64,000 nucleotides of DNA from Verrucomicrobiota bacterium. GTDB lineage: Bacteria > Verrucomicrobiota > Verrucomicrobiia > Limisphaerales > UBA8199. A model generated the notes under the pieces. It searched no databases. It was not told the DNA's origin and worked only from the letters and a program-made list of their open reading frames with translations. A program made the position numbers and the translations under genes. Where the stretch lies: contig JBEKRX010000031.1 of the NCBI GenBank assembly GCA_049518415.1, positions 2,359-66,358 of the forward strand, written 5' to 3'. Positions 1 to 64,000 of this stretch are shown here, in pieces (within the stretch, counting starts at the first letter, position 1; every line of letters starts with the position of its first letter).

Positions 1-1182
1 GCCGGAGGCGCGCACGGCGTTGGGCAGCAATTCGTTGATGCAGACCCAGACGACAGCGCCCTGCGAGTAAGCGTGCGAACCCACGATGCCCATCATGGCC
101 GCAAGGACAATCCAGCCGTGGGCGTGGGTCTGAAACACCCAGGCCGCCAGCCCATGAGAAATCATGAAGGTGATGGAACCGGCCAGCAGCAGGGCCTTGC
201 GGCCCACGCGATCGATGAGCGCCATCGCCACCAGCGTCATGACCAAATTAGTCGCCCCGACCACCACCGACAACATCAGGGCGCTGTTCTTGCCCGAGCC
301 GGTCATGCGGAAAATGTCGGCCGTGTAGTAAGTCACGGCGTTGATGCCATCGAGTTGGTTGAAGGCGGCGATCATGCAGGCGAGCAGCAGCGGCTTGAGG
401 TACTTGCGCTGGAAGAGCCGTTGATGAGGGCCGGCCATCTCCTCCCGCAGCGAGACCTCGATTTCCCCCAACTCGGCTGCCGGCTGGGAATGGCCTAATC
501 GGACCAGCACGGCCTTGGCTTCAATAGACCGCCCCTTCTTAACGAGCCAGCGCGGGCTTTCCGGAATCACGGCCCCCGCCAGCAGAAAGAGCACCGAGGG
601 AAGCATCATGACGCCGAACATCCACCGCCAGATAGCGGGATTGTCAGCGCCCACCAACTGGGCCACGAGGTAGTTGGAAAAATAGGACAGCAGAACACCG
701 ATGACGATATTCAACTGGCTGACCGCAACCAGCACCCCGCGCCGATGTGCGGGGGCGATCTCGGTGATATAAACCGGACAGACGACCGACGCCGCCCCAA
801 CCGCCACGCCCCCCAGCCAGCGGAAGACCAGCAAGGCGTACCAGTCCCACGCGCCGGCACAGCCGACCGAGGACACCAGAAACAACCCCGCCAGCAACGC
901 CAGCATGCGGCGGCGCCCCCACCAGTCCGCCGGGCGCCCCGCCAGGAGCGCGCCGGCCATCGTGCCAAACAGCGCGCTGGACACAGTGAATCCGAGCGTG
1001 TTGTCGTTGAGCTGGAAGGCCGTCCGCAACGACGCCGTGGTGCCGGAAATGACCGCGGTGTCGAATCCGAACAGGAATGAGCCCAACGAAGCCAGGAGGG
1101 CGCTCGTGAGCAACCTGCCGCTGCCAGTCCCGGTTTGGGGATTTGGGAGTTCGTTCTCGCGGTGGAGCGTGCTGGTCGCCAT
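1..1182 (-). CDS. MFS sugar-porter family transporter; 3' end cut by window edge
   Basis: Not in the ORF track because there is no stop in the window. Reverse-complement reading from ATG at 1182-1180 gives MATSTLHRENELPNPQ... open to base 1 (394 codons). Sugar-porter hallmarks: DWWGRRR (loop 2-3), PESPRWL, FNQLDGINAVTYY, IDRVGRK. Confidence 0.8.
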   Translation of the reverse strand, partial: MATSTLHRENELPNPQTGTGSGRLLTSALLASLGSFLFGFDTAVISGTTASLRTAFQLNDNTLGFTVSSALFGTMAGALLAGRPADWWGRRRMLALLAGLFLVSSVGCAGAWDWYALLVFRWLGGVAVGAASVVCPVYITEIAPAHRRGVLVAVSQLNIVIGVLLSYFSNYLVAQLVGADNPAIWRWMFGVMMLPSVLFLLAGAVIPESPRWLVKKGRSIEAKAVLVRLGHSQPAAELGEIEVSLREEMAGPHQRLFQRKYLKPLLLACMIAAFNQLDGINAVTYYTADIFRMTGSGKNSALMLSVVVGATNLVMTLVAMALIDRVGRKALLLAGSITFMISHGLAAWVFQTHAHGWIVLAAMMGIVGSHAYSQGAVVWVCINELLPNAVRASG

Positions 1183-1379
1183 GCCTGGAGCGACCTTAGC
1201 TGACCCCGGCCAGCAAAGGCAAGCTGGATGTGCGGGGGTTGCGGGGGGAGTTTTGACGGTGTAGGAAGCGCACTACAATAATCGGGCAAAAAGCGCCAAG
1301 AATTCTTCAAACCGGCTTTTATCTCGTCCACCCGAATTGCCGGCCAGGTTGACAACAAACTTGAAAACCCGCGACACGC

Positions 1380-3764
1380 TCAACGGCGAGGCGCTGCCGG
1401 ACCGGCTCGCGCGGCAAGGTATCCCCACACATACGCGTGGCCGGCCATCGGTTTGTGGATCGTATATTCGCAGACCATGGGGTCCCAGAAGACATCCCAG
1501 AACGCTTCGAGAGCTGGCCATTGTTTGTACGGCGGACAGAAGACCCCGCCCGCAAACTGCCCGATGAACGGGTCCTGCAGGTCTTTGATGGTGTTGTCCA
1601 TCGGCCCTCCCACCGTGAAGCCGGGTGGAGGCAGTTGGTGCGTGATGCGATGGTCGATCTGGAGCGGGTGTTTCGGGGAGTTCTGTCCCAGCCCGGTCGT
1701 GTAACATACGTTCACCGGATTCGCTCCCGCGCCCGTCTGAGCGGCCAGCACCAGCCCATGCAAATACTTCGGTGCGGCCGAAAGGGCGTGCGCCCGCGCC
1801 ACAGATACGCAGCTCTCGGGGCTGCTCAAAGCTCCGTAGATCACTGGCGCGTAAGGATGCTTGGCCCAGCGGAAGCCGGTCCGCTGGATGCTGGCAAGCC
1901 GCGCGTCTGCCTCTTTCAGCAACACGTCCCGGCAGTTCCGTTTTACTTTTTCATCAACCCCGGGCCGATCCGCGCGCGCATAAACCCAGGCGCAATCGCC
2001 CTGGTCCAGGCTGTCCCAAGTATATTCCACCGCGCCGGGAGAGTTTTTGTAGGGAGTGGTCGCGAGAAAGAGCTGGTTCCATTTCAAGTCGCCGGTCAGG
2101 CAGAACAGCTCGGCCGAGGCGAAGTTCCGAACGTCACGCACGGCCGGGTGCTTGGCCATCAAATATTCCCGCTCTTCGCGCTCGCGGTCGCGCTCGGCCC
2201 AGTTCATAGCGCGCAAAGCGCTTTCACGGTAAGCCGCCGACCGTTCCGGCAAGCGCGCCGCCAGCCATCGCGCGGCGCGGGCCGCCACGCCGGCGTACAT
2301 GTAACTCGCCAAAACGTCCGGCGCGTAGGCCATCACCGTCAGGGATTCCTGGAAGCTGGCCTCGCCCCGGCGGGGGTGTTCGGAGGACTCGATGCCGCCC
2401 CGGACGCCGCCCTCAGGCAACTGCAGTCGCCTGAAAAAATCGATACCCCAGAGCGCTTCATTCACGATGTCCGGCAGGCCGTTGCCGGACTCCGGGAGAT
2501 TCAGAGAGAGCGAACCAAAATAGTCGGGGAACAGCTCGGCCAACTCGAGGAGCAGCAGGCTGGCTTTGAGATGCTGCACCCGCCGATCCCAATCTCCGGC
2601 GTCCATGTAGCCGCCCCAGGCATTGGTGACGAGGTCGTCCGTCCTGCCCTTGACGAGGTTCCCGAAGTTCGAATCGTTCTTGTTGAGGCCATTGCCGGTG
2701 TCCATCAGCGGGGCCCTTGAGGCATACACCTTGAGCCCGTCGTCCGGATGAAACGGGCGCTGGCGTTTATAGGCAGTATAGGGCTCGCCAAGCGTAATGC
2801 CGCTCCGCTGATGATAAAACCCTCGGGCCCCGATCAAGAACGCCCGTCGCCAGACATCGTCCGCGACTTCAAAAGGGTATGAACAACCGATGGCTTTGAC
2901 GCACACACGGTACTTTCCGGGTCGATCCAAACCGGTGAAGTCCATCTGATAGACATCCGTGCCATTGTAATTCTTGTTGTATGCGTCCTCGGTTTTATCC
3001 GCGGCGGCCTTCGACAGCACGGTGGTCCCGGTGAACACCGCGCGGCCGGTGGAGTCGTCGATGATTTCGAAGGGCAAGCCGGCCGGGTAGTGCAGGCCGC
3101 CGCCGTTGCCCATCCAACAGGACAAAAAAGCGAGTTTCGCGGGATCATCGGGGCGGAAGCCGACCTGAGTCACATGGACGGCTTCGCTCCGAAGGCGAGC
3201 TGTATCCAGGACGAACTTCTGGGCCGGCAGGTCCGGACTGCTGAAGATCACGGCATAATCCGCGCGCGCCTCCAGCGGCACGGGTAATTTGAGATACACG
3301 ACATTCTCGGTGGGCGCCTCGAATTGGTAAGGGCCGACCATCCCCAGATCGGAGGGTTTGCTTTTGCGGTGGACGGACTTGGGCATCTGCGGCGACTGAT
3401 AATGCGGATCATGCTCCGATTTTATGCTGTAGCTCGCCGGATCATCCGCCCAGCCAGTGTCGAGTTTCTGCCCGACGACCTCATCCATAGTGCAGAGCAT
3501 GTCGCCGGTTTTCCCGACCAGGGTGCCGATGGTTTTCCCATCTCGTCTTACGAACCGGTGGATATCGGCATCAGCTACCGCATCTCCCTTTTGTTTGACA
3601 TAGGGAATCTGCCGTCCATATTCGACGTGGCGCGCGGATAGGGTGATGCCGATCACATCCGGAGCAACCAGACCCACATGATCGACTCGCACGCGCTCAG
3701 TCGCTGAATTGTCGGCAAGGGCGGCGCTGCCAGCAGCGACCGCAAGAAAAACAGCAAGACGCAT
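1380..3764 (-). CDS. Glycoside hydrolase family 9-like secreted protein
   Basis: ORF 1380..3803 starts at a TTG. The ATG at 3764 gives the signal peptide MRLAVFLAVAAGSAALA. GGYMDAGDWDRR matches the GH9 catalytic-core motif (GGWYDAGD type). There is an N-terminal Ig-like region. Confidence 0.75.
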   Translation of the reverse strand: MRLAVFLAVAAGSAALADNSATERVRVDHVGLVAPDVIGITLSARHVEYGRQIPYVKQKGDAVADADIHRFVRRDGKTIGTLVGKTGDMLCTMDEVVGQKLDTGWADDPASYSIKSEHDPHYQSPQMPKSVHRKSKPSDLGMVGPYQFEAPTENVVYLKLPVPLEARADYAVIFSSPDLPAQKFVLDTARLRSEAVHVTQVGFRPDDPAKLAFLSCWMGNGGGLHYPAGLPFEIIDDSTGRAVFTGTTVLSKAAADKTEDAYNKNYNGTDVYQMDFTGLDRPGKYRVCVKAIGCSYPFEVADDVWRRAFLIGARGFYHQRSGITLGEPYTAYKRQRPFHPDDGLKVYASRAPLMDTGNGLNKNDSNFGNLVKGRTDDLVTNAWGGYMDAGDWDRRVQHLKASLLLLELAELFPDYFGSLSLNLPESGNGLPDIVNEALWGIDFFRRLQLPEGGVRGGIESSEHPRRGEASFQESLTVMAYAPDVLASYMYAGVAARAARWLAARLPERSAAYRESALRAMNWAERDREREEREYLMAKHPAVRDVRNFASAELFCLTGDLKWNQLFLATTPYKNSPGAVEYTWDSLDQGDCAWVYARADRPGVDEKVKRNCRDVLLKEADARLASIQRTGFRWAKHPYAPVIYGALSSPESCVSVARAHALSAAPKYLHGLVLAAQTGAGANPVNVCYTTGLGQNSPKHPLQIDHRITHQLPPPGFTVGGPMDNTIKDLQDPFIGQFAGGVFCPPYKQWPALEAFWDVFWDPMVCEYTIHKPMAGHAYVWGYLAARAGPAAPRR

Positions 3765-3823
3765 AAGAATCCGCAGGATGCCACTGGACCTCCTCGACCA
3801 CAAACAGAATTCATTCGGGAGGT

Positions 3824-3863
3824 CCGATTCCGACCCCCATGTGAAATTTCACCTGGGGGGTCG
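3824..3863. repeat. Palindromic element copy 1 (ccgattccgacccccatgtgaaatttcac...); hairpin cgaccccc/gggggtcg around GTGAAATTTCAC
   Basis: 29/30-nt identity with 58980-59009. Lies 60-100 nt upstream of the GH9 start on the minus strand. Confidence 0.75.
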
Positions 3864-4091
3864 TTATGTTGACTTCTCACTTATGTGCCCCAGGCGCAGA
3901 GGTCATCGGCGCCTTTTCAGTTCTTAATAATCCCAGGTGTAATTTGAGGAAGGACGGCCGAGCCTAGGAATGACGGCGGTTTTCAGAACCGCGCTGAGTA
4001 CGGCCCGACTCCAGCAGGCCCGCCGCGCTAACGAGAGTATCGGCCAGCAACTTCACATAACTACAGGGGGCTAAAGCTGGTGATTAATCCC

Positions 4092-7000
4092 TTACTGCTG
4101 CCGCACCCGATAGTAGGCGCCGCTTACCGGCGGGTTCGACTCCAGGTATTCCACGATTCCATGAGGCGGGATGGTGGTCTCAACCAGCGTATTCCAATGC
4201 GCCAGGTCAGCAGACCGCTGCAACTCACACAACCGCGCCGGGGCGCCGCAATACCGAAGGCGATAACCGGTCGTGAGGGGAACGATGCTCAACTGGTTGG
4301 TTGCCGGGAGCGTGCCGCTGTAAACGAGAACCTCCACACGCCCCTCCGCCGACAGCCCGCCACTGGCCGCCACGGTGTACGTGAACCAGTCACTGCCAAG
4401 GAAATCCGGAGCCGGCCGATAGTTCACCTGGCCGGCGCTCCAGGTGACCGTGGCCCCGAAGTGGCTGGAAGCGCTGACCGCCGTCAAAACCAAAGGCTGC
4501 CCTCCCGGGTCAATGTCATTCGCCAGCAGCGTCGAGTCAGGCACAGACGCCTGCTGACCCTGCAGCACGAGCAGTCCGTCGGCTCCCGGAACGGGCGGCC
4601 CATTCGTAAGCGAAAGCGTCGCGGAAGCGCTCATGACCCAACCAACGGCGTTCGTGATGAGCACCTGGTAAGCACCCACATCCGCGGCGTTCGCATTAGT
4701 GACGACGAGCATGGGCGCCGTCGCATCCTGGATTGGCGCATCATTCAAACGCCACTGGTAGCTCAGCGGGGATGTCCCTCCGGCATCGACGGAGAACACC
4801 GCGGTTCCCCCGGCCTGGATTTTCTGGCTCGCGGGCTGCCCCAGGATCGCCGGCGCCAGAAGCGTCCGCGTCCCGGCAAATGACAGGTCGAAGCTCACAT
4901 CCGGGCTGTCCCTGGACGCCTGGTGGACTTCAACCGCGAGCACATTGGTTCCGTCTCGCATCAGCGATGAGTCCACAGCTTTCTGAAAGTACGTCGTCTC
5001 TTCGGCGCCGGCGACGGCGTTCAGGGCGAGCTGCAAATAGTCGATCGGCCTGTCGGGCATGTTGCTCCGGAATACCTCTTTGCCGTTCAGATACACGATG
5101 GCGCCATCGTCCCGAAGAAGGCTCAGGCTTAAACCTTGCAGACTGGCGGCCTGCGCAACGGTGAAGGCCTGCCGGAAATAATACGTAACCCATTTCTTGC
5201 TCGCATCCGGGCCATAGCTGATTTCGGTTGCCTCCGGCCGACCCTTGGCCGCGTCACCATAGCCCAACTCGGCCTTGCCGCTCTTCCAGGTGCTATCGTC
5301 GAAACCAGGCGCGACCCAGTTCGTTCCCTGGTTTGACCCGTCGTCCAGGTACTTCCAGGTCGACCCTGTGGGCACCAGGGTTGTCGGCGCATTGCTGCCC
5401 GTAGTGAAGCCGGCCCTAACCACAGCGGAGGTGCTGGCGCTGCCCAATGTGTCCACGGCTACCGCCGTCAACGCGTAGGTCGCAGCTACGGCAGAGGACA
5501 AGGTCATCGCGTACGGCGGCGCAAACAGTTGGGCGAAAAGCAGGTCGCCCGCATAAAACTCCACCCGGTCAATACCACCGTCCGCAGACGTGGCATTGGC
5601 CGTTACCGGGAGACCCGACCCGGCCAGGACAACCGTCCCGTCCGCCGGTTGCGTCAAGCTCACCATCGGCGGAGGCGACACCACCGCAATCCCCACCGCG
5701 GCGGATTCTGTCGCTCCCAGGCAGTCGTCCACGGCAACCGCCGTGAGGCTGTGGCTGCGCGGCGCCGGGTTCGTCCAGACGAACGTGTACGGCTCGGCCA
5801 AGACCTCCCCCAGTTTCTGTCCATCGGCGCGAAACTCCACCCGCAGAATAGTGCCATCGCTGTCCGCGGCAGTTGCCGCGATCAAAACATTCGTCGGGAT
5901 CTGGTAGGTCGTGCCGGGGATGGGCGAGGTAAGTTGGACTGTGGGCAGCAGGTTGGGCTGGTTAGGGGCGCCAGCGGTTGGCGTGGAGGCAAACCAATTC
6001 GTAGGCTCATTCGCATAGGCTGAAAGGGTGCGCCGCTGGAGGGAAGAGCCCGCCCCGTCGGCGCTCTCCGGCCAGGGGGCATGGTCAAGGTAATGCACCT
6101 TCTCGACCATCACATAGGGGACGCCGTTGGTTCCCCACGGGTCGGGTTTCTTGAGCTCGATCGTTTCGTCCGCATTGCCCAAGCTCCCCTGCCACGGCCC
6201 GTAAATGGGCGTGCCCGGTGGGACGCCATAAAGCGCGCAGAAGCTGTTGAGGGCGGGGGTGTTCGTGACTGGATCAAAGCCGACCACCAGCAGTCTGCTG
6301 CCGGCAGACATCACGACATTCGTCGGGAAATCAAAGTCGACGGCGTTCCTTAGCCGCCACGTGTTGGTGGGTTCAGCGGGATTGAATAGCGGCGTGCTGA
6401 CCGAAGCCACGTTGGCCAGTTCGATATAGCTTGCGGGAGTATTGGATGGTGTGGTCGGCGCCGGATGATACATGATCTCCGAGAGCACGATTGGGCCGAC
6501 GAGCGGTCCGGCATTGGCCCGGCCCAGCGTCACCGCAACCTGGGCCGGGTAATCGATCTCCCCCGCGCTGTTGGTGTAGCGGCCCAGGCTCACGCCATTG
6601 GCCGTGGCGCCGAAATCGAACCCCTGAACATACCCGGTCAGAGTTGAGGCAGCATCCGCGCTGAACAGCCAGACGTCGTCTCCTTCCGAATTCAGCGCGA
6701 AGCTCGGGAAAACTCCCGGCGTCGAGTTGAATTGTGCCTCGGTAAAATAGATGAAGCTCTGCGGAGGGATAATGGTCGGGTAAGGAATCCGGAACTTCCT
6801 TGCGACGTTGAAGTCGTCGGTCAGGTACCAATTGCCGACGTTGACATTCGTCGCTGCCGGATTGTAGAGCTCGATGGCATCCACCTGGGGCGGGTCGGTA
6901 TGGGCGAGGACCTCGTTGATGACGATGGCCGGGAAGTCAGGCGGGAGAGGATCGCTTTGGCCCGGCTTGCCACCCAGGGCGCCGTTGGGCCGCCAGCTCG

Positions 7001-10000
7001 TTTTTTCGCCCCACAGGGACCAGAGGATGGTATCGTCCACAATCACGAGTGAATAACCATGCCCATCCGTGATCGGGTACCAGCGGTTGTCATAGCTGAA
7101 ATCGAGGATTTTCTCGCCATAAGGGTCCTCGAGCCGGAGGCGTTCGCCGGCGTTGTCCAGTTTCCCCGTGAACTGGCCCGCGACCGGCAAGCCGCTTCCA
7201 TAGCGCAAGGCGAACGCATTCGTGTCGCGAACCAATAGCACACGCGCGCCCGCGGCCAGGTTCGTAATCGCCCCCGCCGCGAAGTCGAACTGCACGCCTT
7301 CGGTGAACCGCACGCCGCGCAAGTCCAGGGGGACGGGGCCGATGTTCCTCAGCTCCAGGAATTCAAACAGTTGCGCGTCGATGTTGGTGTATCCGGGCAG
7401 GGGATCGGGGTTGTAAAAGATTTCCGTAATCCTCAGGAACCGCTGGGCCAGGCTCGGGCTGCCGACATAGCTGTTGCTGTTCACCAGCCGCCCGGTCGGA
7501 TCCGTCAAGACCAGGCTTTCGCCCCACGCGGACAGGTTGCCGTCGTACGGGCCCACCACGAGCCGCTGCTCACCGCCCTTCGGGCTTGCCTGCCGGCTGC
7601 GGAAAGCGTTCACGTCCGGCGAAACAAATATCGCCGACCGCGCCGGGATCACCGTGCCCGGTTTAAACTGAAAGCGCACACCGCCGTCGAGGCGCCAATT
7701 GGAAATGTCCACCGCGTAGCTATTCGGGTTCGTAAGCGAGAGCCATTCCTGCAACGGGTTGCCACTGCTCGGGCGGTACTCGAGACCGTCGATTTGCACC
7801 ACGGCATTCGTCGGCTGGGCCGCGGGGATCTCGCCGCCGTTGGTTACGGACATCGTGCGGAAAAGGAACGTTCGGCGTCCGGGCAGGAACTCGTTCCAAA
7901 TGCGGTTCACAGCCTGCGTGATGGTCTCGCGGGTGCCCCACGTCCCCCATCTGGCCAGGTCGAGCGCGGCGTCGGGGGCGATCTGGTCCCGTAAAGCGAG
8001 GGTCTTCAGGCGGTAGAAATCATTGGTGACCGGCGTGCCGGGCGGCTGGAACAACTCATCCATCAACGTGCGCAAGCGGCGCAGAAACATCTGGCGCGTC
8101 GCGGGTGTGTCGTAGATGGGTGTGAACACGGTGTTGCCGTAGCCAACCGTGATGCCCTGGTTGGTGTAAATGGTTTCGTCGAAATACTCGTAGCACGGTG
8201 TCCCGCAGGTCCAGACCCTGCCAAAACTAAGGTCCACGTCCCAGGGCATCCCCTGCCATTCGCCGGTGCCGTCGCTGTCCCGGTACAGGTAGTAGTTCTT
8301 GAAACAGCAGTCGACGTCCGCGGTGATGATTTTGGCCGCGAGGAAGTCGATGACCTCGGGCACATTGAGATTGTCGAACATGAACGCCTGCCTGGCCGTG
8401 GCGTTCGGCTGGCCCATGCCCGTGATGAGCGCCTGGAGATCGGCAGTCCCCTCGTTTTTCCTGGTTTTCTTCTCCGCACCCGCGACGCTCTCGGCGGAGT
8501 TATACATCTTGTAGAGCGCGCCCTGCGGGTCGAGCCCCAGGCGTTGCAGAAAATCGTCATTGCCGCTTTCCACCACGTTGGCCACGCTGAAAAAGGAGCG
8601 GTTCTGTTGCACGCGCACCGGGAAGGCAAAATGGCTCGGCGCTCCACCATCGCGATACGTTTCATGCGCCAGCACATTGCGCATCTCCGTCTTGTCGGCC
8701 CAGGTGGTCAGCAGGTTCAGATCCCCTACCCGCGGCGCATCGTCCGACCAGCGGAACTTGTAGCCCGGGTTAAAAACGAGATCGTAGCTCTGCTTCGGAA
8801 AGCTGCGCGTCGACTCCCCATGGAGATTAACCCCGATGTTATCGTAGAACTCGCCGTTGAAGAAAAGCGAGCATCGCGCGGTAACGTCGGAGTTCGCGGC
8901 GCTGGGGTTCTGGATGAACCAGTGCAGCACCGGCAGGCGGGAGTTGGTCAGCACGGGATCGAAGACGACCGTTCCGAAGTATTGCGGGCTCCGCGAGGGG
9001 TTTGGAAAGGCCGGGGCCCGTGTCTCCTGGCTGTTCATGTCCGCCGCCACGATGCAATAGCGGACCATCTGCCCGGGGTGTGACGCGCTGGCGGGGATCC
9101 GGGCGCCATACACGGAGTCGCCCGCAGCGCCGTCTCCGTGGTTGCCATCGTCATACATCGGCGTCGTCGACTCGGCCACGTACATGGTGCGATACTTGAG
9201 GGTCACGGATTTGACCGGGCGCAGGCTCGGGGTGACGCGCGCCTGCACCACCAGGTCGTCGTTGTCCCCCGGCACCAACGGGGTGTGGGCGACATCGCTG
9301 ATAATCGGGCCGATGGTCAGCGAACCGGCCCCGTTTGGGGCGCCTGGAGTCGGCACCGTGAAATAAGCGTGCTGCCCTGGGTCCATCCCTGGTTTTGTGC
9401 CAATCAGCTCCGGCAGGACCAGGAAATCCCGGTCCGAGGGACTGGCGTTCAGTCCGTGGATCGCGAGCACATTGGTGCCCGCCACCAGCAAGTCGCGGTT
9501 CCCCGAAAGGTCGATTTCTTCCGCGACGCTGGTCTCCGGCGGGGAGCGTGAAGCTGTGGCCGTGGAATTCCAAACCGCGCCCTCGGAGGGGGGCTGGTCG
9601 ATAGCCGCGGAGAACGTGCAGCCGTCGCACGAATCATCGAGGCTGCCGTCCGTTCCTTTCGGATCGAGCGCAAAATCAAGGTAGTCGCCCGCCTGGATAT
9701 TCATGAGCACGAGATTGGTTTGGAGCCCCGCGGCATCGTTGTAGGCGAGCGTCCAACTGAAGCGCTCGACACCGTTCTGCAAGACGCGCAACGTGGCGCC
9801 GCTCCCGCAGGCGACGTTCTCCTTTGCGAAAGCGATTCGGCAGGTCACCTGGCCCGAGGTCTTGCTGATCCAGCGCCGGATAGGCCAGTGCACGCCACCG
9901 CTGTTAGTGCCGTTCGGCCGCCATCCGCCCAGAGAAATCATGGTCCAGGGCGGGTCGCCCGGCCGGAGCACCCACGCCCCGCCATTCCAGGTCCACTGCG

Positions 10001-11648
10001 TCCCCGCACTGGAAAAATCCGCGGAGGCATCATAGACCCCATCCGCATCGGCGCTTTGGTCATAATACCCGTAATACCAATTGTTGAACCCCTGCTGGCC
10101 GGTGCTGGACCAGTCGGCCACGCTATCGGCTTGGAGCCCGCCGGGCGACGCTACCGGAGCATTACGCGTCGCCACGGGCACCCCGTTGAGATACGCGACG
10201 AACCCGTCATTGTACCATATCCGGAGCTTCAGTTGATCCAGGTCTGCAGGGTCGGCGGCCACAAACGGCAAGCGCAGGTAAACGGTCGCGTTGGAGCCGC
10301 ACATTAGCCCCCCCACCTGGCTGCCCATCAGGCTGGTCATGTAATTCAGGCTCGAAACGGTTAACAGGTTCGCCGACCCGTCACCGCCATCGTCGGTTTC
10401 GCCGCCGGCGCCAATGGGAGTTAAAGCCAGGTCAACCACGTCGCCCTGGCGCACCTCCCCCAGCATCACATCCCGACTCACGCCCGTCGTGTCGTCCCCG
10501 CCGATAGCGGCCGAATCCTTGAGCACGCCGTTCAGATAGAGCTGGCCGGTGACGCCCGATCCGGTCGGGTTGGTCTTATACATTCGCCACCGGGCCTGCA
10601 TGATCGCCGTGGTGGTGCTGCGCCAACGCCGGATGACCCAGTGTTCGGCGCCGTTGTTGGTGCCGTTGGGGCAGGCATCTGTCTGGCCGACCGTGTCCCA
10701 GGGAACGGTAGCCGACGGCCAGCGATACTGGCTGCCCGTCCAATAGTTGCTCGCTCCGTAAGCGGCATCACTGCGCGGGAACAACACAAAATCGTTCGTC
10801 TGGTAGCCCGGGGAACCGTCGGCCGATTGGTTGTAATATCCGTAATACCAGCCGCGACTGCCCTGCACTCCTTCCGCGCTCCAATCCGCCACCGAGTCCG
10901 CGACCGGCACCAGGATTAACGAGTTATTCAGGTCGAAACCCACGCCGGTTGTCACGTCCGTCCAGCCCGCGTCATCGAAAGCTGGTAAAACCCAGTTCGT
11001 TCCCAGGGCGGCGTTGGGTGGCACCAGGAGTTTTCCCGCCGCACCGCGCCCCAGCAAGGTCACGGTCTGCGACGTGATGGGCAGGCCATAGCTCAGGTCG
11101 TCCGCTTGCGGCGGGAAACTCGGCGCGTAGGCCGTTGCTATCGTAATCCCATCCGGTTTAACCAGGGCGAGATACTCGCCGTCCTTGGAGAGCTTAAAAT
11201 TGGTGTGCAGGGGGTTGCCCGGAACCCGGCGGTCCTTTTTCGAGGCAAAAACCACGAGAAATTGCCCGGCCGCCAGGTTGGTTGACGGGAACTGCCACTT
11301 GTTCAACTGGTCGCTTTTATCGGTCAGATACCAGCCGCCCAGGTCCACCGGCGCGGCGCTGACGTTGCAAACCTCAATCCAATCTTCGAAGTTGCCATCC
11401 TCATCCCTGAGGGTCCTGATGTTCGAGGCTTGGAACTCGGACAGAACGACTTGTGCGCCCGGCCGGGCGGGAGCGCATAAGCTCAGGAACAGGCTTAACC
11501 AAAGAACGGATTGTCTTGCCGAACCGCGCACAGAAAGCAGTCTAGCAAGATTCGCGCCCCATGACAAGAAAAATCTCGGCGCATAACCCTTGGGGCGCAA
11601 TCGCGAGCTGACGGTGTTTCCTGAGCGAATCAAGAGGCGAAGATTCAC
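4092..11648 (-). CDS. Giant secreted CotH-kinase-family / lamin-tail-domain (LTD) protein with Ig-like and cadherin-like domains
   Basis: 2518-aa ORF. At least four LTD-like segments (e.g. VVLSEFQASN...WIEVCNVSAAPVDLGGWYLTD; IVINEVLAHTDPPQVDAIELYNP...GNWYLTD). CotH core (NIGVNLHGESTRSFPKQSYDLVF...TWADKTEMRNVLAHE). Two Ig-like repeats, an I-set-like Ig (SYQWRLNDAP) and a cadherin-like segment (LANDIDPGGQPL). Confidence 0.85.
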   Translation of the reverse strand: MNLRLLIRSGNTVSSRLRPKGYAPRFFLSWGANLARLLSVRGSARQSVLWLSLFLSLCAPARPGAQVVLSEFQASNIRTLRDEDGNFEDWIEVCNVSAAPVDLGGWYLTDKSDQLNKWQFPSTNLAAGQFLVVFASKKDRRVPGNPLHTNFKLSKDGEYLALVKPDGITIATAYAPSFPPQADDLSYGLPITSQTVTLLGRGAAGKLLVPPNAALGTNWVLPAFDDAGWTDVTTGVGFDLNNSLILVPVADSVADWSAEGVQGSRGWYYGYYNQSADGSPGYQTNDFVLFPRSDAAYGASNYWTGSQYRWPSATVPWDTVGQTDACPNGTNNGAEHWVIRRWRSTTTAIMQARWRMYKTNPTGSGVTGQLYLNGVLKDSAAIGGDDTTGVSRDVMLGEVRQGDVVDLALTPIGAGGETDDGGDGSANLLTVSSLNYMTSLMGSQVGGLMCGSNATVYLRLPFVAADPADLDQLKLRIWYNDGFVAYLNGVPVATRNAPVASPGGLQADSVADWSSTGQQGFNNWYYGYYDQSADADGVYDASADFSSAGTQWTWNGGAWVLRPGDPPWTMISLGGWRPNGTNSGGVHWPIRRWISKTSGQVTCRIAFAKENVACGSGATLRVLQNGVERFSWTLAYNDAAGLQTNLVLMNIQAGDYLDFALDPKGTDGSLDDSCDGCTFSAAIDQPPSEGAVWNSTATASRSPPETSVAEEIDLSGNRDLLVAGTNVLAIHGLNASPSDRDFLVLPELIGTKPGMDPGQHAYFTVPTPGAPNGAGSLTIGPIISDVAHTPLVPGDNDDLVVQARVTPSLRPVKSVTLKYRTMYVAESTTPMYDDGNHGDGAAGDSVYGARIPASASHPGQMVRYCIVAADMNSQETRAPAFPNPSRSPQYFGTVVFDPVLTNSRLPVLHWFIQNPSAANSDVTARCSLFFNGEFYDNIGVNLHGESTRSFPKQSYDLVFNPGYKFRWSDDAPRVGDLNLLTTWADKTEMRNVLAHETYRDGGAPSHFAFPVRVQQNRSFFSVANVVESGNDDFLQRLGLDPQGALYKMYNSAESVAGAEKKTRKNEGTADLQALITGMGQPNATARQAFMFDNLNVPEVIDFLAAKIITADVDCCFKNYYLYRDSDGTGEWQGMPWDVDLSFGRVWTCGTPCYEYFDETIYTNQGITVGYGNTVFTPIYDTPATRQMFLRRLRTLMDELFQPPGTPVTNDFYRLKTLALRDQIAPDAALDLARWGTWGTRETITQAVNRIWNEFLPGRRTFLFRTMSVTNGGEIPAAQPTNAVVQIDGLEYRPSSGNPLQEWLSLTNPNSYAVDISNWRLDGGVRFQFKPGTVIPARSAIFVSPDVNAFRSRQASPKGGEQRLVVGPYDGNLSAWGESLVLTDPTGRLVNSNSYVGSPSLAQRFLRITEIFYNPDPLPGYTNIDAQLFEFLELRNIGPVPLDLRGVRFTEGVQFDFAAGAITNLAAGARVLLVRDTNAFALRYGSGLPVAGQFTGKLDNAGERLRLEDPYGEKILDFSYDNRWYPITDGHGYSLVIVDDTILWSLWGEKTSWRPNGALGGKPGQSDPLPPDFPAIVINEVLAHTDPPQVDAIELYNPAATNVNVGNWYLTDDFNVARKFRIPYPTIIPPQSFIYFTEAQFNSTPGVFPSFALNSEGDDVWLFSADAASTLTGYVQGFDFGATANGVSLGRYTNSAGEIDYPAQVAVTLGRANAGPLVGPIVLSEIMYHPAPTTPSNTPASYIELANVASVSTPLFNPAEPTNTWRLRNAVDFDFPTNVVMSAGSRLLVVGFDPVTNTPALNSFCALYGVPPGTPIYGPWQGSLGNADETIELKKPDPWGTNGVPYVMVEKVHYLDHAPWPESADGAGSSLQRRTLSAYANEPTNWFASTPTAGAPNQPNLLPTVQLTSPIPGTTYQIPTNVLIAATAADSDGTILRVEFRADGQKLGEVLAEPYTFVWTNPAPRSHSLTAVAVDDCLGATESAAVGIAVVSPPPMVSLTQPADGTVVLAGSGLPVTANATSADGGIDRVEFYAGDLLFAQLFAPPYAMTLSSAVAATYALTAVAVDTLGSASTSAVVRAGFTTGSNAPTTLVPTGSTWKYLDDGSNQGTNWVAPGFDDSTWKSGKAELGYGDAAKGRPEATEISYGPDASKKWVTYYFRQAFTVAQAASLQGLSLSLLRDDGAIVYLNGKEVFRSNMPDRPIDYLQLALNAVAGAEETTYFQKAVDSSLMRDGTNVLAVEVHQASRDSPDVSFDLSFAGTRTLLAPAILGQPASQKIQAGGTAVFSVDAGGTSPLSYQWRLNDAPIQDATAPMLVVTNANAADVGAYQVLITNAVGWVMSASATLSLTNGPPVPGADGLLVLQGQQASVPDSTLLANDIDPGGQPLVLTAVSASSHFGATVTWSAGQVNYRPAPDFLGSDWFTYTVAASGGLSAEGRVEVLVYSGTLPATNQLSIVPLTTGYRLRYCGAPARLCELQRSADLAHWNTLVETTIPPHGIVEYLESNPPVSGAYYRVRQQ

Positions 11649-11671
11649 TTTTCGGTCGTTGCGAGCGAGTG

Positions 11672-11708
11672 AGCACCAAGAAAGAGGACCGGGCTGTCGC
11701 CCGGTCCT
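11672..11708 (-). terminator. Rho-independent terminator candidate downstream of the PA14 gene
   Basis: The minus strand reads aggaccggg-cgacag-cccggtcct followed by ctttctt. It lies 30 nt after the stop at 11738. Confidence 0.5.
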
Positions 11709-11737
11709 TGGCTAAGGTTCAATTAACGAGGCCAGCG

Positions 11738-14700
11738 TTACTGCTTGACCCGATAGAATGTCGTCGCGCCCGGAGCCGGGGTGACAACAAACGGACTGAT
11801 CGCGCCCAGGACCGGAGTGTAAGTCCCCCGCACCGTCGGGGAGGATACGAGGGTCCCGGTCGCCCAGGTGATCCTCACCTTGCCGGCCACGTCAAGCGCA
11901 ATCTTCAGTTGCGGATCAAAAACCGCCGAATAATCGCCGTAATCGCGGATCTGCGCCAGGAACGTCCCCTGGTCGGCCGGATCGGTAATGTTCGCGTTCT
12001 CCGGCGCGAAGTCCGGGCCGACGTACACGGTAGCTGGCATGGGCCTCTTGCTCGCATCGTCAACCCCCCACGTCGTGGAACCGAGGGCGACCCAGTTCAC
12101 GCCGTCGTCGCTCCGATACGTGGTGAAGGTCTGCCCGACGCGCTGGAGGCGGCACCAGGCATCCGGATACGCCGGTATGGCGTTGGCCCCGGTCATATTA
12201 GCTCCGGTGGTTATGCCGCCGGTGTCCAACCGCCGGTTGAGTTCCCATTCCTGCGGGCCAAGCAACCCCGGCCCGAGAACGGCTCCAACTGGGGTGACGA
12301 GGCACTTCTGGTAACGAGCGGCGGTGGTCGCCTGCGTGGCCCGGTCCACTCCGAAGCTCGTCGCGTCTTTAGCGATCAGGCCCGCGCGGGCCCATTGACT
12401 GGAGCCGTCCTGGTAAGCCACCCGGAGCTTCTTGTCGAAGTCACCCGTGACCTGCTCGTAAACGAACGCGGCTTCGTCGTAGTTGTTCCACGCAGCGATG
12501 CCGTCGCTGTAAATGTCGAAGCCGTTGGGAGCCACCGGCACCACGGCGTTCCACCCGCCGAGTTCGTTGGCGCCCACCACGCCCCATTTCATCTTCGTAT
12601 CCACGGTGAACGGCACCGTCACGGAGGTGATCTTATTGCCGTACAGATCGGCCACGTTCCTGACCGTAAGAGTACCGCTGCCCGTAAGCCCGGTGACTTT
12701 CAGCAAGGCCGTCTGCTTCCGCACCATGGCCAGGGGATTTTGGGAGTTGGCGGTGAACCTGTTGGTTTGCCAACTGAACCCCGTAATCGTGCCGGGCGGC
12801 GAAACCGAGTAGTTCGAGAGCAGTTGTCCCGAGACCTCGTCCACCGTCTCGTCGAACCCGACGCCGACGTCCACGACGCCGGCAGTTTCATCCAGCATGG
12901 CACCCACCGAGACCACGGGCGGAAAGGTGTCCACCATGACCGTGAGCGTGGCCACGGAACTGGCTGATGAATAGGGCGGCACGGAGGCGATCAAGCGGAA
13001 CTGCGTGCCATCGTCCGCCAACCCCAGGATCGACGTCTGGTAGGACGCGCCCGTGGCGCCGGCAATGTCGGTCCAGGTCGAGCTGCCCTTGGGCGCCGAC
13101 TGCCACTGATAAAACACTTGCGTGCCGTAAGCCGAGCTGCCGGTTGCGGCGGCCGTGAACTTCGCCGTCTGCCCCTGCACGACGCTCACATTCTGCGGCT
13201 GCGAGGTGAACGTGACGCTCGCGCCGCTCGGATCGAAGTAGTAGCCGATGACGCTGCCAGCCAGCCTCGGCGCATCACCATTGTTCGGATCGGGTTCACC
13301 TGCCAACTTGTAGGTCGCCCCGGAGTAGTCAGAGCCGCACCAACTGGGATCATGATGGACGAGCAACATATAATACCGGTGGCCGTTTGTCAGCGTGATG
13401 GTGTTGCCCGACGGCCAGTCGGTGTTGGCAAACGTGTCGGAGCGCAACGGCGTCAGGTCGGTGCTGTTTGGATCGGGGGGAGGGGGCTGCCCCAACATCC
13501 AATCGCGCGGGTTGGTCCAACCACCTGGTTCCGCCGTGATCAGATGCTTGTTCGCCGGATTTTCGTCCGTGCTCAGATACAGCCAAAAACGGTCGGCGCC
13601 GCAAGTAAAGAACACGTAATCGCCGCTCGTCGGCGGGATGAAGTAGCCTTCGATCGTATCGAAATAATTCCTCGCCGGGTCGTCGGAGAGAACGCGATAA
13701 ATGCCGTCCGCCGGATACTCCCATCTGAGCTCGATGTCCCTGCGATCCGGGTTGTTCGGGAACCGGGGATCGTTAAACAGGCCGTTGGGAGTGCCGCCGG
13801 TGCCGTTATCGACGTTGCTGTACTTCTGGTGGAGGGCGGCTCCGGTCAGGAACATCAGGGACCGCACCTCGATCTGGGTGTTCGGGGCGATCGTGTTCGG
13901 CGGGGTGGCCGTGTCCTGCACGCCGTTGATGGTCAAAATATAGACCTTGTTCTCCGCCAGCTTGCTGGTCGTCAGTTTCACCGTCAGGAGGTCCAGGCGG
14001 GCAACGGAGGAGACGGTGATGCCCTGGTCCATCTGGTAACGGGAGGCCAGCAGGGCCGTGTCGGTCACCGGTTCGGAGAACGTTACCACCACATGGGTCC
14101 ACGTCATATCCGTCGAGGCCTTGACCACCGTGGGCGGCACGATGTCCACGGAAACGGTCAGCGTGGCGACGGAACTGGTTGCCGAGACGGGCGGCACGGT
14201 GGCGATGACCCGGAACTGCTTGCCATCATCCCCCGCGACCAGGAACGGGGTCGTGTAGGTCGCGGCGGTAGCCCCGGGAATGTCGGTCCAGGTGGAGCTG
14301 CCCTTGGGGGCGGATTGCCACTGGTAATACACGTTCGTGGTGTAGGCCGAAGTGCCGGAAGCGAGCGCTGAGAAATTGGTCTTGGTGCCAGCGAGGACGC
14401 TCGCACTTTGCGGCTGCAGGCTGAAGGTGACGCTCCCCACGGTGGGATCCAGGTACGAACCCACCACGCTGCCGGTCAGCGTCGGCGCAGAGCCATTAGC
14501 GGGGTCAGCGTCGGTGTCTAACTTGTAGGTCGCGGCGAACCAGTCCCCACCGGCCCAACTCGGATCAAAGTGCGCCAACAACAGGTAATACCGGTTGCCA
14601 TTTGTCAGGGTGATGGTGTTGCCATCCGGCCATTGGGTGCCGCTATACCGGTCAGAGCGAGTCAGGTCCAGAATGTTGTCGTAACTCGTCAGCCAACTGC

Positions 14701-16318
14701 GCGGTTCGCTCCAGCCAGACGCCGCCGCGATTAGGCACTTGTTCGCCGGGCTTTCGTCGGTGCTCAGGTACAGCCAGCCATAGTCGGCAAAAGCGATGAC
14801 AAATACGTAGTTGGCGGTCGTCGGCGGGATGAAATAGCCGTCCAGGGTGTCGAAGTAATATCTGTTTGCCACCCCAGAGGGATCGGCAGCCTCATCACGG
14901 CCAATGGCGTCGGCCGGATACTCATACCGCGTCATGAGGTCCCTGCGATCCGGGTTGTTTGGAAACCGGGGATCGTTAAACAGGTTGGCGATAGTGTTGC
15001 CCGCGTTGTTGTCAAAGCCTTTATACTTCTGGTGGAGCACGACGCCGGGCGCGAAGACAAAGGACTTGAACTGAACCTGGGTATTGGCGGCAATCGTGTT
15101 GGCGGGGGTGGCCGTGTCTTGCACTCCGTTGATGGTCAGGGTGTAGAGCTTGCCGCTCGCCATCGTGCTGGTGTTCAGCTTCACCGTCAGGAGGTCCACG
15201 CGGTCAACCGAGGAGACGCCCACCCCCTGGTCAATCCCGTAATGGGAGGCCAGCAGCGCGCCGTCGGACACGGGTTCGGAGAACGTCACCAGGACGTCGG
15301 TGAACGAGGCATCCGCCACCGCTTTCACCACCGTGGGCGGCGCGGTGTCGGCCGTCACCGTGAGCCTGACTTCACTGCTGTACAAGGGAATGCCCGGGAC
15401 GGCGACGTAACACTTCACCATCATGCCGTCTTGGGCCTTCTTCGGCCACGCAATCGAGTAGTTCGTGCCATTGGCGCCTGGAATCTCCACGCCGTTCGTA
15501 AACCATTGATAGAACGTGTCGAGCTGGGCCTTGTCGCCCAACGGAACTGGCCCACCCAGGGTGGGTGTGAGGGTGGTACTGCTGGTGTATTTGCCGTAAG
15601 GCGTCACCGCCGTCGCCGCTATCGAAAAGGTGACGACCGGCACGTTCTCGGGTACGGAAGTGGCCACGGGCTGCTGCGTGATCGCCAGGGAGGCACCCGC
15701 CGGGTCCGCCATCGAACTCAGCATCGTGCTGACCAGCGGCACCAGCGAGGCCGCCGGCGTCGTGCCGCTGGCGGCTTGCATTGCGACCTCGACGTAATCA
15801 CCCTCCGCCCCTTCCTTCATGAGGATCTTGACGGCATATTTCTGGCCGACTACCAGGTGCCACGGCGCTAACGTCGTCTGAGGGTAGCCTACCTCCAAGA
15901 AGCCCTTGCAGCAGCCAGTTTCCTCCGCCACAAGTTGCAGGTTCGCCGCAGTCGCGTCGGTGCTAAGCCACAATTGCGAGGCGTCATCACTTGCGAGGTA
16001 GAAATTATAATCGTCCGTCACGGTCGGGGTAATCCAGCCCGTCATCCGGGCGCCGTATTGTTCGTGCGAGTCATCCGGGAAAACGCCCCGGCTGTTGAAC
16101 CCAGCCGCGTAGCTCGTCATGTCCGGGATGTTCGCGACATAGTTGGGGTCGAAGTCCAGGAGGGCCACGTCGGTCCCGGTGAGGGTCGCGTCGCGCAGCG
16201 GCGGGAACCAACATTCGTATTTGAGGAAACCCCGGGTTTCCACGGAGGCTGCCTGGCATGGAATACTGGTCAGGCCAACCAGTCCCAGCGCGCAGAGTAG
16301 GGTTGTTGTTGTTTTCAT
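11738..16318 (-). CDS. Large secreted PA14 / Ig-like / LamG-like repeat protein
   Basis: ORF 11738..16351. The internal ATG at 16318 gives the signal peptide MKTTTTLLCALGLVGLTSIPCQA. Three PA14-like segments (YGARMTGWITP...YNFYLASDDASQLWLS; FDTLDGYFIPP...WLYLSTDE; FDTIEGYFIPP...WLYLSTDE). Ig-like segments (YYQWQSAPKGSSTWTDI). A concanavalin/LamG-like C-terminal part. Confidence 0.8.
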   Translation of the reverse strand: MKTTTTLLCALGLVGLTSIPCQAASVETRGFLKYECWFPPLRDATLTGTDVALLDFDPNYVANIPDMTSYAAGFNSRGVFPDDSHEQYGARMTGWITPTVTDDYNFYLASDDASQLWLSTDATAANLQLVAEETGCCKGFLEVGYPQTTLAPWHLVVGQKYAVKILMKEGAEGDYVEVAMQAASGTTPAASLVPLVSTMLSSMADPAGASLAITQQPVATSVPENVPVVTFSIAATAVTPYGKYTSSTTLTPTLGGPVPLGDKAQLDTFYQWFTNGVEIPGANGTNYSIAWPKKAQDGMMVKCYVAVPGIPLYSSEVRLTVTADTAPPTVVKAVADASFTDVLVTFSEPVSDGALLASHYGIDQGVGVSSVDRVDLLTVKLNTSTMASGKLYTLTINGVQDTATPANTIAANTQVQFKSFVFAPGVVLHQKYKGFDNNAGNTIANLFNDPRFPNNPDRRDLMTRYEYPADAIGRDEAADPSGVANRYYFDTLDGYFIPPTTANYVFVIAFADYGWLYLSTDESPANKCLIAAASGWSEPRSWLTSYDNILDLTRSDRYSGTQWPDGNTITLTNGNRYYLLLAHFDPSWAGGDWFAATYKLDTDADPANGSAPTLTGSVVGSYLDPTVGSVTFSLQPQSASVLAGTKTNFSALASGTSAYTTNVYYQWQSAPKGSSTWTDIPGATAATYTTPFLVAGDDGKQFRVIATVPPVSATSSVATLTVSVDIVPPTVVKASTDMTWTHVVVTFSEPVTDTALLASRYQMDQGITVSSVARLDLLTVKLTTSKLAENKVYILTINGVQDTATPPNTIAPNTQIEVRSLMFLTGAALHQKYSNVDNGTGGTPNGLFNDPRFPNNPDRRDIELRWEYPADGIYRVLSDDPARNYFDTIEGYFIPPTSGDYVFFTCGADRFWLYLSTDENPANKHLITAEPGGWTNPRDWMLGQPPPPDPNSTDLTPLRSDTFANTDWPSGNTITLTNGHRYYMLLVHHDPSWCGSDYSGATYKLAGEPDPNNGDAPRLAGSVIGYYFDPSGASVTFTSQPQNVSVVQGQTAKFTAAATGSSAYGTQVFYQWQSAPKGSSTWTDIAGATGASYQTSILGLADDGTQFRLIASVPPYSSASSVATLTVMVDTFPPVVSVGAMLDETAGVVDVGVGFDETVDEVSGQLLSNYSVSPPGTITGFSWQTNRFTANSQNPLAMVRKQTALLKVTGLTGSGTLTVRNVADLYGNKITSVTVPFTVDTKMKWGVVGANELGGWNAVVPVAPNGFDIYSDGIAAWNNYDEAAFVYEQVTGDFDKKLRVAYQDGSSQWARAGLIAKDATSFGVDRATQATTAARYQKCLVTPVGAVLGPGLLGPQEWELNRRLDTGGITTGANMTGANAIPAYPDAWCRLQRVGQTFTTYRSDDGVNWVALGSTTWGVDDASKRPMPATVYVGPDFAPENANITDPADQGTFLAQIRDYGDYSAVFDPQLKIALDVAGKVRITWATGTLVSSPTVRGTYTPVLGAISPFVVTPAPGATTFYRVKQ

Positions 16319-16355
16319 TTGAACTGTTTTTGCGTTTTTGTGAAGGAACAATCCG

Positions 16356-16384
16356 CTTATATCCTTCTAATCCGCAAAAGGCAA
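16356..16384 (-). promoter_or_regulatory. Sigma70-like promoter candidate for the PA14 gene (TTGCCT-N17-TATAAG)
   Basis: Read on the minus strand inside an AT-rich patch. It would place the TSS ~30 nt before ATG 16318, which argues against the ATG at 16351. Confidence 0.35.
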
Positions 16385-16596
16385 TAAAAAAATTGACTAA
16401 AAAATTGAGCAATGTCGGCAGACGGAGCGCATCCGGGCACTGCCCTCAAATCCGGGATGCGCCCGTCGGACTCGGGCGTGCCTGAGCGGACTGGACGTCC
16501 GACGGGGCGGGCGCTAACTTCCCCGGGCTGCACAAAAAGAACCAAAAGCGAAAATCGGCGGCGGCAGCGCGAGAGCCGGCGCCGGCCCCGGACCGC

Positions 16597-18600
16597 GTGG
16601 TGGGGGCGACCCCGCGGAGGCGACGATGGTGGTTGCGCTCGCTGGCGGTGGTCGGAATTCCGTTGGTACTCCTGCTGTCAGCCGAAGGGGTCCTCCGGCT
16701 GGCCGGTTGGGGGTATTGCCCGCACTTCTTCCAGAACCGCCAGATCGAGGGCCGCGCGGTTTGGACCGACAACCAGGACTTTGGCCGGCGTGTCTTTCCG
16801 CCCGGGCTGGTTCGTTATCCGCGCCCCTTCACGATGCCGGCGGCCAAACCTCCGCACGCACTTCGCGTCTTTGTGCTGGGCGAGTCGGCGGCGATGGGTG
16901 ACCCGGACTTCAAGTTCGGCCTGCCGCGGATGGTGGAAGTGCTCTTGCGGGAACGTTTTCCCAACCGGCAAATCGAGGTGATCAACACCGCGATGGTGGC
17001 GATCAACTCCCATGTCATCCTGGCGATTGCCCGGGACTGCGCCCAACAGCAGGGCGACCTGTGGATCGTTTACATGGGCAACAACGAAATCATCGGGCCT
17101 TTCGGCGCCGCTTCGGTCTTCGGCGCGCAGGCGCCCGCCCTCCCTGTGGTGCGGGCCGGGTTGTGGGTGAAGGGGACGCGGCTGGGGCAGTTGCTGGACG
17201 GAGCGCTGCATTTCGTGCGCCAGGGGAACCAACCTTTGCCGGAGTGGACTGGGATGGCAATGATGGCAGACCAGAAGATTCGTCATGATGCGCCGGCGAC
17301 CGCCAGGGTCTATCGGCATTTTGAGCGGAACCTGGCCGACCTGCTGGCGAGTGGCGCCCGCGCCGGCGTGCCGATGGTTCTCTGCACGGTCGCTACCAAC
17401 CTGAAGGATTGTGCGCCGTTCGCATCCCTCCACCGGCCGGGCCTGGCGGCCACTGAGCTCGCCGAGTGGCAGGCCGCCTATGCTGCGGGAGTTGCCTGCC
17501 AAGACCAGGGCAAACTGGCCGAAGCCAAGGCGGCTTACGAACGGGCTGCCTGGATTGACGGCGAGTTTGCCGACCTGGCTTTTCGCCGGGCCGAATGCTG
17601 TCGCCTGCTGGGGCAGGATGCCGAAGCGGCGACTCTATTTCGCCTGGCCCGCGACAATGACGCGCTGCAGTTCCGTGCCGACGGGCGGATCAACGGGATG
17701 ATCCGGCGGGCCGCCGCCGCCTTCGCCGCCCGGCGGGTGAGCCTGTTGGACGCCGAGGAACTCTTTGCCACGAACAGTCAGCAAGGATTGCTGGGCGCCG
17801 AGTACTTTTATGAGCACGTCCACTTGACGCCGGAGGGAAATTATCTCCTGGCCCGCGCGGTGGCGGAGCAGGCGGCCAGGGCGCTCTCGTTGGAAGCAAC
17901 CGGCCAATGGGTTTCGCAGGCCGAATGCCTGCGGCTGCTGGGATTCACGGATTGGAATCGCTACGAGGCACTTGATGTGATGCGGGAACGTCTTGAGGGG
18001 GCGCCGTTTACGAGCCAGGTTGGTCACGCCCGTGAACTGCAGAGGATCAACGAGCAACTCGCCCGATACCGGCTCACCAGTAAACCGGCGCAGGTGCGGC
18101 GCGACATCCAGCGGGTTTCAGAGCTGGTTAGCCGTCACCCCGAAGACCCGGATCTCCGCTGGAACCTGGCTGCATTGCTGGAAAACGGCGGGGACGCGGC
18201 AGGGGCCGAGGAACAGTGGCGGGCGTTGATCGGTTTGCAGCCCCAGGCCGCGTTGCCTCGCATCGGCCTGGCCAAACTGCTGGAGAGGCTTGGCCGCCGG
18301 GCCGAAGCCTTCACGCTCTACGGCGAAGGCCTCCGCATAAACCCTGAGTATTACCCGGCCCGGTACGCGCTGGGATTGCTGTGCCTGCGGATGGACCGCT
18401 TGCCGGACGGGCTCCACCACTTGAAACTGGCGGTGCGACAGAAGCCACGGTCGCTCGAAGGCCGGCTCGCTTTGGGCCAGGCCCTGGCTCGGGCAAACCG
18501 ACCGGCTGATGCGGAGAAACAGGTCCTCGAAATCTTGCGCCTCGAGCCGAATAACGCACCGGCCCGGGCTCTGCTCAACACCCTGCGCGAGGCGAAGTAG
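16597..18600 (+). CDS. SGNH/GDSL-like hydrolase domain fused to TPR repeats
   Basis: N-terminal TM segment. VFVLGESAAMG (block I-like) and VYMGNNE (block III-like). The C-terminal half is TPR-like (EAKAAYERA, AEEQWRALIGLQP, AEKQVLEILRLEPNN). Confidence 0.55.
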   Translation: MVGATPRRRRWWLRSLAVVGIPLVLLLSAEGVLRLAGWGYCPHFFQNRQIEGRAVWTDNQDFGRRVFPPGLVRYPRPFTMPAAKPPHALRVFVLGESAAMGDPDFKFGLPRMVEVLLRERFPNRQIEVINTAMVAINSHVILAIARDCAQQQGDLWIVYMGNNEIIGPFGAASVFGAQAPALPVVRAGLWVKGTRLGQLLDGALHFVRQGNQPLPEWTGMAMMADQKIRHDAPATARVYRHFERNLADLLASGARAGVPMVLCTVATNLKDCAPFASLHRPGLAATELAEWQAAYAAGVACQDQGKLAEAKAAYERAAWIDGEFADLAFRRAECCRLLGQDAEAATLFRLARDNDALQFRADGRINGMIRRAAAAFAARRVSLLDAEELFATNSQQGLLGAEYFYEHVHLTPEGNYLLARAVAEQAARALSLEATGQWVSQAECLRLLGFTDWNRYEALDVMRERLEGAPFTSQVGHARELQRINEQLARYRLTSKPAQVRRDIQRVSELVSRHPEDPDLRWNLAALLENGGDAAGAEEQWRALIGLQPQAALPRIGLAKLLERLGRRAEAFTLYGEGLRINPEYYPARYALGLLCLRMDRLPDGLHHLKLAVRQKPRSLEGRLALGQALARANRPADAEKQVLEILRLEPNNAPARALLNTLREAK

Positions 18601-18733
18601 CCGTCCCGGCGAACCCCCATGAATCCCAGCCATACGTTGGTAAAAGATCGGCCTCAGACCGCAAGGTCTCAGCGCGGCAAGCCGCCGCCGAACTCACGCC
18701 GCAGTGTCCGTCGGCGCCAGTGAGCCCCCCGGG

Positions 18734-19594
18734 TTAGGGTTTTGGCGGTGCACCGCCTGATTGCTGGACTTCGATCGCTGCGAGCGCCGACTTTGCCGGT
18801 CCAAAGTCCGGTTGCAGACGCAGGACGGTTTCAAACTCGCTCCGCGCCTCGCTTACACGTCCCTCTTGCAGGCAGCTCGTCCCGAGGTTGAAGTGAGCCT
18901 GCCAGTAGTCCGGCTTGAGTTTAACGGCCTGTCGAAAGTGCACCAAGGCGTCGTTCGCCCGCCCGACCTTCTGCAGCGCAGTGCCGAGGTTGTTGTGGGC
19001 CGAGGCGTAATCCGACATGATTTTTACCGCTTGCTCGAAGTGCTGTATGGCTTCCTCGTTCCGCTCGAGGCGCATCAGCAGATTGCCCAAATTATTGTGG
19101 GCCTCAGCATAGTCTGGAAAAATGCGCAAGGCCTCCCCGTATTGCTGGATCGCTTCCTCAAATCTCCCCAGCCGCGTCAGCGCCAACCCCAGGTCATAAT
19201 GAACGTCCTCGTCCTCCGGGTTCAACCGCATCGCTTCGGTCAGAACCCGGGCGGCCTCGGCCGGATTGCCCTCAGCGAGCAGCTCGTTGCCGCGGTTCAC
19301 TTGAATGATGAACTCCCGGTGGTTGTTAGCGGCGTGGGTGGCATGCTGGGCGGTTGGCGGGTTGGTGGGCATACCGGTCCGGGCGACCGGAGGCGCCGGT
19401 GGTTCCCTGGGCGTTTTGCCTGAATGCCTCCAGGAGCTCACAGCGAACCAACCCGCCAGTGCGATGGCGCCCAAACCCGCGAGGAGCGCCAGTCTCCAGC
19501 GGGACCGACGGCTGGCGCTCGGCGCCGCGGAGCGCAGGGAGTTTCCGCCCCGTTGATGGGGTGGACGATGGCGCTGGTTGTGCTTCGCCCTCAT
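18734..19594 (-). CDS. Membrane-anchored TPR repeat protein
   Basis: TM anchor WRLALLAGLGAIALAGWFAV followed by ~5 canonical 34-aa TPRs (YDLGLALTRLGRFEEAIQQYGEALRIFPDYAEAHNNLGNLL...). Confidence 0.75.
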   Translation of the reverse strand: MRAKHNQRHRPPHQRGGNSLRSAAPSASRRSRWRLALLAGLGAIALAGWFAVSSWRHSGKTPREPPAPPVARTGMPTNPPTAQHATHAANNHREFIIQVNRGNELLAEGNPAEAARVLTEAMRLNPEDEDVHYDLGLALTRLGRFEEAIQQYGEALRIFPDYAEAHNNLGNLLMRLERNEEAIQHFEQAVKIMSDYASAHNNLGTALQKVGRANDALVHFRQAVKLKPDYWQAHFNLGTSCLQEGRVSEARSEFETVLRLQPDFGPAKSALAAIEVQQSGGAPPKP

Positions 19595-20305
19595 GCGTGT
19601 CGAAAGGATTGTAAACTCCGCACCGTGGTGGGCAACAACAACCGGGTCAAAAGTCGGTAGTCTGCCTCCAACCGTTTTCTCATGGGCGCTTAGGTCAAGC
19701 GCCTGCCAACCGGCCCGGGCTGGCTGGCGCGGGGCTTGGGATAGACCGCTTCCAGTCCCCTTTCCCGCAGCCGCCGCCGCACGAAATCCGGCGCCCGTTC
19801 AGCCTTTCCGCGCCGGCGCGCGCAGCGGTCTGGCCCACTTCTCTCGTCACTCGCCAAACACCGTCAGTACGCCCCGCCCCCGCAAGGGAGGCAACGCGGG
19901 GCGAAAGTCAACGAAGGAGCCGTCACGAAATGACCGGTAAAATATGACGCCGGGATTTTGGCTGCTGGCAAGCCGGGAGCGAGGAGCTTCTGCGGACGCG
20001 TCGGTCATGCTGCGGTCGGTGAGCTGGATGGCCATTCGGTGCCTATGGATGTCCTGAATCTGGCTGGACTTTGCAGCGAGGATTGCTTATTCTCGACGCA
20101 GAGCATTGGACTGCATCGGAGCGGTGGCGTGGTCGGTCAGTGATTGGCGGTATGCCAGATCGTAAGACGGCGCGTCTTACGCTACAGATTTGTGCTTTCC
20201 GTCTCCCGGCAGCTCTGCGGAAACTATGTCGGAAGAAGTGCCTTGGCCGTAGCCGTCGCTGGGCAATTTGATCGAGCGCAACCAAAAGCGTAACGCTGCT
20301 GCTGT

Positions 20306-20686
20306 GTGAATGCCCCAACCCCACTCCGCGTGAAAACGGTCCTCTTGGTCGATGACGGAGATGAATCTCGCCTCCTCACCAGGTGGTTTTTGACTTACTT
20401 CGGGTACGTCGTGGATTCCGTGCGCAGCGCCGAGGAAGCCCTCGGTGTCTTCGACCCGAAAATTCATGACGCCGTTGTGACCGACAATTCCATGCAGGGG
20501 ATGACCGGGGTGGAGATGGCGCACATTATCAAGCTCAGGTCTCCTGCCACACCCGTGATCATGCACACCGGATTGGTGCCCGAAGATCGCTCCTGCCTGG
20601 ATTTCGTGGTGCAGAAACCGGCTCACCTGCTGGAAATTAAAGAGGCTCTCGATAAATTCCTGGGTGGAATGCCGCCCCCGAAGTGA
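20306..20686 (+). CDS. Stand-alone response-regulator receiver (CheY-like)
   Basis: VLLVDDGDES (acidic pocket), VVTDNSMQGMTG (phospho-Asp context), VVQKP (conserved Lys). No output domain. Confidence 0.85.
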   Translation: MNAPTPLRVKTVLLVDDGDESRLLTRWFLTYFGYVVDSVRSAEEALGVFDPKIHDAVVTDNSMQGMTGVEMAHIIKLRSPATPVIMHTGLVPEDRSCLDFVVQKPAHLLEIKEALDKFLGGMPPPK

Positions 20687-20927
20687 TGCCCGGGTATTTC
20701 CACCGCGCGCTCTTCACGCTCTGAATCAACAACTCGCGCCGACCTGGAGCGAACGATTATTTGATTATTTCGCCTTGTCCGAAAAGTGATTGGCCTTGTC
20801 TTATTTATGTATAGACTTCATAACCGATTTCCGCTTTAATACCGTTTGCTAATAATGCCGGTCAAGGTCCCGAGTGAGAGAAGGCCACAGATGGGAGGCA
20901 GTCCGGCTAGGGTGCCGGCCCCGGAAG

Positions 20928-20966
20928 GGTGTCGATATTCTTAACGGTGTCGATATTCTTAACGGT
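20928..20966. repeat. Perfect tandem duplication, 18-nt unit ggtgtcgatattcttaac x2 (+ggt)
   Basis: Read directly from the sequence. Intergenic. Confidence 0.95.
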
Positions 20967-21201
20967 CGCATGGCGGGAGTGCCCGACGGCCGATAACAGT
21001 TTCATAAACACCGTAGAATCAAGGCCTTACGCAAGCGCCGCTGGTTGGGACTGGCAGTAGAGCGCTTCTGGGTGTCGGTCAAGCTTACACAATCGCCGAA
21101 AAAGCCAAGGGCTGATCGAACGGAGAATACGAAAATCCGAGACCCTAAGTGGTTGAGAATAAACATGATACAACTAAGCACCCCGTCCCGCTGTCATATT
21201 G

Positions 21202-21243
21202 GCATGGGAATGGCTAATTTCTGCATGGGAATGGCTAATTTCT
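21202..21243. repeat. Perfect tandem duplication, 21-nt unit gcatgggaatggctaatttct x2
   Basis: Read directly from the sequence. Intergenic, AT-rich surroundings. Confidence 0.95.
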
Positions 21244-21812
21244 GAATAGTTAATTCCTGATTTGGTTAGATTACAAGACAGGCTCTGTGGCAGAGTCTGT
21301 GGGTCACAATCGCCCTCCAGGACTGGCGCCTCCCCAATGGGATAGAATGGTGCACAGCCCCGCTGGCGGCGGATAACGGTGAGCTTTTCGCTTTCGACCA
21401 TGGATTGCCAGGCATCTTCGAGAGTGGGACCGAGTGGTCACCGCTGTCGGCGTGCATTTGTCAGGCCGTTCTGGGCCGAACACAGGGCGTTTTCCGCGCT
21501 CTGGAGTCAGCGTTCACTCACAGATTCTGCTATGGAGGCGGAAAGTCGATGTTGTGGGACGGGCAGAAAAGCGAGCCTGGCAGGGGCGCCTGCCGGAGGG
21601 GGCTGGGTGTGGTTTTGGCTATTGGGGCCACCTACCCCTTCCGCCCCTCGTGGAACCTGCTGCCCATTTCGCATCAGGATCTTCCACGACCCGGTTGGTT
21701 GGCATTGGGACGGGGCCTGTTCTCGGCGGTTGAAGCAGCCGCAGGAGGAACTCGCGCTGGAGAGATTCGGGGCTGTTCCAGCCCAAAAGTGACGTCCCAA
21801 TGGAGGTGCTGA

Positions 21813-22910
21813 ATGCTTGCTCACGATCATCTTGCCCTGCAGCTTCTTCGCCTCAAGCCGCCTGAAGAGTGGCTGAATCGAGGCCACAGCTTCTCTTTCC
21901 TGTTTCCGCAGGGGGGCGTCGGAACGTTCGTCTCCGCGGCGATCAATCATCCCCTTGCACCCGGCGATGTCCTTGTTCTCACGGAGGCCCAGGGTGGCAA
22001 GGTCTGCGCCGCGGACGCTGGGGAACTGGTCTTTTGGTGCTTTTCCCTCTGTTTGGAGCATCTGTACCCGCTGTTTGGGAGCAATGAGCTGGCCCTGTTG
22101 CAGCACGTCACCGAATGTTTCAGGACCCCCAGGCTGTATCCCGCTCCCAGCCCCCTTGCCCAGGAATGCCATCGACTGCTGGCGGCTGCCCCGGCCCAAC
22201 ACCACCTGGACCACCGCGGCCAATTGCTGCGGGTCGTGACCGCCATTTTAACCGTGGAATTCAAAGACGCCCGCCGCCAGCGGGGCGGGTTTGTCGGCAC
22301 CGAGGAACACATGATCCACGTGTTCGAGGAGCTTTTAGTGGCTGACATCATGGGTCTTACGGTGGGGGAATTGGCGGACAAATTCCATTGCAGCCCGCGC
22401 CATTTGAACCGCCTCTTTCATCAGCACTTTGGCTTCTCCGTGGCCGCCCTGAGAATGGAGATGCGGTTGATCAAAGCCATTTCCCTGCTGCGAAATCGCG
22501 ACGCCAAGGTCATCCACGTGGCTGAACAATGCGGTTTCAACCACCTGGGTCTTTTCAATTCCTGCTTCAGGCGCCGGTTCGGCACCAGCCCGGGCCAGTG
22601 GCGCGACGGCAATATGCCCGCCCACGCTCACCCCGCAGGACTGATCGAGGGCGACCACCTTTGTCAAATGCGAGCCAACGGTTTGTGCCCCTGGACCGGC
22701 AAGCCCGGCAGCGCAGGACCCACCAGCCCAAAACCCGCCCGCTTGAGCCCCTCCGGGCTCCGGAAGGCGGGCTCCCCCTTCGGTCCGCTGGCGCCCCAAC
22801 CCCGGGACGCATCGGTGAAGGGCGTCATCCGCGCAAAGCTGGAGGCCGCCGTCCGCGCAAAGCTGGAGGCCGCCTCCCGTCCCACATCGGAGAAAGGCCG
22901 TGGTTTATGA
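21813..22910 (+). CDS. AraC-family transcriptional regulator
   Basis: C-terminal dual HTH: HCSPRHLNRLFHQHFGFSVAALRMEMRLIKAISLLRN...IHVAEQCGFNHLGLFNSCFRRRFGTSPGQWR. Cupin-like N-terminal half. A ~95-aa low-complexity tail may be read-through. Confidence 0.8.
   Translation: MLAHDHLALQLLRLKPPEEWLNRGHSFSFLFPQGGVGTFVSAAINHPLAPGDVLVLTEAQGGKVCAADAGELVFWCFSLCLEHLYPLFGSNELALLQHVTECFRTPRLYPAPSPLAQECHRLLAAAPAQHHLDHRGQLLRVVTAILTVEFKDARRQRGGFVGTEEHMIHVFEELLVADIMGLTVGELADKFHCSPRHLNRLFHQHFGFSVAALRMEMRLIKAISLLRNRDAKVIHVAEQCGFNHLGLFNSCFRRRFGTSPGQWRDGNMPAHAHPAGLIEGDHLCQMRANGLCPWTGKPGSAGPTSPKPARLSPSGLRKAGSPFGPLAPQPRDASVKGVIRAKLEAAVRAKLEAASRPTSEKGRGL
22828..22875. repeat. 24-nt tandem duplication (tccgcgcaaagctggaggccgcc x2) giving RAKLEAA-RAKLEAA
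   Basis: 23/24 identical units in the AraC tail, just upstream of the priming transferase start. Confidence 0.9.
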
Positions 22911-22947
22911 ACCGCGCGCGAACACTGCGAATCCAGGAGCACCGCCG

Positions 22948-24348
22948 ATGATTTCCGACCGTCGCCGAGGCATCCAGCACCTGGTCCTGCTCTCCCAGTG
23001 CATCCTGGTGACACTGGCCTTCTGGACCTGGTTCTTCCTCTGCTACCACCTTCCCATCGACCGTGCGGCCATCGGCCGTTACCTCATTTACAATGAATTT
23101 GTTCTCCTGGGCCTGCTCATCGGCTCCGGGCCCTTCCGGGTGGACGCCGGCCTGCACACCCCGAGCTTTGAAGAGATCAACCGCCGCTCCTTCCGGCAGC
23201 TCGGCACCACCCTCTTTTATCTGCTGCTCTACCTGGTCGCCGCCCACGATGCGAATATTTCCCGCCTGTTCTTCTTCACCTTCATTCCGCTGCTTTACCT
23301 GGTTCTCTACGCGACCAACCGCTTCCTGCCGTCCCCCCTCGGCCGCCTGATCTTCCGCCGGGCGCTGCATCAGAAAGTCCTGCTGATGGGGCCGAGACGC
23401 AAAGCGGTCCAGTTGAAACGCTGGCTCGAAGAAAATCAGCACCTGGGTTTGGAGGTGTTGGGGTTGCTGACCGAAGACGCGGACGACGACACCAGCGCTT
23501 CCCTGCCGACGCTCGGGCGGCCCGAGGAGCTCGAGAAGACATTGGCCGCCCCGGGGATCATGAAGGTCATCATGGCCGAGTTTCCCCGCACCAATGGCTT
23601 GGTGCAGCATTACACCAACCTCTGCGAGGGGCGCGGCATCCGGTTGCTCGTCGTGGCGGACCTCGACGAGATCTTCGGCCATCCCCTGGCGGTCTTCGAA
23701 GACCAGGGCAAGTTTTTCATCGGCTTGCGCGAGGAGCCGTTGGAGAACCCAATCAACCGATTTTTCAAACGTTGCGTGGACATCGCGGTGAGTCTGCCCG
23801 TGGTTCTGTTCATTCTGCCGCCGCTGCTTTTGTTTGCGTGGATTTGCCAGCGCCTCCAGTCGCCCGGGCCGCTCTTTTTCGTCCAGCCGCGCGAGGGTTT
23901 CCACAACGAGCCCTTCCCGATTCTCAAATTGCGAACCATGCACGTCGGGGACCCGGCGAATGACACGCTGCCAGACTCGAAGGACGACCCCAGGCTATTC
24001 CGGATCGGCAGCTTCCTGAGGAAATCCAGCCTGGATGAAATGCCCCAATTCTGGAACGTGCTGCGCGGCCACATGAGCGTCGTGGGACCACGACCCCACA
24101 TCATGGCGGATAATCAACGCTTCCTGCGTTTCTACGACAAAGCCTACGTGCGCAGTTTCGTGAAGCCGGGAATTACCGGGCTTGCCCAAGTCAGGGGCTT
24201 TCGCGGCAGGGTTGAAACTTCTGACGAGGGGGCGCACCGCATGGAGTCCGACCTTGAATACCTGGAGAACTGGTCTTTGTGGCTCGATTTCTGGCTGATC
24301 TTCCGCACGGCACTCCAGATGTTCTGCCCACCGAAAGGAGCGGTATGA
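22948..24348 (+). CDS. Polyprenyl-phosphate hexose-1-phosphate transferase (WbaP/EpsB-type priming sugar transferase)
   Basis: Bacterial sugar-transferase core: KRCVDIAVSLPVVLFILPPLL...SPGPLFFVQPREGF...FPILKLRTM...DPRLFRIGSFLRKSSLDEMPQFWNVLRGHMSVVGPRP. The ORF opens at GTG 22900. ATG 22948 (MISDRRRG) was chosen and the start is uncertain. Confidence 0.85.
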   Translation: MISDRRRGIQHLVLLSQCILVTLAFWTWFFLCYHLPIDRAAIGRYLIYNEFVLLGLLIGSGPFRVDAGLHTPSFEEINRRSFRQLGTTLFYLLLYLVAAHDANISRLFFFTFIPLLYLVLYATNRFLPSPLGRLIFRRALHQKVLLMGPRRKAVQLKRWLEENQHLGLEVLGLLTEDADDDTSASLPTLGRPEELEKTLAAPGIMKVIMAEFPRTNGLVQHYTNLCEGRGIRLLVVADLDEIFGHPLAVFEDQGKFFIGLREEPLENPINRFFKRCVDIAVSLPVVLFILPPLLLFAWICQRLQSPGPLFFVQPREGFHNEPFPILKLRTMHVGDPANDTLPDSKDDPRLFRIGSFLRKSSLDEMPQFWNVLRGHMSVVGPRPHIMADNQRFLRFYDKAYVRSFVKPGITGLAQVRGFRGRVETSDEGAHRMESDLEYLENWSLWLDFWLIFRTALQMFCPPKGAV

Positions 24349-25682
24349 AGAGCGGAGGTCGGAAGACAGAGGTCAGAGGTCAGAGGGCGGAAGGCCGAGG
24401 CCGGAAGTCCGAGGTCAGAGGTCAGTGCCTCCGACCTCCGACCTCCGACCTCCGACCTCTGTGCTTTATCTGCGCCGCGCTGGCCGCCGCTGGCGGCAGC
24501 GCTTCGGCCCAGGACGCCCTCCGCCTTTCCCTGAGCTGCCAGTCTGCCGCCTCCCAGCCCCGCCTGGAACTCGAAAACCAACCCTACACCGTCCGTTGGG
24601 GCGATTTGAAGGTCCTCGCCTCCGCTTCGCTGGACGGCGAGTGGAATGACAATGTGAACCTGGCTCACGCCGATCCCCAGCAGGACTTCATCATTCGGCC
24701 GCTGGCCAACTTCGGTGTCTTCTGGCCGGTCACCGAGCTCAATGCCTTGACCTTCTCGCTCGGCGCCGGTTACGAAAAGTTTGTCAGCCACGACCAATAT
24801 GATCGGCCCCTGATCACGCCCGGATCTGCGCTGACCTGGGACATTTTCACCAAGAACCTCCGCATCAATCTCCATGACCAGTTCTCGTACGAGCAGGACC
24901 CGACGGCCTGGGGCGCCATCAGCCGCACCGCCAGGGCCGGCGGATTGGACAATACCCTGGGGGCGATGGCCGTGTGGGACCTGCACGATGTGGTCCTTTC
25001 CTTCGGCTACGACCATTTCAACTTCGTCTCCTCCTCCTCGACCTACGACTACCTGAGCCGCGCTTCCGATTTCCTCCTGCTCCGGGCCGTCTTTAAGGTC
25101 CACCCGGCGGCGACCGCCGGCCTCGAGCTGAGCGGCGGCCCGACCGCTTACGACCAGAAGCTCCTGAGCGACAACGTGACCGCTAGCGCGGGCGGGTTTG
25201 CCGAGTGGCAGGCCACCGAGGTTATCAAACTGCTGGCGAGACTTGGCTTCTATCAATACAGCTTCTCCAACGAAGGCGCGGCTGCCGGGAGCGGCGATCA
25301 ATCCGGCTATTATGCCTCCTTGAACCTGTCCTATCGGCCGAGTCCTAAAATCAGCTACTCGGTGGAGGGCGGTCACGAGGCCTTCATGGGCAACTCCTCC
25401 GCCCTGACCGACCAGTACTACGGCACTGCTTCTGTCAATTGGCGCCTCATTGAGCATATCTCGCTCTCCACCTCGGTTCGGTATGAAACCGCCACACAAC
25501 CCATTGGACCCTTTAGGGACAATTATGACCGCGTGTCCGCCAACCTCAGGTTGTCCTGCCCCATAAAGCAGAAGCTGACCGCCAGCCTGAACTACCGGTA
25601 TTGGCTCAAGACCTCGGGTCTGAGCCAGTTCCTCGATTATGAGCAAAACTGCCTCACCTTGCACCCTGCATACCAGTTTTGA
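24345..25682 (+). CDS. Putative outer-membrane beta-barrel protein of the EPS export module
   Basis: ATGA overlap with the upstream stop. Signal-like LCFICAALAAAGGSASAQD. Alternating beta-strand-like composition and a terminal aromatic residue (...LHPAYQF). The position between the priming GT and the Wza-like gene matches PEP-CTERM-associated OM proteins. The family call is inference. Confidence 0.5.
   Translation: MKSGGRKTEVRGQRAEGRGRKSEVRGQCLRPPTSDLRPLCFICAALAAAGGSASAQDALRLSLSCQSAASQPRLELENQPYTVRWGDLKVLASASLDGEWNDNVNLAHADPQQDFIIRPLANFGVFWPVTELNALTFSLGAGYEKFVSHDQYDRPLITPGSALTWDIFTKNLRINLHDQFSYEQDPTAWGAISRTARAGGLDNTLGAMAVWDLHDVVLSFGYDHFNFVSSSSTYDYLSRASDFLLLRAVFKVHPAATAGLELSGGPTAYDQKLLSDNVTASAGGFAEWQATEVIKLLARLGFYQYSFSNEGAAAGSGDQSGYYASLNLSYRPSPKISYSVEGGHEAFMGNSSALTDQYYGTASVNWRLIEHISLSTSVRYETATQPIGPFRDNYDRVSANLRLSCPIKQKLTASLNYRYWLKTSGLSQFLDYEQNCLTLHPAYQF
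24354..24455. repeat. Heptamer-array inverted repeat (cagaggt x n ... ccgacct x n)
   Basis: The arms gaggtcagaggtcag / ctccgacctccgacctc are imperfectly complementary. It lies in the first ~110 nt of the OM-barrel ORF. Confidence 0.8.
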
Positions 25683-25686
25683 TTCC

Positions 25687-26640
25687 ATGAACGCTCCCCA
25701 AAAACCACGGACCGCGAGGAGTAACCCGCAGAACACGCAGAACACGCGGAATTCAGAACCCTCCCATCTGCCTTTCCGCGTATTCAGCGTATTCCGCGGT
25801 TGCTTCTTCGGCTGCCCCCTGCCTTTCCGCGTATTCAGCGTGTTCTGCGGGTACTTCTTCGGTTGCGCCCTGGTGCTCGCCGCCTTCGGTTCCGCGGCCG
25901 CCGACCCTCGCTTTGCCGACCCCAAGACCTGGTTGCAGGGTCTAAGCAATCAGTGGAACGCCACCTCGCCGGCCCCAACCAATGTCCCTCCGACCAACGC
26001 TGCTCCCCTGACCTCCGACCTCCGACCTCCAACCTCCGCCCCCCCGGCCTCCGGATCTAACACCAACGCCTTCTCCACCATGGACACCCTGGACGACAAG
26101 CACAAGCTGGCCCTGGGCGACCGCCTCAGCTTTCGCATTGTCGAGGACCAGGAAGACCCGAGGGAAACCCTCGCCCCCAAACCGCCTGTCCCCGTCACTG
26201 ATTCAGGCGATGTCGAGGTCCCCTACATCGGGCGGTTTCCGGCCGTCGGCAAGACCTGCAAACAGTTGGCCCGTGAAATCAGAACCGAGCTCGAGAAGAA
26301 ATACTATTACCAGGCCACGGTCATCATCGCCCTCGACCTGGTGACCAGGAGCGGCGGCCGGGTCTATCTCGTGGGCCAAGTGCGGGCCTCCGGGCCCGTT
26401 GAGATTCCGGGCGACGAGGTCTTCACGCTCAGCAAGGCCATCCTGCGCGCCGGCGGCTTCACCGAGTATGCGAACCAGCGCCATGTCAAAGTCACGCGCA
26501 ATGGGCGCGACGCCGCGAACAAAACGCAGACATTCATCGTAAACATGAACGAAGTCTTCGAGAAAGGCAAAACCGAAAGCGACATGAAACTCGAACCCGG
26601 CGACCTGATCTTCGTCCCCCGCCGGCTGGTCATCTTTTAG
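25687..26640 (+). CDS. Polysaccharide export protein (Wza / Poly_export + SLBB type)
   Basis: LALGDRLSFRIVEDQ...VTDSGDVEVPYIGRFPAVGKTCKQLAREIRTELEK.YY...VYLVGQVRASGPVEIPGDEVFTLSKAILRAGGFTEYA...LEPGDLIFVP. The start is uncertain because the first ~60 codons are repeat element copy A. Confidence 0.8.
   Translation: MNAPQKPRTARSNPQNTQNTRNSEPSHLPFRVFSVFRGCFFGCPLPFRVFSVFCGYFFGCALVLAAFGSAAADPRFADPKTWLQGLSNQWNATSPAPTNVPPTNAAPLTSDLRPPTSAPPASGSNTNAFSTMDTLDDKHKLALGDRLSFRIVEDQEDPRETLAPKPPVPVTDSGDVEVPYIGRFPAVGKTCKQLAREIRTELEKKYYYQATVIIALDLVTRSGGRVYLVGQVRASGPVEIPGDEVFTLSKAILRAGGFTEYANQRHVKVTRNGRDAANKTQTFIVNMNEVFEKGKTESDMKLEPGDLIFVPRRLVIF
25724..25867 (-). repeat. 9-mer palindromic element, copy A (inverted relative to B-D, with a partial internal duplication)
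   Basis: ccgcagaacacgcagaacacgcggaattcagaa...ctgcctttccgcgtattcagcgtattccgcggttgcttcttcggctgc, followed by a second ctgcctttccgcgtattcagcgtgttctgcgg. Confidence 0.85.
26008..26040. repeat. Heptamer array cctccga x4 inside the Wza-like ORF (PLTSDLRPPTSAPP)
   Basis: Read directly from the sequence. Same unit as in 24425-24455. Confidence 0.8.
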
Positions 26641-26806
26641 CGTTGACGGTAAGCCGGGTTCCGGCCGCCTTGAACCATTGGCCTGAACCCTGGCTCCTGT
26701 GAGCCTGGCTAAAATAGCGACTACTCGGCGAGTAGATTCGCGCCAAACGAAAAGAGGCCCGCGAATTGACCGGCACGAAGTGTCGGCTGCCCTCTGACGT
26801 CACTCT

Positions 26807-27616
26807 ATGGTCAAGGCGCATTTTGAGACAACCTATGAGGCCCGGGGGGTTCTTGACTCGAGCCTCGAAGCCGTGAAACAACTCATAACTGACTTCGCTG
26901 CGCGGCGCATCCTGGAAGTCGGAGGTGGTGCTCACCCTTCACTCGGCCCGGATTACATTGCCGCACGAGGCCTCGAGTACACCGTGAACGACGCGCGCGA
27001 AGAGGAATTAATGAAGGCCGATTCGACCTATCACAAGCTCCGCATGGAACTTGGCACTGAGGAACCGACGGCACTTTTCAAAGGGCGCTTTGATCTCATT
27101 TTCAGCCGGATCGTTCACGAGCATGTGTACAACATTCAGCGTTTTCACCAGACCATCCATTACATGCTGGCCGGGGGCGGCGCTGCAGTCCATTGCTTTC
27201 CGACATTGTACGCGCTTCCGTTTGTGATGAACAGACTCTTGCCCGAGTGCTCATGCGGCGGGCTTCTCAACTTCTTTGTTCCTGGCTTCACCGAAACACA
27301 TCGCCACTTTAGGGCCTATTACAGGTGGTGTCGTGGTCCCTCGCGCAGGATGATACGGCGGTTCGAGCGAGTTGGATTTGAGGTGGTCGAGTTTCGGGGG
27401 TACTTCGGTCATAGTTACTACCAAACGCGTATGCCCTTGCTCCATAAACTCGAGCGAGCAAAGGCGCGCTGGCTCGCCAAACATCCCATTCCCCTCTTAA
27501 CGAGCTTCTCTTGGGTTGTTTTGCGGAAGCGCAACGTTGATCCTGGAAGACGCATTAGCGACCTGCCCCCGCTCGGCGGAGTCGGCTCGAATCACGCCCC
27601 CGTGGATGTAATCTGA
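26807..27616 (+). CDS. Class I SAM-dependent methyltransferase (probable)
   Basis: ILEVGGGAHPSL (motif I-like), DLIFSRIVHEHV and AGGGAAVHCFP. The assignment is moderate. Confidence 0.55.
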   Translation: MVKAHFETTYEARGVLDSSLEAVKQLITDFAARRILEVGGGAHPSLGPDYIAARGLEYTVNDAREEELMKADSTYHKLRMELGTEEPTALFKGRFDLIFSRIVHEHVYNIQRFHQTIHYMLAGGGAAVHCFPTLYALPFVMNRLLPECSCGGLLNFFVPGFTETHRHFRAYYRWCRGPSRRMIRRFERVGFEVVEFRGYFGHSYYQTRMPLLHKLERAKARWLAKHPIPLLTSFSWVVLRKRNVDPGRRISDLPPLGGVGSNHAPVDVI

Positions 27617-27620
27617 CCGC

Positions 27621-29807
27621 ATGCAGCCTCCTAATTCTGACAATTCCGTCTCCGATGTCCAGGGCGCCCTCCCGGCTCGCGCTTTGGTGCCGGGCAACGG
27701 CTACGTCGACGTCCCGGCCTATCCTGTCTCCCCGCCGGCCTTGCGCTTCCGCCGATATCTCATCTTGCTCCGCAAGAAATGGTGGATCGTACTGCTGAGC
27801 CTCTCGCTATGCAGTGTTCTGGCCGCCGCCTACATCTTGTGGTGGCCTGAGACCTACGTCTCCTATGCCCACCTTTGGAGCATGGGCAGAACTGGCCTCC
27901 GCCTTCCCGAGGGCGGCACCTACGAGGAAGACGCGCAAACCTCCGGCGGCACCCAGGTCGAATTGCTCCAGAGCGGCAGGATGAATGAACGCGCTTTTAA
28001 CCGGATCGTGAGCACCCTCCACCTCCCCGTTCCCACCAATTCCGAGGGCCTGCCTGAACCTGTCAAGATCCGCGTCTCCCAGCTCCCCAAGAGCGCCGTC
28101 TTCGAGATCAAGGCCACGGGCCCAAACGACTCCTATACTCGCGCCTTCCTCGATGCCACTATTGATGAGTTCCTCGCCTTCAAACGCGAGATTCGCGCCA
28201 CTTCAGCCGGTGACACCTATACCTCCGTCTCGGAGCAGATCACCAAACAGGAAACCGACCTCAAAAGCGGCCACGACACCCTCACCGCCTACATGCGCGA
28301 CAACAACGTCGCCGTCCTCGAGGAGCAGGCCAAGGCCGCCAGCGCCTATCTCACGCAGCTCCTCGCCGAATTCTCCCAGCTCAAATTGGAGCATCAGCTC
28401 CTCGAGGCCACCTCGACCGAGGGCCTGTGGGCCCTGGCCGGCCTCACCAATGCCCTCGCCGGCGCTCCGGACCCCCGGAGGCTGGCCGACCCGGCCATGC
28501 CCTCCGCCAGCCCGCCCCCCGAATTCCTCGGCGCCCAGCAGGAACTCGAGAAGCTCCGCATCATGCGGACCCGGCTCAGCAAACATCTCCGGCCGGAACA
28601 CCCCAAGATTGTCAAACTGGACGAGGAGATCTCCCGGGGCGAAAAACTGGTCGAATTCCTGAGCAAACAGAGCCGCGATCAGCTTGCCAACGCGAGGCAG
28701 ACCGTCAAGTTGAAGCTCGACCGGATCCAGGAGACGATCAAAGAATGGGAAGCTAAGGTCAACAGCGCCAGTGAACGTATTGCGCAGTACCAGCGCCTTA
28801 AACTCAATGTCGACCGCCTTCAGGGCCTTCACGAGCGCCTGCTCGGCCTCCTCCAGACGGTCGATGTCACGCGCAACCTCGACCAGGAGAACATTACCAT
28901 CCTGGATCGCGCCTCGGCGCCGAGGCGGGACAAGTCCTCGGTCCCATTCGTCCTCGCGCTAGCCATTTTCCTGGGCCTGGGCGGTGGCCTCGGGTTGGTC
29001 TTCCTCGTGGAAGTCTTGAATGACCGAGTCATGTCGCTGGAAGACCTGAACGGGCGATTCAATGAGTGGGTCGTTGGCCAGGTCCCCGAAGTCGGCAACG
29101 CGAAGAAGAAAAAAAGACCCGCCTTGCTGGATGCGGACGACCGCCGGCACATCTTCGCCGAATCTTACCGCAATATGCGCTCGGCCCTGTTCTACGCCGC
29201 AGTCCCGGAAGAAAAGCCCAAGGCCCTGCTGATCACCAGCGCCATCCCCCGTGAAGGCAAATCTACCGTGGCCGCCAACCTGGCCCGGGCCATCGCCTTT
29301 GCCGGCTCCCGGGTCCTGCTCGTGGATGGCGACCTGCGCCGCGGACTCCTGCACGAACTCTTCGAGCTGCCCCAGGAGCCGGGCTTCGCCGACCTGCTCA
29401 CCCAGGGCGGGGACCTGGCCCGATTCGTCGTGCCCACCTCCGTGCCCAACCTCTCCCTCCTGCCCCGGGGCAAACCGGTGGGCAACTCGGGCGAACTCTT
29501 CCTCGGGGCCGGGTGCGACCGGGTGCTGGCGCAAATCCGTGAGCAATACGACTGCGCCATCATCGACAGCATCCCCGTGTTTGCCGCCGATGACACCACC
29601 AGCCTGGCGCCGAAGGTGGACGGCGTGCTCCTGGTGGTGCGTGGCTCTTATGCGGGCAGCCGGACGATCCGGCGGGCCATGGAATTGCTCTACGAACGGC
29701 AGGCCAAAATTATGGGGCTGGTTTTCAACCGCGCCAACAGCGCCTCCCGCTCATACGAATACTACAAATACGCCGATTACTACCACTCAGCGGGGAAGGA
29801 CCACTGA
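27621..29807 (+). CDS. Polysaccharide co-polymerase / BY-tyrosine autokinase (Wzc/GumC-EpsG type)
   Basis: N-terminal Wzz-like TM + coiled-coil region and a second TM. P-loop kinase domain ITSAIPREGKSTVAANLARAIAFAGSRVLLVDGDLRRG. Tyr-rich C-terminus YEYYKYADYYH. Confidence 0.85.
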   Translation: MQPPNSDNSVSDVQGALPARALVPGNGYVDVPAYPVSPPALRFRRYLILLRKKWWIVLLSLSLCSVLAAAYILWWPETYVSYAHLWSMGRTGLRLPEGGTYEEDAQTSGGTQVELLQSGRMNERAFNRIVSTLHLPVPTNSEGLPEPVKIRVSQLPKSAVFEIKATGPNDSYTRAFLDATIDEFLAFKREIRATSAGDTYTSVSEQITKQETDLKSGHDTLTAYMRDNNVAVLEEQAKAASAYLTQLLAEFSQLKLEHQLLEATSTEGLWALAGLTNALAGAPDPRRLADPAMPSASPPPEFLGAQQELEKLRIMRTRLSKHLRPEHPKIVKLDEEISRGEKLVEFLSKQSRDQLANARQTVKLKLDRIQETIKEWEAKVNSASERIAQYQRLKLNVDRLQGLHERLLGLLQTVDVTRNLDQENITILDRASAPRRDKSSVPFVLALAIFLGLGGGLGLVFLVEVLNDRVMSLEDLNGRFNEWVVGQVPEVGNAKKKKRPALLDADDRRHIFAESYRNMRSALFYAAVPEEKPKALLITSAIPREGKSTVAANLARAIAFAGSRVLLVDGDLRRGLLHELFELPQEPGFADLLTQGGDLARFVVPTSVPNLSLLPRGKPVGNSGELFLGAGCDRVLAQIREQYDCAIIDSIPVFAADDTTSLAPKVDGVLLVVRGSYAGSRTIRRAMELLYERQAKIMGLVFNRANSASRSYEYYKYADYYHSAGKDH

Positions 29808-29950
29808 CGGCGGACGAAGGACTACGAGACTACTGACCACTGACCACTAACCACGGACTACTGACTACGGTGGTCCGTGGTCAGTGGTCCGTGGTCCCGT
29901 GGTTCCGTGGTCCGTGGTCCGTGGTCCGTGGTCCGTAGTCCCTTGTCCCT
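29798..29950. repeat. Heptamer-array hairpin (tgaccac/ggactac arm against ggtccgt arm) starting in the wzc stop codon
   Basis: 29851-29870 pairs with 29875-29894 (18 Watson-Crick + 2 G-U pairs, loop tggt). The flanking arrays extend the complementarity. Confidence 0.85.
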
Positions 29951-29953
29951 TAT

Positions 29954-30403
29954 ATGCGAGATTATACGAAAATTGAAGCCTGGAAGCTGGCGGACGACCT
30001 GACGGTGGCAGTTTATTCATGCACCCGGTCTTTCCCTAGGGAAGAATTGTACGGGCTGACAAGCCAAATCCGGCGTGCGGCCTATTCTGTTCCGGCAAAT
30101 ATCGCTGAAGGCTCCTCACGAGAGAGCAAGCGCGATTACCTGCACTTTCTCTACATTGCAAGAGGCTCCTTGACCGAAACGCAGTACTTCATCCATCTCG
30201 CGCGCCGCCTGGGCTATCTATCAGAAGCCGACGCCGAGCAGCTCCACGCGCAGACGAAGTCCACTTTTGCATGCCTGCACGGCCTGATTCGAGCCGTTGA
30301 GAAAGAAACCGGGAGATTAAGCACCGTGGTGGCCGCGATCACCAGTGCCGTCGTCCTCTGCCTTTGGTCCCGTGGTCCGTGGTCCGTGGTCAGTAGTCCG
30401 TAG
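29954..30403 (+). CDS. Four-helix-bundle protein (23S rRNA intervening-sequence protein / Avd-like family)
   Basis: EAWKLADDLTVAVYSCTRSFPREELYGLTSQIRRAAYSVPANIAEGSSRESKRDYLHFLYIARGSLTETQYFIHLARRLGYL is a near-consensus match to this family. The last ~20 codons run into repeat R'. Confidence 0.85.
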   Translation: MRDYTKIEAWKLADDLTVAVYSCTRSFPREELYGLTSQIRRAAYSVPANIAEGSSRESKRDYLHFLYIARGSLTETQYFIHLARRLGYLSEADAEQLHAQTKSTFACLHGLIRAVEKETGRLSTVVAAITSAVVLCLWSRGPWSVVSSP

Positions 30404-30410
30404 TCCCTTC
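30365..30410. repeat. Heptamer array R' (ggtccgt units); direct repeat of 29905-29950
   Basis: 30386-30410 is complementary to 29816-29840 (24 pairs with one bulge on each side). Confidence 0.8.
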
Positions 30411-30419
30411 CGCCCCCCC

Positions 30420-31877
30420 ATGCTCGAGCTCGCGCTCACTCTGCAACTGCTCTTTTTCCTGGCGATCGCCTTGGTTTTCTTCGGTTCACGCCAAGCCTCG
30501 ATTTTTCACCCCTGCACGGTTTACCTGGCCTTCCACGGAATTGTCTTTGTCATTAGGCCCCTTTTTGCTCATTACCTTCACTTCGACCATTCCTGGCAAT
30601 ATATGGCCTTCTGGCCCAGGGATGAGGATTGGCTCAAGACGCTTGTTGTTACCTCATTAGCCTTGGGGGTATTTGTCACCGCCTGTCTCTCCGCTTCTCG
30701 GGGCCTGCCCAGCCAAGTGGGGCCTGCTGCAACCCTGCCTACGCCCGAACTCAGAACCGCGTTCCTGCTCACCGGTGCTCTGCTCGCCCCATTGCTCGCT
30801 TATTCTATTTATGCGACCAGACACGGAATTGCCGGTGAGCGTGTCGGCGCCGTTTACATCATGACGGGCACCAGCGGTTATGTGAACGACGCTCAGCACA
30901 TGGCCGTCCCACTGCTGGCGATTTTCGTCTGGGCTTTTGCCTTTAGGTGGTGGACCCTCGTTCCGGTCACATTGTATCTTGCCTACCGCGCCTGGTTTGG
31001 ATGGTCCCGCTGGACGATAATAATCTGCGTGTTCATGCTGTTTTTGGTTTATTGCTGGCACCAGCGCCGCAAGTGGCTGCCCGTTCGCTTGCTTGCCCTC
31101 TTGCTGCCCCTGTTCATCCTTTTCAACTGGCTAGGTGACAACCGGGATGTATTTAAGAGCCTTCTCCAAGGTCAAGAACCAGCTCCCAAAGTCCTGTCCG
31201 GCAACGGCAGCGCCGCGGAAAAGATCCGGACCAAGCTCGACAAACACGACCTCGCCAGTTTCGACTTTCTGACTTACGTATTGGCTGCGGTTCCCGAACG
31301 AACCGGAACCTACAATTACGGTCTTCAGTACCTGCAGTTATTCACCGAACCCATCCCTCGGAAACTATGGAAGGGGAAACCGGCCGGCGCGCCCTTCGGG
31401 CGGCTGAACCTCAATGCCTATGGCAATTTCCTCGGCTTGACGGTCACTCTCCTGGGGGACGGGTGGCTTAGTGGCGGCTGGGTCGGCTTGGTCCTGACCG
31501 TCGGGGCGGCGGGATGGGCCTTGGGACGCGCTCACCGTTGGTTCTCGCGCCACCAGGCCAATGCTTTTATCGCCTTCTCGTACTGCGGGATTTTGGCAGC
31601 GACCATTCAGCTCTATCGCGACGGCGGCATTTCCGTTTTCAAATTCCTCCTTTGGCTCCTCCTGCCCATCCTCATCTGGAGGGCGGTGTATCGGACGATG
31701 AACGCGCAATCCCCGTCCGTGTCTGCAAGCCCTGCAACCGGCGCCTCTTACCCTCTCCCTCTGCGCTACCGCCCTGGGCTCTCCGCCCCCGTCCGCTCCT
31801 ACCGCGGACGCCCGCGGCTCAGTTGGAGAAGAATTCAACGCCGCTGGCCGCCACCCGCCCGATGGCGCCAGGTGTGA
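30420..31877 (+). CDS. Polytopic membrane protein, putative Wzy-type repeat-unit polymerase
   Basis: ~10-12 hydrophobic segments and a large loop region. It sits in a locus that otherwise lacks a polymerase. ATG 30420 (MLELALTLQLLFFLAIALVFF) was chosen over the ORF-track start 30345, which lies in the repeat. The C-terminal ~55 aa look like read-through. Confidence 0.5.
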   Translation: MLELALTLQLLFFLAIALVFFGSRQASIFHPCTVYLAFHGIVFVIRPLFAHYLHFDHSWQYMAFWPRDEDWLKTLVVTSLALGVFVTACLSASRGLPSQVGPAATLPTPELRTAFLLTGALLAPLLAYSIYATRHGIAGERVGAVYIMTGTSGYVNDAQHMAVPLLAIFVWAFAFRWWTLVPVTLYLAYRAWFGWSRWTIIICVFMLFLVYCWHQRRKWLPVRLLALLLPLFILFNWLGDNRDVFKSLLQGQEPAPKVLSGNGSAAEKIRTKLDKHDLASFDFLTYVLAAVPERTGTYNYGLQYLQLFTEPIPRKLWKGKPAGAPFGRLNLNAYGNFLGLTVTLLGDGWLSGGWVGLVLTVGAAGWALGRAHRWFSRHQANAFIAFSYCGILAATIQLYRDGGISVFKFLLWLLLPILIWRAVYRTMNAQSPSVSASPATGASYPLPLRYRPGLSAPVRSYRGRPRLSWRRIQRRWPPPARWRQV

Positions 31878-31911
31878 GGGCGGCAACCCGCCACCCAATT
31901 GCCCGCGTTTA

Positions 31912-32073
31912 ATTCCAATGAGCTTCCAAGATGAGACTAAGGCGCGCAGGATTTTGGGCCTCTGGCGAGGCGCGAGCGAGGCGCATACCCGCAGCGGTCT
32001 GTAACGAGCGAGCAACGAAGCCAGAGGCCCAAAAGACAAACGAATTAGTCTCATCTTGGAAGTGATTTGGAAT
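31912..32073. repeat. ~160-nt compound inverted repeat (long hairpin)
   Basis: cttccaagatgagactaa (31923-31940) is perfectly complementary to ttagtctcatcttggaag (32045-32062). The inner helix attttgggcctctggc (31951-31966) against gccagaggcccaaaag (32020-32035) matches 15/16. The outer helix is attccaa/tttggaat. Confidence 0.85.
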
Positions 32074-32424
32074 AAGCCCTTTGATGTGTCTGTGCCGGCT
32101 GATCAGCATGCTTCTCCTGGCCGTGGCTTGCCACCTTCGGGCAGGATCGCCCTCCTCTGGAGTAATTTCGGCCCGTACCACCATGCGCGAGCCTCCGCCC
32201 TCCGGAAACTGGCCCGCCCCGCCGAGGTTTTTCCCATCCAGATTGGTTCCGAGTCAACGGTCTATGACTGGAGTCGTGCTCCAGGCGCCCTGGCGGCTCG
32301 CACAAAGGCCGGGAGCGGGCCAGCCCGCTGGCAGCTATCGAGCCTTGTAGTTCCGCTCTTGACCGACACTATTGACGAGAGCCACGAGCATAGTGCACCT
32401 CCTTTTCGGCGTCAAAAGTCATGA
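32056..32424 (+). pseudogene. Possible N-terminal glycosyltransferase remnant
   Basis: Only RIALLWSNFGPYHHARASAL...VFPIQIGSES resembles a GT N-terminus. The rest is low-complexity and there is no catalytic region. Confidence 0.2.
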
Positions 32425-33116
32425 ACAACCTACCTGAATCAGTTCAAGCCAGCAGGCACTATATTGGCCAACGAGGCCAGACGTACGCACGGCAGCACAT
32501 GCAGCTTAGCGACGTCAACTGGCTGGGTTACGCCATTGACGCAAATTCCTTCAGACCGTACATGCAACAGGATGACTACCTCTTGGACTTCGGTTGCGGG
32601 AACGGCGGCATGCTCCGCGAGCTCTCGCGCCACGTCAAGGAGGCCGAGGGGCTCGAGGTCAACCCAGCGTCCCGGGCGCTGGCGCTTGCTACGGGGCTGA
32701 GAATCTACTCCTGCCTCTCCGAGTTACCGGGGCTCCCAACATACCACAAGGTCGTCAGCAATCACGTGCTTGAGCACGTAAGGGACGTGTACAGCACTCT
32801 GTTGGCATTGCGCACGAACCTGCGCGAAGGAGGAGTCCTGGTTGCGAAGTTGCCGATAGACGACATCCGGCAGCGGAGACAGCGGCGTTGGGTCAAGGAC
32901 GACCCCGACCACCACCTATGGACCTGGACTCCCCGTCTGTTTGCTAACGTCCTCATTGAGTGCGGCTTCGACGTCTCCGAGTGCCGGATTATCAGCCAGG
33001 CATGGCACCCAAGGCTCTTTCCATTTTACAGGACAGCTTTGAGATCGCCTCTCTTGTGGCTGCTCTCCGTCCTCAGGAACCGGCGGCAGTTGCTCGCTGT
33101 GGGGCGGAAGCCCTGA
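32421..33116 (+). CDS. Class I SAM-dependent methyltransferase
   Basis: LLDFGCGNGGMLRELS (motif I), VVSNHVLEHV, GGVLVAKLP. Confidence 0.8.
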   Translation: MNNLPESVQASRHYIGQRGQTYARQHMQLSDVNWLGYAIDANSFRPYMQQDDYLLDFGCGNGGMLRELSRHVKEAEGLEVNPASRALALATGLRIYSCLSELPGLPTYHKVVSNHVLEHVRDVYSTLLALRTNLREGGVLVAKLPIDDIRQRRQRRWVKDDPDHHLWTWTPRLFANVLIECGFDVSECRIISQAWHPRLFPFYRTALRSPLLWLLSVLRNRRQLLAVGRKP

Positions 33117-33177
33117 CCCGCCCGGTACGCCCCTAGCTGGGGGGTGGCGGAGGTCCTGCTGCCTCTCACGATGGACT

Positions 33178-34317
33178 GTGGTTGCGCCGAGTAAATCCCT
33201 TTACCGGTCCAGCGGACGCCGTCTGCTATTCGTCACCAATTATCCTGCCCCTTTCCAGCAGGATGTGGCTGAGGCGTTCGAGTGCGCTGGGTTGGGCCAG
33301 TACGACGTGATTTGCGCCGAGGGAAAACAAAGGGGCCGGGGCAAGCACTGGATGAATGCGGCAGTGTATAGCCGCAAGCGACCGCGCCACCCGCCAGACG
33401 GCGCCGGTGCCGCTTCCTTAGAAGAGTGGTTCCGTGCTTGCGTTGTCAGCGCCAGGTATTCGGTTATGGTGATCGGGCATCCGAGACAGCCGCTCGCGAG
33501 CATTGCCCAGCGCGAGGCGGTGAGGCAGGGCATCCCGTACGCGTACTGGATGGAGCCGCCGAATCTCCTCAGGCCGCGAGCAGCCCTGGCCCTCTATGGG
33601 AGGTTCTACCTGCGGCCTCGTCTGGCTGGGGCAAGGTTCCTCATGGGTATAGGTGATCGTGCAGTGGCCTGGTTTTCGAGACACTTCGACGGCCCGGTGG
33701 AATTTCTACCATACGGAGAAGACCTTTCTGCATGCATGGATCGCACGGGCTTACCCCCGAAGAGTGAGCTTCTCACGTTTGTCTTCTCCGGGCGACTATT
33801 GCGACGCAACAATGTTGGCCTTGTGTGCGATTGTCTCACTAGGTTGTGGCGCCAGAGGCCCCACAGCTTTCGATTTATCCTCGCGGCCAGTGGGCCTGAG
33901 GAGACGAGCTTTTGGAAGGGAGTGGGCAGCGAGCCCGGGCTGCGGTCCGCGATCGAGATTGACCGGGAGTACCCGAGTTGGGAGGAGAGGCTGCGGCCGT
34001 TCAAAAACGGGCACGTTCTTCTTTACCCCGCCTCCCATTCGGGCTGGGGCCTCGTGATTCCGGAGTCGATGGCGTGCGGCTGTGTGCCCATCACGACGAG
34101 CTGCGTAGAGGCGGCGCGGTACTTCGTAAGAGACGGAGTGAGCGGATTCCTGGCGGCCACCGAGGTAAGCGCTGTGCTGTCCGCCATGAGATCATGTTTG
34201 GAGCATCGAGCGTCGCTCGAGAGTATGGCGGAGTGCGCTAGGGCGGACTCAAAGCGAGGAGACGCTCGGGCGGTTGCGCTGGTCCTCGCAGCCATACTGG
34301 AAAAGAACGGCGTATGA
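33178..34317 (+). CDS. Glycosyltransferase family 1 (GT4-type)
   Basis: GTG start. C-terminal GT1 signature LYPASHSGWGLVIPESMACGCVPITT...GVSGFL. Confidence 0.8.
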   Translation: MVAPSKSLYRSSGRRLLFVTNYPAPFQQDVAEAFECAGLGQYDVICAEGKQRGRGKHWMNAAVYSRKRPRHPPDGAGAASLEEWFRACVVSARYSVMVIGHPRQPLASIAQREAVRQGIPYAYWMEPPNLLRPRAALALYGRFYLRPRLAGARFLMGIGDRAVAWFSRHFDGPVEFLPYGEDLSACMDRTGLPPKSELLTFVFSGRLLRRNNVGLVCDCLTRLWRQRPHSFRFILAASGPEETSFWKGVGSEPGLRSAIEIDREYPSWEERLRPFKNGHVLLYPASHSGWGLVIPESMACGCVPITTSCVEAARYFVRDGVSGFLAATEVSAVLSAMRSCLEHRASLESMAECARADSKRGDARAVALVLAAILEKNGV

Positions 34318-34584
34318 CGCAATAGGCTCGTGGGCCGTGAATTGGGCCGGTTGGTTACCGAAGCCGCGTCCTGTGGCCGGCCCCCGCTGGCCTCGAGGCG
34401 CCGCGGCTGCGCCGGCACACGCTGGTTCAGAGCCGCGCAAAAGGCTGTATATTCGAGCCCTTTGGTTTACGCGGGTCGGCCGAGCTAATGCTGAGCCTGT
34501 CCGCCAACGAACTGGAGGGTGCGGCTTCCAAGCGCATCAGCTGACCCCTCACGGCCCAGGGCACAAAAAGCCAGCCCCGCGTTG

Positions 34585-34827
34585 GGCAATCTGTTCGCGC
34601 GAAAATCCGGGCAAGTGGCGCCAGAGAAGAGTGGCCTCTTGTTTGATCCAGCAAACGAGGCCGACCTGGCCAACTGCCTGGACCGCCTTTCAGGTGATGC
34701 CCAAGCCAGAACGATGACGGGCTGGAATTCTCTCGAGCACATCCGTCGTTGGGACTGCGACAATTTTGCCCGCAACGCCCTCCGGGCTGTGAGCGCGGCT
34801 TTGGCGGGCACCCCTCTCAGCTCTTGA
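34585..34827 (+). pseudogene. Orphan C-terminal fragment of a GT1 glycosyltransferase
   Basis: ...EKSGLLFDPANEADLANCLDRLSGDAQARTMTGWNSLEHIRRWDCDNFARNALRAV is the typical last ~70 aa of a GT1, with no upstream catalytic part. Its TGA overlaps the ATG of the next GT. Confidence 0.5.
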
Positions 34828-36032
34828 TGCGCCGTATGCGTGTCGGCATTGTCCATGCGCTTTCCTGGTTATCCCGGTCGGCGGGCGGACTTTTCGAGAG
34901 TGTTCCGGCTCTTGCTAAGGCCGTGGCTGACCTGCCGGGTTTCAGCGTGTCGGCGGTCGGCGTGGAAGACCCTTACCTGGCCCAGGACCGGGCGCGTTGG
35001 GTCTGCCAGGTGTTCGCTGTGCCGGTGTCGCGGTGGGCTCCCCGCAAGTGGCTCTATGCTCCAAAGATGTTGGCCGAGTTGATGGCGTCGGATGCAGCGA
35101 TAGTTCATTGCCACGGATTGTGGACCCACCACAATCTCGCCACCCTCCAGTGGGGGCGTAAAACCGGTCGGCCTTTTCTGGTTTCCACTCATGGCATGCT
35201 GGACAAGGTTGACCTGCAAAAATCGCGCCTGGTGAAACACATCGCCGCATGGTGCTACGTGAACCGGCTATTGCGCCAGGCGGCCTGCATCCGCGCGATT
35301 TCTGCCTCTGAGGCGGCCTCGATCCGCGCATTTGGCGTCAAGACCCCCATTTGCCTGGTTCCAAACGGCGCGCCTGTGCCTGCTCTGGGCCCGCCTGATC
35401 CGCCCCCCTGGAGCCAAGTTGTCCCCAGGGACGCCAAGGTCCTCCTCTACATCGGCCGAATCCATCCCAAGAAGGGGCTGGCGGCGCTGCTGAAGGCCTG
35501 GTCCCGCGTGCGCCGCCGCGACAATGCTTCCGCGCATCCCTGGCGCCTGGTCATCGCCGGCTGGGACCAGGGCGGGCACGAGGACTCCCTGAAGGCCCGA
35601 GCGGCCGAACTTGGCCTTGCCGGCAGCGTCCATTTCACGGGCCCCCTCTTCAAGGAGGCCAAGCACGCCGCCTTCAGCGCCTGCCACGCCTTGGTCCTCC
35701 CCTCGACGAGCGAGGGCCTCCCGAATGTCGTGCTTGAGGCCTGGGCCTACGGACTCCCCGTCCTGATGACCCCCCAGTGCAATATTCCCGATGGTTTCGC
35801 CCTCCAAGCCGCCATTCGAAGCGAACCGGAGCCGGACGAACTGGAGCGTGCCCTGTCGGCGATGGTGTCCATGACCGACTCCGAACGGCACGCCATGGGC
35901 GCCAACGGGCGCAAGCTCGTAGAGATGAAGTTTTCCTGGCCGCGAATCGCGTTACAGATGCAGGAGGTCTATCAATGGGTGCTCGGCCAGGCGCCGGCGC
36001 CGGCGTGCGTCGCCCCATCCGGCATCCCGTGA
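34827..36032 (+). CDS. Glycosyltransferase family 1 (GT4-type)
   Basis: MRRMRVGIVHA... start. HPKKGL, ELGLAGSVHFTGPLF, LVLPSTSEGLPNVVLEAWAYGLPVLMT. Confidence 0.85.
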   Translation: MRRMRVGIVHALSWLSRSAGGLFESVPALAKAVADLPGFSVSAVGVEDPYLAQDRARWVCQVFAVPVSRWAPRKWLYAPKMLAELMASDAAIVHCHGLWTHHNLATLQWGRKTGRPFLVSTHGMLDKVDLQKSRLVKHIAAWCYVNRLLRQAACIRAISASEAASIRAFGVKTPICLVPNGAPVPALGPPDPPPWSQVVPRDAKVLLYIGRIHPKKGLAALLKAWSRVRRRDNASAHPWRLVIAGWDQGGHEDSLKARAAELGLAGSVHFTGPLFKEAKHAAFSACHALVLPSTSEGLPNVVLEAWAYGLPVLMTPQCNIPDGFALQAAIRSEPEPDELERALSAMVSMTDSERHAMGANGRKLVEMKFSWPRIALQMQEVYQWVLGQAPAPACVAPSGIP

Positions 36033-36649
36033 CCCGCGTACGAAACGATTTGTTCGACGCGCGGCTCGGCTTCACCCGTGGCCGATCAACGCCCGTTGTG
36101 GCCCTCTGGTATTTGATCAAATGCGCCTTTTTCCTCTCCCCGCTCCCCTGGCCGTCTCCCTTAAAGCGCGCGCTTCTCAGGGTCTTTGGAGCCGAAGTCG
36201 GCAAAGGCGTCTATATCAAACCCCGCGTCAACATTCATTTTCCGTGGAAATTGCGGGTCGGCGATTTCACCTGGATTGGGGAGGAGACGTTCATTCTCAA
36301 TCTCGAACCCGTCGTCATCGGGAGCCACTGCTGTATTTCGCAGCGTGTGTTCCTTTGCACCGGCAACCACGACTTCACCAAAACCGACATGCCCTACCGC
36401 AATAAACCTATCGCCATCGAAGACGGCGCCTGGATCGGCGCCCAGGTCTTCGTCGGCCCGGGTGTCACGGTCGGCTCGGAGGGTGTCGTTACCGCCGGCT
36501 CAGTTGTCACCAGGAATGTCCCTGCCCGGATGGTCTGCTCCGGCAACCCCTGCATGCCGGTTAAGGGTCGCTGGCCCAATCAGGTGAACGCTGCCGCCAC
36601 GCACGGATCGGCAGCCGCGGTTGAGAATCGCCCGGTGGCACTCCCATGA
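36029..36649 (+). CDS. Hexapeptide-repeat O-acetyltransferase (WcaF-like)
   Basis: The GTG overlaps the upstream stop (GTGA). Left-handed beta-helix repeats: IGEETFILNLEPVVIGSHCCISQRVFLCTGNH...IEDGAWIGAQVFVGPGVTVGSEGVVTAGSVV. Confidence 0.8.
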   Translation: MTRVRNDLFDARLGFTRGRSTPVVALWYLIKCAFFLSPLPWPSPLKRALLRVFGAEVGKGVYIKPRVNIHFPWKLRVGDFTWIGEETFILNLEPVVIGSHCCISQRVFLCTGNHDFTKTDMPYRNKPIAIEDGAWIGAQVFVGPGVTVGSEGVVTAGSVVTRNVPARMVCSGNPCMPVKGRWPNQVNAAATHGSAAAVENRPVALP

Positions 36650-38034
36650 CCTCGGTTAAACCCGTCCTCGATGCGCTCTGTCCGGCCGTCTTGCGCACAT
36701 ACAAAGCGCGCATTGAAGCCTCGCCGCTGGGTTACCGGCTGGCGCGCGGCGCATTCTGGTCACTCATTGGAACGGTGCTTTCTCGCTCGCTCAGCGTGGT
36801 TTCTTCAATTCTTGTAGCGCGAATGTTGGGCAAGGTAGGCATGGGTGAGTTGGGAATCATTCAGAGCACCGTTGGAATTTTCAGTGCGTTTGCTGGTTTG
36901 GGCATGGGGCTGACCGCTACTAAGTTCGTGGCCGAATACCGGGCTAAGGACCCGCGACGCGCTGGAGCTGTGCTGGGACTTTCGGCATCTGTTTCTTGGG
37001 CGAGTGGTGCAGTGATGTCGCTGGCGATGTTCGTTCTCGCTCCTTGGTTCGCGCAACATACGCTGGCGGCACCTCAATTGGCTGGTATGATCCGGGTTGG
37101 CTCCGTGCTATTACTTATCGGTTCAGTAAATGGTGCGCAAACCGGAGCTTTGGCGGGCTTTGAAGCTTTCAAAACAATTGCGCGATTGAATCTCATCTGT
37201 GGGCTATTGAGCTTTCCCTTGATGGTTGGTGGCACTTGGTGGCTTGGTTTGGTGGGGGCGGTGTGGGGGTTGAATGGTAGCGTTGCAGTGAATTGCTTGT
37301 TCAGCCATTTGGCCCTCCGGCGGGAAGCAGCGGCGGCGGGCGTTCCGTTTTCCGCAACACTTCAACCAAATCAATGGGGGATGTTGTGGCGATTCAGCCT
37401 GCCTAGTGTGCTTTGCAATGTCATTTTTGGCCCGGCCAATTGGGCATGTAGCGCCTTACTGGTGAATCGGCCAAATGGTTACGCGGAGATGGGTGTTTTC
37501 AATGTAGCATTGAGTTGGTTTAACGCGGTTTCATTCCTGCCAGGTGTTCTTGCCCTGGTGATTTTGCCGGTTTTATCATCACAGGCTGCTGAGGCAGGCT
37601 ATGGGAGCCAGAAAAAAATCGTTGCGCTGGCAATAAGGGCCAATGCCATCGCCGTTATCCCAGTCGCGCTATTCATTGCCTGTGTCAGCCCCCTTATCAT
37701 GTCCTTTTACGGGGCTGGATTCCGTGAGGGGTGGCCTACTTTGGTGGTGACAGTTGTGACGGCGGCGATCCTCGCTGTCCAGGTTCCGCTGGCTCAGGCA
37801 ATCACTGCTTCTGGTCGGATGTGGATTATGTTCTTTACCCACGTAAGTTATGGCGTGCTTTATTTTGGCCTTACGTTTGCGATGGTGGAGTGGGGAGCAT
37901 TGGGGTTGTCAACAGCCCGCCTTTTTGCTTACATCGTCAATGCAGTATGGGTGTGGTGGTTCGCCTCAAAGTATATTTGGGCGGATACGCGCGCTGGGAC
38001 TATGAACGCAGCTTCCCCGCCGGAGTCCGCTTGA
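36646..38034 (+). CDS. Wzx-type oligosaccharide flippase (MOP superfamily)
   Basis: ATGA overlap with the upstream gene. ~12-14 TM segments. N-terminal pattern FWSLIGTVLSRSLSVVSSILVARMLGKVGMGELGI typical of polysaccharide-biosynthesis (PST) proteins. Confidence 0.8.
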   Translation: MTSVKPVLDALCPAVLRTYKARIEASPLGYRLARGAFWSLIGTVLSRSLSVVSSILVARMLGKVGMGELGIIQSTVGIFSAFAGLGMGLTATKFVAEYRAKDPRRAGAVLGLSASVSWASGAVMSLAMFVLAPWFAQHTLAAPQLAGMIRVGSVLLLIGSVNGAQTGALAGFEAFKTIARLNLICGLLSFPLMVGGTWWLGLVGAVWGLNGSVAVNCLFSHLALRREAAAAGVPFSATLQPNQWGMLWRFSLPSVLCNVIFGPANWACSALLVNRPNGYAEMGVFNVALSWFNAVSFLPGVLALVILPVLSSQAAEAGYGSQKKIVALAIRANAIAVIPVALFIACVSPLIMSFYGAGFREGWPTLVVTVVTAAILAVQVPLAQAITASGRMWIMFFTHVSYGVLYFGLTFAMVEWGALGLSTARLFAYIVNAVWVWWFASKYIWADTRAGTMNAASPPESA

Positions 38035-38064
38035 AGCGCGAAGATATAAGGCTTTTGTTCCCTT

Positions 38065-38832
38065 GTGCCGACTTTTTCATCTGATCACTTTGTTACGAAA
38101 CGTCACCCGCCCATTACGACCGACGCCGACCCGCTCGCGGGACATTTAGTTCCTCCACCCGGGATTTGGTCAAAATGTGCCCATTATTCAGCCCGTTACG
38201 GGTGGTTCCACGCACTTTGTAGCTATGTCGGTAGAAAGTGGCCTCTAGTTTGGGTATGGGTGGGGCCAATTGTTACCCGGCGGTATCTTAAACAATGGCT
38301 GGGCTCATCCGGCCCGCATATTCTGAATCTCGGTGGCGGCGGAGTGCTTTCGATCCAATGGCTTACGGCGGACGTTACAGCACGCGCTGATGTTTTCATG
38401 GATGCCACCAAGTCGCTGCCGTTGCCCAATGCGGCCTTGGATGCGGTCTATTCGGAAGAAGTCATCGAGCATATTGACCGGCAGGCGGGACGGCGCATGT
38501 TGGCGGAGTGCTTTCGAGTTCTCAAACCCGGCGGAACAATCCGCCTGACGACGCCTAGCTTGGATTACTTTGCCAAGCAAGTGCTCTCCAATCCCGCCGC
38601 AGTCCAGCAAATAAACGACATATTCTACGGTCATGGCCACCAGTTCATTTACTCAGAGGAATGTCTGCGCCAAGTGCTGAGCGAGACGGGGTTCACCAAT
38701 ATCCGGCAGTCCACCTATCGAGATGCGAACTCAAAATATGGTTCCTTCGATTCCCACCCCGCGCGCTTTGCCTTCGCCCCGCCTGAATGGTCTCAGTATT
38801 GGGAGGCGGAAAAACCGTTGAAGCTGTCCTAA
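38065..38832 (+). CDS. Class I SAM-dependent methyltransferase (Methyltransf_11-like)
   Basis: ILNLGGGG, VYSEEVIEHI, VLKPGGTIRLTTP. GTG start, uncertain. Confidence 0.7.
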   Translation: MPTFSSDHFVTKRHPPITTDADPLAGHLVPPPGIWSKCAHYSARYGWFHALCSYVGRKWPLVWVWVGPIVTRRYLKQWLGSSGPHILNLGGGGVLSIQWLTADVTARADVFMDATKSLPLPNAALDAVYSEEVIEHIDRQAGRRMLAECFRVLKPGGTIRLTTPSLDYFAKQVLSNPAAVQQINDIFYGHGHQFIYSEECLRQVLSETGFTNIRQSTYRDANSKYGSFDSHPARFAFAPPEWSQYWEAEKPLKLS

Positions 38833-38859
38833 CTGCCGGGCCGCGTTAAAGGTCATAAT

Positions 38860-40050
38860 ATGATGCAAAGCGAATCAGACAGGGGCATTCGGAGTCTCTT
38901 TGTTGTGGATACTGAGGCTTCGTGGATTCGGTCGTTGCTCCACGCAATGCCGCCGGACGTGAGAATTCATGGCTTTCGGATTCGCAATGCCTTTTCGTTT
39001 CCCGGCGGCTTGCGCGGTCAGTTTCAGAAAGTCGGCCGGAGCGAAGGGGTATCCGAATCATGGCGTGACACATGGGTATCTACTCCCAGTTGGCACAAGG
39101 CCTTTGGCCTTTCCTCGTGGCTGGTGACCAGGCAGATCAGAAAAGCCGTTCGCTGCTTTGGACAACCCGATGCAGTTCTGTTCACCTTGCCATGGTATGC
39201 TAAGGTTGCCGAGGATGCCTCTGGGCCGAGGAAGGCATATTACGCCCATGATACTTTCCGGTTTTACGGCTGGGATAACAACAAACTCATCCCCTTGGAG
39301 AAAAGGCTTCTGGACTGCTGCAATGTTGGTTTCGGCGTCGCAAGGCGAGTGGTCGCCGATTTAGAGGAACTGTCTTCCACGCCAGTGCAGTATCTCCCGA
39401 TGGCCACCGGATGGTTGCCAGAACAAATTGCCACTGAAGGTGAAACTGCTGCGGAAAAAGACCTGGAATCAGTGCCCAAGCCAAGAGTGGGTTGTGTGGG
39501 ACAGATTCATAGCAGCGCTTACGATTGGGACTTGATTGAATATGTCAGAGCGAATCTTCCCAATGCGCATTTCGTATTTATTGGCCCGAGATTCAAAGAA
39601 CGATCAACTTCGGGAGCGAATCGCGTCGAAGCCGTTTTCGCCCGGCCTAATGTTCACTGGCTGGGCCCCAAGCCGCATGCGCATTTACCTGCGTATTTCC
39701 GCCGCTTTGATGTCTGTTTCAACCCGCTTTGCGTCAGCGAGCACAACCACCGGCGTTCCCCTTTACGCCTGTTCGATTACCTAACCACCGACCGTCCTAT
39801 TGTCAGCACCGCGATCGCCGAGGCGTTTAACCATGTGCCTTTTGTCAGCATTGCCAAAGATAAGGAGGAGTTCTGCCGGCTGGTGCGGGAGGCGCTGACG
39901 CTAAAAGTGGCACCGGACTTGGAGCGCCGAAGGAATTACATCTCCGCTAATACTTGGCATGCCAGAGCCGCAGAGTTTTGGCGTTTTGTGAACGGAGCGA
40001 CCTACGTGCGGTCTGTTGATACACTGGGTTGGTTATCCAACGGTAAATGA
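38860..40050 (+). CDS. Glycosyltransferase-like protein (GT1-fold C-terminal half)
   Basis: HFVFIGP...NVHWLGPKPHAHLPAYFRRFDVCFNPL...SPLRLFDYLTTDRPIVST resembles GT-B C-domains. The N-terminal half was not recognised. Confidence 0.5.
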   Translation: MMQSESDRGIRSLFVVDTEASWIRSLLHAMPPDVRIHGFRIRNAFSFPGGLRGQFQKVGRSEGVSESWRDTWVSTPSWHKAFGLSSWLVTRQIRKAVRCFGQPDAVLFTLPWYAKVAEDASGPRKAYYAHDTFRFYGWDNNKLIPLEKRLLDCCNVGFGVARRVVADLEELSSTPVQYLPMATGWLPEQIATEGETAAEKDLESVPKPRVGCVGQIHSSAYDWDLIEYVRANLPNAHFVFIGPRFKERSTSGANRVEAVFARPNVHWLGPKPHAHLPAYFRRFDVCFNPLCVSEHNHRRSPLRLFDYLTTDRPIVSTAIAEAFNHVPFVSIAKDKEEFCRLVREALTLKVAPDLERRRNYISANTWHARAAEFWRFVNGATYVRSVDTLGWLSNGK

Positions 40051-40053
40051 TCT

Positions 40054-40908
40054 ATGGCCAGTTGTTTTCAAAAAGTTAAACTCTTGTCGACGAATCGTCT
40101 CATGCGAGCAGCCTATCCGCGCTGGCTTTTGGCGAGATTAACTACTGGCAAACCACCGACGCTCAAACTGGGCAACAATGTCCGAATCGGTGGGTGGATC
40201 AACTTTTCGGAATATTGCAGCTTTCACAATGCAGTGCCAGAAGCCGAAAGGCTATTTATAAGCCGCTGCCTTGGAGCGAAACCAAACCAAACGGTGGCTT
40301 TTGACATTGGCGCGAACATCGGTGTGTTCACCTGCTTGCTCGGCTCCATGGGCGCGGCTCAGGTCCACGCCTTTGAGCCAATCCCGGAAACCTTTTGTCG
40401 CTTGAAAAACAATGTGGTTGCCAATGGCATGCTCAGTCGCAGTGTGCTGAATTGTCTCGCTGTCGGAAGGCAGCCGCAGTTGATCACGTTCCAAGTTCAA
40501 GATCATTCGCCGGCGACGAACAAGCTGTCAATTACAAATCCTGAAAACGCATCCAACACGGCGGTCAATCTCCAGCATGTCGCCGCCACCAGTCTAGACA
40601 GCTACTGCGAAGCCTTTGGCGTGGAGCAGATTGATTTCTTGAAAGTGGACGTGGAAGGAATGGAGCCGCAGGTACTTGAAGGCGGCGGGCGTATGCTGTC
40701 TCAAAAGCGAGTCACGGGGGTTTTATTGGAGTTTTGCCCTGACAATCTGGCCGCTGTAGGATCGTCCCCTTCTCGTCTCTTCAAGGACATTATGAGCTCG
40801 GGGTACCATCCCCATCGCCTTGACCCTTCTGGAAGTCCCGGCAAGTCAATCAGCCTGGGTGATATGGAGCGAGTGTCTCTGGAGAACGTTATTTTATTGC
40901 CAGGTTGA
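40054..40908 (+). CDS. FkbM-family methyltransferase
   Basis: AFDIGANIGVFTCLL and IDFLKVDVEGMEPQVLEG are the family signatures. Confidence 0.85.
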   Translation: MASCFQKVKLLSTNRLMRAAYPRWLLARLTTGKPPTLKLGNNVRIGGWINFSEYCSFHNAVPEAERLFISRCLGAKPNQTVAFDIGANIGVFTCLLGSMGAAQVHAFEPIPETFCRLKNNVVANGMLSRSVLNCLAVGRQPQLITFQVQDHSPATNKLSITNPENASNTAVNLQHVAATSLDSYCEAFGVEQIDFLKVDVEGMEPQVLEGGGRMLSQKRVTGVLLEFCPDNLAAVGSSPSRLFKDIMSSGYHPHRLDPSGSPGKSISLGDMERVSLENVILLPG

Positions 40909-40996
40909 CAAATTAGCCCGAAGATCATCACCCAGCGCTGCTGCTTTTTGCCATATCGGTTTCCGCGTGTGTGATTAGCAACAAGGCACAAGAGGA

Positions 40997-42238
40997 ATGC
41001 GCGGCAATACTCCAATGTCGAATCTGTCTGTAGCTTGGGTAATTCCCACGCTCGGCGCAGGTGGAATTGGGCCTGCCTGCCGCTACGCGGCTCAAGCGGT
41101 AGCAAAGCACGTTGGATGTGAATGCACGGTGCTGTCTCTGCATGAACAGCCGGACACGTGGACAGACAAAAACTCGGGCGTGCGTTTTGTTTCCATCGGA
41201 ATGCCAGCGGATGCGCCGCAGAGATTTCTGGAATGGCTTGGAAACAATCCTCAGGATGTCGTCATTACCAATGACGTGTCCAGAATCGAGTCCTGCTTTC
41301 CCTTCTTTCCTGAGGGAGTGATTCATATCGTTCAGATCCACGATTCGGCCAGGAAATATCTCGATGTCGCCATCCGCAACCAGCGCGCTATTGATGGGGT
41401 GTTATGCGTGGCGCGAAATGTGGAGACGAGGTTGCGCCCGAGCCTTGAGAAGGCAGATTTTCAAGGTGTGATTGGCACCGTGTATAACGGGGCGGATTTT
41501 CCGGCCCAGCCCAGGCGTTCTACGCATGAGCGTCCGCTCCGGCTCCTGTTTATGGGCAGTTTAGACCCTTTGATCAAAGGGATCTTCGACTTGGTTCCGA
41601 TTTTGCACCGTGTGAATAAAATGGGCGTCCCAGTCAAACTGATCATCGCTGGCGGGCGGAGTCGCACGCTTGAGTCTCGGCTCAAGAAGCGACGGCTGGA
41701 TCATCTGGTGTCCTGGATGGGCAGGGTTGCGCATGAAGACTGTTATCGGTTGGCGGCGGAAAGTGATGTTTTCCTGCAGACGAGCCGGCATGAGTCGTTT
41801 GGCATGGTAACCGTTGAGGCCATGGGCATGGGGAGTGTGCCCCTCGCTTATGATATTCCCTCCGGCAGCCGGGAAATCATTGAACACGGGAAAAGTGGGC
41901 TTCTCTTGCCGCTGGGTAATTTCGATGCCTGGGCTAAATCCATCAGGTCTCTGCATGAGAACCGCCGGCGATTGTGGGAGCTTTCTCAGGAAGCCATGGT
42001 CCGCGCCAGAATACATTTCAACAGTGACAATCTGGCGAAGGGGATGCGTGATTTCCTCAGTGCCGTTCAGGTGAATTCCAGAAATTATCCAGCCCGGAGA
42101 AGTCTTGGAATGCCTGTTCTCAATGCTTCGATTGCCAAAAGCATTTCCTATAGCAGCCTGCCGACATGGTTCCGGCGGTGGGTGCGAAATGCAGTTGGCT
42201 CCTATCCGTATGTTTCGTGGTGGTGGCTTAACCGGTGA
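40997..42238 (+). CDS. Glycosyltransferase family 1 (GT4-type)
   Basis: VIPTLGAGGIG, LLFMGSLDPLIKG, VFLQTSRHESFGMVTVEAMGMGSVPLAYDIPSGSREIIEHGKSGLL. Confidence 0.85.
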   Translation: MRGNTPMSNLSVAWVIPTLGAGGIGPACRYAAQAVAKHVGCECTVLSLHEQPDTWTDKNSGVRFVSIGMPADAPQRFLEWLGNNPQDVVITNDVSRIESCFPFFPEGVIHIVQIHDSARKYLDVAIRNQRAIDGVLCVARNVETRLRPSLEKADFQGVIGTVYNGADFPAQPRRSTHERPLRLLFMGSLDPLIKGIFDLVPILHRVNKMGVPVKLIIAGGRSRTLESRLKKRRLDHLVSWMGRVAHEDCYRLAAESDVFLQTSRHESFGMVTVEAMGMGSVPLAYDIPSGSREIIEHGKSGLLLPLGNFDAWAKSIRSLHENRRRLWELSQEAMVRARIHFNSDNLAKGMRDFLSAVQVNSRNYPARRSLGMPVLNASIAKSISYSSLPTWFRRWVRNAVGSYPYVSWWWLNR

Positions 42239-42526
42239 CTTGTGTTTTTTATGATTGGAAAACAGAACCAGCCCACAGAAAACACATGAACACCATCGAA
42301 AATAGGGGCTTTGTGTCGATGCTATGGCAAGTAGGCTGCCGCGCGCGCCCCCATCCCCCTCCACTGCATTTGGGCCCTGCACCCGACGCATGTGCTTGGG
42401 ACGATTGCCTCGCAAGTACAGGATAGTCCGAATTGTTAAACGTGTGCGGCTCCTGCGTCCCTCGCCGACGTGGCGCGCAGGGATTTCGACCTGACCACGG
42501 CACGATACATGCTACGATGCCGTATC

Positions 42527-44437
42527 ATGAGATCCGCTCTCGTAGCGGTCCGGGGAATTGCCCAGCACCGCGCCTTTTTCACATCTGAGTGTGTTCGGGC
42601 TCTGGCAGGGGTTCTCCTCACTGTGTGGGCTGCGCTATTCGGCCTAACCGTCGCTGCTTTCGGACAAACCACCGTGAGCGTGACCGATTACGGAGCACGC
42701 GGCGATGCTGTCCACACTTTAGCCACAACTGTCCAGAACTCGTCCGTGATCACTCTCTCTCCACCAACCGCGCTCTCCGCGGCGGACGTGGGGAAACTGA
42801 TCCTGCTTTTCGGCGCGGGCGCGCAGACCACGGCAACCAATTACCAGGACCTCATCACCACGATTGCAGGCGTCGCCGACGGGACTAACGTGACCATGGC
42901 CACGCTGGCAGGGGCCTCGGCGACCAATATTGACTGCACCTACGGTACCCAGAACGCGGGGCCCTTTCAGCAATGCCTCGATGCCTGCACGGGGACAAAC
43001 ACGCTAGTCACAATTCCGCCGGGAACCTACCTGTTCATGCCCCCGTGGATGCTGGACCCAACCCGGGTGATGACGAATCCTTACGAGGCTTGGCCCACCG
43101 TGATCATAAGAAAGGGCGGCATCACGTTGTTGGGCGCCGACCCCTCGAATACGACCCTCCTCGGCAACGGCGCCTGGTTGCTCAAAGGGCCGTATGTGCA
43201 GCGCGGTGCCCTGATAATGTGTATTGGCCCCATTACCAACAACTTCCCATTGGTATTCCAGAACCTGACGTTCGATGGCGGAGTCAGCCAGGGACGCCAG
43301 AGCTACTACGGCTATCCGGCCCGAACAAATGACGGGGCAGGTTGGGACAACACTCACCATGCCGTCATCAATGAACCGCCTGCGCCGTTTTACGCTGTTG
43401 AACAATTCCTCAACTGTCGTTTTCTTCACTGGCGCGGCGAAATGGCTTACAACGGCACGAGCTTCGACAGCGGAATTATTCAAGTCACCAATTGCTGGTT
43501 CGTTGATGGCAACGCCGACGGCTACAATATGAGCTGGACCCCGCACGTCATAAGCGGCTGTCTTTTTTCCAATCTTTTCCAGCCCGTCGAGTATTACGTT
43601 GGCACGATGCAAAGGCCATCTTTATTTGTGAACAACACGATAACAGATGTTACTAGCGCATGTAGTCTTGTTGGCGGCTTGACCAACCACTTGTCGCCGG
43701 GCTACACAATCCAGAGCAATATTTTCTCCAGGGCGGGCAAATATGGTGTATTGCTGGGCCCAGCCTGCAACGTCACCATCACAGGGAACCGTTTTATTGG
43801 CGTGGCTCACGGTATAGGCACCGATGGCGCCGCCTATCAGGGCACGGATTACAACCATGACATTACTGTCGCATCAAACTCGTTCGAGGGGACCTACATG
43901 CCGATCAGCATTGGAGGCGACGGCCGGGATAGGCTTGTGAACATGACCGTGAAGGGCAACACCGCATCGGGATGCTATCACTTCGGCTTCGGGTATGGCT
44001 GGTGCTCGAACGTGGTGTTTCTCGCCAATACCTCTGCCTCTACCAGCGGCCAACCCAGCCTCGATAGCGCCCAACTGACCGGCCAGTGGTTTTTGGATGA
44101 TGTCTGCAACCATTTCCAGGGCGGCGGCGCCTCCGACAACGTTGGGCAGACCAATATTGTCAGTTACGCGTATGGCATCCACGAGACGTTATGGACGGCG
44201 ACGACGAACTCGGCGTTCCTTTTGGACGATCAATACCCGCTGAGGATACCGCCTGGGGCCCGCTTGGAGGTCACCCATCTGGGAAGGTTTCCGGTACTGT
44301 TGTACTCATCGAGCACCTCACCTGTGGATCCCCCCAAGCGGTTGCTGACAGGTGATACTGCAAGTTTCTCGTGGCAGAATGGGCGCTGGATTAGTATCCC
44401 GAATCCGGTCGGAAATGTTCGCGTCCGAAAACCTTAG
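42527..44437 (+). CDS. Secreted right-handed parallel beta-helix (pectate-lyase-fold) protein
   Basis: Signal peptide ...LLTVWAALFGLTVAAFGQ, then VSVTDYGARGDAV (pectate_lyase_3-type N-cap). Repeated N/G-rich beta-helix turns (ITGNRFIG, VASNSFEG, VKGNTASG). Confidence 0.65.
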   Translation: MRSALVAVRGIAQHRAFFTSECVRALAGVLLTVWAALFGLTVAAFGQTTVSVTDYGARGDAVHTLATTVQNSSVITLSPPTALSAADVGKLILLFGAGAQTTATNYQDLITTIAGVADGTNVTMATLAGASATNIDCTYGTQNAGPFQQCLDACTGTNTLVTIPPGTYLFMPPWMLDPTRVMTNPYEAWPTVIIRKGGITLLGADPSNTTLLGNGAWLLKGPYVQRGALIMCIGPITNNFPLVFQNLTFDGGVSQGRQSYYGYPARTNDGAGWDNTHHAVINEPPAPFYAVEQFLNCRFLHWRGEMAYNGTSFDSGIIQVTNCWFVDGNADGYNMSWTPHVISGCLFSNLFQPVEYYVGTMQRPSLFVNNTITDVTSACSLVGGLTNHLSPGYTIQSNIFSRAGKYGVLLGPACNVTITGNRFIGVAHGIGTDGAAYQGTDYNHDITVASNSFEGTYMPISIGGDGRDRLVNMTVKGNTASGCYHFGFGYGWCSNVVFLANTSASTSGQPSLDSAQLTGQWFLDDVCNHFQGGGASDNVGQTNIVSYAYGIHETLWTATTNSAFLLDDQYPLRIPPGARLEVTHLGRFPVLLYSSSTSPVDPPKRLLTGDTASFSWQNGRWISIPNPVGNVRVRKP

Positions 44438-44642
44438 CAGGGTTTGCGCTCCGGGGGACCTGCCATCTGGTTCCCTACGAAGTCATCGTCTCCGAGGCGA
44501 TAAACGTACCCATTACAGGCTTCCAGTCTGCTCCGGGATGTGAACACCGCCGCTTCGGGCTTTCTTCGCCAGAGCCGCACTGTGCACGTTGCTCTGCTCG
44601 CCCTAGCGAAACACTGCCCGCGGTCCATTATGTCAGAACGCC

Positions 44643-45986
44643 ATGCGAACCCGCGCCAATGACCGGTCGGGCGCGGGTGCTGCGCCCCAAATGCAAGCCG
44701 CCCGTCCGTTCCGCTGGATCGTGAGCCAGGAGGGTTCCCGCGAAAGTTACAGCGTTCCGCTGTCTTTTCGCCGCCTGAATATGTTGCGGTTGTTCTACGC
44801 CGACATCTGGTGCCGCCTAGGACGAGGGATTCTGAGGCACGGTCCCGCGGGGACGCGAGCCCTGGCAACGCGATTCCACTCGGACATTCCTAGGGATCAA
44901 GTGATCTCATTTAGCTGGGCCGCCATCCTCGACCGTGCCGCGCTTCACTTCCAGCGTCGGCGCTACTCGCCGGCGGAGCTCGGGGACCACTACTGCCGCT
45001 TTGGCCGCTGGTTTGCCCGGCGCGTGCGCGAGCACTTGAAGACACTCGAGCTGGAGCCCCAGCGGGATCTGTTCTTTGGCTTCAACACTAACTGCCTCGA
45101 AACCCTCGAACTGCTCGAGGACCGGCGGGTCTTTGCCGTCGTCGACCAGGTGGACGCCGCGCGCGTCCATGAAGAAATGGTCCTGGCGGAGGCGGAGCTT
45201 TGGCCCGGCTGGGCGCCGGCGCCAGGCCGGATGCCGGAGAGTTACTGGGCGAGATTGAAGGCGGAGTGGGCCGCCGCCGACCTCGTGCTTGTGAATTCGG
45301 AATGGTCGGCGAGCGCGCTGGTCCGGCAGGGTGTGCCCAGGGCAAAAATCATCACTGTTCCGCTGGCGATCGATCTGTCGCAGGATCAAGAACTCGAGCC
45401 GGTTACGCCGTCCGGAACGTTGAGAGTCCTCTGGCTGGGGAGCGTCGTACTTCCCAAGGGGATTCAGTACCTGGTCCAAGCGGCCCGGCTTCTGCAAGGC
45501 CAGGATATTGAATTCCTTGTGGCTGGGCCAATCAGGATTTCGCATCGAGCCGTCCAAACCTTTCCACCGAATATGAAGCTCCTCGGGCGCGTGACCCGGG
45601 ACAAACTAGGCGAGGTGTATCGGCAAGCCCACGTTTTTGTGCTGCCGACGATTTCGGATAACTTCCCCATGACACAGCTCGAGGCGATGGCTCACGGATT
45701 GCCCGTCGTTATCACGCCAAATTGCGGCCGCGCAGTCACCGATGGGGCCGACGGCTTCATCGTCCCAGCCCGTGACGGTCAAGCCCTCGCCGATGCCCTG
45801 GCGCGGCTCCATAATGACCGGCCCTTGCTGCGAGAGATGTCTCGCAGCGCCTTGACCACCGTTCGCAAGTACGATCTGCCCAGCAACGCCATTCTCATTA
45901 ACAACGAAGTCGCTAAACACCACCCGCTTTGGCGCAGCGACGCCACCAATGAAAATCACCATCTGGGGCATCAACTACTCGCCTGA
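44643..45986 (+). CDS. Glycosyltransferase family 1 (GT4-type)
   Basis: LRVLWLGSVVLPKGIQYL, VFVLPTISDNFPMTQLEAMAHGLPVVITPNCG...GADGFIVP. Confidence 0.8.
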   Translation: MRTRANDRSGAGAAPQMQAARPFRWIVSQEGSRESYSVPLSFRRLNMLRLFYADIWCRLGRGILRHGPAGTRALATRFHSDIPRDQVISFSWAAILDRAALHFQRRRYSPAELGDHYCRFGRWFARRVREHLKTLELEPQRDLFFGFNTNCLETLELLEDRRVFAVVDQVDAARVHEEMVLAEAELWPGWAPAPGRMPESYWARLKAEWAAADLVLVNSEWSASALVRQGVPRAKIITVPLAIDLSQDQELEPVTPSGTLRVLWLGSVVLPKGIQYLVQAARLLQGQDIEFLVAGPIRISHRAVQTFPPNMKLLGRVTRDKLGEVYRQAHVFVLPTISDNFPMTQLEAMAHGLPVVITPNCGRAVTDGADGFIVPARDGQALADALARLHNDRPLLREMSRSALTTVRKYDLPSNAILINNEVAKHHPLWRSDATNENHHLGHQLLA

Positions 45987-47259
45987 GCTGACGGGAATTG
46001 CGCCATACAACCGGGCCCTGTGCGACTTCCTGAACTCGCGCGGGCACCGGGTGCGGATGGTCACCTCGTTTCCCTACTATCCAGCTTGGCAAAAGCGGCC
46101 CGAGGATCGGCGCCGGCTTTACCGCACTGACAACGTGTGGGGCGTGCCAGTCCATCGCTGCTATCATTATGTGCCGGGAGGCCCTACCTCGTTAAAGAGA
46201 ATTCTTCATGAAAGCTCTTTTGTGCTTGCCTCGTTCCTGCGGTTGGTGACGCTCCCGCGTCCGGATGTCTATGTGGTGATTTCGCCGCCGTTGCTCCTGG
46301 GAGCAGCCGCCTGGCTGCTGACGCGGATCAAGCGGGCGCCGTTTGTCTTCCATGTCCAGGACCTCCAGCCTGATGCCGCGTGTGGTTTGGGCATGCTCAA
46401 GCGCGGCCTGTTTACCAGGGCGCTTTATGCCCTGGAAGGCTTTGCTTATCGAAAGGCCGCGCGCGTCTCGGGCATTTGCCGGGGAATGCTCGAGGTGTTT
46501 CAGCGCAAAGGTGTGCCGCCGCGGAAAATTGTCTATTTTCCCAATGGAGTGGAGTTCACGAGCAAGGAGCACCTCCCGCCGCCAGGGCGCTTTCGGGCCC
46601 GGCAGGGCTTTGGCCGCGATGAGTTCCTGGCCGTCTATTCGGGGAATCTCGGCGTGAAGCAGGGCTTGGAGATTTTGATCGAAGCCGCGCCTTTGATCCG
46701 CGACCCCAGGATACGAATCGTCATCTGCGGAGACGGCGCCGAACGAGAAAGGCTGGCGGCGGAAATCAGGCTCCGCCAAATCACCAATGTGCGGCTCATT
46801 CCCTTGCAGCCGGAAGAACGCTATCTGGAGATGCTCACGGATGCCGATCTGTGCCTCATCACCCAAAAGCGGGGCGCTGGCGCCTTTTTCCTCCCGAGCA
46901 AAGTGCTCCGCAGCCTGGCCATGTCCCGGCCAGTACTGGCCGTCGCCGACGAATCGAGCGAACTCACGCGGGCCCTCAGGGCAGGGGGCTTTGGCATTAC
47001 TGTCGAACCGGACGACCCGCGCAGCTTGGCCGGGGCGCTGGAGAACCTGGCGGAAGACAGGCAGCGGCTCCGCCGGTTCGGCGATTCCGGCCGTGAGTTT
47101 GTGAAGCAGTTCGAAATGACCCGCGTCCTCGAGCAGTTTCAGAATGAACTTCAGTGGCTCGTCAAGGGCGAGACGCGCGTTCCCACCTTCCCGGCGCCTC
47201 TCTCGGGGGCCCCTGCTCCGGAACGAAGATCGACGGGCGTCCAGGAGGTCGGCGGGTAG
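45949..47259 (+). CDS. WcaI-family glycosyltransferase
   Basis: MKITIWGINYSPELTGIAPYNRALCDFLNSRGHRVRMVTSFPYYPAWQ is the characteristic WcaI N-terminus. C-terminal GT1 domain. Confidence 0.85.
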   Translation: MKITIWGINYSPELTGIAPYNRALCDFLNSRGHRVRMVTSFPYYPAWQKRPEDRRRLYRTDNVWGVPVHRCYHYVPGGPTSLKRILHESSFVLASFLRLVTLPRPDVYVVISPPLLLGAAAWLLTRIKRAPFVFHVQDLQPDAACGLGMLKRGLFTRALYALEGFAYRKAARVSGICRGMLEVFQRKGVPPRKIVYFPNGVEFTSKEHLPPPGRFRARQGFGRDEFLAVYSGNLGVKQGLEILIEAAPLIRDPRIRIVICGDGAERERLAAEIRLRQITNVRLIPLQPEERYLEMLTDADLCLITQKRGAGAFFLPSKVLRSLAMSRPVLAVADESSELTRALRAGGFGITVEPDDPRSLAGALENLAEDRQRLRRFGDSGREFVKQFEMTRVLEQFQNELQWLVKGETRVPTFPAPLSGAPAPERRSTGVQEVGG

Positions 47260-47288
47260 AGCGCCCGGGCCGCCGCCGCCTTGAAACC

Positions 47289-48866
47289 GTGAACTCCACC
47301 GCATCCAACGGGTTTATTCCCCCCGAAACATCCACGACTGCCGGGCGCTGCTCTGGCCTGCGCGGCTCGGTCCTGATCGCCCTGTGCTGGGTTCCGTTGC
47401 TGAACTTGTTGCGAGTGGACTGGAGCGTCAACCCGGAATACGGTTTTGGTTGGTTTGTGCCCCCAATCGCCGTCGTACTGTTCTGGCTGCGCTGGCGCTG
47501 CCGGCCCGAACCGGAACCTGCCCCTGCCTCGACAGCCGCTATCCTGCTCGCTAGCGTGGCGCTGTTGTGCCTTCTCCCCCTCCGCCTGGTTGAAGAAGCA
47601 AACCCGGACTGGCGGCGGGCCTTTTGGTACCATGGCATCCTATTGTCCCTACTCTCCGCCGGCGTCTTTTGGCATCTGGGGGGCCGGCCCTGGGCAAGGC
47701 ATTTTGCCTTCCCTATCTGTTTCCTGCTCACTTCCGTGCCATGGCCCGTGGGGCTGGAGGTTCTTGTCACCCAGCGGATGATGCGTTACGTAGCTGCTGT
47801 TACGGTGGAAGTCGTCGGGTGGTTGGGGATTCCAGCGGTGCGGAGTGGAAACGTCGTCGAGATCAGTACCGGCCTGGTGGGCATCGACGAGGCTTGCAGC
47901 GGGGTGAGATCCCTCCAAACTTCGGTTATGATCGGGTTTCTCCTGGGCGAAATCTATCGACTGAAAGCCAGTCGGCGGGGTTGGCTTCTCCTGGGCAGTG
48001 TCGTGCTCGCATTCTTCATCAACGTCGGCCGAACTTCCACATTGACCTGGAGCGCCTCGCGCCAGGATTTCGGGCGAATGAATGCATTGCATGACGCCGC
48101 CGGCTTGGCGGAGGTTTTCCTGGCCCTGGCCGGCATTTGGACCCTCGCCATCCTGCTTCGACAAAAGACGCCTGTCCAGCACCAGGCCTTGGCCAGCAGC
48201 ACCGCCACCCGCATCCTGGGAACGCCCGTGCTGGTCGCGGTGTTCGGGTGGCTCTTGTCGGTGGAGGCCATCAATGAAACGTGGTACAGGGCGCACGAAG
48301 CCGAGCCGCTCAAAAACATTCAATGGACAATCAATTCGCGCACCAATTGGCCGGGGTGGCGAAAAGTTCCGATCCCCGAACGGTCTCTTGCCATTCTACG
48401 CTGCTCAGATGCTGCAAGCTACTCCTGGCGGGATGCCAGCGGCGGTGAGTGGAGGCTCAACCACCTCCGCTGGCCACCGAGCAGGAACTCGGCCCACCTG
48501 GCGAAGGGGCACCGTCCGGACATTTGTCTGCCCTCAGCCGGGTGGACTGTGGTCGAGCAGCGGGGGAAGATATCCATTCCTGTGCATGGACTGAACTTCG
48601 CCTTGCAACATGGCGTTTACCAGAAAGGCGGCCAGCCGGCGAACGTCTTCTACGGCCTCTGGGAAAACGATTCCGGCCGTGGCGGCCAGGATCTCCCGGA
48701 AAATAACACCGTGGCCAACCGTTTGTCTGCTGTGCTCCACGGTAAGCGGAATCGCGGCCAGCAAGTCCTGGAAATCCTGATTACCGGCGCCTCCTCTCCG
48801 TTGGAAGCACTCACCGCCCTCCAGGAGACGCTGGGCCAACTCATCGAGCGGCATAAGGATCGGTAA
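47289..48866 (+). CDS. Exosortase fused to an EpsI-family domain
   Basis: Polytopic N-terminal half with exosortase catalytic motifs GIDEACSGVRSLQ (Cys), FINVGRTS (Arg), ALHDAAG (His). The C-terminal half carries the EpsI-type HRPDICLPSAGW. GTG 47289 is the first plausible start after the WcaI stop. Confidence 0.8.
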   Translation: MNSTASNGFIPPETSTTAGRCSGLRGSVLIALCWVPLLNLLRVDWSVNPEYGFGWFVPPIAVVLFWLRWRCRPEPEPAPASTAAILLASVALLCLLPLRLVEEANPDWRRAFWYHGILLSLLSAGVFWHLGGRPWARHFAFPICFLLTSVPWPVGLEVLVTQRMMRYVAAVTVEVVGWLGIPAVRSGNVVEISTGLVGIDEACSGVRSLQTSVMIGFLLGEIYRLKASRRGWLLLGSVVLAFFINVGRTSTLTWSASRQDFGRMNALHDAAGLAEVFLALAGIWTLAILLRQKTPVQHQALASSTATRILGTPVLVAVFGWLLSVEAINETWYRAHEAEPLKNIQWTINSRTNWPGWRKVPIPERSLAILRCSDAASYSWRDASGGEWRLNHLRWPPSRNSAHLAKGHRPDICLPSAGWTVVEQRGKISIPVHGLNFALQHGVYQKGGQPANVFYGLWENDSGRGGQDLPENNTVANRLSAVLHGKRNRGQQVLEILITGASSPLEALTALQETLGQLIERHKDR

Positions 48867-49030
48867 AGGGAAGCCTTTGGATCCCCAGCGTGGGCTGCCT
48901 GGGGGAGGGGACCTTTTGCCTGCAGGCGATAGCCTGGACGGTTTCGCAAGGCGATCTCCGTCATCGGCCCAGCGAGCCCGGAAGAGGCGGTGCGCGTGCT
49001 CCGGAAGGAGTTGGAGAAACTGATTGTTTT

Positions 49031-50695
49031 ATGAAAAAGCTCTTCATTGTCATCCTGTCCTTGTGCGTGATCTTCGTGACCGGCTTTGCCGGTTACCGCG
49101 GTTACAAGATCTGGAGACAGAAGCATTTTGTGAAAATGGCGCGGGCCTTCATTGTGAAGGGCGACGCCGCCAATGCGGTGCTCTGCCTGCGCCAGGCGCT
49201 GGCGTCCAACCGCAACAACCTGGAGGCCTGCCGCCTGATGGCTGACTTCGCGGAATTGGCCGGTTCGCCCCAGGCGGTGCTCTGGCGCAGCCGGGTCGTG
49301 GATTTGGAACCGAACTCGCTGACCAACCGGCTGGCCCTGGCAAGGACCGCGCTGGCCGCCGGCGACGCCGACCTCGCCAACAAAACGCTGGACGGTGTGG
49401 ACGAGGCCGGCAAGAAAACGGCCGTGTTTCAGAGGGTGGCCGGCGCGGCGGATCTCGCGGCCAGACGGTTCTCGGAGGCCGAAACACATTTCTCCGAGGC
49501 CGCGCGCCTGGAACCGGCCAACCCCGTCTCGCAGTTGAACCTCGCCACGCTCCGCCTCAGCAAGAGCGATCCGGCGGCGTCAACTGAGGGGCGGGCGGTG
49601 TTGCAGGCGCTCTGCACCAACCTGGCGGTCCGCTGTGATGCCCAGCGCCAACTCACCCGGGACGCCTTGCGGCACACGAACTTGCCCGGCGCATTCGCCT
49701 TTTCCCAGGAGTTGCTCAAGGATACCAACTCGGTCTTCGCCGACCGGATGCTGCACCTGGATATTCTGCGCGCGACGACCAATGCCCAGCAGGAGAGTCT
49801 CCTGTCCGCGTTGCAAAAGGAGTCGGTCAACAACCCGGCCAAGGCCTCCGAGGTGGCCAAGTGGATGTTGAGGACGACCGGCAAGCCGGAGGCGGCGCTG
49901 GCCTGGATGGGCGCCCTCCCGCCTGCGACCCGCACCAACCTGCCCGTGCCAATGATCCAGGCGGACTGTTACATCGCCCAGAAGAATTGGACCGCTCTCC
50001 AAACCAATTTGGCGCAACAGAACTGGTCCGACCTGGATTGCCTGCGGCTGGCCTGCCGCGCCCGCGCCTTCAAGGAACAGAACATGACCGCTACGGCCAA
50101 AACGGAGTGGACCGCGGCGATGAAAGCGACCGGGAACCGCCGCGAGCTCCTGGTCCAACTCCTGAACACGACCGGCTTATGGAACTGGCCGCAGCAGCAG
50201 GAGGATGTGCTTTGGGCCATCGTCAATACCTACCCCAGGGAGAGTTCCGCGGTCCGGGTGTTGTCGAGCCGGCTCTATGCGGCCGGCAGGACCCGCTCGT
50301 TGCTGACGCTTTATGGCGTCGCGCTGCAAAATGACCCGGGCAACCCCGGCCTGATGAACAACCTGGCGATGACTGCCCTCCTGCTGGAGTCGTGGGATAA
50401 AAAGCCGCACGACCTGGCACGCGAAGCCTACGCCAAGGCGTCCACGAACGCGGCCTTCGTCTCCACTTACGCCTATTCCCTGCTGGTGCAGCAGAAGCCG
50501 GCGGAGGCGCTGAAGACGATCGAGCAGCTCAGCCCGCAGCAACTGGAGGATCCCGGCATCGCTGCTTATTATGGCTTGATCCTGAAGGGCGCCGGCAACG
50601 CGCCGAAGGCCAAATCATACCTGGACCTCGCCTCGAAGGCCAGGTTGCTGCCCGAGGAGCAGAAGCTCGTCGAAAAAGCCCGCAGAGGAACCTGA
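49031..50695 (+). CDS. TPR-repeat protein following the exosortase (PrsT-like context)
   Basis: MKKLFIVILSLCVIFVTGFAGY anchor and TPR-like helices throughout. Any PrsT relationship is inferred from position only. Confidence 0.7.
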   Translation: MKKLFIVILSLCVIFVTGFAGYRGYKIWRQKHFVKMARAFIVKGDAANAVLCLRQALASNRNNLEACRLMADFAELAGSPQAVLWRSRVVDLEPNSLTNRLALARTALAAGDADLANKTLDGVDEAGKKTAVFQRVAGAADLAARRFSEAETHFSEAARLEPANPVSQLNLATLRLSKSDPAASTEGRAVLQALCTNLAVRCDAQRQLTRDALRHTNLPGAFAFSQELLKDTNSVFADRMLHLDILRATTNAQQESLLSALQKESVNNPAKASEVAKWMLRTTGKPEAALAWMGALPPATRTNLPVPMIQADCYIAQKNWTALQTNLAQQNWSDLDCLRLACRARAFKEQNMTATAKTEWTAAMKATGNRRELLVQLLNTTGLWNWPQQQEDVLWAIVNTYPRESSAVRVLSSRLYAAGRTRSLLTLYGVALQNDPGNPGLMNNLAMTALLLESWDKKPHDLAREAYAKASTNAAFVSTYAYSLLVQQKPAEALKTIEQLSPQQLEDPGIAAYYGLILKGAGNAPKAKSYLDLASKARLLPEEQKLVEKARRGT

Positions 50696-50726
50696 TCCGT
50701 AGGGCGGGGCAACCATCGAACCGCAA

Positions 50727-50771
50727 AAGAGCCCTGAGGGCCGCCGCGCTCTCAGGGCTCTTGCGTTTATT
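50727..50771 (+). terminator. Terminator-like hairpin after the TPR gene
   Basis: aagagccctgag-N12-ctcagggctctt followed by gcgtttatt (weak U-tract). Confidence 0.4.
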
Positions 50772-50780
50772 CGGCGAGCT

Positions 50781-50873
50781 GCAGCCGAAGAAGGAACCGC
50801 AGAATACGCTGAATACGCGGAAAGGCAGATGGCGGAGTTCTGAATTCTGCATATTCGGCGTATTCTGCGGTTC
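50781..50873 (+). repeat. 9-mer palindromic element, copy B
   Basis: gaaccgcagaatacgctgaatacgcgg ... ctgcatattcggcgtattctgcggttc. The outer 16 bp are perfectly complementary. Confidence 0.9.
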
Positions 50874-50946
50874 ACTCCCCCGCCCCACCCAACCCACAGG
50901 CATCCCTATCTGTGGCATGTGTCCAGTCGGTGGCCTGCGGAATCTC

Positions 50947-50985
50947 TGTCTGAATTGTGATCTAAGATGTCCGATTGCTAGATAG
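50947..50985 (+). promoter_or_regulatory. PEP-CTERM upstream element, orphan copy C1
   Basis: tgtctgaattgtgatctaagatgtccgattgctagatag. No gene follows it. Confidence 0.45.
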
Positions 50986-51126
50986 TTTGTGGTGGCGGGT
51001 TGCCGCGGCCTGCCGTCATCACAGGCCGCGCGCTTCCAGCTTCCAGCAGCACCACCATCCCCTGTGCCCCGCTCGCGAACAAAGGGGAACTGATCCCTGT
51101 AGCCGGGCCAACCATCGAACCGCACA

Positions 51127-51171
51127 AGAGCCCTGAGGGCCGCCGCGCTCTCAGGGCTCTTGCGTTTACTC
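51127..51171 (+). terminator. Terminator-like hairpin (duplicate of 50727-50771)
   Basis: Same stem, followed by gcgtttact. Confidence 0.3.
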
Positions 51172-51179
51172 GGCCGAGC

Positions 51180-51283
51180 CGCAACCGAAGAAGCAACCGC
51201 AGAATACGCTGAATACGCGGAAAGGCAGACGGTCCCGATTCGGAATCGGGAAATTCCGCGTATTCCGCGTGTTCTGCGGTTCG
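51180..51283 (+). repeat. 9-mer palindromic element, copy C
   Basis: ccgcaaccgaagaagcaaccgcagaatacgctgaatacgcggaaaggcaga...ccgcgtattccgcgtgttctgcggttc. Confidence 0.9.
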
Positions 51284-51356
51284 CTCCTCCGCCCCACCCA
51301 ACCCAAAGACATCTCTATCTGTGGCATGTGTGCGGTCGGTGGCCTGCTGAATCTCT

Positions 51357-51397
51357 GTCTGAATTGTGATCTAAGATGTCCGGCGTTTGGATAGACG
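51357..51397 (+). promoter_or_regulatory. PEP-CTERM upstream element C2
   Basis: tgtctgaattgtgatctaagatgtccggcgtttggatagac. 142 nt before ATG 51540. Confidence 0.5.
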
Positions 51398-51539
51398 CGC
51401 ACGCGCGGTTATGGGATAAGTAAATCAGAAATCCTCGGGTTTTGCTCGGGAACGGGGCTGGCTTGGCCCCGCCGAACCGAGAGCGGGCACGAAACAGGCC
51501 GGCGAAATGCCGGCGGCCATTGACAAAACAGTCGAATCT

Positions 51540-52229
51540 ATGAAAAGGGCTTACAAACTGGCGGCAGCGCTTGCTCTCCTGATGAGCGTCGTCTCGGCGC
51601 GGGCGGCTATGTTAGCTAATACGGGAGCCGCTGTTGATGCTGATGGTAGCGACAAAAACTGGACGCTGGCCTCCGTGGTTCCGGGCGACAAGCTGGGCGA
51701 CGATCCATCTGTACCATACGGACTGAGCCTGCCCAATGCCTATGTCGTCAATGACGATGGCAACTTTCCGTTTAACGGCTATTGGCTGCGCAACAGTCTC
51801 GCGTCCAGGTGGATCACTTATGCCGCTCCAATGTACACGGGGGGAGATATAGGCCGCACGTTCGATTACCGACTGGCTTTCACGGCGACGGCGGATGGTG
51901 TCGTCAATTTCCGATGGGCATCAGACAATTCAAGCGAGGTGACACTCGACGGCACCAAAATCGCCAACAATGGCCAACCTAACCCAAATAACTATACGAC
52001 CTTCAACAGTTGGTCATACGGGACATTCAACGTGACGAAAGGCACAGGATACACATTGGACGTCGACGTGTTGAATATCGGCCAGGACTCCGGCAACCCC
52101 ACCGGCATGCGGTTCGAGGTTGTCCCCGAGGCCAGCACGATGTTCGCCGGCGCCGGCGCGCTCGGGCTCGTTCTCCTCGGCCTCGGTGTCCACTCGAAAC
52201 GCTCGGCCGTTCTCCGAATGGGTAAGTAA
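51540..52229 (+). CDS. PEP-CTERM sorting-domain protein 1
   Basis: Signal peptide MKRAYKLAAALALLMSVVSARA. C-terminus VVPEASTMFAGAGALGLVLLGLGVHSKRSAVLRMGK (PEP motif + TM + basic cluster). Confidence 0.85.
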   Translation: MKRAYKLAAALALLMSVVSARAAMLANTGAAVDADGSDKNWTLASVVPGDKLGDDPSVPYGLSLPNAYVVNDDGNFPFNGYWLRNSLASRWITYAAPMYTGGDIGRTFDYRLAFTATADGVVNFRWASDNSSEVTLDGTKIANNGQPNPNNYTTFNSWSYGTFNVTKGTGYTLDVDVLNIGQDSGNPTGMRFEVVPEASTMFAGAGALGLVLLGLGVHSKRSAVLRMGK

Positions 52230-52348
52230 GCCCCTCGCAAAGCAGTTCTTTCCGCTCGACGGGCATGCCCAACGGCCTGCCTGTTTGCTTTTCAGCCTGA
52301 GCCAGGTTCCCGCGTGGCCGGACCCCTTCCCGCCGTTGCTGCGCCTGG

Positions 52349-52443
52349 CCGCAACCGAAGAAGCAACCGCGGAATACGCTGAATACGCGGAAAGGCAGAC
52401 AGCGGAGTTCTGAATTCCGCGTATTCCGCGTGTTCTGCGGTTC
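52349..52443 (+). repeat. 9-mer palindromic element, copy D (between convergent PEP-CTERM genes)
   Basis: ccgcaaccgaagaagcaaccgcggaatacgctgaatacgcggaaaggcagacagcggagttctgaattccgcgtattccgcgtgttctgcggttc. Confidence 0.9.
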
Positions 52444-52471
52444 AGTCCTCCTAACAGGAGCGGGATTGAAA

Positions 52472-52506
52472 GCAAAAATCAGGCAGGCTTTGAGAGCCTG
52501 CCTGAT
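52472..52506 (-). terminator. Rho-independent terminator of PEP-CTERM gene 2
   Basis: The minus strand reads atcaggcaggct-ctcaa-agcctgcctgat followed by ttttt. 35 nt after the stop. Confidence 0.7.
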
Positions 52507-52540
52507 CGATCTGAGAAGCGTGGAGGACCCGGTTACTGAA

Positions 52541-53110
52541 TTATTGTCCGATTCTAATGACCCCTGAGCGCTTGGACCGGAACATGCCCAACAGGACCAA
52601 CCCGAGTGCGCCGATGCCGGCGACCATGGTCGTGGGCTCGGGGACAAGCGTGACGGTTGCCGGCCCAGTATATGTCAACGTGTAACCGACGCCGTTGTCA
52701 TACGCATAGAGACTATAGTTACCGGGGCTGTTGCCCCAGAGATTGATCTCGCGGACGCCTGAGGTCCACAACAGCAGACCATAGGTGGTGAGGTAAGGGT
52801 CCTTGCCGGGGAACAACTGGTTGTCGTATATGAACGCACCAGCTGGGGAGACAGTCGGCGCAGTGCCATTCGGGTTGAAATACAACGAGTAGCTGCCCAC
52901 GACCCCGGCGGTAGTCGAAGCGGTAATGTCGAGGGTGCCGCTGATGGCCGTGTAGCTGCCGTCGTCATTGGGATTGGCCGTCAGTTGGCCGTTGGCAGCG
53001 TTGCCCGACGGATCGGAGTAGGTGAGGTCGAAGACGACCGAGGCCTGAGCCTGAACCGCGAGCCCCAAGGCGCCCGCCAATAATGCTGCTTGTAATGTTT
53101 TTAATCTCAT
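52541..53110 (-). CDS. PEP-CTERM sorting-domain protein 2
   Basis: ATG 53110 gives MRLKTLQAALLAGALGLAVQAQA with the RBS-like gaaaggaagca upstream. C-terminus LVPEPTTMVAGIGALGLVLLGMFRSKRSGVIRIGQ. Confidence 0.85.
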   Translation of the reverse strand: MRLKTLQAALLAGALGLAVQAQASVVFDLTYSDPSGNAANGQLTANPNDDGSYTAISGTLDITASTTAGVVGSYSLYFNPNGTAPTVSPAGAFIYDNQLFPGKDPYLTTYGLLLWTSGVREINLWGNSPGNYSLYAYDNGVGYTLTYTGPATVTLVPEPTTMVAGIGALGLVLLGMFRSKRSGVIRIGQ

Positions 53111-53249
53111 TGCTTCCTTTCTGTTTTTGACCGTCGCGGAAAGCGGCTTCCGGCCAGGCGTGAAAGCCACAAACGTTTCCTGCCCTGCACGCGAGTGGTC
53201 TGGTTATTGTTCATACTGTGGCCCCATTTTGCCACGGCGCGCCATCTGC

Positions 53250-53290
53250 GTCTATCGCATTACCAGACATCTTCGCTCAGTTATCGGACA
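53250..53290 (-). promoter_or_regulatory. PEP-CTERM upstream element C3
   Basis: The sense strand reads tgtccgataactgagcgaagatgtctggtaatgcgatagac. 139 nt before ATG 53110. Confidence 0.5.
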
Positions 53291-53550
53291 CGCAACATTC
53301 CGGCGGCACGGCTGCAGTTCAGTCCCAACTGACGCCTCCCCCGTCCGAAATGTGACAAGTCATGTCCGACTCCTGTCTTATACTGCCCCTGCCCTGTCCG
53401 CCGGTGATAGCCCGCCTGAATGGCCGAAATGTGACTCATGCACCATGTCGTAAATACTCGCGGAATTCGCGCTTGCCTTTGGCTCGTAGTTCCGCTTGTT
53501 CGGCCCACAGGGGACTTCAACCCCGTAGGGTCTGAGTCATGTCCGGCATA

Positions 53551-53582
53551 CAACAAAAAGGCAGGCCAAGCTGGCCTGCCTT
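53551..53582 (-). terminator. Rho-independent terminator of PEP-CTERM gene 3
   Basis: The minus strand reads aaggcaggcca-gct-tggcctgcctt followed by tttgttg. 30 nt after the stop at 53613. Confidence 0.7.
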
Positions 53583-53612
53583 GTGTCGTAATTGACGAGG
53601 TTGGTCTTGGGG

Positions 53613-54329
53613 TTAGTTGCCAATCTTGAGGACGCCAGAGCGGCGGCGCAGTCCGAGCAGAACCAAGCCGAGCGCGCCGATGCCCGCCACCATGGTGGTC
53701 GGCTCGGGAACAATGGCTAACTGGTCCTGGTTGAGGTGATAAGTCACGCCACCAGTTCCTTGCTTATCCGTGGGCGAGGATCCAGGCGGCCCATCGAACA
53801 GGTTCAGAGCCACCACGTTGTATGCACCGCCGGAGTCGCCCACCAATTGTGCATCGGTCATGCCCAACGCTGTTCGTGCTTGCCCCAAGTACGGGTTGGC
53901 CGCGTTGTAATCGACTTCTCCTTCGAGCATCCAGATCGCGGTTTGAAGAACGCCTGCATTCGCCTGGCGATTTACTCCGAAGTAGTTCGCCAGCGTGCCC
54001 GCACGGAACTGGCTGTAAAGCCAAGCGGTGCCAATGGAAATGTTATCCATCGCAATGCCGGTGTTCAGGTCGGTTGTGTCAGCACCCACTCCGCCAGCCA
54101 CAGCGCCGGTGTTTTTGTAGTACTTGTATGTTGCGCCCGGGAGGAACCACTCCTGATCCTCAATACAGAATGTTTGGAAGGTACCGATGGGGCTCACCAC
54201 CCGAAATTCACCCCCCTGGCCGTTTTCATACCCCGACCCATTCACGATGAGCGTTCCGTCATAAGCGGCGAACAGATTGGGGGCGACCATCGCCCCTGCC
54301 AACCCTACTATCAGACATAGCTTTCTCAT
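53613..54329 (-). CDS. PEP-CTERM sorting-domain protein 3
   Basis: Signal peptide MRKLCLIVGLAGAMVAPNLFA. C-terminus IVPEPTTMVAGIGALGLVLLGLRRRSGVLKIGN. Confidence 0.85.
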   Translation of the reverse strand: MRKLCLIVGLAGAMVAPNLFAAYDGTLIVNGSGYENGQGGEFRVVSPIGTFQTFCIEDQEWFLPGATYKYYKNTGAVAGGVGADTTDLNTGIAMDNISIGTAWLYSQFRAGTLANYFGVNRQANAGVLQTAIWMLEGEVDYNAANPYLGQARTALGMTDAQLVGDSGGAYNVVALNLFDGPPGSSPTDKQGTGGVTYHLNQDQLAIVPEPTTMVAGIGALGLVLLGLRRRSGVLKIGN

Positions 54330-54483
54330 TTGCTATCCTTTCTTCTGCTGGCCTTCGCCGAAAGTCATATCTGGTTCGACGTCAGAGCCTGGTAAAACTC
54401 TCTACACAACAAAGGCTGTTCCTGGTTCATTAGGGGTTTTCCCAATGATAACCGGGACTATTTATAGAGCGGTAACGACAATT

Positions 54484-54525
54484 GATCTATCCCATTGCCG
54501 GACATCTTAGCTCACTTATCAGACA
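54484..54525 (-). promoter_or_regulatory. PEP-CTERM upstream element C4
   Basis: The sense strand reads tgtctgataagtgagctaagatgtccggcaatgggatagatc. 154 nt before ATG 54329. Confidence 0.5.
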
Positions 54526-54577
54526 TAGATGCATTGCCTGATTTAATATGAGAGTCGGCCGCGTGACTTCCACTTTA

Positions 54578-54603
54578 CGGACAGCACCGATCACATTTCA
54601 GAC
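54578..54603 (-). promoter_or_regulatory. PEP-CTERM upstream element, partial copy C5
   Basis: The sense strand reads gtctgaaatgtgatcggtgctgtccg (21/26 match to C2). It lacks the GATAGA part. Confidence 0.35.
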
Positions 54604-54818
54604 GACGCCTTGTCCTGGTAGATTCGTGAACCGGGTCAAGGCAGCCGCCCAAGTTCAGGTTGCCGGCCGCCACCAGGGCATTCTGGACGCTCTTCTGGAG
54701 CAGAGGGGCGCAGCGCATTGAGCACCGCCAACCCTGGCGCGTTGCCGCTCTTTTAAGCGTCGAGCGCCCTGAGCTGCGCCGAAAACTCGTGCCGGCCGGA
54801 GGGAGGACGAGGATGGAG

Positions 54819-54862
54819 TGTGGAGGAGGGGAAAAGGTCTGAACTTTGAACGTTGAACGGGA
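54819..54862. repeat. Direct repeat e1 (gtggaggaggggaaaaggtctgaactttgaacgttgaacggg)
   Basis: Pairs with 54960-55012. Ends in a 7-mer array. Confidence 0.75.
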
Positions 54863-54959
54863 GAGACCGGCTGGCGGGCGGGAGGGGTGTCCAATAAGGA
54901 GCCAGGGGATTGCCTAAAATGGGGCCACGGGGCGGGCGGAGGGGCGCGGCGGATCGGGG

Positions 54960-55012
54960 GTGGAGGATGGGAAAATGTCTGACCTTTGACCTCTGACCTC
55001 TGATCACTGAAC
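54960..55012. repeat. Direct repeat e2 (gtggaggatgggaaaatgtctgacctttgacctctgacctctgatcactgaac)
   Basis: Its tgacctc heptamer array is the reverse complement of the unit in 24368-24385. Confidence 0.75.
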
Positions 55013-55133
55013 TCCCAAGTGCTTCTGCGCCAATTGGTTAAGAGTTCCAGCGGCGGCGCGCGGGAATCGGCCGGCGGAGCTTCCCATGGAGGGCTTTTCC
55101 TGAACTGGCAAGGCACCTGCGTAAGGGGGCCTC

Positions 55134-56768
55134 ATGACGCAGGGTGCGGGATTGGCTCAGCGGCTGGCGCATGCGATTCGGATGGCTCTGCTTTGCAGCC
55201 TGACCGTCTGCCCGCGCCTGGCTTTTGGGGATGGCGGCGCCCAGGCCACCGCCGTTGTGCTTTGGGACCCCAGCACCGACCCTACCGTCACCGGCTACAA
55301 TGTGTATTACGGGGCGGCCAGCGGAAATTATACGAACGTCTTGTCCGCGGGCAACACGAGCGAGGCGACCGTTTCCAACCTGGTTCCCGGGGTGACCTAC
55401 TATTTCGCCGTCACGGCCTGCAACGTCCTGGGCATGGAGAGCGACTTTTCGAACGAGGCATCCTATTTAGTCCCGCCGCTGTTGGTGGTGACCGCCGACA
55501 ACCAGAGCCGGGTCTATGGAACCGCCAACGGAGTTCTGACCGGCTCGCTGACCGGCGTGCGGGACAGAGACGACATCACGGCCAGTTTCACGACCACGGC
55601 CGACGCCAGCAGCGGGGTAGGCACGTACCCGATTGTGCCGGTGCTCAATGACCCTGCCGGCAAGCTGACCAACTACACGGTCAGCGTGACCAACGGGGTG
55701 TTGACCGTGATCCCGGCGCCGTTGACTGTGCAGGCGAACAATCAAAGCCGTCTGTATGGGCAGGCCAATCCCGCCTTCACGGCGACCTGCACCGGTTTCG
55801 TCAACGGCGACACGCCGGCGAGCCTCTCTTCCCCGCCGGTGTTGACCACGCCCGCCACCGCGGCGGATTCGCCCGGCAATTATCCCATCCACGTGGGCGG
55901 CGCGGCGTCCCCGAATTATGCCCTCAACTTCGTGGACGGGACATTGACGATCCTGCCCGCCGCCTCGCAGGGTCTCTTGACGGCGTCAACCAACCCGGCG
56001 CTGCCCGGCCAGCCGGTGACCTTCACCCTGGCGCTCAGCGCCGTGGCGCCCGGAGCGGGCACGCCGAGCGGGACAATGCAGGTCAGAATTGACGGCGCGG
56101 CTGCCGGCGGGCCGGTGCCGCTAAGCGGTGGCGCAGCCAGTTACACCGCCTCGAGCCTCGCGCATGGCAGGCACACGGTGGCGGCCGAGTACGCCGGCGA
56201 CGCGAATTTCGGCGGTGTCACAAACGTGCTGTCGCCCGCGCAGGTGATCAATACTCCGCCCGTCGCTGGCCCCATTACTCTCGAACGGGGTCTTACCAAT
56301 GGCGTGAAAATCTCCATCGCGGATTTGCTCACCAATGATTCGGATGCCGATGGTGATCTAATTACCCTTGCCGGCGTGAACACCACCAGCGCCAACGGTG
56401 GCACCGTGGTGACCAATAGCGGTTGGATTTTCTATACGCCCGCTCCGGGCTTCACCAACACAGACACATTCACTTATACGATCAGCGACGGCTGGGGCGC
56501 GCCGGTCACCGGCGTGGTCACCGTGAATATGAGTGTTGATACTGGCCCTTCACGGAACCTGGCCATCAGCAACCTGGGGAATGGCTCGTTTGCGATTAGT
56601 GGCAGCGGCATTCCCGGCCGGACGTACATCATCCAGTACACAACTAACTCGCCACCCACTTTAAACTGGCAGACGCTGGGCACCACGACGGCGGATACCT
56701 TTGGCTCGTTCGTGCTGGTTGATGCGGGCGGATCTTCGCTGCGGTTCTACCGCGCGGTTTACCCCTGA
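55134..56768 (+). CDS. Secreted FN3 / MBG-domain / Ig-like / cadherin-like repeat protein
   Basis: FN3 (TGYNVYYGAASGNYTN...GVTYYFAVTACN). Two MBG-type units (ADNQSRVYGTANGVLTGS...YTVSVTNGVLTV; ANNQSRLYGQANPAFTAT...YALNFVDGTLTI). Ig-like repeat (HTVAAEYAGDANFGG). Cadherin-like segment (LLTNDSDADGDLITL). Confidence 0.8.
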   Translation: MTQGAGLAQRLAHAIRMALLCSLTVCPRLAFGDGGAQATAVVLWDPSTDPTVTGYNVYYGAASGNYTNVLSAGNTSEATVSNLVPGVTYYFAVTACNVLGMESDFSNEASYLVPPLLVVTADNQSRVYGTANGVLTGSLTGVRDRDDITASFTTTADASSGVGTYPIVPVLNDPAGKLTNYTVSVTNGVLTVIPAPLTVQANNQSRLYGQANPAFTATCTGFVNGDTPASLSSPPVLTTPATAADSPGNYPIHVGGAASPNYALNFVDGTLTILPAASQGLLTASTNPALPGQPVTFTLALSAVAPGAGTPSGTMQVRIDGAAAGGPVPLSGGAASYTASSLAHGRHTVAAEYAGDANFGGVTNVLSPAQVINTPPVAGPITLERGLTNGVKISIADLLTNDSDADGDLITLAGVNTTSANGGTVVTNSGWIFYTPAPGFTNTDTFTYTISDGWGAPVTGVVTVNMSVDTGPSRNLAISNLGNGSFAISGSGIPGRTYIIQYTTNSPPTLNWQTLGTTTADTFGSFVLVDAGGSSLRFYRAVYP

Positions 56769-57114
56769 GCAGCGTAAAGGCGGCGGGCTGGCTGCGACAT
56801 CCAGCCAGGTGGCCTGCCCGATGAACCGCGGCTCTCTGGGCATCCGGGAGCTGAACGTGCGGTTGCAGCCCGAACTGAACCCGGCCAAGCCGGCGAGCCC
56901 TCTCTGCTCGCTGCCGCTAATCCTGCCTGATGCCTGCCTATTTGGGCGCTCGTTGCACGCTATCTCAACAGGGGGCTGTTGGGCCAACGGGAACAGACCG
57001 GTTGGCCCCACTGGTTCTGCGGCTCGGAGCCGAGGTGGTCCGTGGGTTAACGGTGGGAGTGGCGGGCGACGACTGACGGAAGGGCAGGCAGGTTAAACAG
57101 GCTGCATAAGCTAC

Positions 57115-57168
57115 GTGAGGTGAATGGGTTGCATGGGTTGCGCGAGTTGAATGAGTTACGTGAGTTGG
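57115..57168. repeat. 9-nt tandem array x6 (gtgaggtga atgggttgc atgggttgc gcgagttga atgagttac gtgagttgg)
   Basis: Read directly from the sequence. Intergenic. Confidence 0.8.
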
Positions 57169-57458
57169 CGGGACACGGCCGGTTGCGGGAAGTTTTCTTT
57201 GGTTTTCAACCGTCAGGGGCGTACGCGGCAGGTTGTACATGGAATCATTGTCCGGCCGGACAGTACGGGACCATGAGACAACGAAGTCAGAAGACGGAAG
57301 ACAAAGGATCGAGGACAGGGGCCGGAACGAAGAGGACTCCTGGTTCCGCTCACCGCGTAGGGGGGGGGCACACTCGGTCGAGTGGTCCCATTGTCCCGTG
57401 GCCGCTGACCAAATCGCACTGGCCGTTTCCCTCGCCAGCCAGTAATCTCGGCCTGCTC

Positions 57459-58181
57459 ATGCCCTTTCCAGTGGCTCATCCGGCGGCGGTCTTGCCGTTG
57501 CGGCGTTATTGCCCGCGGTGCTTAAGCTTTCCCGCGCTTATCGCCGGCAGCCTCAGCCCCGATTTCGGCCACGTCTTTGGCCATCTGCACGTGGACTGGT
57601 TTTCGCATCGCTTTTGGGCCGGCAGCTTCGGGTTCTGCCTCCCGGCGGGGCTTTTGACCGTCGGGGTATTCTATCTCGTCCGCTCCCCACTGCTTGAGAT
57701 TCTGCCTGGCCGCTACAAGGACTTGTTCTGGCCGCTCTGCCGGCGGCCGGCCGGGCCTTGGCTGGCCCTCCCGGTCTCGGTGCTGATCGGCGCCTGGACG
57801 CATAACCTGCTGGATTCCATTTCCCACGAGTATGGTTGGCTGGTGGGCCATATACCGGCGCTTCGACAGCCGGTTTTCTGGCTTGGCGCGAGCGGGGTGC
57901 CGGTGTGCGATTTGCTTTACGCCGGATTTACTTTCTGTGGCGCCGCCTGGCTTGCGGATTGTTACCTGCGCTGGTTGGAGCAGGCTACCGGTTCGCCGGC
58001 GGTGGCCCGGCCGGCAACGAGGTGGAGTTGCGCGGTGCTGTTTGGCGCGGCGACACTAGCCCTTGCCACGGCTGGCCGCGGCGAGTATCGGCTTCTCGGC
58101 CTCATTCCCGTGGGGATCGTCACGGTCGTCGTTGTGCTGGGGTTCCTTGCGGCGACGGTCTGGCTCTTCAGTGCCAAGTAG
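57459..58181 (+). CDS. DUF4184-family membrane protein
   Basis: The internal ATG gives MPFPVAHPAAVLPL..., the characteristic N-terminus of this family, followed by several TM segments. ~240 aa, as is typical. Confidence 0.7.
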   Translation: MPFPVAHPAAVLPLRRYCPRCLSFPALIAGSLSPDFGHVFGHLHVDWFSHRFWAGSFGFCLPAGLLTVGVFYLVRSPLLEILPGRYKDLFWPLCRRPAGPWLALPVSVLIGAWTHNLLDSISHEYGWLVGHIPALRQPVFWLGASGVPVCDLLYAGFTFCGAAWLADCYLRWLEQATGSPAVARPATRWSCAVLFGAATLALATAGRGEYRLLGLIPVGIVTVVVVLGFLAATVWLFSAK

Positions 58182-58270
58182 CGCAGACTTCCAAGTCTGC
58201 CCTACGGACTCCCGGTTCAGGTTGCGTCACCGGACTCATGCCCTAGACGACTAAGCAGGGCTGGGAAGCG

Positions 58271-58879
58271 GTGCTGACCGAGCGCATCAGCCGGGAAATC
58301 GCCCACGTCCCGGCCTTCAACGAGTCCATCAGCACGCTCGATGGCAAGCCGCACGGGCACGTCCTCTACTCGTGGAACTCGGGCTACTGGTGGCTGCGTC
58401 ACGAGATCGGCAAACGTCTCGGCCAGGCTGGCCCCGATCCCGTGGAGGCCGCCATCGACGAGCGCCTCGGGGTGGTGCGGGCCGTAGGCATGCTGCGTTT
58501 GGAGCCCGAGGCGCCGGCAACGGTTGCTGACCAGCCGAACAAAGAGGTCGCCTTTCACCGAAACTGGGCGGCGGCTGAGCCACTGCCGTTCTTTTTTATC
58601 TATGGTGGCCGGCCGTCCGGCGAATGGATCGGCCGGCGGCAACGCACGGTCGAGGAGAAAGCCATTGATGCTACGAAGGTCCAGCGCATTATCACGCTGA
58701 ACGACCCTGACACGGGCCTGCAGGTCCGGGCGGTGCTGGCAATTTACACCGATACCCCCGGAGTGGCTTGGACCCTGTACTTCGCCAACCAGGGGACCAA
58801 CGACACCCCGCTGCTGGAACAGCTCCACGCCGCCGTCCGCGACGCCTGCCGACCAAGGTGTGTCCAAAACTGTGCCTAA
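58271..58879 (+). pseudogene. 5'-fragment of a larger secreted glycosidase-like gene (truncated)
   Basis: LPFFFIYGGRPSGEWIG...ITLNDPDTGLQVRAVLAIYTDTPGVAWTLYFANQGTNDTPLLEQL resembles the N-terminal beta-sandwich of ~700-aa planctomycete/verrucomicrobial proteins. That match is from memory and has not been searched. The ORF stops ~20 aa later. Confidence 0.35.
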
Positions 58880-58979
58880 CTGAGTACTGCCGGAGTACTT
58901 GGCAGACCAGGCCCTGAGTTTTTCTTGAGTACTATCGGGGAAAATGCTATCTAAACCCCGGAATTGAGCGCAAAAAAGC

Positions 58980-59024
58980 CCGATTCCGACCCCTATGTGA
59001 AATTTCACATAAGGGTTGGAATCG
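58980..59024. repeat. Palindromic element copy 2 (44-nt near-perfect palindrome centred on GTGAAATTTCAC)
   Basis: cgattccgacccctatgtgaaa / tttcacataagggttggaatcg, 20/22 complementary. ~190 nt upstream of ATG 59212. Confidence 0.8.
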
Positions 59025-59211
59025 CTCTTTGAGACCCACTATTCAGTGGGTAAAATGGGCTCTTGTTCCTCGGGATCAAGCCTAATCGATTCTAATCCGC
59101 TTTAATCCCTCTTAATCATTTGGGTGCACGTTCTTGCGATGAAAATGCTGGCTCGCCAGAACAGCCCGGTGCAATTAACATCAAAATCAAAACACAAATG
59201 AAACGCCCGCT

Positions 59212-60552
59212 ATGAGAACGAACGCTCGGTCTGCCAACGCACACCTCATCACCACTCGACGCGACTTCCTCAAGACGACCGGCGCGGCTGCAGCCGCGCT
59301 CGCCGCGCCGATGTTGATCCCTGCTTCCGCCCTGGGCCGCGACGGCGCTGTCTCCCCGAGCGAACGGATCGCCATGGGCTTCATCGGGCTAGGCGGGCAG
59401 GGGACCGGGCATCTGCTGGGCGGCGCGTGGACTTATGTGCCGGGCGGCTACGTAGCGCGCAACGATGTGCAGGTGCTCGCGGTCTGCGACGTGCGCCGGG
59501 AGCGCCGCGAAAGCGCGCGGCAACGCTGCAATCAGATGTACGCCCAGAAGTTCGGCCAGGCCGACTACGACGGCGTGCAAGCTTTCAATGATTTTCGCGA
59601 GGTCCTGGCCCGAGCCGATATTGATGCCGTGCTGATCGCCGTGCCGTATCACTGGGCAGCGCCCCTGGCCATCATGGCCATGCGTGCAGGCAAGGACGTT
59701 TACTGCGAGAAACCCGTCGCCATTACCGCTCGCGAGGGGCGCAGTCTGGTGGACACCAGCAAACGCTTTGGCCGCATCTACCAGGCAGGCATGCAGCAGC
59801 GCTCTGAATACGGCGGCAAGTTCCGCCTCGCCTGCGAACTGGTTCGCAACGGACGCATCGGCCAGCTCAAGGAAGTCTATGCCTATCGCTTGCCCGGGGC
59901 GCTGTTCCCGTCGGCCTGGACCTCCGACAGTTCTGTGCCCGTGCCCGCGGGATTCGACTGGGACCTTTGGTTGGGGCCGTTGCCCTGGCGGCCCTACGGC
60001 GGGGAGGCCGGCCACACGCTCACCGGCCTCTTCGTGGGGGACGTCAACTGGAGCCCGCACCACTACGACATCATCCAGTGGACCGTCAACCCCGAGGTCA
60101 CCGCCCCCATCGAAGCGCGTTATGACAACGGGCAGGTCCACTACCGCTACGCCAATGGTGTGGTGGTCCACTCGCAGGAGTACCCCGGCGAGCCCGTCGG
60201 CAGTGATGGCGGCGCCTGTTTCGTCGGCACCGAAGGCCGCCTTGCCGTGGACCGGGCCAACATCGTCTCCTACCCGGCAAGCATCCTCAAAGAGCCCCTG
60301 CGGCCCGAGGACAACCGGGTCTATCACGCCAGCAGCCATTCCGGCAATTTCCTCGACTGCGTCCGGACGCGCCGGCCGACCATCTGCCATCCGGAAACGG
60401 CGGTCTATACCATGAATGCAATTCTCGTGGGCGGCATCGCGCTCGCCCTGCAACGCACAGTCAAGTGGGACCCGGTGAAGGCCGAGTTCCCCGGCGACGA
60501 AGAGGCCAATCGTCTCCTCTCCTACGCCGCCCGGCCGCCGTGGCGAGTCTAA
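59212..60552 (+). CDS. Gfo/Idh/MocA-family oxidoreductase with Tat signal
   Basis: TRRDFLKTTGAAAAALAAP (twin-arginine signal), GFIGLGGQG Rossmann motif, EKP motif (VYCEKPVA). Confidence 0.9.
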   Translation: MRTNARSANAHLITTRRDFLKTTGAAAAALAAPMLIPASALGRDGAVSPSERIAMGFIGLGGQGTGHLLGGAWTYVPGGYVARNDVQVLAVCDVRRERRESARQRCNQMYAQKFGQADYDGVQAFNDFREVLARADIDAVLIAVPYHWAAPLAIMAMRAGKDVYCEKPVAITAREGRSLVDTSKRFGRIYQAGMQQRSEYGGKFRLACELVRNGRIGQLKEVYAYRLPGALFPSAWTSDSSVPVPAGFDWDLWLGPLPWRPYGGEAGHTLTGLFVGDVNWSPHHYDIIQWTVNPEVTAPIEARYDNGQVHYRYANGVVVHSQEYPGEPVGSDGGACFVGTEGRLAVDRANIVSYPASILKEPLRPEDNRVYHASSHSGNFLDCVRTRRPTICHPETAVYTMNAILVGGIALALQRTVKWDPVKAEFPGDEEANRLLSYAARPPWRV

Positions 60553-60595
60553 CGGACCCGAAAACCCCATCTTCCCAGAGCCCCAAAAGAATCCG

Positions 60596-62995
60596 ATGAA
60601 AACGAGTCTCGTGAATCGAATCCTGCTTGTTTGGCTGCTTGCGTTCGCCGCGACCGGCCTCCGCGCCGCAGAGGAACAGGACCTGATTGCCACACTCCAA
60701 TCCGCGGCCGGCGCACCGCAAAAATGGGCTGCGTGCCAGAGGCTGAGGATCATTGGGACACCCAAGGCCGTGCCGGCCCTGGCTGCCCTGCTCACCGATG
60801 AGCGCATGTCTCAGGCGGCGCGCCATACGTTGGAAGCGCTGCCCTGTCCTGAGGCCGGCGGGGCACTCCGCGAGGCGCTCGCCAAGACCTCCGGCCTGCT
60901 GAAGGCCGGCGTCATCGACTCGCTTGGCTGGCGCGGCGAACCAGCCTCTATTCCACTGCTCGCTCCTCTCTTGTCTGATTCCGACACCACCATTGCTGCG
61001 GCTGCCGCAGCCGCGCTGGGCCGAATCGGCGGCCGGGATGCCGTCGCGGCGCTCTCGGCCGCGCGCGACCAGGCGCCGTCGGCCGTGCAGCCCGCCGTGC
61101 AGGAAAGCCTCCTGAAATGTGCCGAGCGTCTCGTGGCGAGCAACGACCACGCGGGCGCGGCGGCGATCTGCCGCGGTTTGTGCGACGCGAAATATCCGGT
61201 GCAAATCCGCACCGCGGCCTGGCGGGGCCTGGCATGGTCGGATTCCGAGCATCGAGCGGAGCTCATGGTGAAGGCGCTCGCCGGCAGGGATCGCCCGATC
61301 CAGGCCGTCGCGCTCAAGCTGCTGCGTGAGTTGAACGATCGGCAGGTGATCCAGGCCTGTCTGAGCCGATGGGCGTCGCTCCCGGCGGATTCGCAACTGG
61401 CCGTGCTCGAGGCCCAGGTGAAGCTTGGCGCCGAGGCGCTGCCGACGGCGCGGACCGCCAGCCAAAGCCCGGACGTTGCCCTTCGCGCGGCGGCGTGGCA
61501 GGCGCTGGGTGAATTGAACGACGCGACGTCCGTTCCCGCGCTGGCCAAGGCCGCCGCTCATGGCGAACCTGCCGAGCGTGAGGCCGCCCGCGAAAGCCTC
61601 GCGCGCCTGCGCGGCCCCGGCGCTCGCGAAGCTCTGCTCGCCTGGATCGAGAGCGCAGCCACGCCGGAGAGAGCCGAGTTGCTCCGCGCCCTGGGCGAAC
61701 GCGGCGACCGCGCCGCAGTGAGCGTGCTCCTGCAAAATGCCGCCGCTGAAACCCAACCGGTGCGCCTGGCTGCGCTGGAGTCCTTGAGCAGACTCGCCCC
61801 GCCTGAGGCCATCGCGCCGCTGCTCGAGATCGTGGCCAGGTCGAAGTCCGACGACCAGCGTGATCCGGTGCTCAAAGCGCTTTACGCCGTTTGCGATGCC
61901 AGCCCAAACAAAGACGAGGCCGCCCGCGGCATCCTCGAAGCGATGGGGCGTTTCCCGGCGGCGGAGCGCCGTCAGATCCTGCCGCTCCTGGCCGAGCTTG
62001 GCACAGCCGACGCCCTCACCGCCGCGCAAGCCGCCAGCCGCGACCAGGACCCGGAACTGGCGAAAGAGGCCGTGCGCGTGCTGGCGCAATGGCCTAATGC
62101 CGCGCCCGCGTCGCACCTGCTCGGGCTCGCCCGCGCCAGCACCGAACCCACGCTCCGGACGCTGGCGCTGCGCGGCGCCATCGAAGTCGCCGGTCAAGAG
62201 CCAGACCCCACGAAGCGCTTCGCGCTCCTTGAGCAAGCTTTGGCGGCCGCCCAGCGGATCGAGGAGAAGAAGCAGGCGCTTGGTCAGCTCGGCCAGGTCC
62301 CCATGCCCGAAGCCCTCGAGCTTGCCCTCAAGGACCTCCGGGACCCTGACCTCAGCAATGAGGCGTGTCTGGCCGCCGTGACCATCGCCGAGAAATTGGC
62401 GCCCTCCAATCCGAAGCTCGTTGATGAAGCTGCCGCCCAGGTGCTCGGACAGGTCAAGGAAGGCGACCTGTTCCGGCGGGCCTGGGCGCTGCGGCTCAAG
62501 CCCGGCAGCGGCGCCTCGTTCATTCACGACTGGCTGGTCTGCGGTCCCTATCGCCAGCCGGGCGTTATAGGGGCAGTGGCAGTTTTCAATATCCCATTCG
62601 GGCCCGAGCAGCCCGGCCAAGACGTCCAATGGAAGACGGCGCCGTCCGCTGACCACGTGGCGCTGGCGGCGCTCTTTCCTGGCCAGGAAAACTGCGCGGC
62701 CTATCTCCGGACGCGCATCATTGCGCCACAAGACTGCCGCGGCGTGCTCCTGATGGGCAGCGACGACGGCGTCAAGGCCTGGCTGAACGGGGAGGTAGTC
62801 CACAGCAACAACGTGGACCGCGGCGAAGTGGCGGACCAGGATGCCGCGCCCATCAAGCTGAAAAAGGGCGCGAACGAGCTCCTGCTCAAAATCACTCAGG
62901 GCGGGGGCGGTTGGTCGGCCTGCGCCCGAATCGTCGGCACGGACGGCAAACCGATTCCCGGCCTGCGGGTCGAACGCCCAACGGGCGGCGCTTAG
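60596..62995 (+). CDS. Secreted HEAT-repeat protein with a C-terminal beta-sandwich domain
   Basis: Signal peptide MKTSLVNRILLVWLLAFAATGLRA. Many HEAT_PBS-like repeats (AVPALAALLTDERMSQAARHTLEAL...). C-terminus WLVCGPY...GSDDGVKAWLNGEVV...NELLLKITQGGGGW. Confidence 0.75.
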   Translation: MKTSLVNRILLVWLLAFAATGLRAAEEQDLIATLQSAAGAPQKWAACQRLRIIGTPKAVPALAALLTDERMSQAARHTLEALPCPEAGGALREALAKTSGLLKAGVIDSLGWRGEPASIPLLAPLLSDSDTTIAAAAAAALGRIGGRDAVAALSAARDQAPSAVQPAVQESLLKCAERLVASNDHAGAAAICRGLCDAKYPVQIRTAAWRGLAWSDSEHRAELMVKALAGRDRPIQAVALKLLRELNDRQVIQACLSRWASLPADSQLAVLEAQVKLGAEALPTARTASQSPDVALRAAAWQALGELNDATSVPALAKAAAHGEPAEREAARESLARLRGPGAREALLAWIESAATPERAELLRALGERGDRAAVSVLLQNAAAETQPVRLAALESLSRLAPPEAIAPLLEIVARSKSDDQRDPVLKALYAVCDASPNKDEAARGILEAMGRFPAAERRQILPLLAELGTADALTAAQAASRDQDPELAKEAVRVLAQWPNAAPASHLLGLARASTEPTLRTLALRGAIEVAGQEPDPTKRFALLEQALAAAQRIEEKKQALGQLGQVPMPEALELALKDLRDPDLSNEACLAAVTIAEKLAPSNPKLVDEAAAQVLGQVKEGDLFRRAWALRLKPGSGASFIHDWLVCGPYRQPGVIGAVAVFNIPFGPEQPGQDVQWKTAPSADHVALAALFPGQENCAAYLRTRIIAPQDCRGVLLMGSDDGVKAWLNGEVVHSNNVDRGEVADQDAAPIKLKKGANELLLKITQGGGGWSACARIVGTDGKPIPGLRVERPTGGA

Positions 62996-63094
62996 GCCGT
63001 CTCCTCCCCCGCGTCTCGAATTCCGACCTGTCGTCCAGCCGGCCTACCGCCGCGAGGCCAGGCTGCCGCGGCACTACGAAAGCGAAGCCTTTAA

Positions 63095-63400
63095 CCAGGC
63101 CCTTACTGCTTTTCCGAGTTCGCCGCCCAGGGGGAAATCGCCTACTTGGAATTCAATGCAGAGCGAATGCAGTATGGCACGTTTCGAAAGCAAGGGTATT
63201 CCATTGGCTCGGCAGTCACTCGGGCCGGCTGCAAGTCGGTGGTCGGGCAGCGCTGCAAACTCTCGGGGATGCACTGGTCAGTCGCCGGCGTGGACAATGT
63301 CCTGGACTTGCGCTGTTTGCTGGCCAGTGGCGGTGTGTGGGACCAGTTCTGGAAAAACCGCCAAGAACAAAAACGGGCGCGCTTGGCTATCGCCGCCTGA
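63095..63400 (+). pseudogene. Orphan C-terminal transposase fragment (ISKra4-like, assigned from memory)
   Basis: ...RMQYGTFRKQGYSIGSAVTRAGCKSVVGQRCKLSGMHWSVAGVDNVLDLRCLLASGGVWDQFW matches the conserved C-terminal block (IGSG...K...R.K.SGM.WS...LR....G.WD.FW). There is no catalytic region upstream. Confidence 0.4.
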
Positions 63401-63473
63401 TCTTAACAATTTGGTCGCTCACCCCTTGGCTTTCCGCTGCCGATTTTTGGGCTTGCCGGGGCGAAGGAAAAGA

Positions 63474-63507
63474 GTGAATTTCACGCACCTTGCGTGAAAT
63501 TCACGCA
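63474..63507. repeat. Inverted repeat gtgaatttcacgca-cct-tgcgtgaaattcac (related GTGAA(A/T)TTCAC core)
   Basis: 14-bp perfect arms. ~75 nt after the transposase relic and ~200 nt before ATG 63698. Confidence 0.75.
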
Positions 63508-63697
63508 AGCTGGGGAGGGAAAGTTCGGAACCTGAACGAATGTCGTGCACATCTTTCACTCGTGGTCCGATGGCATCGCTCATGCTGGGCAATAGTCAGA
63601 ACAGCAATAGTCGGTTAGGAAAGGGTATGAGACAATTGTTCTCCCAAGAGGTCAGTTAACTGCTGGTGGTTAGTTGGGAAAAATCCGGAGCCTCAGA

Positions 63698-64000
63698 ATG
63701 ACGGTCATGAGTAGCGTTGACCAAGGTGTGATGCCAAATGTTCTTGAGCGCGTTGAATTCCGTGGAGCAAGCTGGCAAGGGCCCGTCCTGAGCGCGCTGG
63801 CCGCAGTGCTCGGCCTGCTTTGGGCGGCCGATAGGTCGTGCGCGCAGAACCTGGCGCGGACCAAGGCGCCCAACGCGGATTGGTCTTGCTTGGCGTGCTC
63901 GGGCGACGGGAGGGTGATTGTGGCCGCCGCTTGCGGCTCGGGCTGGTACGAGACCAGCCTGGTTTACGTTTCGACCAACTCGGGGGCCGCGTGGAGTGCC
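63698..64000 (+). CDS. Secreted BNR/sortilin-like repeat protein; 3' end beyond window
   Basis: Not in the ORF track. ATG 63698 opens 101 stop-free codons to the window end. Signal-like VLSALAAVLGLLWAA. SGDGRVIVAAACGSGWYETSLVYVSTNSGAAWSA resembles the S.DG..I......IY.S.DSG.TW repeat. Confidence 0.5.
   Translation, partial: MTVMSSVDQGVMPNVLERVEFRGASWQGPVLSALAAVLGLLWAADRSCAQNLARTKAPNADWSCLACSGDGRVIVAAACGSGWYETSLVYVSTNSGAAWSA

Follow-up and report, generated by a model that had tools for sequence, protein, structure and literature searches.

The heptanucleotide tandem arrays that recur along this EPS operon are probably the stem-forming arms, some of them left over, of small, selfish, palindromic cassettes, which in complete form have a single PF05635 gene in the loop. 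The window analysed is a stretch of 64,000 nt from a Verrucomicrobiota-like peat MAG. An earlier note on this DNA described the arrays and missed their tie to PF05635 four-helix-bundle (4HB) cassettes, which is seen here, in other phyla and in cyanobacteria. The cassette architecture would be that of ORF-bearing intervening sequences (IVS) of 23S rRNA, placed here within mRNA operons. The elements would persist at tolerated sites (cistron junctions, signal-peptide n-regions and low-complexity linkers), and within ORFs only those of frame-preserving length would survive.

Arrays and hairpins of the window

Arrays were located with Tandem Repeats Finder (TRF), and folding was scored against 200 shuffles. 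Period-7 arrays were recovered at every position where the earlier note had placed heptamers (Table 1). At two sites, 24355-24459 (hairpin 1; -70.8 kcal/mol, z -5.6) and 29798-29941 (-104.8 kcal/mol, z -10.6), arms of complementary sequence stand opposite one another, and at neither did any of the 200 shuffles fold equally well. No fold of their own is seen for the solitary arrays at 26010-26038, 54840-54859 and 54978-55014 (z -0.15, +0.23 and +1.93, respectively). Most window arrays are heterogeneous, with 70-89% matches; perfect runs are also present (CCTCCGA x4.6 and five consecutive GTGGTCC). The reported complementarity of distant arrays was found to be exact between tgacctctgacctc at 54987-55000 and gaggtcagaggtca at 24370-24383. 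Sequence and Pfam matches likewise confirm the placement of arrays on gene junctions: between the priming sugar transferase and OM-barrel genes, at the Wzc stop codon and before the Wzy ATG. Translated arrays keep the frame and fall in linkers and signal-peptide n-regions; as the note had described, these odd n-regions precede an ordinary H-region, and array-free orthologues have short normal n-regions.

Table 1. Features of the array-bearing junctions, in window coordinates
Feature	Position	Strand	Basis and remarks
ATGA overlap	24345..24348	+	OM-barrel ATG 24345-24347 over priming sugar transferase TGA 24346-24348
Hairpin 1 left arm, ~10 heterogeneous heptamers (GAGGTCA/GAGGTCG/GAAGTCC...)	24355..24425	+	TRF, 10.1 copies, 73% matches
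Hairpin 1 right arm, perfect (CGACCTC)x4.6	24428..24459	+	TRF, 100% matches; complements left arm
Separate related class, inverted 9-mer arrays (CGCAGAACA ... TTCCGCGTA)	25723..25872	+	TRF; hairpins, fold z -5.65
Solitary (GACCTCC)x4	26010..26038	+	TRF; unit and strand as hairpin 1 right arm
Cassette D left arm, (GGACCAC/TGACCAC/GGACTAC)~10	29798..29870	+	TRF, sequence
Cassette D proximal right arm, (GTGGTCC)x10	29870..29941	+	TRF, 89% matches, score 112
Four-helix-bundle gene, PF05635 (23S rRNA intervening-sequence protein family)	29954..30403	+	Pfam, E 6.6e-37
Cassette D distal array, (GTGGTCC)x6	30365..30406	+	TRF; direct to proximal right arm, complementary to left arm
Wzy-like polymerase gene, start ATG 30420 (MLELALTLQ...)	30420..31877	+	Start conserved in L111
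Short solitary (TGAACKT)x2.9	54840..54859	+	TRF, score 33; divergent intergenic region upstream of FN3/MBG gene
Solitary (TGACCTY)x5	54978..55014	+	TRF; reverse complement of hairpin 1 left-arm unit

Hairpin 1 lies just inside the OM-barrel gene, the start codon of which closely follows an aaggag Shine-Dalgarno sequence and overlaps the end of the priming sugar transferase gene (PF02397 match, 22900-24348); ccaccgaaaggagcggtATGAagagc at this overlap is also present in the relative L111. The first array begins 10 nt past the ATG (24345) and is translated as ...GGRKTEVRGQRAEGRGRKSEVRGQ in the signal-peptide n-region. Laid out as (GAGGTCR)~10, a 2-nt loop 'tg' and (CGACCTC)4.6, arms and loop together make 105 nt, equal to 15 units or 35 codons, and the reading frame is therefore kept. 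The CGACCTC unit occurs in this genome only at the right arm and at 26010-26038. The latter array reads in frame as PLTSDLRPPTS, within a Pro/Thr-rich linker of the Wza-like protein, and would be a lone arm left over. Just ahead of its Wza domain L111 has (CAGAGGT)x4.1 ... (CCTCTGA)x7.9, translated as ...TSQRSEVRGQRS...PLTSDLRPLTS, and by this comparison the window array is probably what is left of a hairpin that in L111 still has both arms at this position. The arrays at 54840-55014 are probably degenerate cassette remnants, the least certain of the window assignments: no further copy of the (TGAACKT) array at 54840-54859 was found anywhere in the genome, no partner arm was found near 54978-55014, and no link of either to any cassette was demonstrated.

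Positions 29798-30406 would be a full cassette, cassette D, inserted between wzc and wzy. Its left arm starts within the final Wzc codons (AAG GAC CAC TGA), with the stop codon (29805-29807) falling in the first units of the array, and together with the proximal right arm it gives a predicted stem of about 65 bp. The PF05635 ORF also shows distant bAvd similarity, and its 3' codons extend into the distal array. In the MFE structure of the 636 nt from 29790 to 30425 (z -6.45) the distal array base-pairs with the left arm's outer portion, enclosing the 4HB gene. The layout is non-canonical: (GTGGTCC)n arrays in direct orientation lie on either side of the gene, and the arm complementary to them is farther upstream. 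Thirteen nucleotides separate the end of the distal array from the Wzy ATG, and ATGCTCGAG(G/C)TCGC plus the codons after it are conserved in L111 without any preceding array; with ATG 30420 as the true Wzy start, the distal array is intergenic and not part of Wzy. No transposase, target duplication or second copy was found for cassette D or hairpin 1.

Association of arrays with four-helix-bundle genes

Genome-wide there are about 680 heptamer arrays (676 loci) with 141 different canonical units. Period-7 rows scoring at least 35 number 584, against 18 in a third-order Markov simulation (about 30-fold), and those scoring at least 45 number 267 against none; counts for periods 10 and 11 equal the simulation, and 6-, 8- and 9-nt repeat classes also occur. 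A period 6-8 array lies within 250 nt of 21 of the 24 PF05635 matches compared with 651 of 4285 genes (15%; Fisher p 1e-14), and both flanks carry arrays in 10/24 and 56/4285, respectively. Four cassette families have a unit U upstream and rc(U) downstream. Cassette-internal sequence recurs at about 145 loci in a size series of 24-436 nt, which are MITE-like deletion derivatives, and cargo-less elements retain the cassette leader and tail. The hexamer family has outer terminal inverted repeats (TIRs), and at least 8 of its 24 copies show flanking duplications of 10-14 bp (at most 1 mismatch, 0-4 nt from both ends). Recognisable remnants of the four cassette families adjoin only 108 of the 676 heptamer loci in this genome; the majority of arrays are thus orphans, for which an origin from cassettes is extrapolated.

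The association extends beyond this genome. Homologues of the ORF at 29954-30403 in other phyla are 52-84% identical to it, and period-7 or period-8 arrays adjoin 68 of 80 homologues. GAC[CT]A occurs in 33/53 of the upstream arrays, against a background of 1.3% among this genome's arrays, while the downstream arrays hold its complement in 38/57 and the sense form in 0/57. Copies in MAGs labelled Acidobacteriota (Pyrinomonadaceae, Candidatus Acidoferrum) are 76-77% identical to the 4HB protein, whereas the OM-barrel protein is merely 33-38% identical even inside the genus, a comparison of sequences that counts in favour of horizontal transfer of the 4HB gene. A tblastn search of 72,556 plasmids gave matches in 26 records, of which 23 or more are cyanobacterial. 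Heptamer arrays flank PF05635 genes in inverted orientation on Nostocales plasmids; they stand on both sides in 5 of 8 fetched plasmid genes, and three more have other array layouts.

Short tandemly repeated repetitive (STRR) heptanucleotides are known from heterocystous cyanobacteria (Calothrix, Nostoc), with units CCCCA(A/G)T, TTGGTCA and CAACAGT. The arrays here have the STRR-like form that the earlier note gave them, being tandem heptamers dispersed through the genome in hundreds of copies, most of them between genes or at gene ends, with a function that is unexplained, and T[AG]GTC, the core of TTGGTCA, occurs in downstream arms of the window's cassette family. They differ from STRR in a host that is not a cyanobacterium, in many more unit types with additional 6-, 8- and 9-nt classes, in forming paired hairpin arms, and in their link to a gene family. 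No link of STRR-type arrays to PF05635 was found in searchable literature.

The 23S rRNA IVS of Leptospira and Coxiella burnetii (S23p) also carry a PF05635 gene in the loop of a long terminal-inverted-repeat stem; they are sporadic, proposed to be horizontally transferred, and their stem is cut by RNase III (PMC4990558). The window element differs in lying in a protein-coding operon rather than an rRNA helix, its stems are 30-70-nt tandem arrays that permit many pairing registers, and its cargo-less hairpins are translated within host ORFs. Transcript arms may pair as 30-65-bp duplexes and be cut by RNase III, the gene for which is present in the genome (at C68); such cutting would divide the operon mRNA and either remove the cassette from it or insulate it there. 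Processing of the predicted stems in this way is plausible. Array-only duplexes among the homologues average about 41 bp and -64 kcal/mol. Of 40 loci, 27 have the more stable stem on the antisense strand (p 0.03); with no advantage to the sense strand, there is no sign of selection on mRNA structure, and this weighs against the cassette reading.

Orthologous junctions and alternative readings

At the Wzc 3' junction a PF05635 cassette is present in five relatives and absent from one. The empty junction, lacking the PF05635 gene, is that of L111, the closest relative by Wzc identity (78%). L113 has a D-type junction with the array likewise starting in the Wzc C-terminus (KDH*), and L116, L117/L118 and L124 hold PF05635 genes with other arms. 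In L112 a PF05635 gene (E 9e-30) lies between (CAGAGGT/CAGAAGT)n and (CGACCTC/TGACCTC)n, the units of hairpin 1, which would be a cargo-less hairpin from another cassette lineage. The hairpin 1 left arm is orthologous in L111 (7.4 copies), and the hairpin is therefore old and not recently mobile; the frame through it is kept in both species, at 165 and 159 nt with differing unit counts.

Alternatively, the arrays may be host-selected cis-elements, either REP/BIME-like mRNA stability or processing hairpins or regulator binding sites, with the PF05635 genes as incidental passengers. REP hairpins stabilise upstream mRNA, and because the window stems are long, the role in mRNA processing or stability proposed in the earlier note is physically plausible. 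The hairpin between the sugar transferase and OM-barrel genes has kept its exact position in a species whose flanking proteins are 79-88% identical, and the GAGGTCA unit is found again in at least 6 of the 16 related metagenome contigs, in their EPS loci, but position, unit count and even unit type vary freely at orthologous junctions, and many relatives have junctions without an array (wzc/wzy in L111; the Wza n-region in L116 and L117). Half of the arrays lie within 100 nt of a gene boundary against 25% of random placements, a twofold excess that purifying selection against disruptive insertions would be expected to give likewise. Geobacter metallireducens hepta- and octanucleotide families have been read as regulatory sites (PMC2700814), and these, like Xanthomonas GGGAATC and Nostoc GGGGA(T/C)T (PMC4692102), resemble the present arrays in having 3-5 tandem 7-8-nt units, often in opposite-strand pairs at variable distance, between and within genes, with extensive length and sequence variation between related species. 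They differ in having been interpreted as regulator sites, regulatory RNAs or G-quadruplexes, and a link to PF05635 genes is mentioned in neither of these papers. Since unit and polarity follow the 4HB gene family across phyla and not host operon type, we consider host-selected elements unlikely. Compared with REP/BIME/REPIN elements and MITEs, the cassettes share small multi-copy palindromic non-coding derivatives in operon intergenic regions and, in the hexamer family, MITE-like TIRs with target duplications; they are unlike them in having tandem repeats as arms instead of a unique palindrome and a non-transposase gene in full-length members, and none of the genome's 18 Y1-transposase (RAYT/IS200-type) genes is flanked by arrays.

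The arrays might also be generic products of heptamer-biased replication slippage with no common origin, PF05635 genes landing preferentially in pre-existing array hairpins. Cassette D does look like a hairpin into whose right arm a gene was later placed, 84% of heptamer loci lack recognisable cassette sequence, unit types are many, and same-unit arrays cluster locally in direct orientation (153 versus 34 in shuffles); a heptamer excess in many bacterial genomes is cited in PMC4692102. However, hexamer-family arrays lie inside the TIRs and target duplications and so move with the element, the unit core, with its strict polarity, is passed down with the gene family in different phyla, and cargo-less elements preserve leader, tail and a deletion series, which makes this origin decidedly improbable.

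The cassette reading also agrees with the stability of the arrays. In the assemblies compared, which are consensus sequences probably from one peat population, unit counts are identical wherever the arrays are covered; between species they differ. Two assemblies match the window through both hairpins (L014 at 100%; L015 with one base different, elsewhere), three Logan contigs show no difference across the second hairpin, other contigs cover 26010-26038, and five assemblies are identical over a 106-nt array at another locus (C7). Because of this constancy phase variation is not supported, and the slippage switch of the earlier note, a contingency locus at which slipped-strand gain or loss of 7 nt shifts the OM-barrel or Wza-like frame or leader and makes EPS export phase-variable, is very doubtful: as at such loci in Haemophilus and Neisseria, the units are not multiples of three and lie in or just upstream of surface-structure genes (two arrays in frames right after start codons), and perfect runs and between-species differences exist, but the units are heterogeneous, which suppresses slippage, and form complementary pairs, with no assembly length polymorphism and a frame conserved between species. 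The assemblies disagree on the length of the genome's longest array (C21:99412-99778), by 77 and 84 nt, and these differences fall in a higher-order repeat, which short-read assemblers collapse.

The separate class of inverted 9-mer arrays is translated in frame in the Wza-like signal-peptide n-region (…NPQNTQNTRN…PFRVFSVFRG…), and further copies lie at 50798-50869, 51198-51278 and 52368-52439.

Heptamer arrays in the window and across the genome

Period-7 arrays of 2.9-10.1 copies were located with Tandem Repeats Finder (TRF) at all of the places in the EPS operon named by an earlier note on this DNA. Pfam searches gave the surrounding genes the identities proposed there, namely a priming sugar transferase (GT; PF02397), a Wza-like exporter (PF02563/SLBB), a Wzc-like kinase, a PF05635 four-helix-bundle protein and an MBG/FN3 protein, and 54987-55000 is indeed the exact reverse complement of approximately 24370-24383. 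Complementary arrays abut as pairs at two sites in the window, one being the gene-less hairpin at the GT/OM-barrel junction (hairpin 1) and the other lying in cassette D (29798-30406), which separates wzc from wzy and holds a four-helix-bundle (4HB) gene. The suggestion that the arrays fold holds for both paired sites when compared with dinucleotide shuffles (24340-24470, -70.8 kcal/mol, z -5.6; 29795-29944, -104.8 kcal/mol, z -10.6) but not for the three solitary arrays, which showed no fold (z -0.15, +0.23 and +1.93, in the order of the table). The array duplexes in the window are 30-65 bp long. An Rfam search of the window matched no family.

Arrays, cassettes and junction states (window positions unless a contig, C or L, is named)
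Feature	Location	Units or state
GAGGTCR array	24355-24425	~10 heterogeneous units
CGACCTC array	24428-24459	x4.6, perfect
GACCTCC array, solitary	26010-26038	x4
GGACCAC/GGACTAC array	29798-29870	~10 units
GTGGTCC array, proximal	29870-29941	x10
GTGGTCC array, distal	30365-30406	x6
Two short solitary arrays	54840-54859; 54978-55014	
9-nt inverted arrays	25723-25872; 50798-50869; 51198-51278; 52368-52439	
Cassette family		GCGAATG...CATTCGC
Cassette family, hexamer		TCCTAA...GATTAG
Cassette family		ATTGAGN...NCTCAAT
Cassette family, window's		GGACCAC/GTGGTCC
TIR elements, hexamer family	C17:103468-103996; C111:2743-3333; C36:27058-27221; C86:14771-15133; ~20 more	
Wzc 3' junction, Wzc 78%	L111	empty: 88-nt spacer, no array, no 4HB gene
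Wzc 3' junction, Wzc 63%	L113	(GGACCGT)x9.7 - 4HB (74% identical) - (TGGTCCT)x13.9
Wzc 3' junction, Wzc 63%	L116	PF05635 gene, differing arrays AAAACAG...AAAGTTG/AAAGCTG
Wzc 3' junction, Wzc 67%	L117/L118	PF05635 genes, other arms TTTCAGC...AAAGCTG
Wzc 3' junction, Wzc 49%	L124	PF05635 gene, 8-mer arms CTGAAATC...ATTTCAGC
Plasmid cassette arms		AGGGTGT/CTACACC
Plasmid cassette arms		AGGGAAC/CTGTTCC
Plasmid cassette arms		TCAGAAT/ATTCTGA
Plasmid cassette arms		TCAGGAG/CTCCTGA
Plasmid cassette arms		GGTGACA/CTGTCAC

To place these arrays in context, TRF rows were counted across the genome containing the window (6.4 Mb, 63% G+C, 133 contigs) and in a third-order Markov simulation of equal size. 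At a score of at least 35 there were 584 period-7 rows against 18 simulated (32-fold), and at a score of at least 45 there were 267 against none; for periods 10 and 11 the real counts were in line with the simulation. Merging gave 676 heptamer loci with 141 canonical units. As the codon-usage gene caller missed atypical EPS genes and over-extended 5' ends, the coding and intergenic fractions are approximate, with 55% of the loci falling in the 16% of the genome outside gene calls. Half have a gene boundary within 100 nt, compared with 25% of random placements, and starts and stops are equally often the boundary concerned. The heptamer arrays, which exceed simulation in number and favour boundaries and non-coding DNA, are thus a genome-wide and non-randomly placed feature; the preference for junctions reported for the EPS operon stands. 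The window has only about twice the genome-average density. The longest array (C21:99412-99778; CCAATAG/CCAAGAG/CCAACAG) has approximately 45 units and a higher-order period of about 80 nt.

The idea that inverted arrays bracket ordinary genes such as the OM-barrel gene as cargo was rejected as a general rule, since inverted same-unit pairs with a gap of at least 600 nt numbered 33, no excess over label shuffles (24.6, maximum 36). Even so, the arrays 24428-24459 and 26010-26038 are truly akin, as their unit is found nowhere else in the genome.

The window also carries a second repeat class, inverted 9-nt arrays (CGCAGAAYA ... TTCYGCGTA) that form hairpins (z -5.65). One set is read in frame in the n-region of the Wza-like protein (NPQNTQNTRN...PFRVFSVFRG) and the remaining sets lie in the PEP-CTERM-gene region. 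Across the genome there are 756 rows of period 9, a large excess over the 79 simulated.

PF05635 genes and their flanking arrays

The gene at 29954-30403 within cassette D belongs to PF05635, '23S rRNA intervening-sequence protein' (E 6.6e-37), a family with 24 matches in the genome. A period 6-8 array lies within 250 nt of 21 of these 24, compared with 15% of all genes (Fisher p 1e-14), and arrays are present on both sides of 10 of them, compared with 1.3% of all genes. Four cassette families were distinguished in which, reading the flanks in gene orientation, a unit U lies upstream and its complement downstream; no conserved stretch is common to all four. Cassette-internal sequence recurs at approximately 145 loci in a continuous series of sizes from 24 to 436 nt, and these loci are gene-less MITE-like derivatives in which the arms are still present.

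The arrays of the hexamer family are enclosed by outer terminal inverted repeats (TIRs; core GCATTTCACTTTTTTGG). There are 24 TIR pairs spanning 118-591 nt, and the longer members comprise hexamer arrays and a PF05635 gene. Flanking duplications of 10-14 bp with at most one mismatch lie 0-4 nt from both ends in at least 8 of the 24 elements, for example CTTGAACCTCAG at the bioF-bioA site; about 0.01-0.03 per element would be expected by chance. Because these TIRs and duplications enclose the arrays, at least one family has transposed and carried its arrays along; with multiple copies, TIRs and target duplications, the hexamer family has the character of a MITE. Cassette D and hairpin 1 are present in one copy each, cassette D contains no transposase, and for neither was a target duplication visible, the empty site used for comparison being diverged. 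Mobilisation of the REP/REPIN-RAYT kind, in which a cognate Y1 gene is flanked by the repeats, was rejected, as the 18 Y1 (RAYT-type, PF01797) genes in the genome all lack matching arrays at their flanks and just one is near a cassette. Many PF05635 copies are pseudogenes split by small perfect palindromes, gtcccgcagggcgggac, tcccgacttgtcggga and tcccgattcggaatcggga (e.g. C45:5503-5733, C39:59665-59904 and C84:4779-4958), which make up another family of very small hairpin insertions.

The window's 4HB protein was used to search 185,579 species genomes. Of the 80 loci recovered, most are from Verrucomicrobiota and the rest bear the labels Planctomycetota, Kiritimatiellia, Omnitrophota, Elusimicrobia, Bacteroidia and Acidobacteriota. 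In 68 of the 80, arrays of period 7 or 8 lie immediately next to the gene. The core GAC[CT]A occurs in 33 of 53 upstream arrays and its complement in 38 of 57 downstream arrays, where the sense form is absent (0/57); the background among arrays of the window's genome is 1.3%. This strand-specific enrichment indicates that the unit core and its polarity move with the 4HB gene family across phyla. The 4HB protein is 76-77% identical to copies in Acidobacteriota-labelled MAGs (Pyrinomonadaceae, Candidatus Acidoferrum), whereas the OM-barrel protein is only 33-38% identical even among same-genus genomes; judged by these identities, the distribution of the 4HB gene is best explained by horizontal transfer.

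Among 72,556 plasmids searched with tblastn, 26 records matched, of which at least 23 are cyanobacterial (Nostoc 10, Calothrix 4), and in five of the eight plasmid regions examined inverted heptamer arrays lie on both sides of the gene. Two of the eight genes, on Anabaena sp. 90 pANA02 (L109) and Pseudanabaena galeata pPg_01 (L110), are array-flanked and sit between cas6 and cas4, in agreement with an earlier paper that describes 23S_rRNA_IVP genes at cas loci (PMC3936711).

The same operon was compared in 16 loci found by a metagenome scan with Wzc and mapped by tblastn and TRF. The states of the Wzc 3' junction, tabulated with the Wzc identity of each locus, show that one lineage has an empty junction and that cassettes of at least three lineages fill it in others. 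In L113 the left array starts inside the Wzc C-terminus KDH*, as it does in the window. The empty spacer of L111, the closest relative, holds a different small palindrome at 6110-6165 (ccctctccccatcggatggggagaggg), a type often seen in these phyla. The Wzy start ATGCTCGAG is conserved in L111, which places the true start at window 30420 and makes the array 30365-30406 intergenic.

At the GT/OM-barrel junction, L111 has an orthologous hairpin directly after an identical ccaccgaaaggagcggtATGAagagc, with a left arm of 7.4 units against 10.1 in the window and an additional CCTCTGT array; at the place of the window's single array 26010-26038 it carries a hairpin with two arms, (CAGAGGT)...(CCTCTGA). 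In another relative, L112, a PF05635 gene (E 9e-30) lies between (CAGAGGT/CAGAAGT)n and (CGACCTC/TGACCTC)n, the very units of hairpin 1, which within its own genome are unique to the window. It is mainly for this reason that we read hairpin 1 as orphaned cassette arms; no 4HB gene of the L112/hairpin-1 lineage is left in the window's genome. Heptamer arrays, including (CAGAGGT)x14 and (CTCCGAC)x18, also occur within the Wzc frame of related metagenome contigs (L112 3953-6316; L113 1697-1860; L114 2692-2775; L121 878-1005), and those of L112 are read through in frame (…NSQPSTLNSQL…).

Known elements and possible RNA processing

Taken together, the arrays of the window are probably the arms, and the orphaned arms, of PF05635 cassettes resembling the intervening sequences (IVSs) of 23S rRNA. 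Like ORF-bearing IVSs, cassette D encloses a PF05635 ORF and has a long stem, its outer left arm pairing with the distal array 30365-30406 (MFE of 29790-30425, z -6.45), and the canonical U...rc(U) layout is present in L113. Unlike an IVS, cassette D sits between wzc and wzy rather than in an rRNA helix, and hairpin 1 (24355-24459) has a 2-nt loop and no ORF. Cassette D is itself atypical, with its gene between two direct GTGGTCC arrays and the complementary arm upstream; this arrangement suggests a gene recombined into the right arm of a hairpin that was already there.

Catalogues of heptamer arrays go back to 1990, with the STRR sequences of heterocystous cyanobacteria. Such arrays are over-represented in many bacteria; we know of no accepted origin or role for them. 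The likeness to STRR proposed by the earlier note extends to tandem heptamers in many dispersed, mainly non-coding copies, but not to host group or units: STRR are restricted to heterocystous cyanobacteria and have three canonical units, whereas the window's genes have their nearest homologues in Verrucomicrobiota MAGs and the arms of cassette D have only a TGGTC core in common with STRR2. Published accounts cover heptamer over-representation, STRR, Xanthomonas GGGAATC, Nostoc GGGGA(T/C)T and Geobacter heptanucleotide families (PMC4692102, PMC2700814) and, separately, PF05635 genes in rRNA IVSs (PMC4990558); we found no paper connecting heptamer arrays with PF05635 genes.

The one studied case of the gene family is the Coxiella IVS, whose ORF is enclosed by a 28-bp stem that RNase III cleaves (PMC4990558). 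RNase III is encoded in the window's genome, and by analogy transcripts through 29798-30406 would be cleaved by it within the arms, freeing the 4HB mRNA and separating wzc from wzy; hairpin 1 may serve at the GT/OM-barrel junction as a site of processing or pausing. Such RNA processing at the stems is plausible. Arm duplexes in 41 homologous loci average 41 bp and -64 kcal/mol, with no bias in stability towards the sense strand (antisense more stable in 27 of 40 loci in an array-only comparison; a whole-flank comparison is uninformative on selection for mRNA structure). Since the stems are no better on the sense strand, the palindromes look like DNA-level features and any RNA effects may be incidental.

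A bolder and rather doubtful proposal is that PF05635 genes with inverted 6-8-nt arrays form one self-contained class of element, the arrays serving as a register-tolerant self-excision stem in any rRNA or mRNA transcript and as candidate cognate binding sites of the element's own protein. If so, the long-unexplained heptamer arrays of bacteria would largely be living and dead arms of these elements, cyanobacterial STRR and the approximately 680 arrays of this genome among them.

Apart from that proposal, the window and its relatives supply a concrete link for heptamer arrays, as arms of cassettes with a gene of the rRNA-IVS family: at one operon junction cassettes enter and leave in different lineages, and they decay into gene-less hairpins, some even carried in frame within signal peptides. 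An old descriptive puzzle thereby becomes experimentally approachable.

Reading frames and array length

The odd N-termini described ahead of normal signal-peptide H-regions were borne out in two ORFs. ATG 24345, which overlaps the upstream TGA, is the only canonical in-frame start of the OM-barrel protein, and hairpin 1 (105 nt, 35 codons) begins 10 nt past it; downstream follow an ordinary H-region and a cleavage motif of the AQ|DAL type, whereas orthologues have short, ordinary n-regions. The ATG and a conserved caggac are 165 nt apart in the window and 159 nt apart in L111; each distance is divisible by three despite unequal unit counts. The Wza-like ORF has a start, MNAP, conserved in the window, L111 and L112, followed by 9-mer and 7-mer arrays that lead to the H-region and an ADPxxWLxxLxxQW motif. 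The signal peptide preceding this motif in L116 and L117 is a plain MRSTLLLLFVSLLAAP. Inside these ORFs, inserts have been retained only at lengths that keep the frame. For annotation, arrays of this kind give spurious or inflated N-termini.

Placement in frame after start codons would suit the slippage-prone switching that had been suggested for the arrays. The window's tracts are mostly heterogeneous (73-89% matches), with only short perfect runs, and a comparison across assemblies showed no difference in repeat number in any assembly covering the window arrays. The exact protein of a neighbouring methyltransferase was found on 20 contigs (ENA, JGI and Logan assemblies). Over 8.8 kb, both hairpins included, L014 shares 100% identity with the window, and the single difference in L015 is a base in wzy. 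Through the second hairpin three Logan contigs also match exactly, ending inside its right arm at 29933, and further contigs have 26010-26038 unchanged. A 106-nt array on C7 is identical in five assemblies. Length differs only at C21:99412-99778, which is shorter by 77 and 84 nt in some assemblies and could be real variation or assembly collapse. The switch reading is not supported. The assemblies are consensus sequences that differ by hardly any SNPs and probably derive from a single peat population, so what is excluded is high-frequency switching visible at the consensus level; minority variants may still occur.

The change in L015, an independent assembly (position 8104, window 30910; ENA ERZ27250060), is a 1-nt deletion in a C-run of wzy, CCC to CC, that shifts the frame, so that the gene caller begins wzy 600 nt later; an assembly error could explain it, as could a natural wzy-off variant. 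The arrays also break short-read assemblies, several short contigs terminating inside them (e.g. at window 29933), and can seed chimeric joins. In L013 (ENA ERZ27249969) positions 1-1623 are unrelated to the window and the switch falls exactly inside hairpin 1, at window 24430. This upstream sequence, absent from the present MAG, is an ADH-family gene with a GGAAGCC/AGAAGCC array at its end, and the switch is either a chimeric join via the arrays or a real recombinant.

Follow-up and report, generated by a model that had tools for sequence, protein, structure and literature searches.

The four palindromic elements found in the window, the whole 64,000-nt stretch of Verrucomicrobiota DNA analysed here, are best read as gene-less ("solo hairpin") relatives of GxxExxY cassettes, within a dispersed REPIN/MITE-like family; we put the probability of this reading, as distinct from any mechanism of mobilisation, at roughly 0.7. 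It follows from three observations: the same arms flank GxxExxY genes, the arms change in step with the protein, and a deleted cassette has multiplied. Near-identical copies whose contexts are unrelated, a wza insertion absent from orthologues, and the multiple copies of the deleted cassette show that copies were inserted and multiplied as DNA. The relevant features of the window are as follows.

25687..26640, plus strand: Wza-like gene with Poly_export and SLBB domains
25716..25867, minus strand: copy A, inverted relative to copies B-D, in frame inside the Wza-like ORF
25724-25751 and 25774-25801: arms of the complete hairpin of copy A, loop at 25752-25773
25825-25852: third arm of copy A, from a 51-nt partial tandem duplication
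50705..51382, plus strand: local tandem duplication of ~400 bp (50705-50973 versus 51104-51382)
50781..50885, plus strand: copy B, arms 50795-50822 and 50845-50872, loop type GGCGGAGTTCTGAA
51180..51295, plus strand: copy C, arms 51195-51222 and 51254-51281
51233..51251, no strand: 19-nt perfect palindrome TCCCGATTCGGAATCGGGA, nested in the loop of copy C
52349..52455, plus strand: copy D, arms 52365-52392 and 52415-52442

The first-pass annotation of this DNA had reported four palindromic copies, and each was found where it had been placed. A 28-nt core pattern, with up to three mismatches allowed, matched the window five times, against a mean of 0 over 100 dinucleotide shuffles; four copies give five matches because copy A is matched twice, owing to its partial duplication (a tandem repeat of period 51 and 2.1 copies at 25768-25872, according to TRF). 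The two halves of the element are complementary, as had been claimed, with the outer 16 bp of copy B perfectly paired, and the arms are tandems of 9-mers, at ~2.5-3 units per arm (TRF period 9). The core originally described stands, while the real unit is slightly larger: an outer stem, CCGAAGAAGC ... CNCTCCTCC, adds ~9 bp, so that copy A starts near 25716. A unit of 95-115 nt is composed of this ~9-bp outer stem, a 28-nt arm, a variable loop of ~11-31 nt and the complementary arm, where the 28-nt arm consists of the anchor AACCGCGG and ~2.5 tandem 9-mers with the consensus CGCGGAATA. The arms of the window copies are 89-93% complementary across spacers of 22-31 nt, a hairpin-forming, two-arm layout of the REPIN kind, and no ORF of the GxxExxY family lies inside these 22-31-nt loops. 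Copies A-D are predicted to fold into stems of 28-37 bp at -50 to -70 kcal/mol (z -5 to -9.5).

A search of the 6.4-Mb assembly, from a soil or peat bacterium of the order Limisphaerales, with nhmmer recovered 32 loci on many contigs, ~17 of them two-armed and ~15 solitary arms (about 52 arms). Thirty of the 32 loci were intergenic according to a crude codon-usage gene finder, in a genome that is ~84% coding, an extragenic placement like that of REPs and BIMEs; the two others are copy A and a hairpin that overlaps the 3' end of a GxxExxY gene on contig C77. The earlier suggestion of a dispersed palindromic family of the REP/BIME/MITE type was thus correct, as its members are almost wholly intergenic and extend well beyond this locus, to many further contigs and to the genomes of many relatives. 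Their size and number (95-115 nt, ~17 full copies) lie outside those of REPs and BIMEs (20-40 nt, >100 copies), and neither GTAG nor CGTC stands as a tag at the ends of the arms, which run from AACCGCGG to CCGCGGTT. Copies 95-99% identical to each other occur in unrelated contexts. Nine copies share a longer, ~205-nt form; full-length copies are 83-95% identical, with unrelated flanks. At the ends of the long form in this genome neither a target-site duplication (TSD) nor a terminal inverted repeat (TIR) was seen, and the conserved unit reaches ~85 nt beyond the left arm, so that the arms are not terminal, as they would be in a MITE with TIRs and TSDs. Rfam 15 returned no match at the gathering score or at E <= 1, just generic hairpins of miRNA precursors at 20-27 bits versus cut-offs of 79-137, and no published description of the family was found in the literature searched. 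An integron attC-like site was considered and set aside, as the outer ends AAC...GTT do not, by eye, fit RYYYAAC / GTTRRRY.

Outside this genome, arms 96-100% identical are present in 21 of 61 related genomes, a second family included. Full-length matches there are just 73-79% identical, because the loops differ while the arms stay near-invariant. Four related genomes contain 48 (G001), 107 (G002), 51 (G003) and 28 (G021) arms, against 0 for a reversed-pattern control, and exact arms among GTDB species occur almost exclusively in Verrucomicrobiota-type MAGs. Within 51 distinct near-consensus hairpins no significant compensatory change was detected (1245 Watson-Crick pairs versus 1236.5 +/- 6 with shuffled partners; z ~1.4), and G:T versus A:C mismatches gave no clear strand bias. 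Pairing is no better than with shuffled arm partners; within the family both sequence and structure are conserved. A small-protein reading was also entertained, as both strands are stop-free and one congener copy has an ATG followed by a charged and then a hydrophobic stretch; it was dropped, being disfavoured by arms that are 96-100% identical in nucleotides across genera without variation of the synonymous type.

The loops have a history of their own. Palindrome TCCCGATTCGGAATCGGGA belongs to a family of its own, whose 215 exact copies across the genome would suit a REP, and is a different repeat from the arms. A loop containing it is found in most copies outside the window and, within the window, in copy C alone, while the loop type of copies A, B and D is seldom met in the rest of the genome. 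Copy C has an outer part like those of B and D, and its combination of a window-type outer part with a genome-type loop counts as evidence of recombination between copies. The palindrome was also tried as the arms of four-helix-bundle cassettes, and this was rejected, as PF05635 hits were close to just 12 of its 307 copies. The window itself has a PF05635 (four-helix-bundle) gene at 29954-30403, bracketed by repeat arrays.

Copy A lies, as had been noted, in the 5' part of the Wza-like ORF, where bases 25724-25867 (144 nt) supply 48 stop-free, in-frame codons. These codons separate the n-region of a signal peptide (MNAPQKPRTAR) from its h/c-region (ALVLAAFGSAAA|DP), and once they are removed an ordinary signal peptide remains. 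The ATG of the gene (25687) stands 4 nt after the stop of the upstream gene, in a context conserved in relatives. The wza orthologues have plain signal peptides at that place, without the copy A stretch, so that an insertion polymorphism is seen. The first-pass annotation had expected a spurious N-terminal extension here; the conserved start context, the stop-free in-frame insert and the ordinary signal peptide left without it make this unlikely, and copy A is probably an in-frame insertion in the signal peptide. Such an insertion may be tolerated there in the manner of Rickettsia palindromic elements. Different repeats occupy the same wza site in relatives, and together with copy A they show that the n-regions of signal peptides can absorb insertions of this sort. 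For the annotation of MAGs, these hairpins give stop-free frames and can sit inside real genes, so that start codons and "hypothetical" ORFs near them need care.

The link to GxxExxY genes carries the main reading. GxxExxY is the PF13366/TIGR04256 family of PD-(D/E)XK proteins of ~135 aa; no solved relative was found by sequence. The sole PF13366 gene of this genome (TIGR04256, 138 bits), a diverged form, is on C77 between two hairpins of the family. GxxExxY is bracketed by the same arms here, in each of the three congeners and in two further families within the order. The loci are as follows.

C77:18432-18510 and 18903-18981: hairpins, members of the family, that flank the C77 GxxExxY gene
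G000 (this genome): arm-flanked PF13366/TIGR04256 locus on C77
G040: arm-flanked PF13366/TIGR04256 locus, L022/L109
G039: arm-flanked PF13366/TIGR04256 loci, L107 and L206
G001: arm-flanked PF13366/TIGR04256 locus, L108/L208
G002: arm-flanked PF13366/TIGR04256 loci, L114, L050 and L057
G003: arm-flanked PF13366/TIGR04256 locus, L110/L095
G021: arm-flanked PF13366/TIGR04256 locus, L112/L207

G040 and G039 have the same hairpin-gene-hairpin layout as C77, and in G001, G002, G003 and G021 the order is R arm, ~45 nt, ATG ... stop, 4 nt, L arm. In G002, an arm lies no more than 100 nt from three of the 10 GxxExxY hits, versus ~0.05 expected (calculated from the hit and arm counts). The arms of the cassettes, an anchor followed by about three tandem 8-10-mers, match in type those of the window, whose units have no gene in them. 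Moreover, arms and proteins co-vary: arms of the AACCGCG/CACGGAATA type accompany proteins that share at least 61% identity with the one on C77, and more distant GxxExxY proteins have other 8-10-mer arms, for example CACAGAGG, CGCGAAGG and CAGGATTAA. In one congener, six or more loci contain a cassette with an identical deletion junction, MKTNLI|QNYLK.... The function of PDDEXK_3 is listed as "unknown" (PMC3424549), and the GxxExxY hairpin cassette was not described in the literature searched.

Several findings weigh against the main reading. Compared over the whole unit, the arms of the C77 gene share just ~45-59% identity with the window copies, this assembly, which is 94.6% complete, has no cognate GxxExxY gene for arms of the canonical sort, and G009 has 12 arm matches with no GxxExxY hit. 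The arm polarity is also opposite, the solo hairpins being L-loop-R and the gene-bearing form R-gene-L, so that the former are not simple internal deletions of the latter. As gene-less relatives that look like selfish DNA, the solo hairpins would be non-autonomous, REPIN/MITE-like derivatives, and might spread by way of a DNA hairpin or cruciform, either by riding other vehicles or, a somewhat doubtful route, with the GxxExxY nuclease acting in trans. Once inserted, they would be mostly passengers. If transcribed, they would make long double-stranded stems, possible RNase III or stability sites, although such a role is not needed as an explanation.

A stronger version, in which GxxExxY and its tandem-9-mer arms make up a minimal, self-contained mobile or selfish element whose ~135-aa nuclease would recognise its own arms, as hairpin or cruciform DNA, and promote the copying or insertion of both cassette and solo hairpins, appears rather unlikely to us. 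The arm-GxxExxY-arm unit of the congeners sits inside an element with TIRs of ~23 nt (GGGTGCGGGACAAAATAGTAACC; written GGGTGCGGGAC) and TSDs of 8-9 bp (for example CCTGAGGT and CGAAGGAAA), with the arms internal and with deleted versions in multiple copies. This surrounding element accounts for how the deleted cassette spread and implicates a DDE-type transposase acting in trans instead of the nuclease, a point that also counts against the main reading. If the stronger version were true, it would give a function to the large, widespread "GxxExxY protein" family. The co-variation of arms and protein yields a testable hypothesis, that GxxExxY proteins bind or cut their flanking 9-mer hairpins, and the family may explain part of the unusually repeat-rich intergenic DNA in soil and peat Verrucomicrobia.

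A host-selected structure, in which the hairpins serve as terminators, RNase III sites, 3'-end stabilisers or insulators and the link to a selfish gene is secondary, is less probable still. The stems are very stable on both strands, the canonical subfamily has a T5 run after the stem on the reverse strand, and the same genome makes similar hairpins from heptamer arrays right after gene stops. Of 15 full copies, 4 lie between convergent, 9 between tandem and just 2 between divergent genes, so that most are 3' of at least one gene; nonetheless, only ~9 of the 15 are oriented towards the upstream gene as a terminator would be, and the T run is interrupted in the window copies. Copies B and C follow the terminator of a TPR gene, as had been observed (a canonical hairpin at 50727-50762 and its duplicate): copy B begins 19 nt after it, and each unit of the ~400-bp duplication comprises terminator hairpin, element copy (B or C) and ~100 nt of downstream sequence. 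Copy D indeed lies between convergent genes of the PEP-CTERM type, whose products end in VPEP/VPEA, a TM segment and KRS; it is 120 nt past the stop of the plus-strand gene and beyond the terminator of the minus-strand gene (52477-52507). A terminator scan called 50727-50762 and 52477-52507 and none of the elements, and a terminator role for the window copies is not indicated. Furthermore, one copy lies inside a coding region, and a structural role alone does not account for 28 nt at 96-100% identity across genera. Strain-level presence or absence is uninformative here, because the two other assemblies with this locus are both 100% identical to the window.

Mobilisation of the hairpins in the classical REP/REPIN manner, by a RAYT (an IS200-like Y1 HUH enzyme) that acts on single-stranded hairpins, has little to commend it. 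The architecture of two inverted arms and a spacer is REPIN-like, REPs are known in Verrucomicrobia, for example in Opitutus terrae (PMC3733652), and the genome has 18 PF01797 hits. The first-pass annotation had proposed a search for such an enzyme; it gave no link, the arms bracketing GxxExxY nuclease genes (in at least six genomes) instead of any of the 18 Y1 ORFs, none of which has an arm within 4 kb. Two of the Y1 ORFs scanned score best on NF047646 (REP-associated tyrosine transposase), but at 52 and 71.5 bits versus the NCBI cut-off of 80, and two pass the IS200/IS605 model. The 19-nt palindrome occurs within 2.5 kb of Y1 ORFs as one 2-mismatch copy, 684 nt from C45:46238-46687, and the arms are without the GTAG or CGTC tag.

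Equally slim are the chances of a MITE of a DDE-type IS, with the arms or surrounding sequences as TIRs used by a conventional transposase in trans. The TIR/TSD element of the congeners and its multi-copy deleted versions speak for it; however, that element is absent from this genome, the arms are internal in it rather than terminal, and both long and short forms in this genome end without TIRs or TSDs. No arm pair 0.5-5 kb apart was found to enclose a transposase gene in this genome, by which an autonomous IS with these arms was also rejected. Finally, local duplication within the EPS/PEP-CTERM locus without any family, for which the ~400-bp tandem duplication of B and C and the loop type shared by A, B and D could be cited, is refuted by the copies present in no fewer than 20 other genomes and, within this one, on many further contigs.

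The gene-less relatives of GxxExxY cassettes can be set beside several known systems. Correia elements of Neisseria and ERIC/IRU of enterobacteria are imperfect intergenic palindromes of ~100 nt that form long hairpins if transcribed. The present elements resemble such MITEs as intergenic palindromes of ~100 nt and as gene-less relatives of a larger gene-bearing unit, which here has the form arm-GxxExxY-arm. Unlike in MITEs, no TSD or terminal arms were seen in this genome, and no recognised transposase is encoded by the gene-bearing relative, GxxExxY not being a known one. Rickettsia palindromic elements (Ogata et al. 2000) reportedly lie in frame in protein-coding genes and are apparently tolerated, as copy A seems to be in the signal peptide of the Wza-like protein. 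They are unrelated in sequence and lineage, however; copy A is the sole in-frame coding insertion among ~32 loci, and the part of the protein that it affects is a signal peptide that is cleaved off rather than the mature chain. The ORF-bearing intervening sequences (IVS) of 23S rRNA and the IVS-like, four-helix-bundle PF05635/TIGR02436 cassettes likewise have a small gene within inverted repeats, with a long stem possible, whereas the window elements are gene-less and not in rRNA, and the gene of the gene-bearing relatives is often between two complete hairpins, not in one stem.

A further comparison is with REPIN/REP-RAYT systems (Bertels & Rainey 2011, PMC3116915; Nunvar et al. 2010, PMC2817692). 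As in REPINs, the hairpins are dispersed, extragenic and non-coding, with two inverted arms and a short spacer; they persist vertically in the lineage, and the repeat borders a small gene, present once or in few copies, whose product is a nucleic-acid enzyme. REPs carry a tetranucleotide tag, GTAG or CGTC, at one of their ends (Di Nocera et al. 2013, PMC3733652), whereas the present arms are 28 nt long, built from tandem 9-mers and untagged, and their copy number is in the tens, not the hundreds. Palindromic repeats are themselves a known kind; what differs is the partner, a PD-(D/E)XK GxxExxY gene from a family with no assigned function and not a Y1 HUH transposase. If the self-contained GxxExxY element were real, it would represent a REPIN/RAYT-like partnership on a different enzyme fold.

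The four copies of the palindromic repeat proposed for the window by the first-pass annotation were found at their places on direct reading, with the tandem 9-mer arms described for them (~2.5-3 units per arm). The proposed extents held as to position but were ~9 bp short, an outer stem CCGAAGAAGC ... CNCTCCTCC lying beyond them. The 28-nt core of the arms, GAATACGCTGAATACGCGGAAAGGCAGA, has five matches in the window at up to three mismatches (two of them in copy A, owing to a partial duplication of its own) and none in dinucleotide shuffles of the window. Complementarity between the arms of a copy is 89-93%, and single strands fold into one long stem for every copy on both strands, with energies of -49.5 to -70 kcal/mol (z of -4.9 to -9.5 versus shuffles).

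Element copies and associated features in the window
25724-25751 and 25774-25801, arms of copy A
25825-25852, duplicated arm of copy A
50705-50973 and 51104-51382, units of a ~400-bp tandem duplication holding copies B and C
50727-50762, + strand, canonical terminator from the scan
50795-50822 and 50845-50872, arms of copy B
51195-51222 and 51254-51281, arms of copy C
51233-51251, 19-nt palindrome in the loop of copy C
52365-52392 and 52415-52442, arms of copy D
52477-52507, - strand, canonical terminator from the scan

Each unit of the tandem duplication comprises the TPR gene terminator hairpin, a copy of the element and the stretch 5' of the first PEP-CTERM gene, and the units are ~87-96% identical outside the element loop. 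The family is dispersed, as had been proposed, and is not confined to this locus. The window spans C31:2359-66358 of a draft assembly of 6.4 Mb in 133 contigs (63% G+C, 94.6% complete), in which an nhmmer profile made from full element copies detected 32 loci, ~17 with both arms and the others solitary arms or short hairpins. By our own crude codon-usage gene finder, used on the other contigs (84% coding), 30 of the 32 are intergenic; the remaining two are copy A and a hairpin on contig C77 that overlaps the 3' end of the GxxExxY gene described below. There are two subfamilies. One, 87-99% identical, consists of copy C and copies on contigs C39, C34, C2, C1, C41, C37 and C78, and has in its loop a perfect palindrome of 19 nt, TCCCGATTCGGAATCGGGA; the other, 71-86% identical and with other loops, consists of copies A, B and D and copies on C5 and C57. 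Copy C pairs outer sequence like that of the other window copies with the loop of the genome-wide subfamily, which points to sequence exchange between element copies. Nine copies, all outside the window, have a longer form (~85 nt extra on the left and ~16 nt on the right), beyond which their flanks are unrelated. Two other assemblies holding the window locus are identical to the window.

Exact arm matches carry record titles of Verrucomicrobiota/Limisphaerales MAGs, a few titles being evidently mislabelled. Among related genomes, 21 of 61 have an element match, a second family of the order included. Identity across these genomes is 92-100% over an arm and the ~10 nt next to it, and lower, at 71-79%, over whole-unit matches, because the loops differ. 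At up to three mismatches, the arm occurs 48, 107 and 51 times in the congeners G001, G002 and G003 and 28 times in the related genome G021 (reversed-pattern control, 0).

The elements share their arms with a gene. In the related genome G040, a match is a hairpin directly 3' of a gene ending in ...LLLNFGHYP..., an ending typical of GxxExxY proteins, a ~135-aa PD-(D/E)XK family (PF13366/PDDEXK_3/TIGR04256). The window's own genome has exactly one PF13366 gene (C77:18521-18952; TIGR04256, 138 bits), and it is flanked on both sides by hairpins of the element family (C77:18432-18510 and 18903-18981) with arms of CCCGCAGAGCACGCAGACCACGCAGAA and its complement; the last codons of the gene (KKRPQNTQTTQN) extend into the downstream arm. 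The hairpin-gene-hairpin layout recurs in G040 and in G039, another related genome, with arms of the AACCGCGAAATACGC type, and G039 also has two tandem GxxExxY genes with arms in between. The layout in G001, G002, G003 and G021 is TTCCGCGTATTCCGCGTGTTCCGCGGTT, ~45 nt, ATG to stop, 4 nt, AACCGCGGAATACGCGGAATACGCGGAA. An arm lies within 100 nt of 3 of the 10 GxxExxY hits in G002, where ~0.05 would be expected from arm density by our own calculation. Among 20 cassettes (arm-gene-arm units) of the order, proteins with 61% identity or more to that of C77 are accompanied by arms of the element type, and more distant ones by self-complementary arms of other 8-10-mers, for example, CACAGAGG/CACGGAGG, CGCGAAGG and CAGGATTAA. 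Arms and protein thus diversify jointly. In PMC3424549, PDDEXK_3 has the entry 'function unknown'. A search by sequence for a solved relative of PDDEXK_3 found none, and our literature search on GxxExxY, PDDEXK_3, PF13366 and TIGR04256 found no paper on repeats.

With a probability of roughly 0.7, we read the elements as a dispersed family of gene-less relatives of GxxExxY cassettes. Solo hairpins have the polarity L-loop-R, opposite to the R-gene-L of gene-bearing units, which excludes simple internal deletions of the latter; they are instead counterparts of the complete hairpins flanking the gene on C77 and in G040 and G039.

That the units were copied and inserted as DNA is shown by three findings: near-identical copies occur in unrelated contexts (95-99% identity), a deleted cassette is present at multiple loci, and copy A is missing from orthologues. 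The deleted cassette, in G002, has one specific internal deletion that joins the first 6 codons to the last ~38 (MKTNLI followed by QNYLKATGFKLGLLVNFGHYPK...), and lies at no fewer than six loci in both orientations; further size classes, with arms 143 and 103 nt apart, are likewise multi-copy in that genome.

Copy A lies in the Wza-like ORF (Poly_export and SLBB domains), which reads MNAPQKPRTARS, 48 element-encoded residues, ALVLAAFGSAAA/DPRFADPKTWLQ. The first-pass annotation had regarded this as a spurious N-terminal extension. Against a mis-called start, the ATG at 25687, 4 nt past the stop of the upstream gene, has a conserved context: '...TTTTGA NNNN ATG' with an MNA/MRA start is also found in the closest metagenomic relatives, and the upstream gene is homologous to that upstream of the G001 orthologue. 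The 144 nt of 25724-25867 are in frame and stop-free, and their removal leaves a normal signal peptide at the N-terminus. In orthologues of 53-70% identity the signal peptide at the site is plain (for example, locus L130, MRSTLLLLFVSLLAAPTQA/ADTS...AADPHAADPQ). At the same post-ATG site, the nearest two relatives (at 77% and 68% identity; L127:820-1080 and L128:436-720) have other repeats, namely (CAGTCCA)5, (TTTCAGCA)n and one arm that is oriented the other way, all in frame and stop-free. We read copy A and these repeats as probable repeated, tolerated in-frame insertions into the n-region of the signal peptide and not as the result of a mis-called start; translation from an internal GTG is a less likely alternative. 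The post-ATG site looks like an insertion hot spot.

As to function, a terminator role found no support: the scan called none at the elements, copies B, C and D lie beyond canonical terminators, and in the window copies an interrupted T run follows the stem. The elements matched no Rfam family. Any influence of their RNA structure on adjacent genes would be a by-product. As to spread, the arm-GxxExxY-arm unit in G001-G003 is cargo inside a larger element of ~0.45-0.75 kb, bounded by ~23-nt terminal inverted repeats (GGGTGCGGGACAAAATAGTAACC) and by 8-9-bp target duplications such as CCTGAGGT and CGAAGGAAA (L026:5340-5800, L043, L070, L074, L086 and L069 in G002; L095 in G003; L208 in G001); one internal deletion is common to at least six copies. 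In these congeners, a conventional transposase in trans would suffice to account for the spread of the cassette. The larger element is absent from the window's genome, where neither terminal inverted repeats nor target duplications were seen at the ends of the element forms. For the gene-less relatives of GxxExxY cassettes themselves, the GxxExxY nuclease would act in trans on their DNA hairpin and so spread them, a route that we hold to be tentative and on balance improbable. Arm pairing in 51 distinct near-consensus hairpins did not exceed that obtained when partners were shuffled. Within the family, conservation extends to the 9-mer sequence itself, consistent with recognition by a protein; from one cassette clade to another, the two arms vary in concert.

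Other repeats accompany the elements. Long hairpins at 24355-24459 and 29798-29941 have arms composed of heptamers in tandem, (GAGGTCR)n/(CCTCCGA)n and (GACCACT)n/(GTGGTCC)n; one starts 7 nt past the stop at 24348 and the other overlaps the stop at 29807. Period-7 arrays number 278 in the genome, 208 of them intergenic. A four-helix-bundle gene within the EPS operon (29954-30403; TIGR02436/PF05635, the 23S-rRNA-IVS protein family, with 24 PF05635 hits in the genome) is flanked by heptamer arrays, that at 29798-29941 upstream and one at 30365-30406 downstream. A tandem 9-mer family, (CCAATACAG)n, with ~100 nt of conserved flanks, is dispersed outside the window (C10:61663-61694, C42:16250-16281 and ~30 others).

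A RAYT partner, which the first-pass annotation had proposed to look for, was not borne out, as no Y1 transposase gene in the genome is flanked by arms. Y1 (IS200/RAYT-like) ORFs are unusually many (18 sites, e.g. C84:13215-13661 and C40:56639-57883); several lie at contig ends and none adjoins the repeats. The 19-nt palindrome, TCCCGATTC[G/C]GAATCGGGA, is a separate repeat. Near Y1 ORFs it has a single match, with 2 mismatches, at 684 nt from one of them, and no partner gene was identified. Its copies (215 exact, 307 near-exact) often form inverted pairs at a distance of 35-36 nt, the spacers being conserved (e.g. C21:91397-92163); it is a second REP/BIME-like family.

Follow-up and report, generated by a model that had tools for sequence, protein, structure and literature searches.

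Positions 29776-30419 of the window (the whole 64-kb stretch of DNA that was analysed) most likely represent a cassette of the intervening sequence (IVS) type, as known from helix 45 of 23S rRNA, located at the wzc|wzy junction of a polysaccharide operon in a member of the Verrucomicrobiota. All elements described in a first-pass annotation were recovered at the coordinates it had given. We assign this reading, in which the excision by RNase III and the binding by a pentameric protein are inferred, a probability of about 0.7. The first-pass annotation had already interpreted the region as an IVS-like cassette inside an mRNA, which is supported by the anatomy of the homologous loci, by the 23S helix-45 IVSs including that of Coxiella, and by an empty site in the close relative L089. 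Since the family anatomy, the rRNA IVSs and the empty site point the same way, the more specific proposal of a mobile or recombined cassette with repeat-defined ends, which was inserted or lost, gains support as well. Its second proposal, an uncoupling of wzc from wzy by RNA processing, rests on inference from the rRNA IVSs.

Insertion at the wzc|wzy junction

The global alignment to L089, in which the wzc-wzy junction consists of a 99-nt spacer only, delimits the insert to 29776..30419 on the plus strand (644 nt). Homology extends over window positions 29667-29775 (L089 380-488) and resumes at 30420-30520 (L089 588-688) with none in between, the spacer of L089 being unrelated in sequence to the insert. 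The flanking proteins of the window and L089 are 75% (C-terminus of Wzc) and 82% (Wzy) identical. As homology stops at 29775, the last approximately ten codons of wzc and its TGA fall into the insert. Thus, the empty site that the first-pass annotation had suggested searching for does exist. The insert contains, in this order, a left array, an extra right-type array, a four-helix-bundle gene and a second right-type array, so that inverted array termini are present at both cassette ends.

The upstream host gene (27621..29807, plus strand, 728 aa) was assigned by Pfam to a Wzc-like chain-length regulator or tyrosine-kinase-type P-loop protein comprising GNVR and P-loop ATPase domains; the underlying matches (GNVR, Wzz, AAA_31, CbiA, ParA) are weak and some of them fall under the curated cut-offs. 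The downstream gene (30420..31877, plus strand, 485 aa) presumably encodes a Wzy-type O-antigen/EPS polymerase according to the annotation of its homologues, which carry PF14296 and some of which are named O-antigen polymerase Wzy; a Pfam search yielded no match for the product itself. Genes for a methyltransferase and a glycosyltransferase are further neighbours of the cassette.

The suspected lower GC content of the inserted ORF was confirmed, its core having 54.5% (GC3 61.5%) compared with 63.0% in wzc (GC3 81.1%) and 61.1% in the window. No rRNA match was detected in 29000-31000 and the cassette lies between coding genes, hence it does not occupy the tip of an rRNA helix. Rfam returned only sub-threshold matches to generic miRNA hairpins, the search with the PADLOC models for anti-phage defence matched no family, and no second gene of the 23S_rRNA_IVP family (IVP gene) was found elsewhere in the 64-kb window.

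Heptamer arrays and alternative stems

Repeat analysis identified the left array, L (29798..29870, plus strand), as ten in-phase GACNNNN heptamers of the GACCACT and GACTACG types, which agrees with the heptamer arm described previously at the end of wzc; the TGA stop codon of this gene (29805-29807) lies within L. Based on the repeat and folding analysis L is followed on the same strand by a TGGT tetraloop (29871..29874) and by the extra right-type array R, (GTGGTCC)n, at 29875..29950 between L and the ORF. The second right array, R' (30365..30410, plus strand), consists of about six NNNNGTC heptamers and overlaps the 3' end of the ORF, to which it provides the TAG stop codon (30401-30403), and it ends 10 nt upstream of the wzy ATG. 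The pattern GACN4GACN4GAC occurs 18 times in the window where 0.58 occurrences would be expected by chance. The distal part of R (29900-29944) and R' (30365-30409) form a direct repeat of 45 nt with 93% identity, as had been noticed in the initial reading.

Two pairings are available to L. The inner stem joins 29850-29870 to 29875-29895 across the 4-nt loop; the stem and tetraloop of the first-pass annotation were thereby borne out, although its size had to be corrected from 20 nt (18 Watson-Crick and two G-U pairs) to 21 bp (19 Watson-Crick and two G-U pairs, counted by hand). The predicted outer stem between the outer half of L and 30386-30410 in R' was likewise recovered with a single bulge. 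The L:R' duplex has an energy of -79.9 kcal/mol and is present in the minimum free energy (MFE) fold of 29780-30430, which had been recommended for folding (z = -3.9 compared with shuffles), so the criterion of a long complementary terminal stem around the insert is met as in IVSs. However, the local L:R hairpin is stronger (-105.7 kcal/mol) and competes with the closure around the ORF.

The copy in the window is therefore composite: L can fold back locally on R, or its outer half can close around the ORF onto R'. Because the local hairpin is the stronger of the two and would be the first to fold as the RNA is transcribed, the ORF of this copy may not be enclosed. Such an extra right-type array upstream of the ORF is rare among the homologous loci, only four of 76 having at least two GTC pairs of period 7 in this position; it is seen in L009, L019, L022 and L031.

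A strong hairpin after the wzc stop codon could also be taken as an intrinsic terminator or attenuator between wzc and wzy. We consider this very improbable, since the hairpin lacks a subsequent U-tract, R being followed by cccttgtcccttatatg, and a scan of 29798-30410 detected neither a promoter nor a terminator pattern. The interpretation as an intrinsic terminator was rejected on this basis.

Other oligomer hairpins without an IVP gene occur in the window at 24355-24459 and, as 9-mer hairpins, at 50798-50869, 51198-51278 and 52368-52439.

The four-helix-bundle protein

The gene at 29954..30403 (plus strand) was assigned by Pfam, TIGR02436 and AlphaFold2 to the 23S_rRNA_IVP / TIGR02436 family. 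The family had been recognised correctly by the first-pass annotation, which underestimated the product at about 130 aa; it comprises 149 aa. The protein matches PF05635 with an E-value of 6.6e-37 (126.4 bits, cut-off 33.8; profile positions 2-104 of 106) and TIGR02436 with 124.5 bits (cut-off 24), and PDB entry 2gsc was matched at sequence level with an E-value of 5.5e-26. The AlphaFold2 model, of moderate confidence (pLDDT 65.6), predicts helices at residues 2-24, 29-53, 59-85 and 91-117, so that both the sequence score and the four-helix-bundle fold meet the requirements for membership in this family, which counts 22,069 representatives at 50% identity (E <= 0.001). The N-terminal sequence MRDYTK is invariant across 25 homologues. 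Residues 121-149 are predicted to form a fifth, hydrophobic helix (121-139) followed by a tail, WSRGPWSVVSSP, which is encoded by R'; the hydrophobic helix is missing from shorter homologues of 118-128 aa (e.g. L016, L040).

The best structural matches in Foldseek were 2gsc (Xcc0516; TMt 0.81, rmsd 2.1), 2rld (BT_0352) and the accessory protein Avd (4dwl/8ub7; TM about 0.7). Given this Avd-like fold and weak matches to bAvd (PF22296, E-value 8.5e-4) and to the Avd equivalog (NF033474), the protein might be regarded as an orphan Avd of a diversity-generating retroelement (DGR). This reading has very little to recommend it, since the equivalog score of 24.7 bits is far under the cut-off of 80. 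Furthermore, no reverse transcriptase was found among the neighbouring genes, and no template or variable repeat (TR/VR type) was found. A role as Avd component of a DGR was thus rejected.

Anatomy of the cassette among homologues

The cassette interpretation would have been weakened if relatives carried the same ORF without complementary flanks. Among 74 intact homologues drawn from 79 species, however, 67 carry both arrays, and the general unit can be described as (GACNNNN)~5, about 13 nt, a four-helix-bundle ORF and (NNNNGTC)~5. The distance from the end of the left array to the ATG has a median of 13 nt, the ORF ends with TAG in 42/74 homologues and the stop codon is located within the right array in 37/67. 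The stop and start codons of the host genes abut the arrays, and at the base of the stem the stop codon of the upstream gene comes to lie close to the start codon of the downstream one. The anatomy of the element is thus strict and measurable, with about five heptamers per arm (the mode is five units on both sides), complementary arms and a fit between stop and start codon.

GAC-N4-GAC pairs upstream of the ORF amount to 3.17 per 150 nt (background 0.06) and GTC-N4-GTC pairs downstream to 2.9 (background 0.06), with values near zero in the reverse orientation. The inverted complementarity of the flanks exceeded every shuffle in 60/75 loci, compared with 9/75 for direct complementarity. This test is based on ungapped complementarity scoring, which replaced an RNA duplexfold of 150/200-nt flanks because the controls also gave large energies. 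It should be noted that the strict period-7 scoring misses arrays of period 8-9 or with degenerate units, and that the loci are partly non-independent as some of them are orthologous sites.

The arms also co-vary: the complement of the left-arm spacer was found in its own locus at a rate of 0.347 versus 0.087 in other loci (reached by 0/5000 permutations). In more distant homologues on cyanobacterial plasmids and viral contigs the units are wholly different and nevertheless form complementary inverted arrays (10/13). The stems have a median length of 31 nt and 84% identity, their mismatches clustering at position 4 of the unit. At the MaoC site the arms of the orthologues share the consensus GACNACN and lack colinear complementarity where the positions vary, hence some stems are weak.

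A generic intergenic hairpin of tandem oligomers, of the REP or STRR type and made by slippage, could lie beside an unrelated small gene by mere coincidence. The other oligomer hairpins of the window without an IVP gene would be compatible with this, as would the over-representation of heptamer repeats in some bacteria (PMC4692102). Among 94 GAC>GTC array pairs in 0.79 Mb, however, 74 have an IVP gene between them, with a spacing that falls into a narrow range of 370-500 nt, the remainder being 15 ORF-less hairpins and five others, and the link between arrays and gene persists across phyla and where the units differ in sequence. Coincidence appears extremely unlikely in view of these observations and was rejected, as it is contradicted by the array enrichment, the inverted complementarity and the specificity of the array pairs for IVP genes.

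Relationship to rRNA intervening sequences

At the locus L128, a complete rrn operon, the 23S gene is interrupted between CCGAAGCTGCGG and GGTAGGGGAGCGTTC by (GACAGAN)n, an IVP ORF and (NTCTGTC)n. Metagenomes provided eight 23S helix-45 IVSs of this ORF-bearing type, with the layout array-ORF-array, and eight without an ORF; both forms share the anatomy of the cassette. The search pattern demanded a GAC array beside the 23S flank, so the array on that side is present by construction. In Coxiella the IVS has a 28-bp terminal stem that is cut by RNase III, and GACAGAT heptamers, the number of which differs among strains, precede the start of the S23p gene (PMC4990558). S23p and the rRNA IVSs have been known for over 25 years, yet what the protein does and how the IVSs spread is still not established (PMC4990558).

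The cassette in the window shares with the 23S rRNA IVSs of Leptospira and Coxiella burnetii (helix 45) the protein family PF05635, tandem GACNNNN heptamers just upstream of the ORF start (GACAGAT in Coxiella, PMC4990558; also L120, L126, L128 and L130) and a complementary array past the stop codon that results in a terminal stem of roughly 28-35 bp. Short forms without an ORF, a strain-variable number of heptamers and a GC content below that of the host are further common properties. An S23p ORF in a loop after tandem GACNNNN heptamers, the Coxiella type of IVS, is therefore given here, with L120-L134 as comparators. In contrast to the rRNA IVSs the cassette is located between two protein-coding cistrons instead of an rRNA helix tip, its arrays supply the stop codons of the host gene and of its own ORF, it contains the extra right-type array with its alternative pairings, and its protein possesses the C-terminal hydrophobic helix. 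Excision by RNase III has been demonstrated for rRNA IVSs only.

Genomic contexts and mode of spread

The cassettes occur in diverse contexts, with 75 Pfam families upstream; those unrelated to polysaccharides include release factor, T2SS, pyrF and rRNA genes. A stretch of about 10 kb may hold two or three copies, as in the order wza-wzc-[IVP]-wzm-[IVP]-wzt of L096. The occurrence of filled and empty sites in such diverse contexts, together with ORF-less hairpins of the same units in the same genomes as the ORF-bearing cassettes, would also be expected of a mobile element acting at the DNA level. The arrays would then represent terminal inverted repeats of iterated binding sites that are bound by the protein (as DNA or ssDNA) and moved by an unidentified recombinase or polymerase of the host or in trans, the ORF-less hairpins would be MITE-like and the RNA folding would be incidental.

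Several properties of the arrays could be reconciled with such an element. Within the units GAC hardly ever carries a mismatch whereas the spacer is variable, as expected of a protein recognition site, and the sense strand shows no wobble signature: the stem mismatches include 75 G-U, which is not above the 110 A-C, and thus give no sign of selection on an RNA helix. The arm complementarity could be kept at the DNA level or by the process generating the arrays. The turnover of the arrays appears to be fast, as in the next homologue a 53-nt array indel between strains is accompanied by one ORF substitution only; no array polymorphism was detected among 21 contigs encoding the identical protein. 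As in MITEs and REP/BIME hairpins, short inverted-repeat elements are found at gene junctions in ORF-bearing and hairpin-only forms.

Unlike those elements, the cassette in the window contains neither a transposase nor a RAYT, no transposase or recombinase was found in or beside the cassettes, nor can a target-site duplication be seen at the single filled/empty pair (window and L089, with flanks diverged by about 20%). The arms are moreover tandem 7-mer arrays and not unique sequence. In every case within the clade the GAC arm precedes the ORF and the GTC arm follows it, and in at least 68 of 78 loci the ORF points the same way as the upstream gene. Taking furthermore into account that the fit to stop and start codons and the residence in rRNA helix tips are constraints of a transcript and not of DNA, a purely DNA-level element seems rather unlikely, without being negligible.

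Alternatively, the stem and the protein may serve the host as a regulatory module that adjusts the expression or stability of wzc relative to that of wzy, and likewise within wzm/wzt and similar pairs, in the manner of processed intercistronic hairpins. The recurrence in polysaccharide loci is in line with this (Wzm-[IVP]-Wzt in nine loci, the two copies of L096, and positions between glycosyltransferases in L095 and L101), as are the conservation of the MaoC site in about ten species and the joining of the upstream stop and downstream start codon by the stem base. However, the cassette is also found in the unrelated contexts mentioned above and the close relative L089 does without it, and the low GC3 and the strain-polymorphic array length are more readily explained by an insertion than by a tuned regulator. 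We therefore regard a host-beneficial function as improbable.

Proposed mechanism and wider implications

For the IVS-type cassette favoured here we propose, by analogy with the rRNA IVSs, that the array stem, which typically spans some 31 bp and is interrupted by a mismatch behind every GAC, would be cut by RNase III in the operon transcript. The cleavage would free the cassette RNA and split the wzc and wzy messages, whereby the insertion may be tolerated; transcript or RNase III data are not available for copies outside rRNA. The cassette is inferred to lack a promoter of its own and may be expressed by read-through. The protein presumably forms a pentameric ring like its solved relatives, as five chains are listed for each of 2gsc, 2rld and 4dwl. 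The pentameric barrel of Avd binds an RNA stem-loop encoded beside its own gene, all five protomers contacting it via bases that are flipped out, and an RNA duplex involves the 3' end of avd (bioRxiv 10.1101/2023.10.23.563531). In the same manner the pentamer might bind the five-unit periodic stem or array, for which there are no binding data from non-rRNA copies.

The comparison suggests that rRNA offers just one of the habitats of an element family that is much larger and also colonises ordinary operons. We found no literature on array-flanked four-helix-bundle genes outside rRNA, a search that was restricted to open-access papers and is no proof of absence. Several hypotheses are opened by the cassette: that operon mRNAs are processed by RNase III at array stems, that the pentamer recognises the periodic stem, and that heptamer microsatellites have a common origin. 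As a rule for annotation, arrays beside these genes should not be called CRISPR-like or host coding sequence.

A far-reaching and doubtful extension would be an IVS superfamily colonising rRNA helix tips and operon stop/start junctions, in which an Avd-like pentamer reads the five-unit stem with one unit per protomer. The ribonucleoprotein, perhaps aided by a reverse transcriptase acting in trans as in DGRs, would spread the elements, and their ORF-less decay would explain much of the intergenic heptamer excess (STRR, GGGAATC). Intergenic heptamer repeats have been described as cyanobacterial STRR, as GGGGA(C/T)T in Nostoc, as GGGAATC in Xanthomonas (often in convergent pairs) and as TAACTGA in Beggiatoaceae (PMC4692102, PMC4679880). 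Like the arrays described here they are intergenic tandem 7-mers near the 3' end of the upstream ORF, with frequent inverted pairs capable of forming stem-loops and strain-variable length (PMC4692102, PMC4679880). A term search in these two papers revealed no mention of an S23 or four-helix-bundle gene. IVP genes on plasmids of Nostoc, Calothrix and Trichormus are flanked by such arrays.

Structure of the array-flanked cassette between wzc and wzy

The ORF located between the Wzc-like gene (wzc; 27621-29807, + strand, TGA stop 29805-29807) and the gene of a Wzy-type polymerase (wzy; 30420-31877, + strand) spans 149 codons on the same strand (ATG 29954, TAG 30401-30403). Profile searches assigned it clearly to PF05635 (E 6.6e-37) and also to TIGR02436, the family of the four-helix-bundle proteins (IVP, S23p) of 23S rRNA intervening sequences (IVSs), and its product matches the solved Xcc0516 protein (E 5.5e-26). 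The AlphaFold2 model (pLDDT 65.6) comprises four helices and a fifth hydrophobic helix, the top structural matches being Xcc0516, BT_0352 and Avd, a protein of diversity-generating retroelements (DGRs). The first-pass annotation had correctly recognised a four-helix-bundle gene but underestimated its size (~130 aa instead of 149 aa).

The ORF is enclosed by tandem heptamer arrays on the + strand, which together with it form the cassette. The left array L (29798-29870) consists of ten in-phase heptamers of the consensus GACNNNN and is separated by a 4-nt loop from R, a right-type array of (GTGGTCC)n extending up to 29950. A second right-type array, R' (30365-30410), covers the final 13 codons of the ORF, and the ATG of wzy follows ten bases past its end. 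The upstream protein carries GNVR and P-loop domains as in Wzc-type proteins, with weak scores; the downstream protein itself has no Pfam match, its homologues being associated with PF14296 and Wzy names. Neither a promoter nor a terminator pattern was recognised in a scan of the window cassette.

Two alternative pairings of L had been proposed, and both are present. Its inner part forms a stem of 21 bp (not 20 nt) with R, closed by a tetraloop, while the outer part pairs with R' (-79.9 kcal/mol), with one bulge. The full L:R hairpin reaches -105.7 kcal/mol. Folding of the region 29780-30430, the suggested check, yielded a minimum free energy of -266 kcal/mol (z = -3.9) for the proposed hybrid pairing, which is 17 kcal/mol better than the fold with the local hairpin only. 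As R (29900-29944) and R' (30365-30409) also form the expected direct repeat (45 nt, 93% identity), and the ORF core has a lower GC content (54.5%, GC3 61.5%) than wzc (63.0%, GC3 81.1%), the initial observation is confirmed with small corrections.

Insertion and turnover

Locus L089 contains the nearest relative of wzy (82% identity), and upstream of it lies a sequence encoding the C-terminus of a Wzc orthologue (75% identity). The 77-nt intergenic spacer of L089 contains neither an IVP gene nor heptamers and thus represents the empty site that the first-pass annotation had named as a test. Homology between the window and L089 ends at 29775 and restarts at 30420, so that a 644-nt stretch of the window stands in place of 99 nt of L089, and the final codons of the window wzc, with its stop, come from the insert. 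The cassette is an insertion relative to L089 with ends set by the arrays, in line with one of the two readings originally considered; it is co-oriented with the host operon and fitted in between the stop codon of one host gene and the start codon of the next.

The 79 loci obtained by scanning one genome per species carry 75 different Pfam families upstream of the cassette. Recurrent sites are the junctions of MaoC dehydratase and aldo-keto reductase, of Wzm and Wzt, and of T2SS E and F. Several loci contain two or three copies within ~10 kb, and in L096 the order is wza-wzc-[IVP]-wzm-[IVP]-wzt. The nearest homologue occurs in two variants whose 450-nt ORFs are only one base apart, although their right arrays are distinguished by a 53-nt indel and units are rearranged in their left arrays.

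In 0.79 Mb of surveyed locus sequence, 74 GAC>GTC array pairs were located around an IVP gene with a spacing of 370-500 nt. A further 15 were ORF-less hairpins (loops of 3-92 nt) with the units of the same genome's cassettes, and only five pairs belonged to neither group. An array pair 306 nt apart in L004 (3026-3400) lies inside a 791-aa ORF, is translated in frame as a low-complexity linker and may be an ORF-less element tolerated within coding sequence. In L053 (7449-8968) a GAC/GTC array pair comes after a degenerate IVP-like ORF (7449-7742) and encloses two small overlapping ORFs (8135-8395 and 8361-8807) in a toxin-antitoxin-like arrangement, which would represent cargo other than the usual IVP gene.

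Polysaccharide (O-antigen/EPS) clusters were conspicuously rich in cassettes (L095, L096, L101-L106; ~25 of the 79 species loci), located at the wzm/wzt junction, after wzc or between glycosyltransferase genes, sometimes two per cluster. Whether this reflects a preference or the sampling of close homologues remains unresolved. The assemblies of L085, L086 and L088, which encode the same protein as the window, break off within the upstream array, 46-48 nt 5' of the ORF, so that metagenome assemblies may be fragmented by cassettes of this kind.

Conservation of the arrays in the IVP gene family

The flanking arrays are a trait of the IVP gene family and not of the window genome. The window protein has thousands of homologues. 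The top 120 show 73-85% identity to it and likewise possess the tail that the right array encodes. The 79 loci derive mainly from Verrucomicrobiota, with some from Planctomycetota, Victivallales, Omnitrophota, Elusimicrobia and Bacteroidia. On average 3.17 GAC-N4-GAC pairs occur in the 150 nt 5' of the ORF, compared with a background of 0.06 per 150 nt, and 2.9 GTC-N4-GTC pairs in the 200 nt from codon 115 onward; the reverse arrangement is near zero. Both arrays accompany 67 of 74 intact ORFs, and flank complementarity exceeded all ten shuffles in 60 of 75 loci (direct-repeat control: 9 of 75).

The gap between the left array and the ATG has a median of 13 nt. TAG serves as the stop codon in 42 of the 74 intact ORFs; in 37 of 67 the stop is located within the right array. 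Upstream, the host gene stops about -20 to +10 nt from the first GAC, and the downstream one starts about -30 to +27 nt from the array end.

The arms co-vary in the four variable bases of their units: the complement of a left-arm unit was found at a rate of 0.347 in its own locus and of 0.087 in other loci, and none of 5000 permutations reached the former value. The median length of the best stem is 31 nt (84% identity), with mismatch rates of 2-4% in GAC and 44% at unit position 4. Five units per arm is the clear mode on both sides (28/75 and 26/75), also with the two recurrent insertion sites excluded.

Distant homologues (30-55% identity) from Nostoc, Calothrix and Trichormus plasmids and from IMG/VR contigs are surrounded by inverted arrays of 20-42 nt in 10 of 13 cases, built of other 7-8-mers (e.g. 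GGGAACA, AGGGTGT, TCGGCNN, GAGGCNT). One IMG/VR cassette (L109) has the reversed arm order (AGTCTGT)n-ORF-(ACAGACT)n (33 nt, 94% complementarity). A TTGACA...TATAAT-like promoter was noticed between the left array and the ATG in the IMG/VR cassettes L108, L109 and L115.

Relation to 23S rRNA intervening sequences

In the helix-45 IVS of Coxiella burnetii, RNase III cuts a terminal stem of 28 bp; the IVS contains an S23p ORF with two or three tandem GACAGAT heptamers directly 5' of the start codon, their number differing among strains (Warrier et al. 2016, PMC4990558). Metagenome contigs were screened for a GAC-type array following the conserved 3' flank of helix 45, and 16 were retrieved, including a complete 16S-tRNA-tRNA-23S-5S operon (L128) according to Rfam. 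Eight contain, between CCGAAGCYGCGG and GGTAGGGGAGCGTTC, an insert of 440-552 nt with an array of (GACAGAN)~5 or GACAATT units, an IVP homologue (27-39% identity to the window protein, E down to 2e-16) and a complementary array. The other eight have shorter inserts without an IVP match, seven being array hairpins of 84-166 nt; the upstream flank of the remaining one (L125) could not be placed.

The search pattern demanded an array on one side, but neither the ORF, the other-side array nor the rRNA context. The window cassette therefore has the anatomy of a genuine rRNA IVS, although its site is a junction of two cistrons. This supports the idea of an IVS-like cassette in an mRNA.

By inference from rRNA IVSs, the arms would pair in the operon transcript and RNase III would cut the stem, excising the cassette RNA and splitting the wzc and wzy messages; the insertion would thereby be tolerated. 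However, a DNA-level role of the arrays as iterated protein-binding terminal repeats remains a live alternative, because G-U pairs are not in excess over A-C among the stem mismatches on the sense strand (75 versus 110), the arms of one orthologous set share the consensus GACNACN instead of strict colinear complementarity, and the stronger local L:R hairpin would form first in the window copy.

The IVP protein is presumably a pentamer, as inferred from solved relatives. In the DGR ribonucleoprotein five of five Avd protomers grip an RNA stem-loop via flipped-out bases, and the avd 3' end is itself part of an RNA duplex (bioRxiv 10.1101/2023.10.23.563531). A ring reading one unit per protomer would be compatible with the mode of five units per arm, with the invariance of GAC and with the periodic mismatch, although none of the present results tests this idea.

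Earlier work has described rRNA IVSs that contain an S23p ORF as well as the heptamers of Coxiella, and four-helix-bundle genes are known to be abundant outside rRNA, also between cas genes (PMC3936711). Also known is that intergenic heptamer repeats are over-represented in Xanthomonas, Nostoc and Beggiatoaceae, where they frequently form convergent pairs (PMC4692102, PMC4679880). The open-access literature searched neither linked these observations nor described array-flanked four-helix-bundle cassettes at cistron junctions, which is no proof of novelty. We class the cassette as an IVS that lies outside rRNA and has a defined general anatomy. The protein family comprises 22,069 representatives at 50% identity (E <= 0.001), so that such cassettes are potentially very widespread. 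23S_rRNA_IVP proteins have been linked to cas loci and CRISPR arrays (PMC3936711; PMC10910872), and flanking tandem arrays scored as repeat arrays might contribute to these associations.

Other repeats in the window

A degenerate heptamer hairpin without an IVP gene, in which the arm order is opposite, (GAGGTCN)n followed by (GACCTCN)n, is located at 24355-24459, at the junction of the ORF 22900-24348 with the next + strand gene, and a solitary (GACCTCC)4 run at 26010-26038. A second hairpin family of tandem 9-mers (CGCAGAATA... / ...TATTCTGCG) occurs at 25723-25872, 50798-50869, 51198-51278 and 52368-52439, the copies at 50798-50869 and 51198-51278 residing in a ~400-nt direct repeat with starts near 50740 and 51140. 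A similar ggaggaNgggaaaaNgtc motif precedes each of the heptamer runs (TGAACGT)n and (TCTGACC)n at 54840-54859 and 54978-55014, which suggests a repeat unit of ~140 nt.
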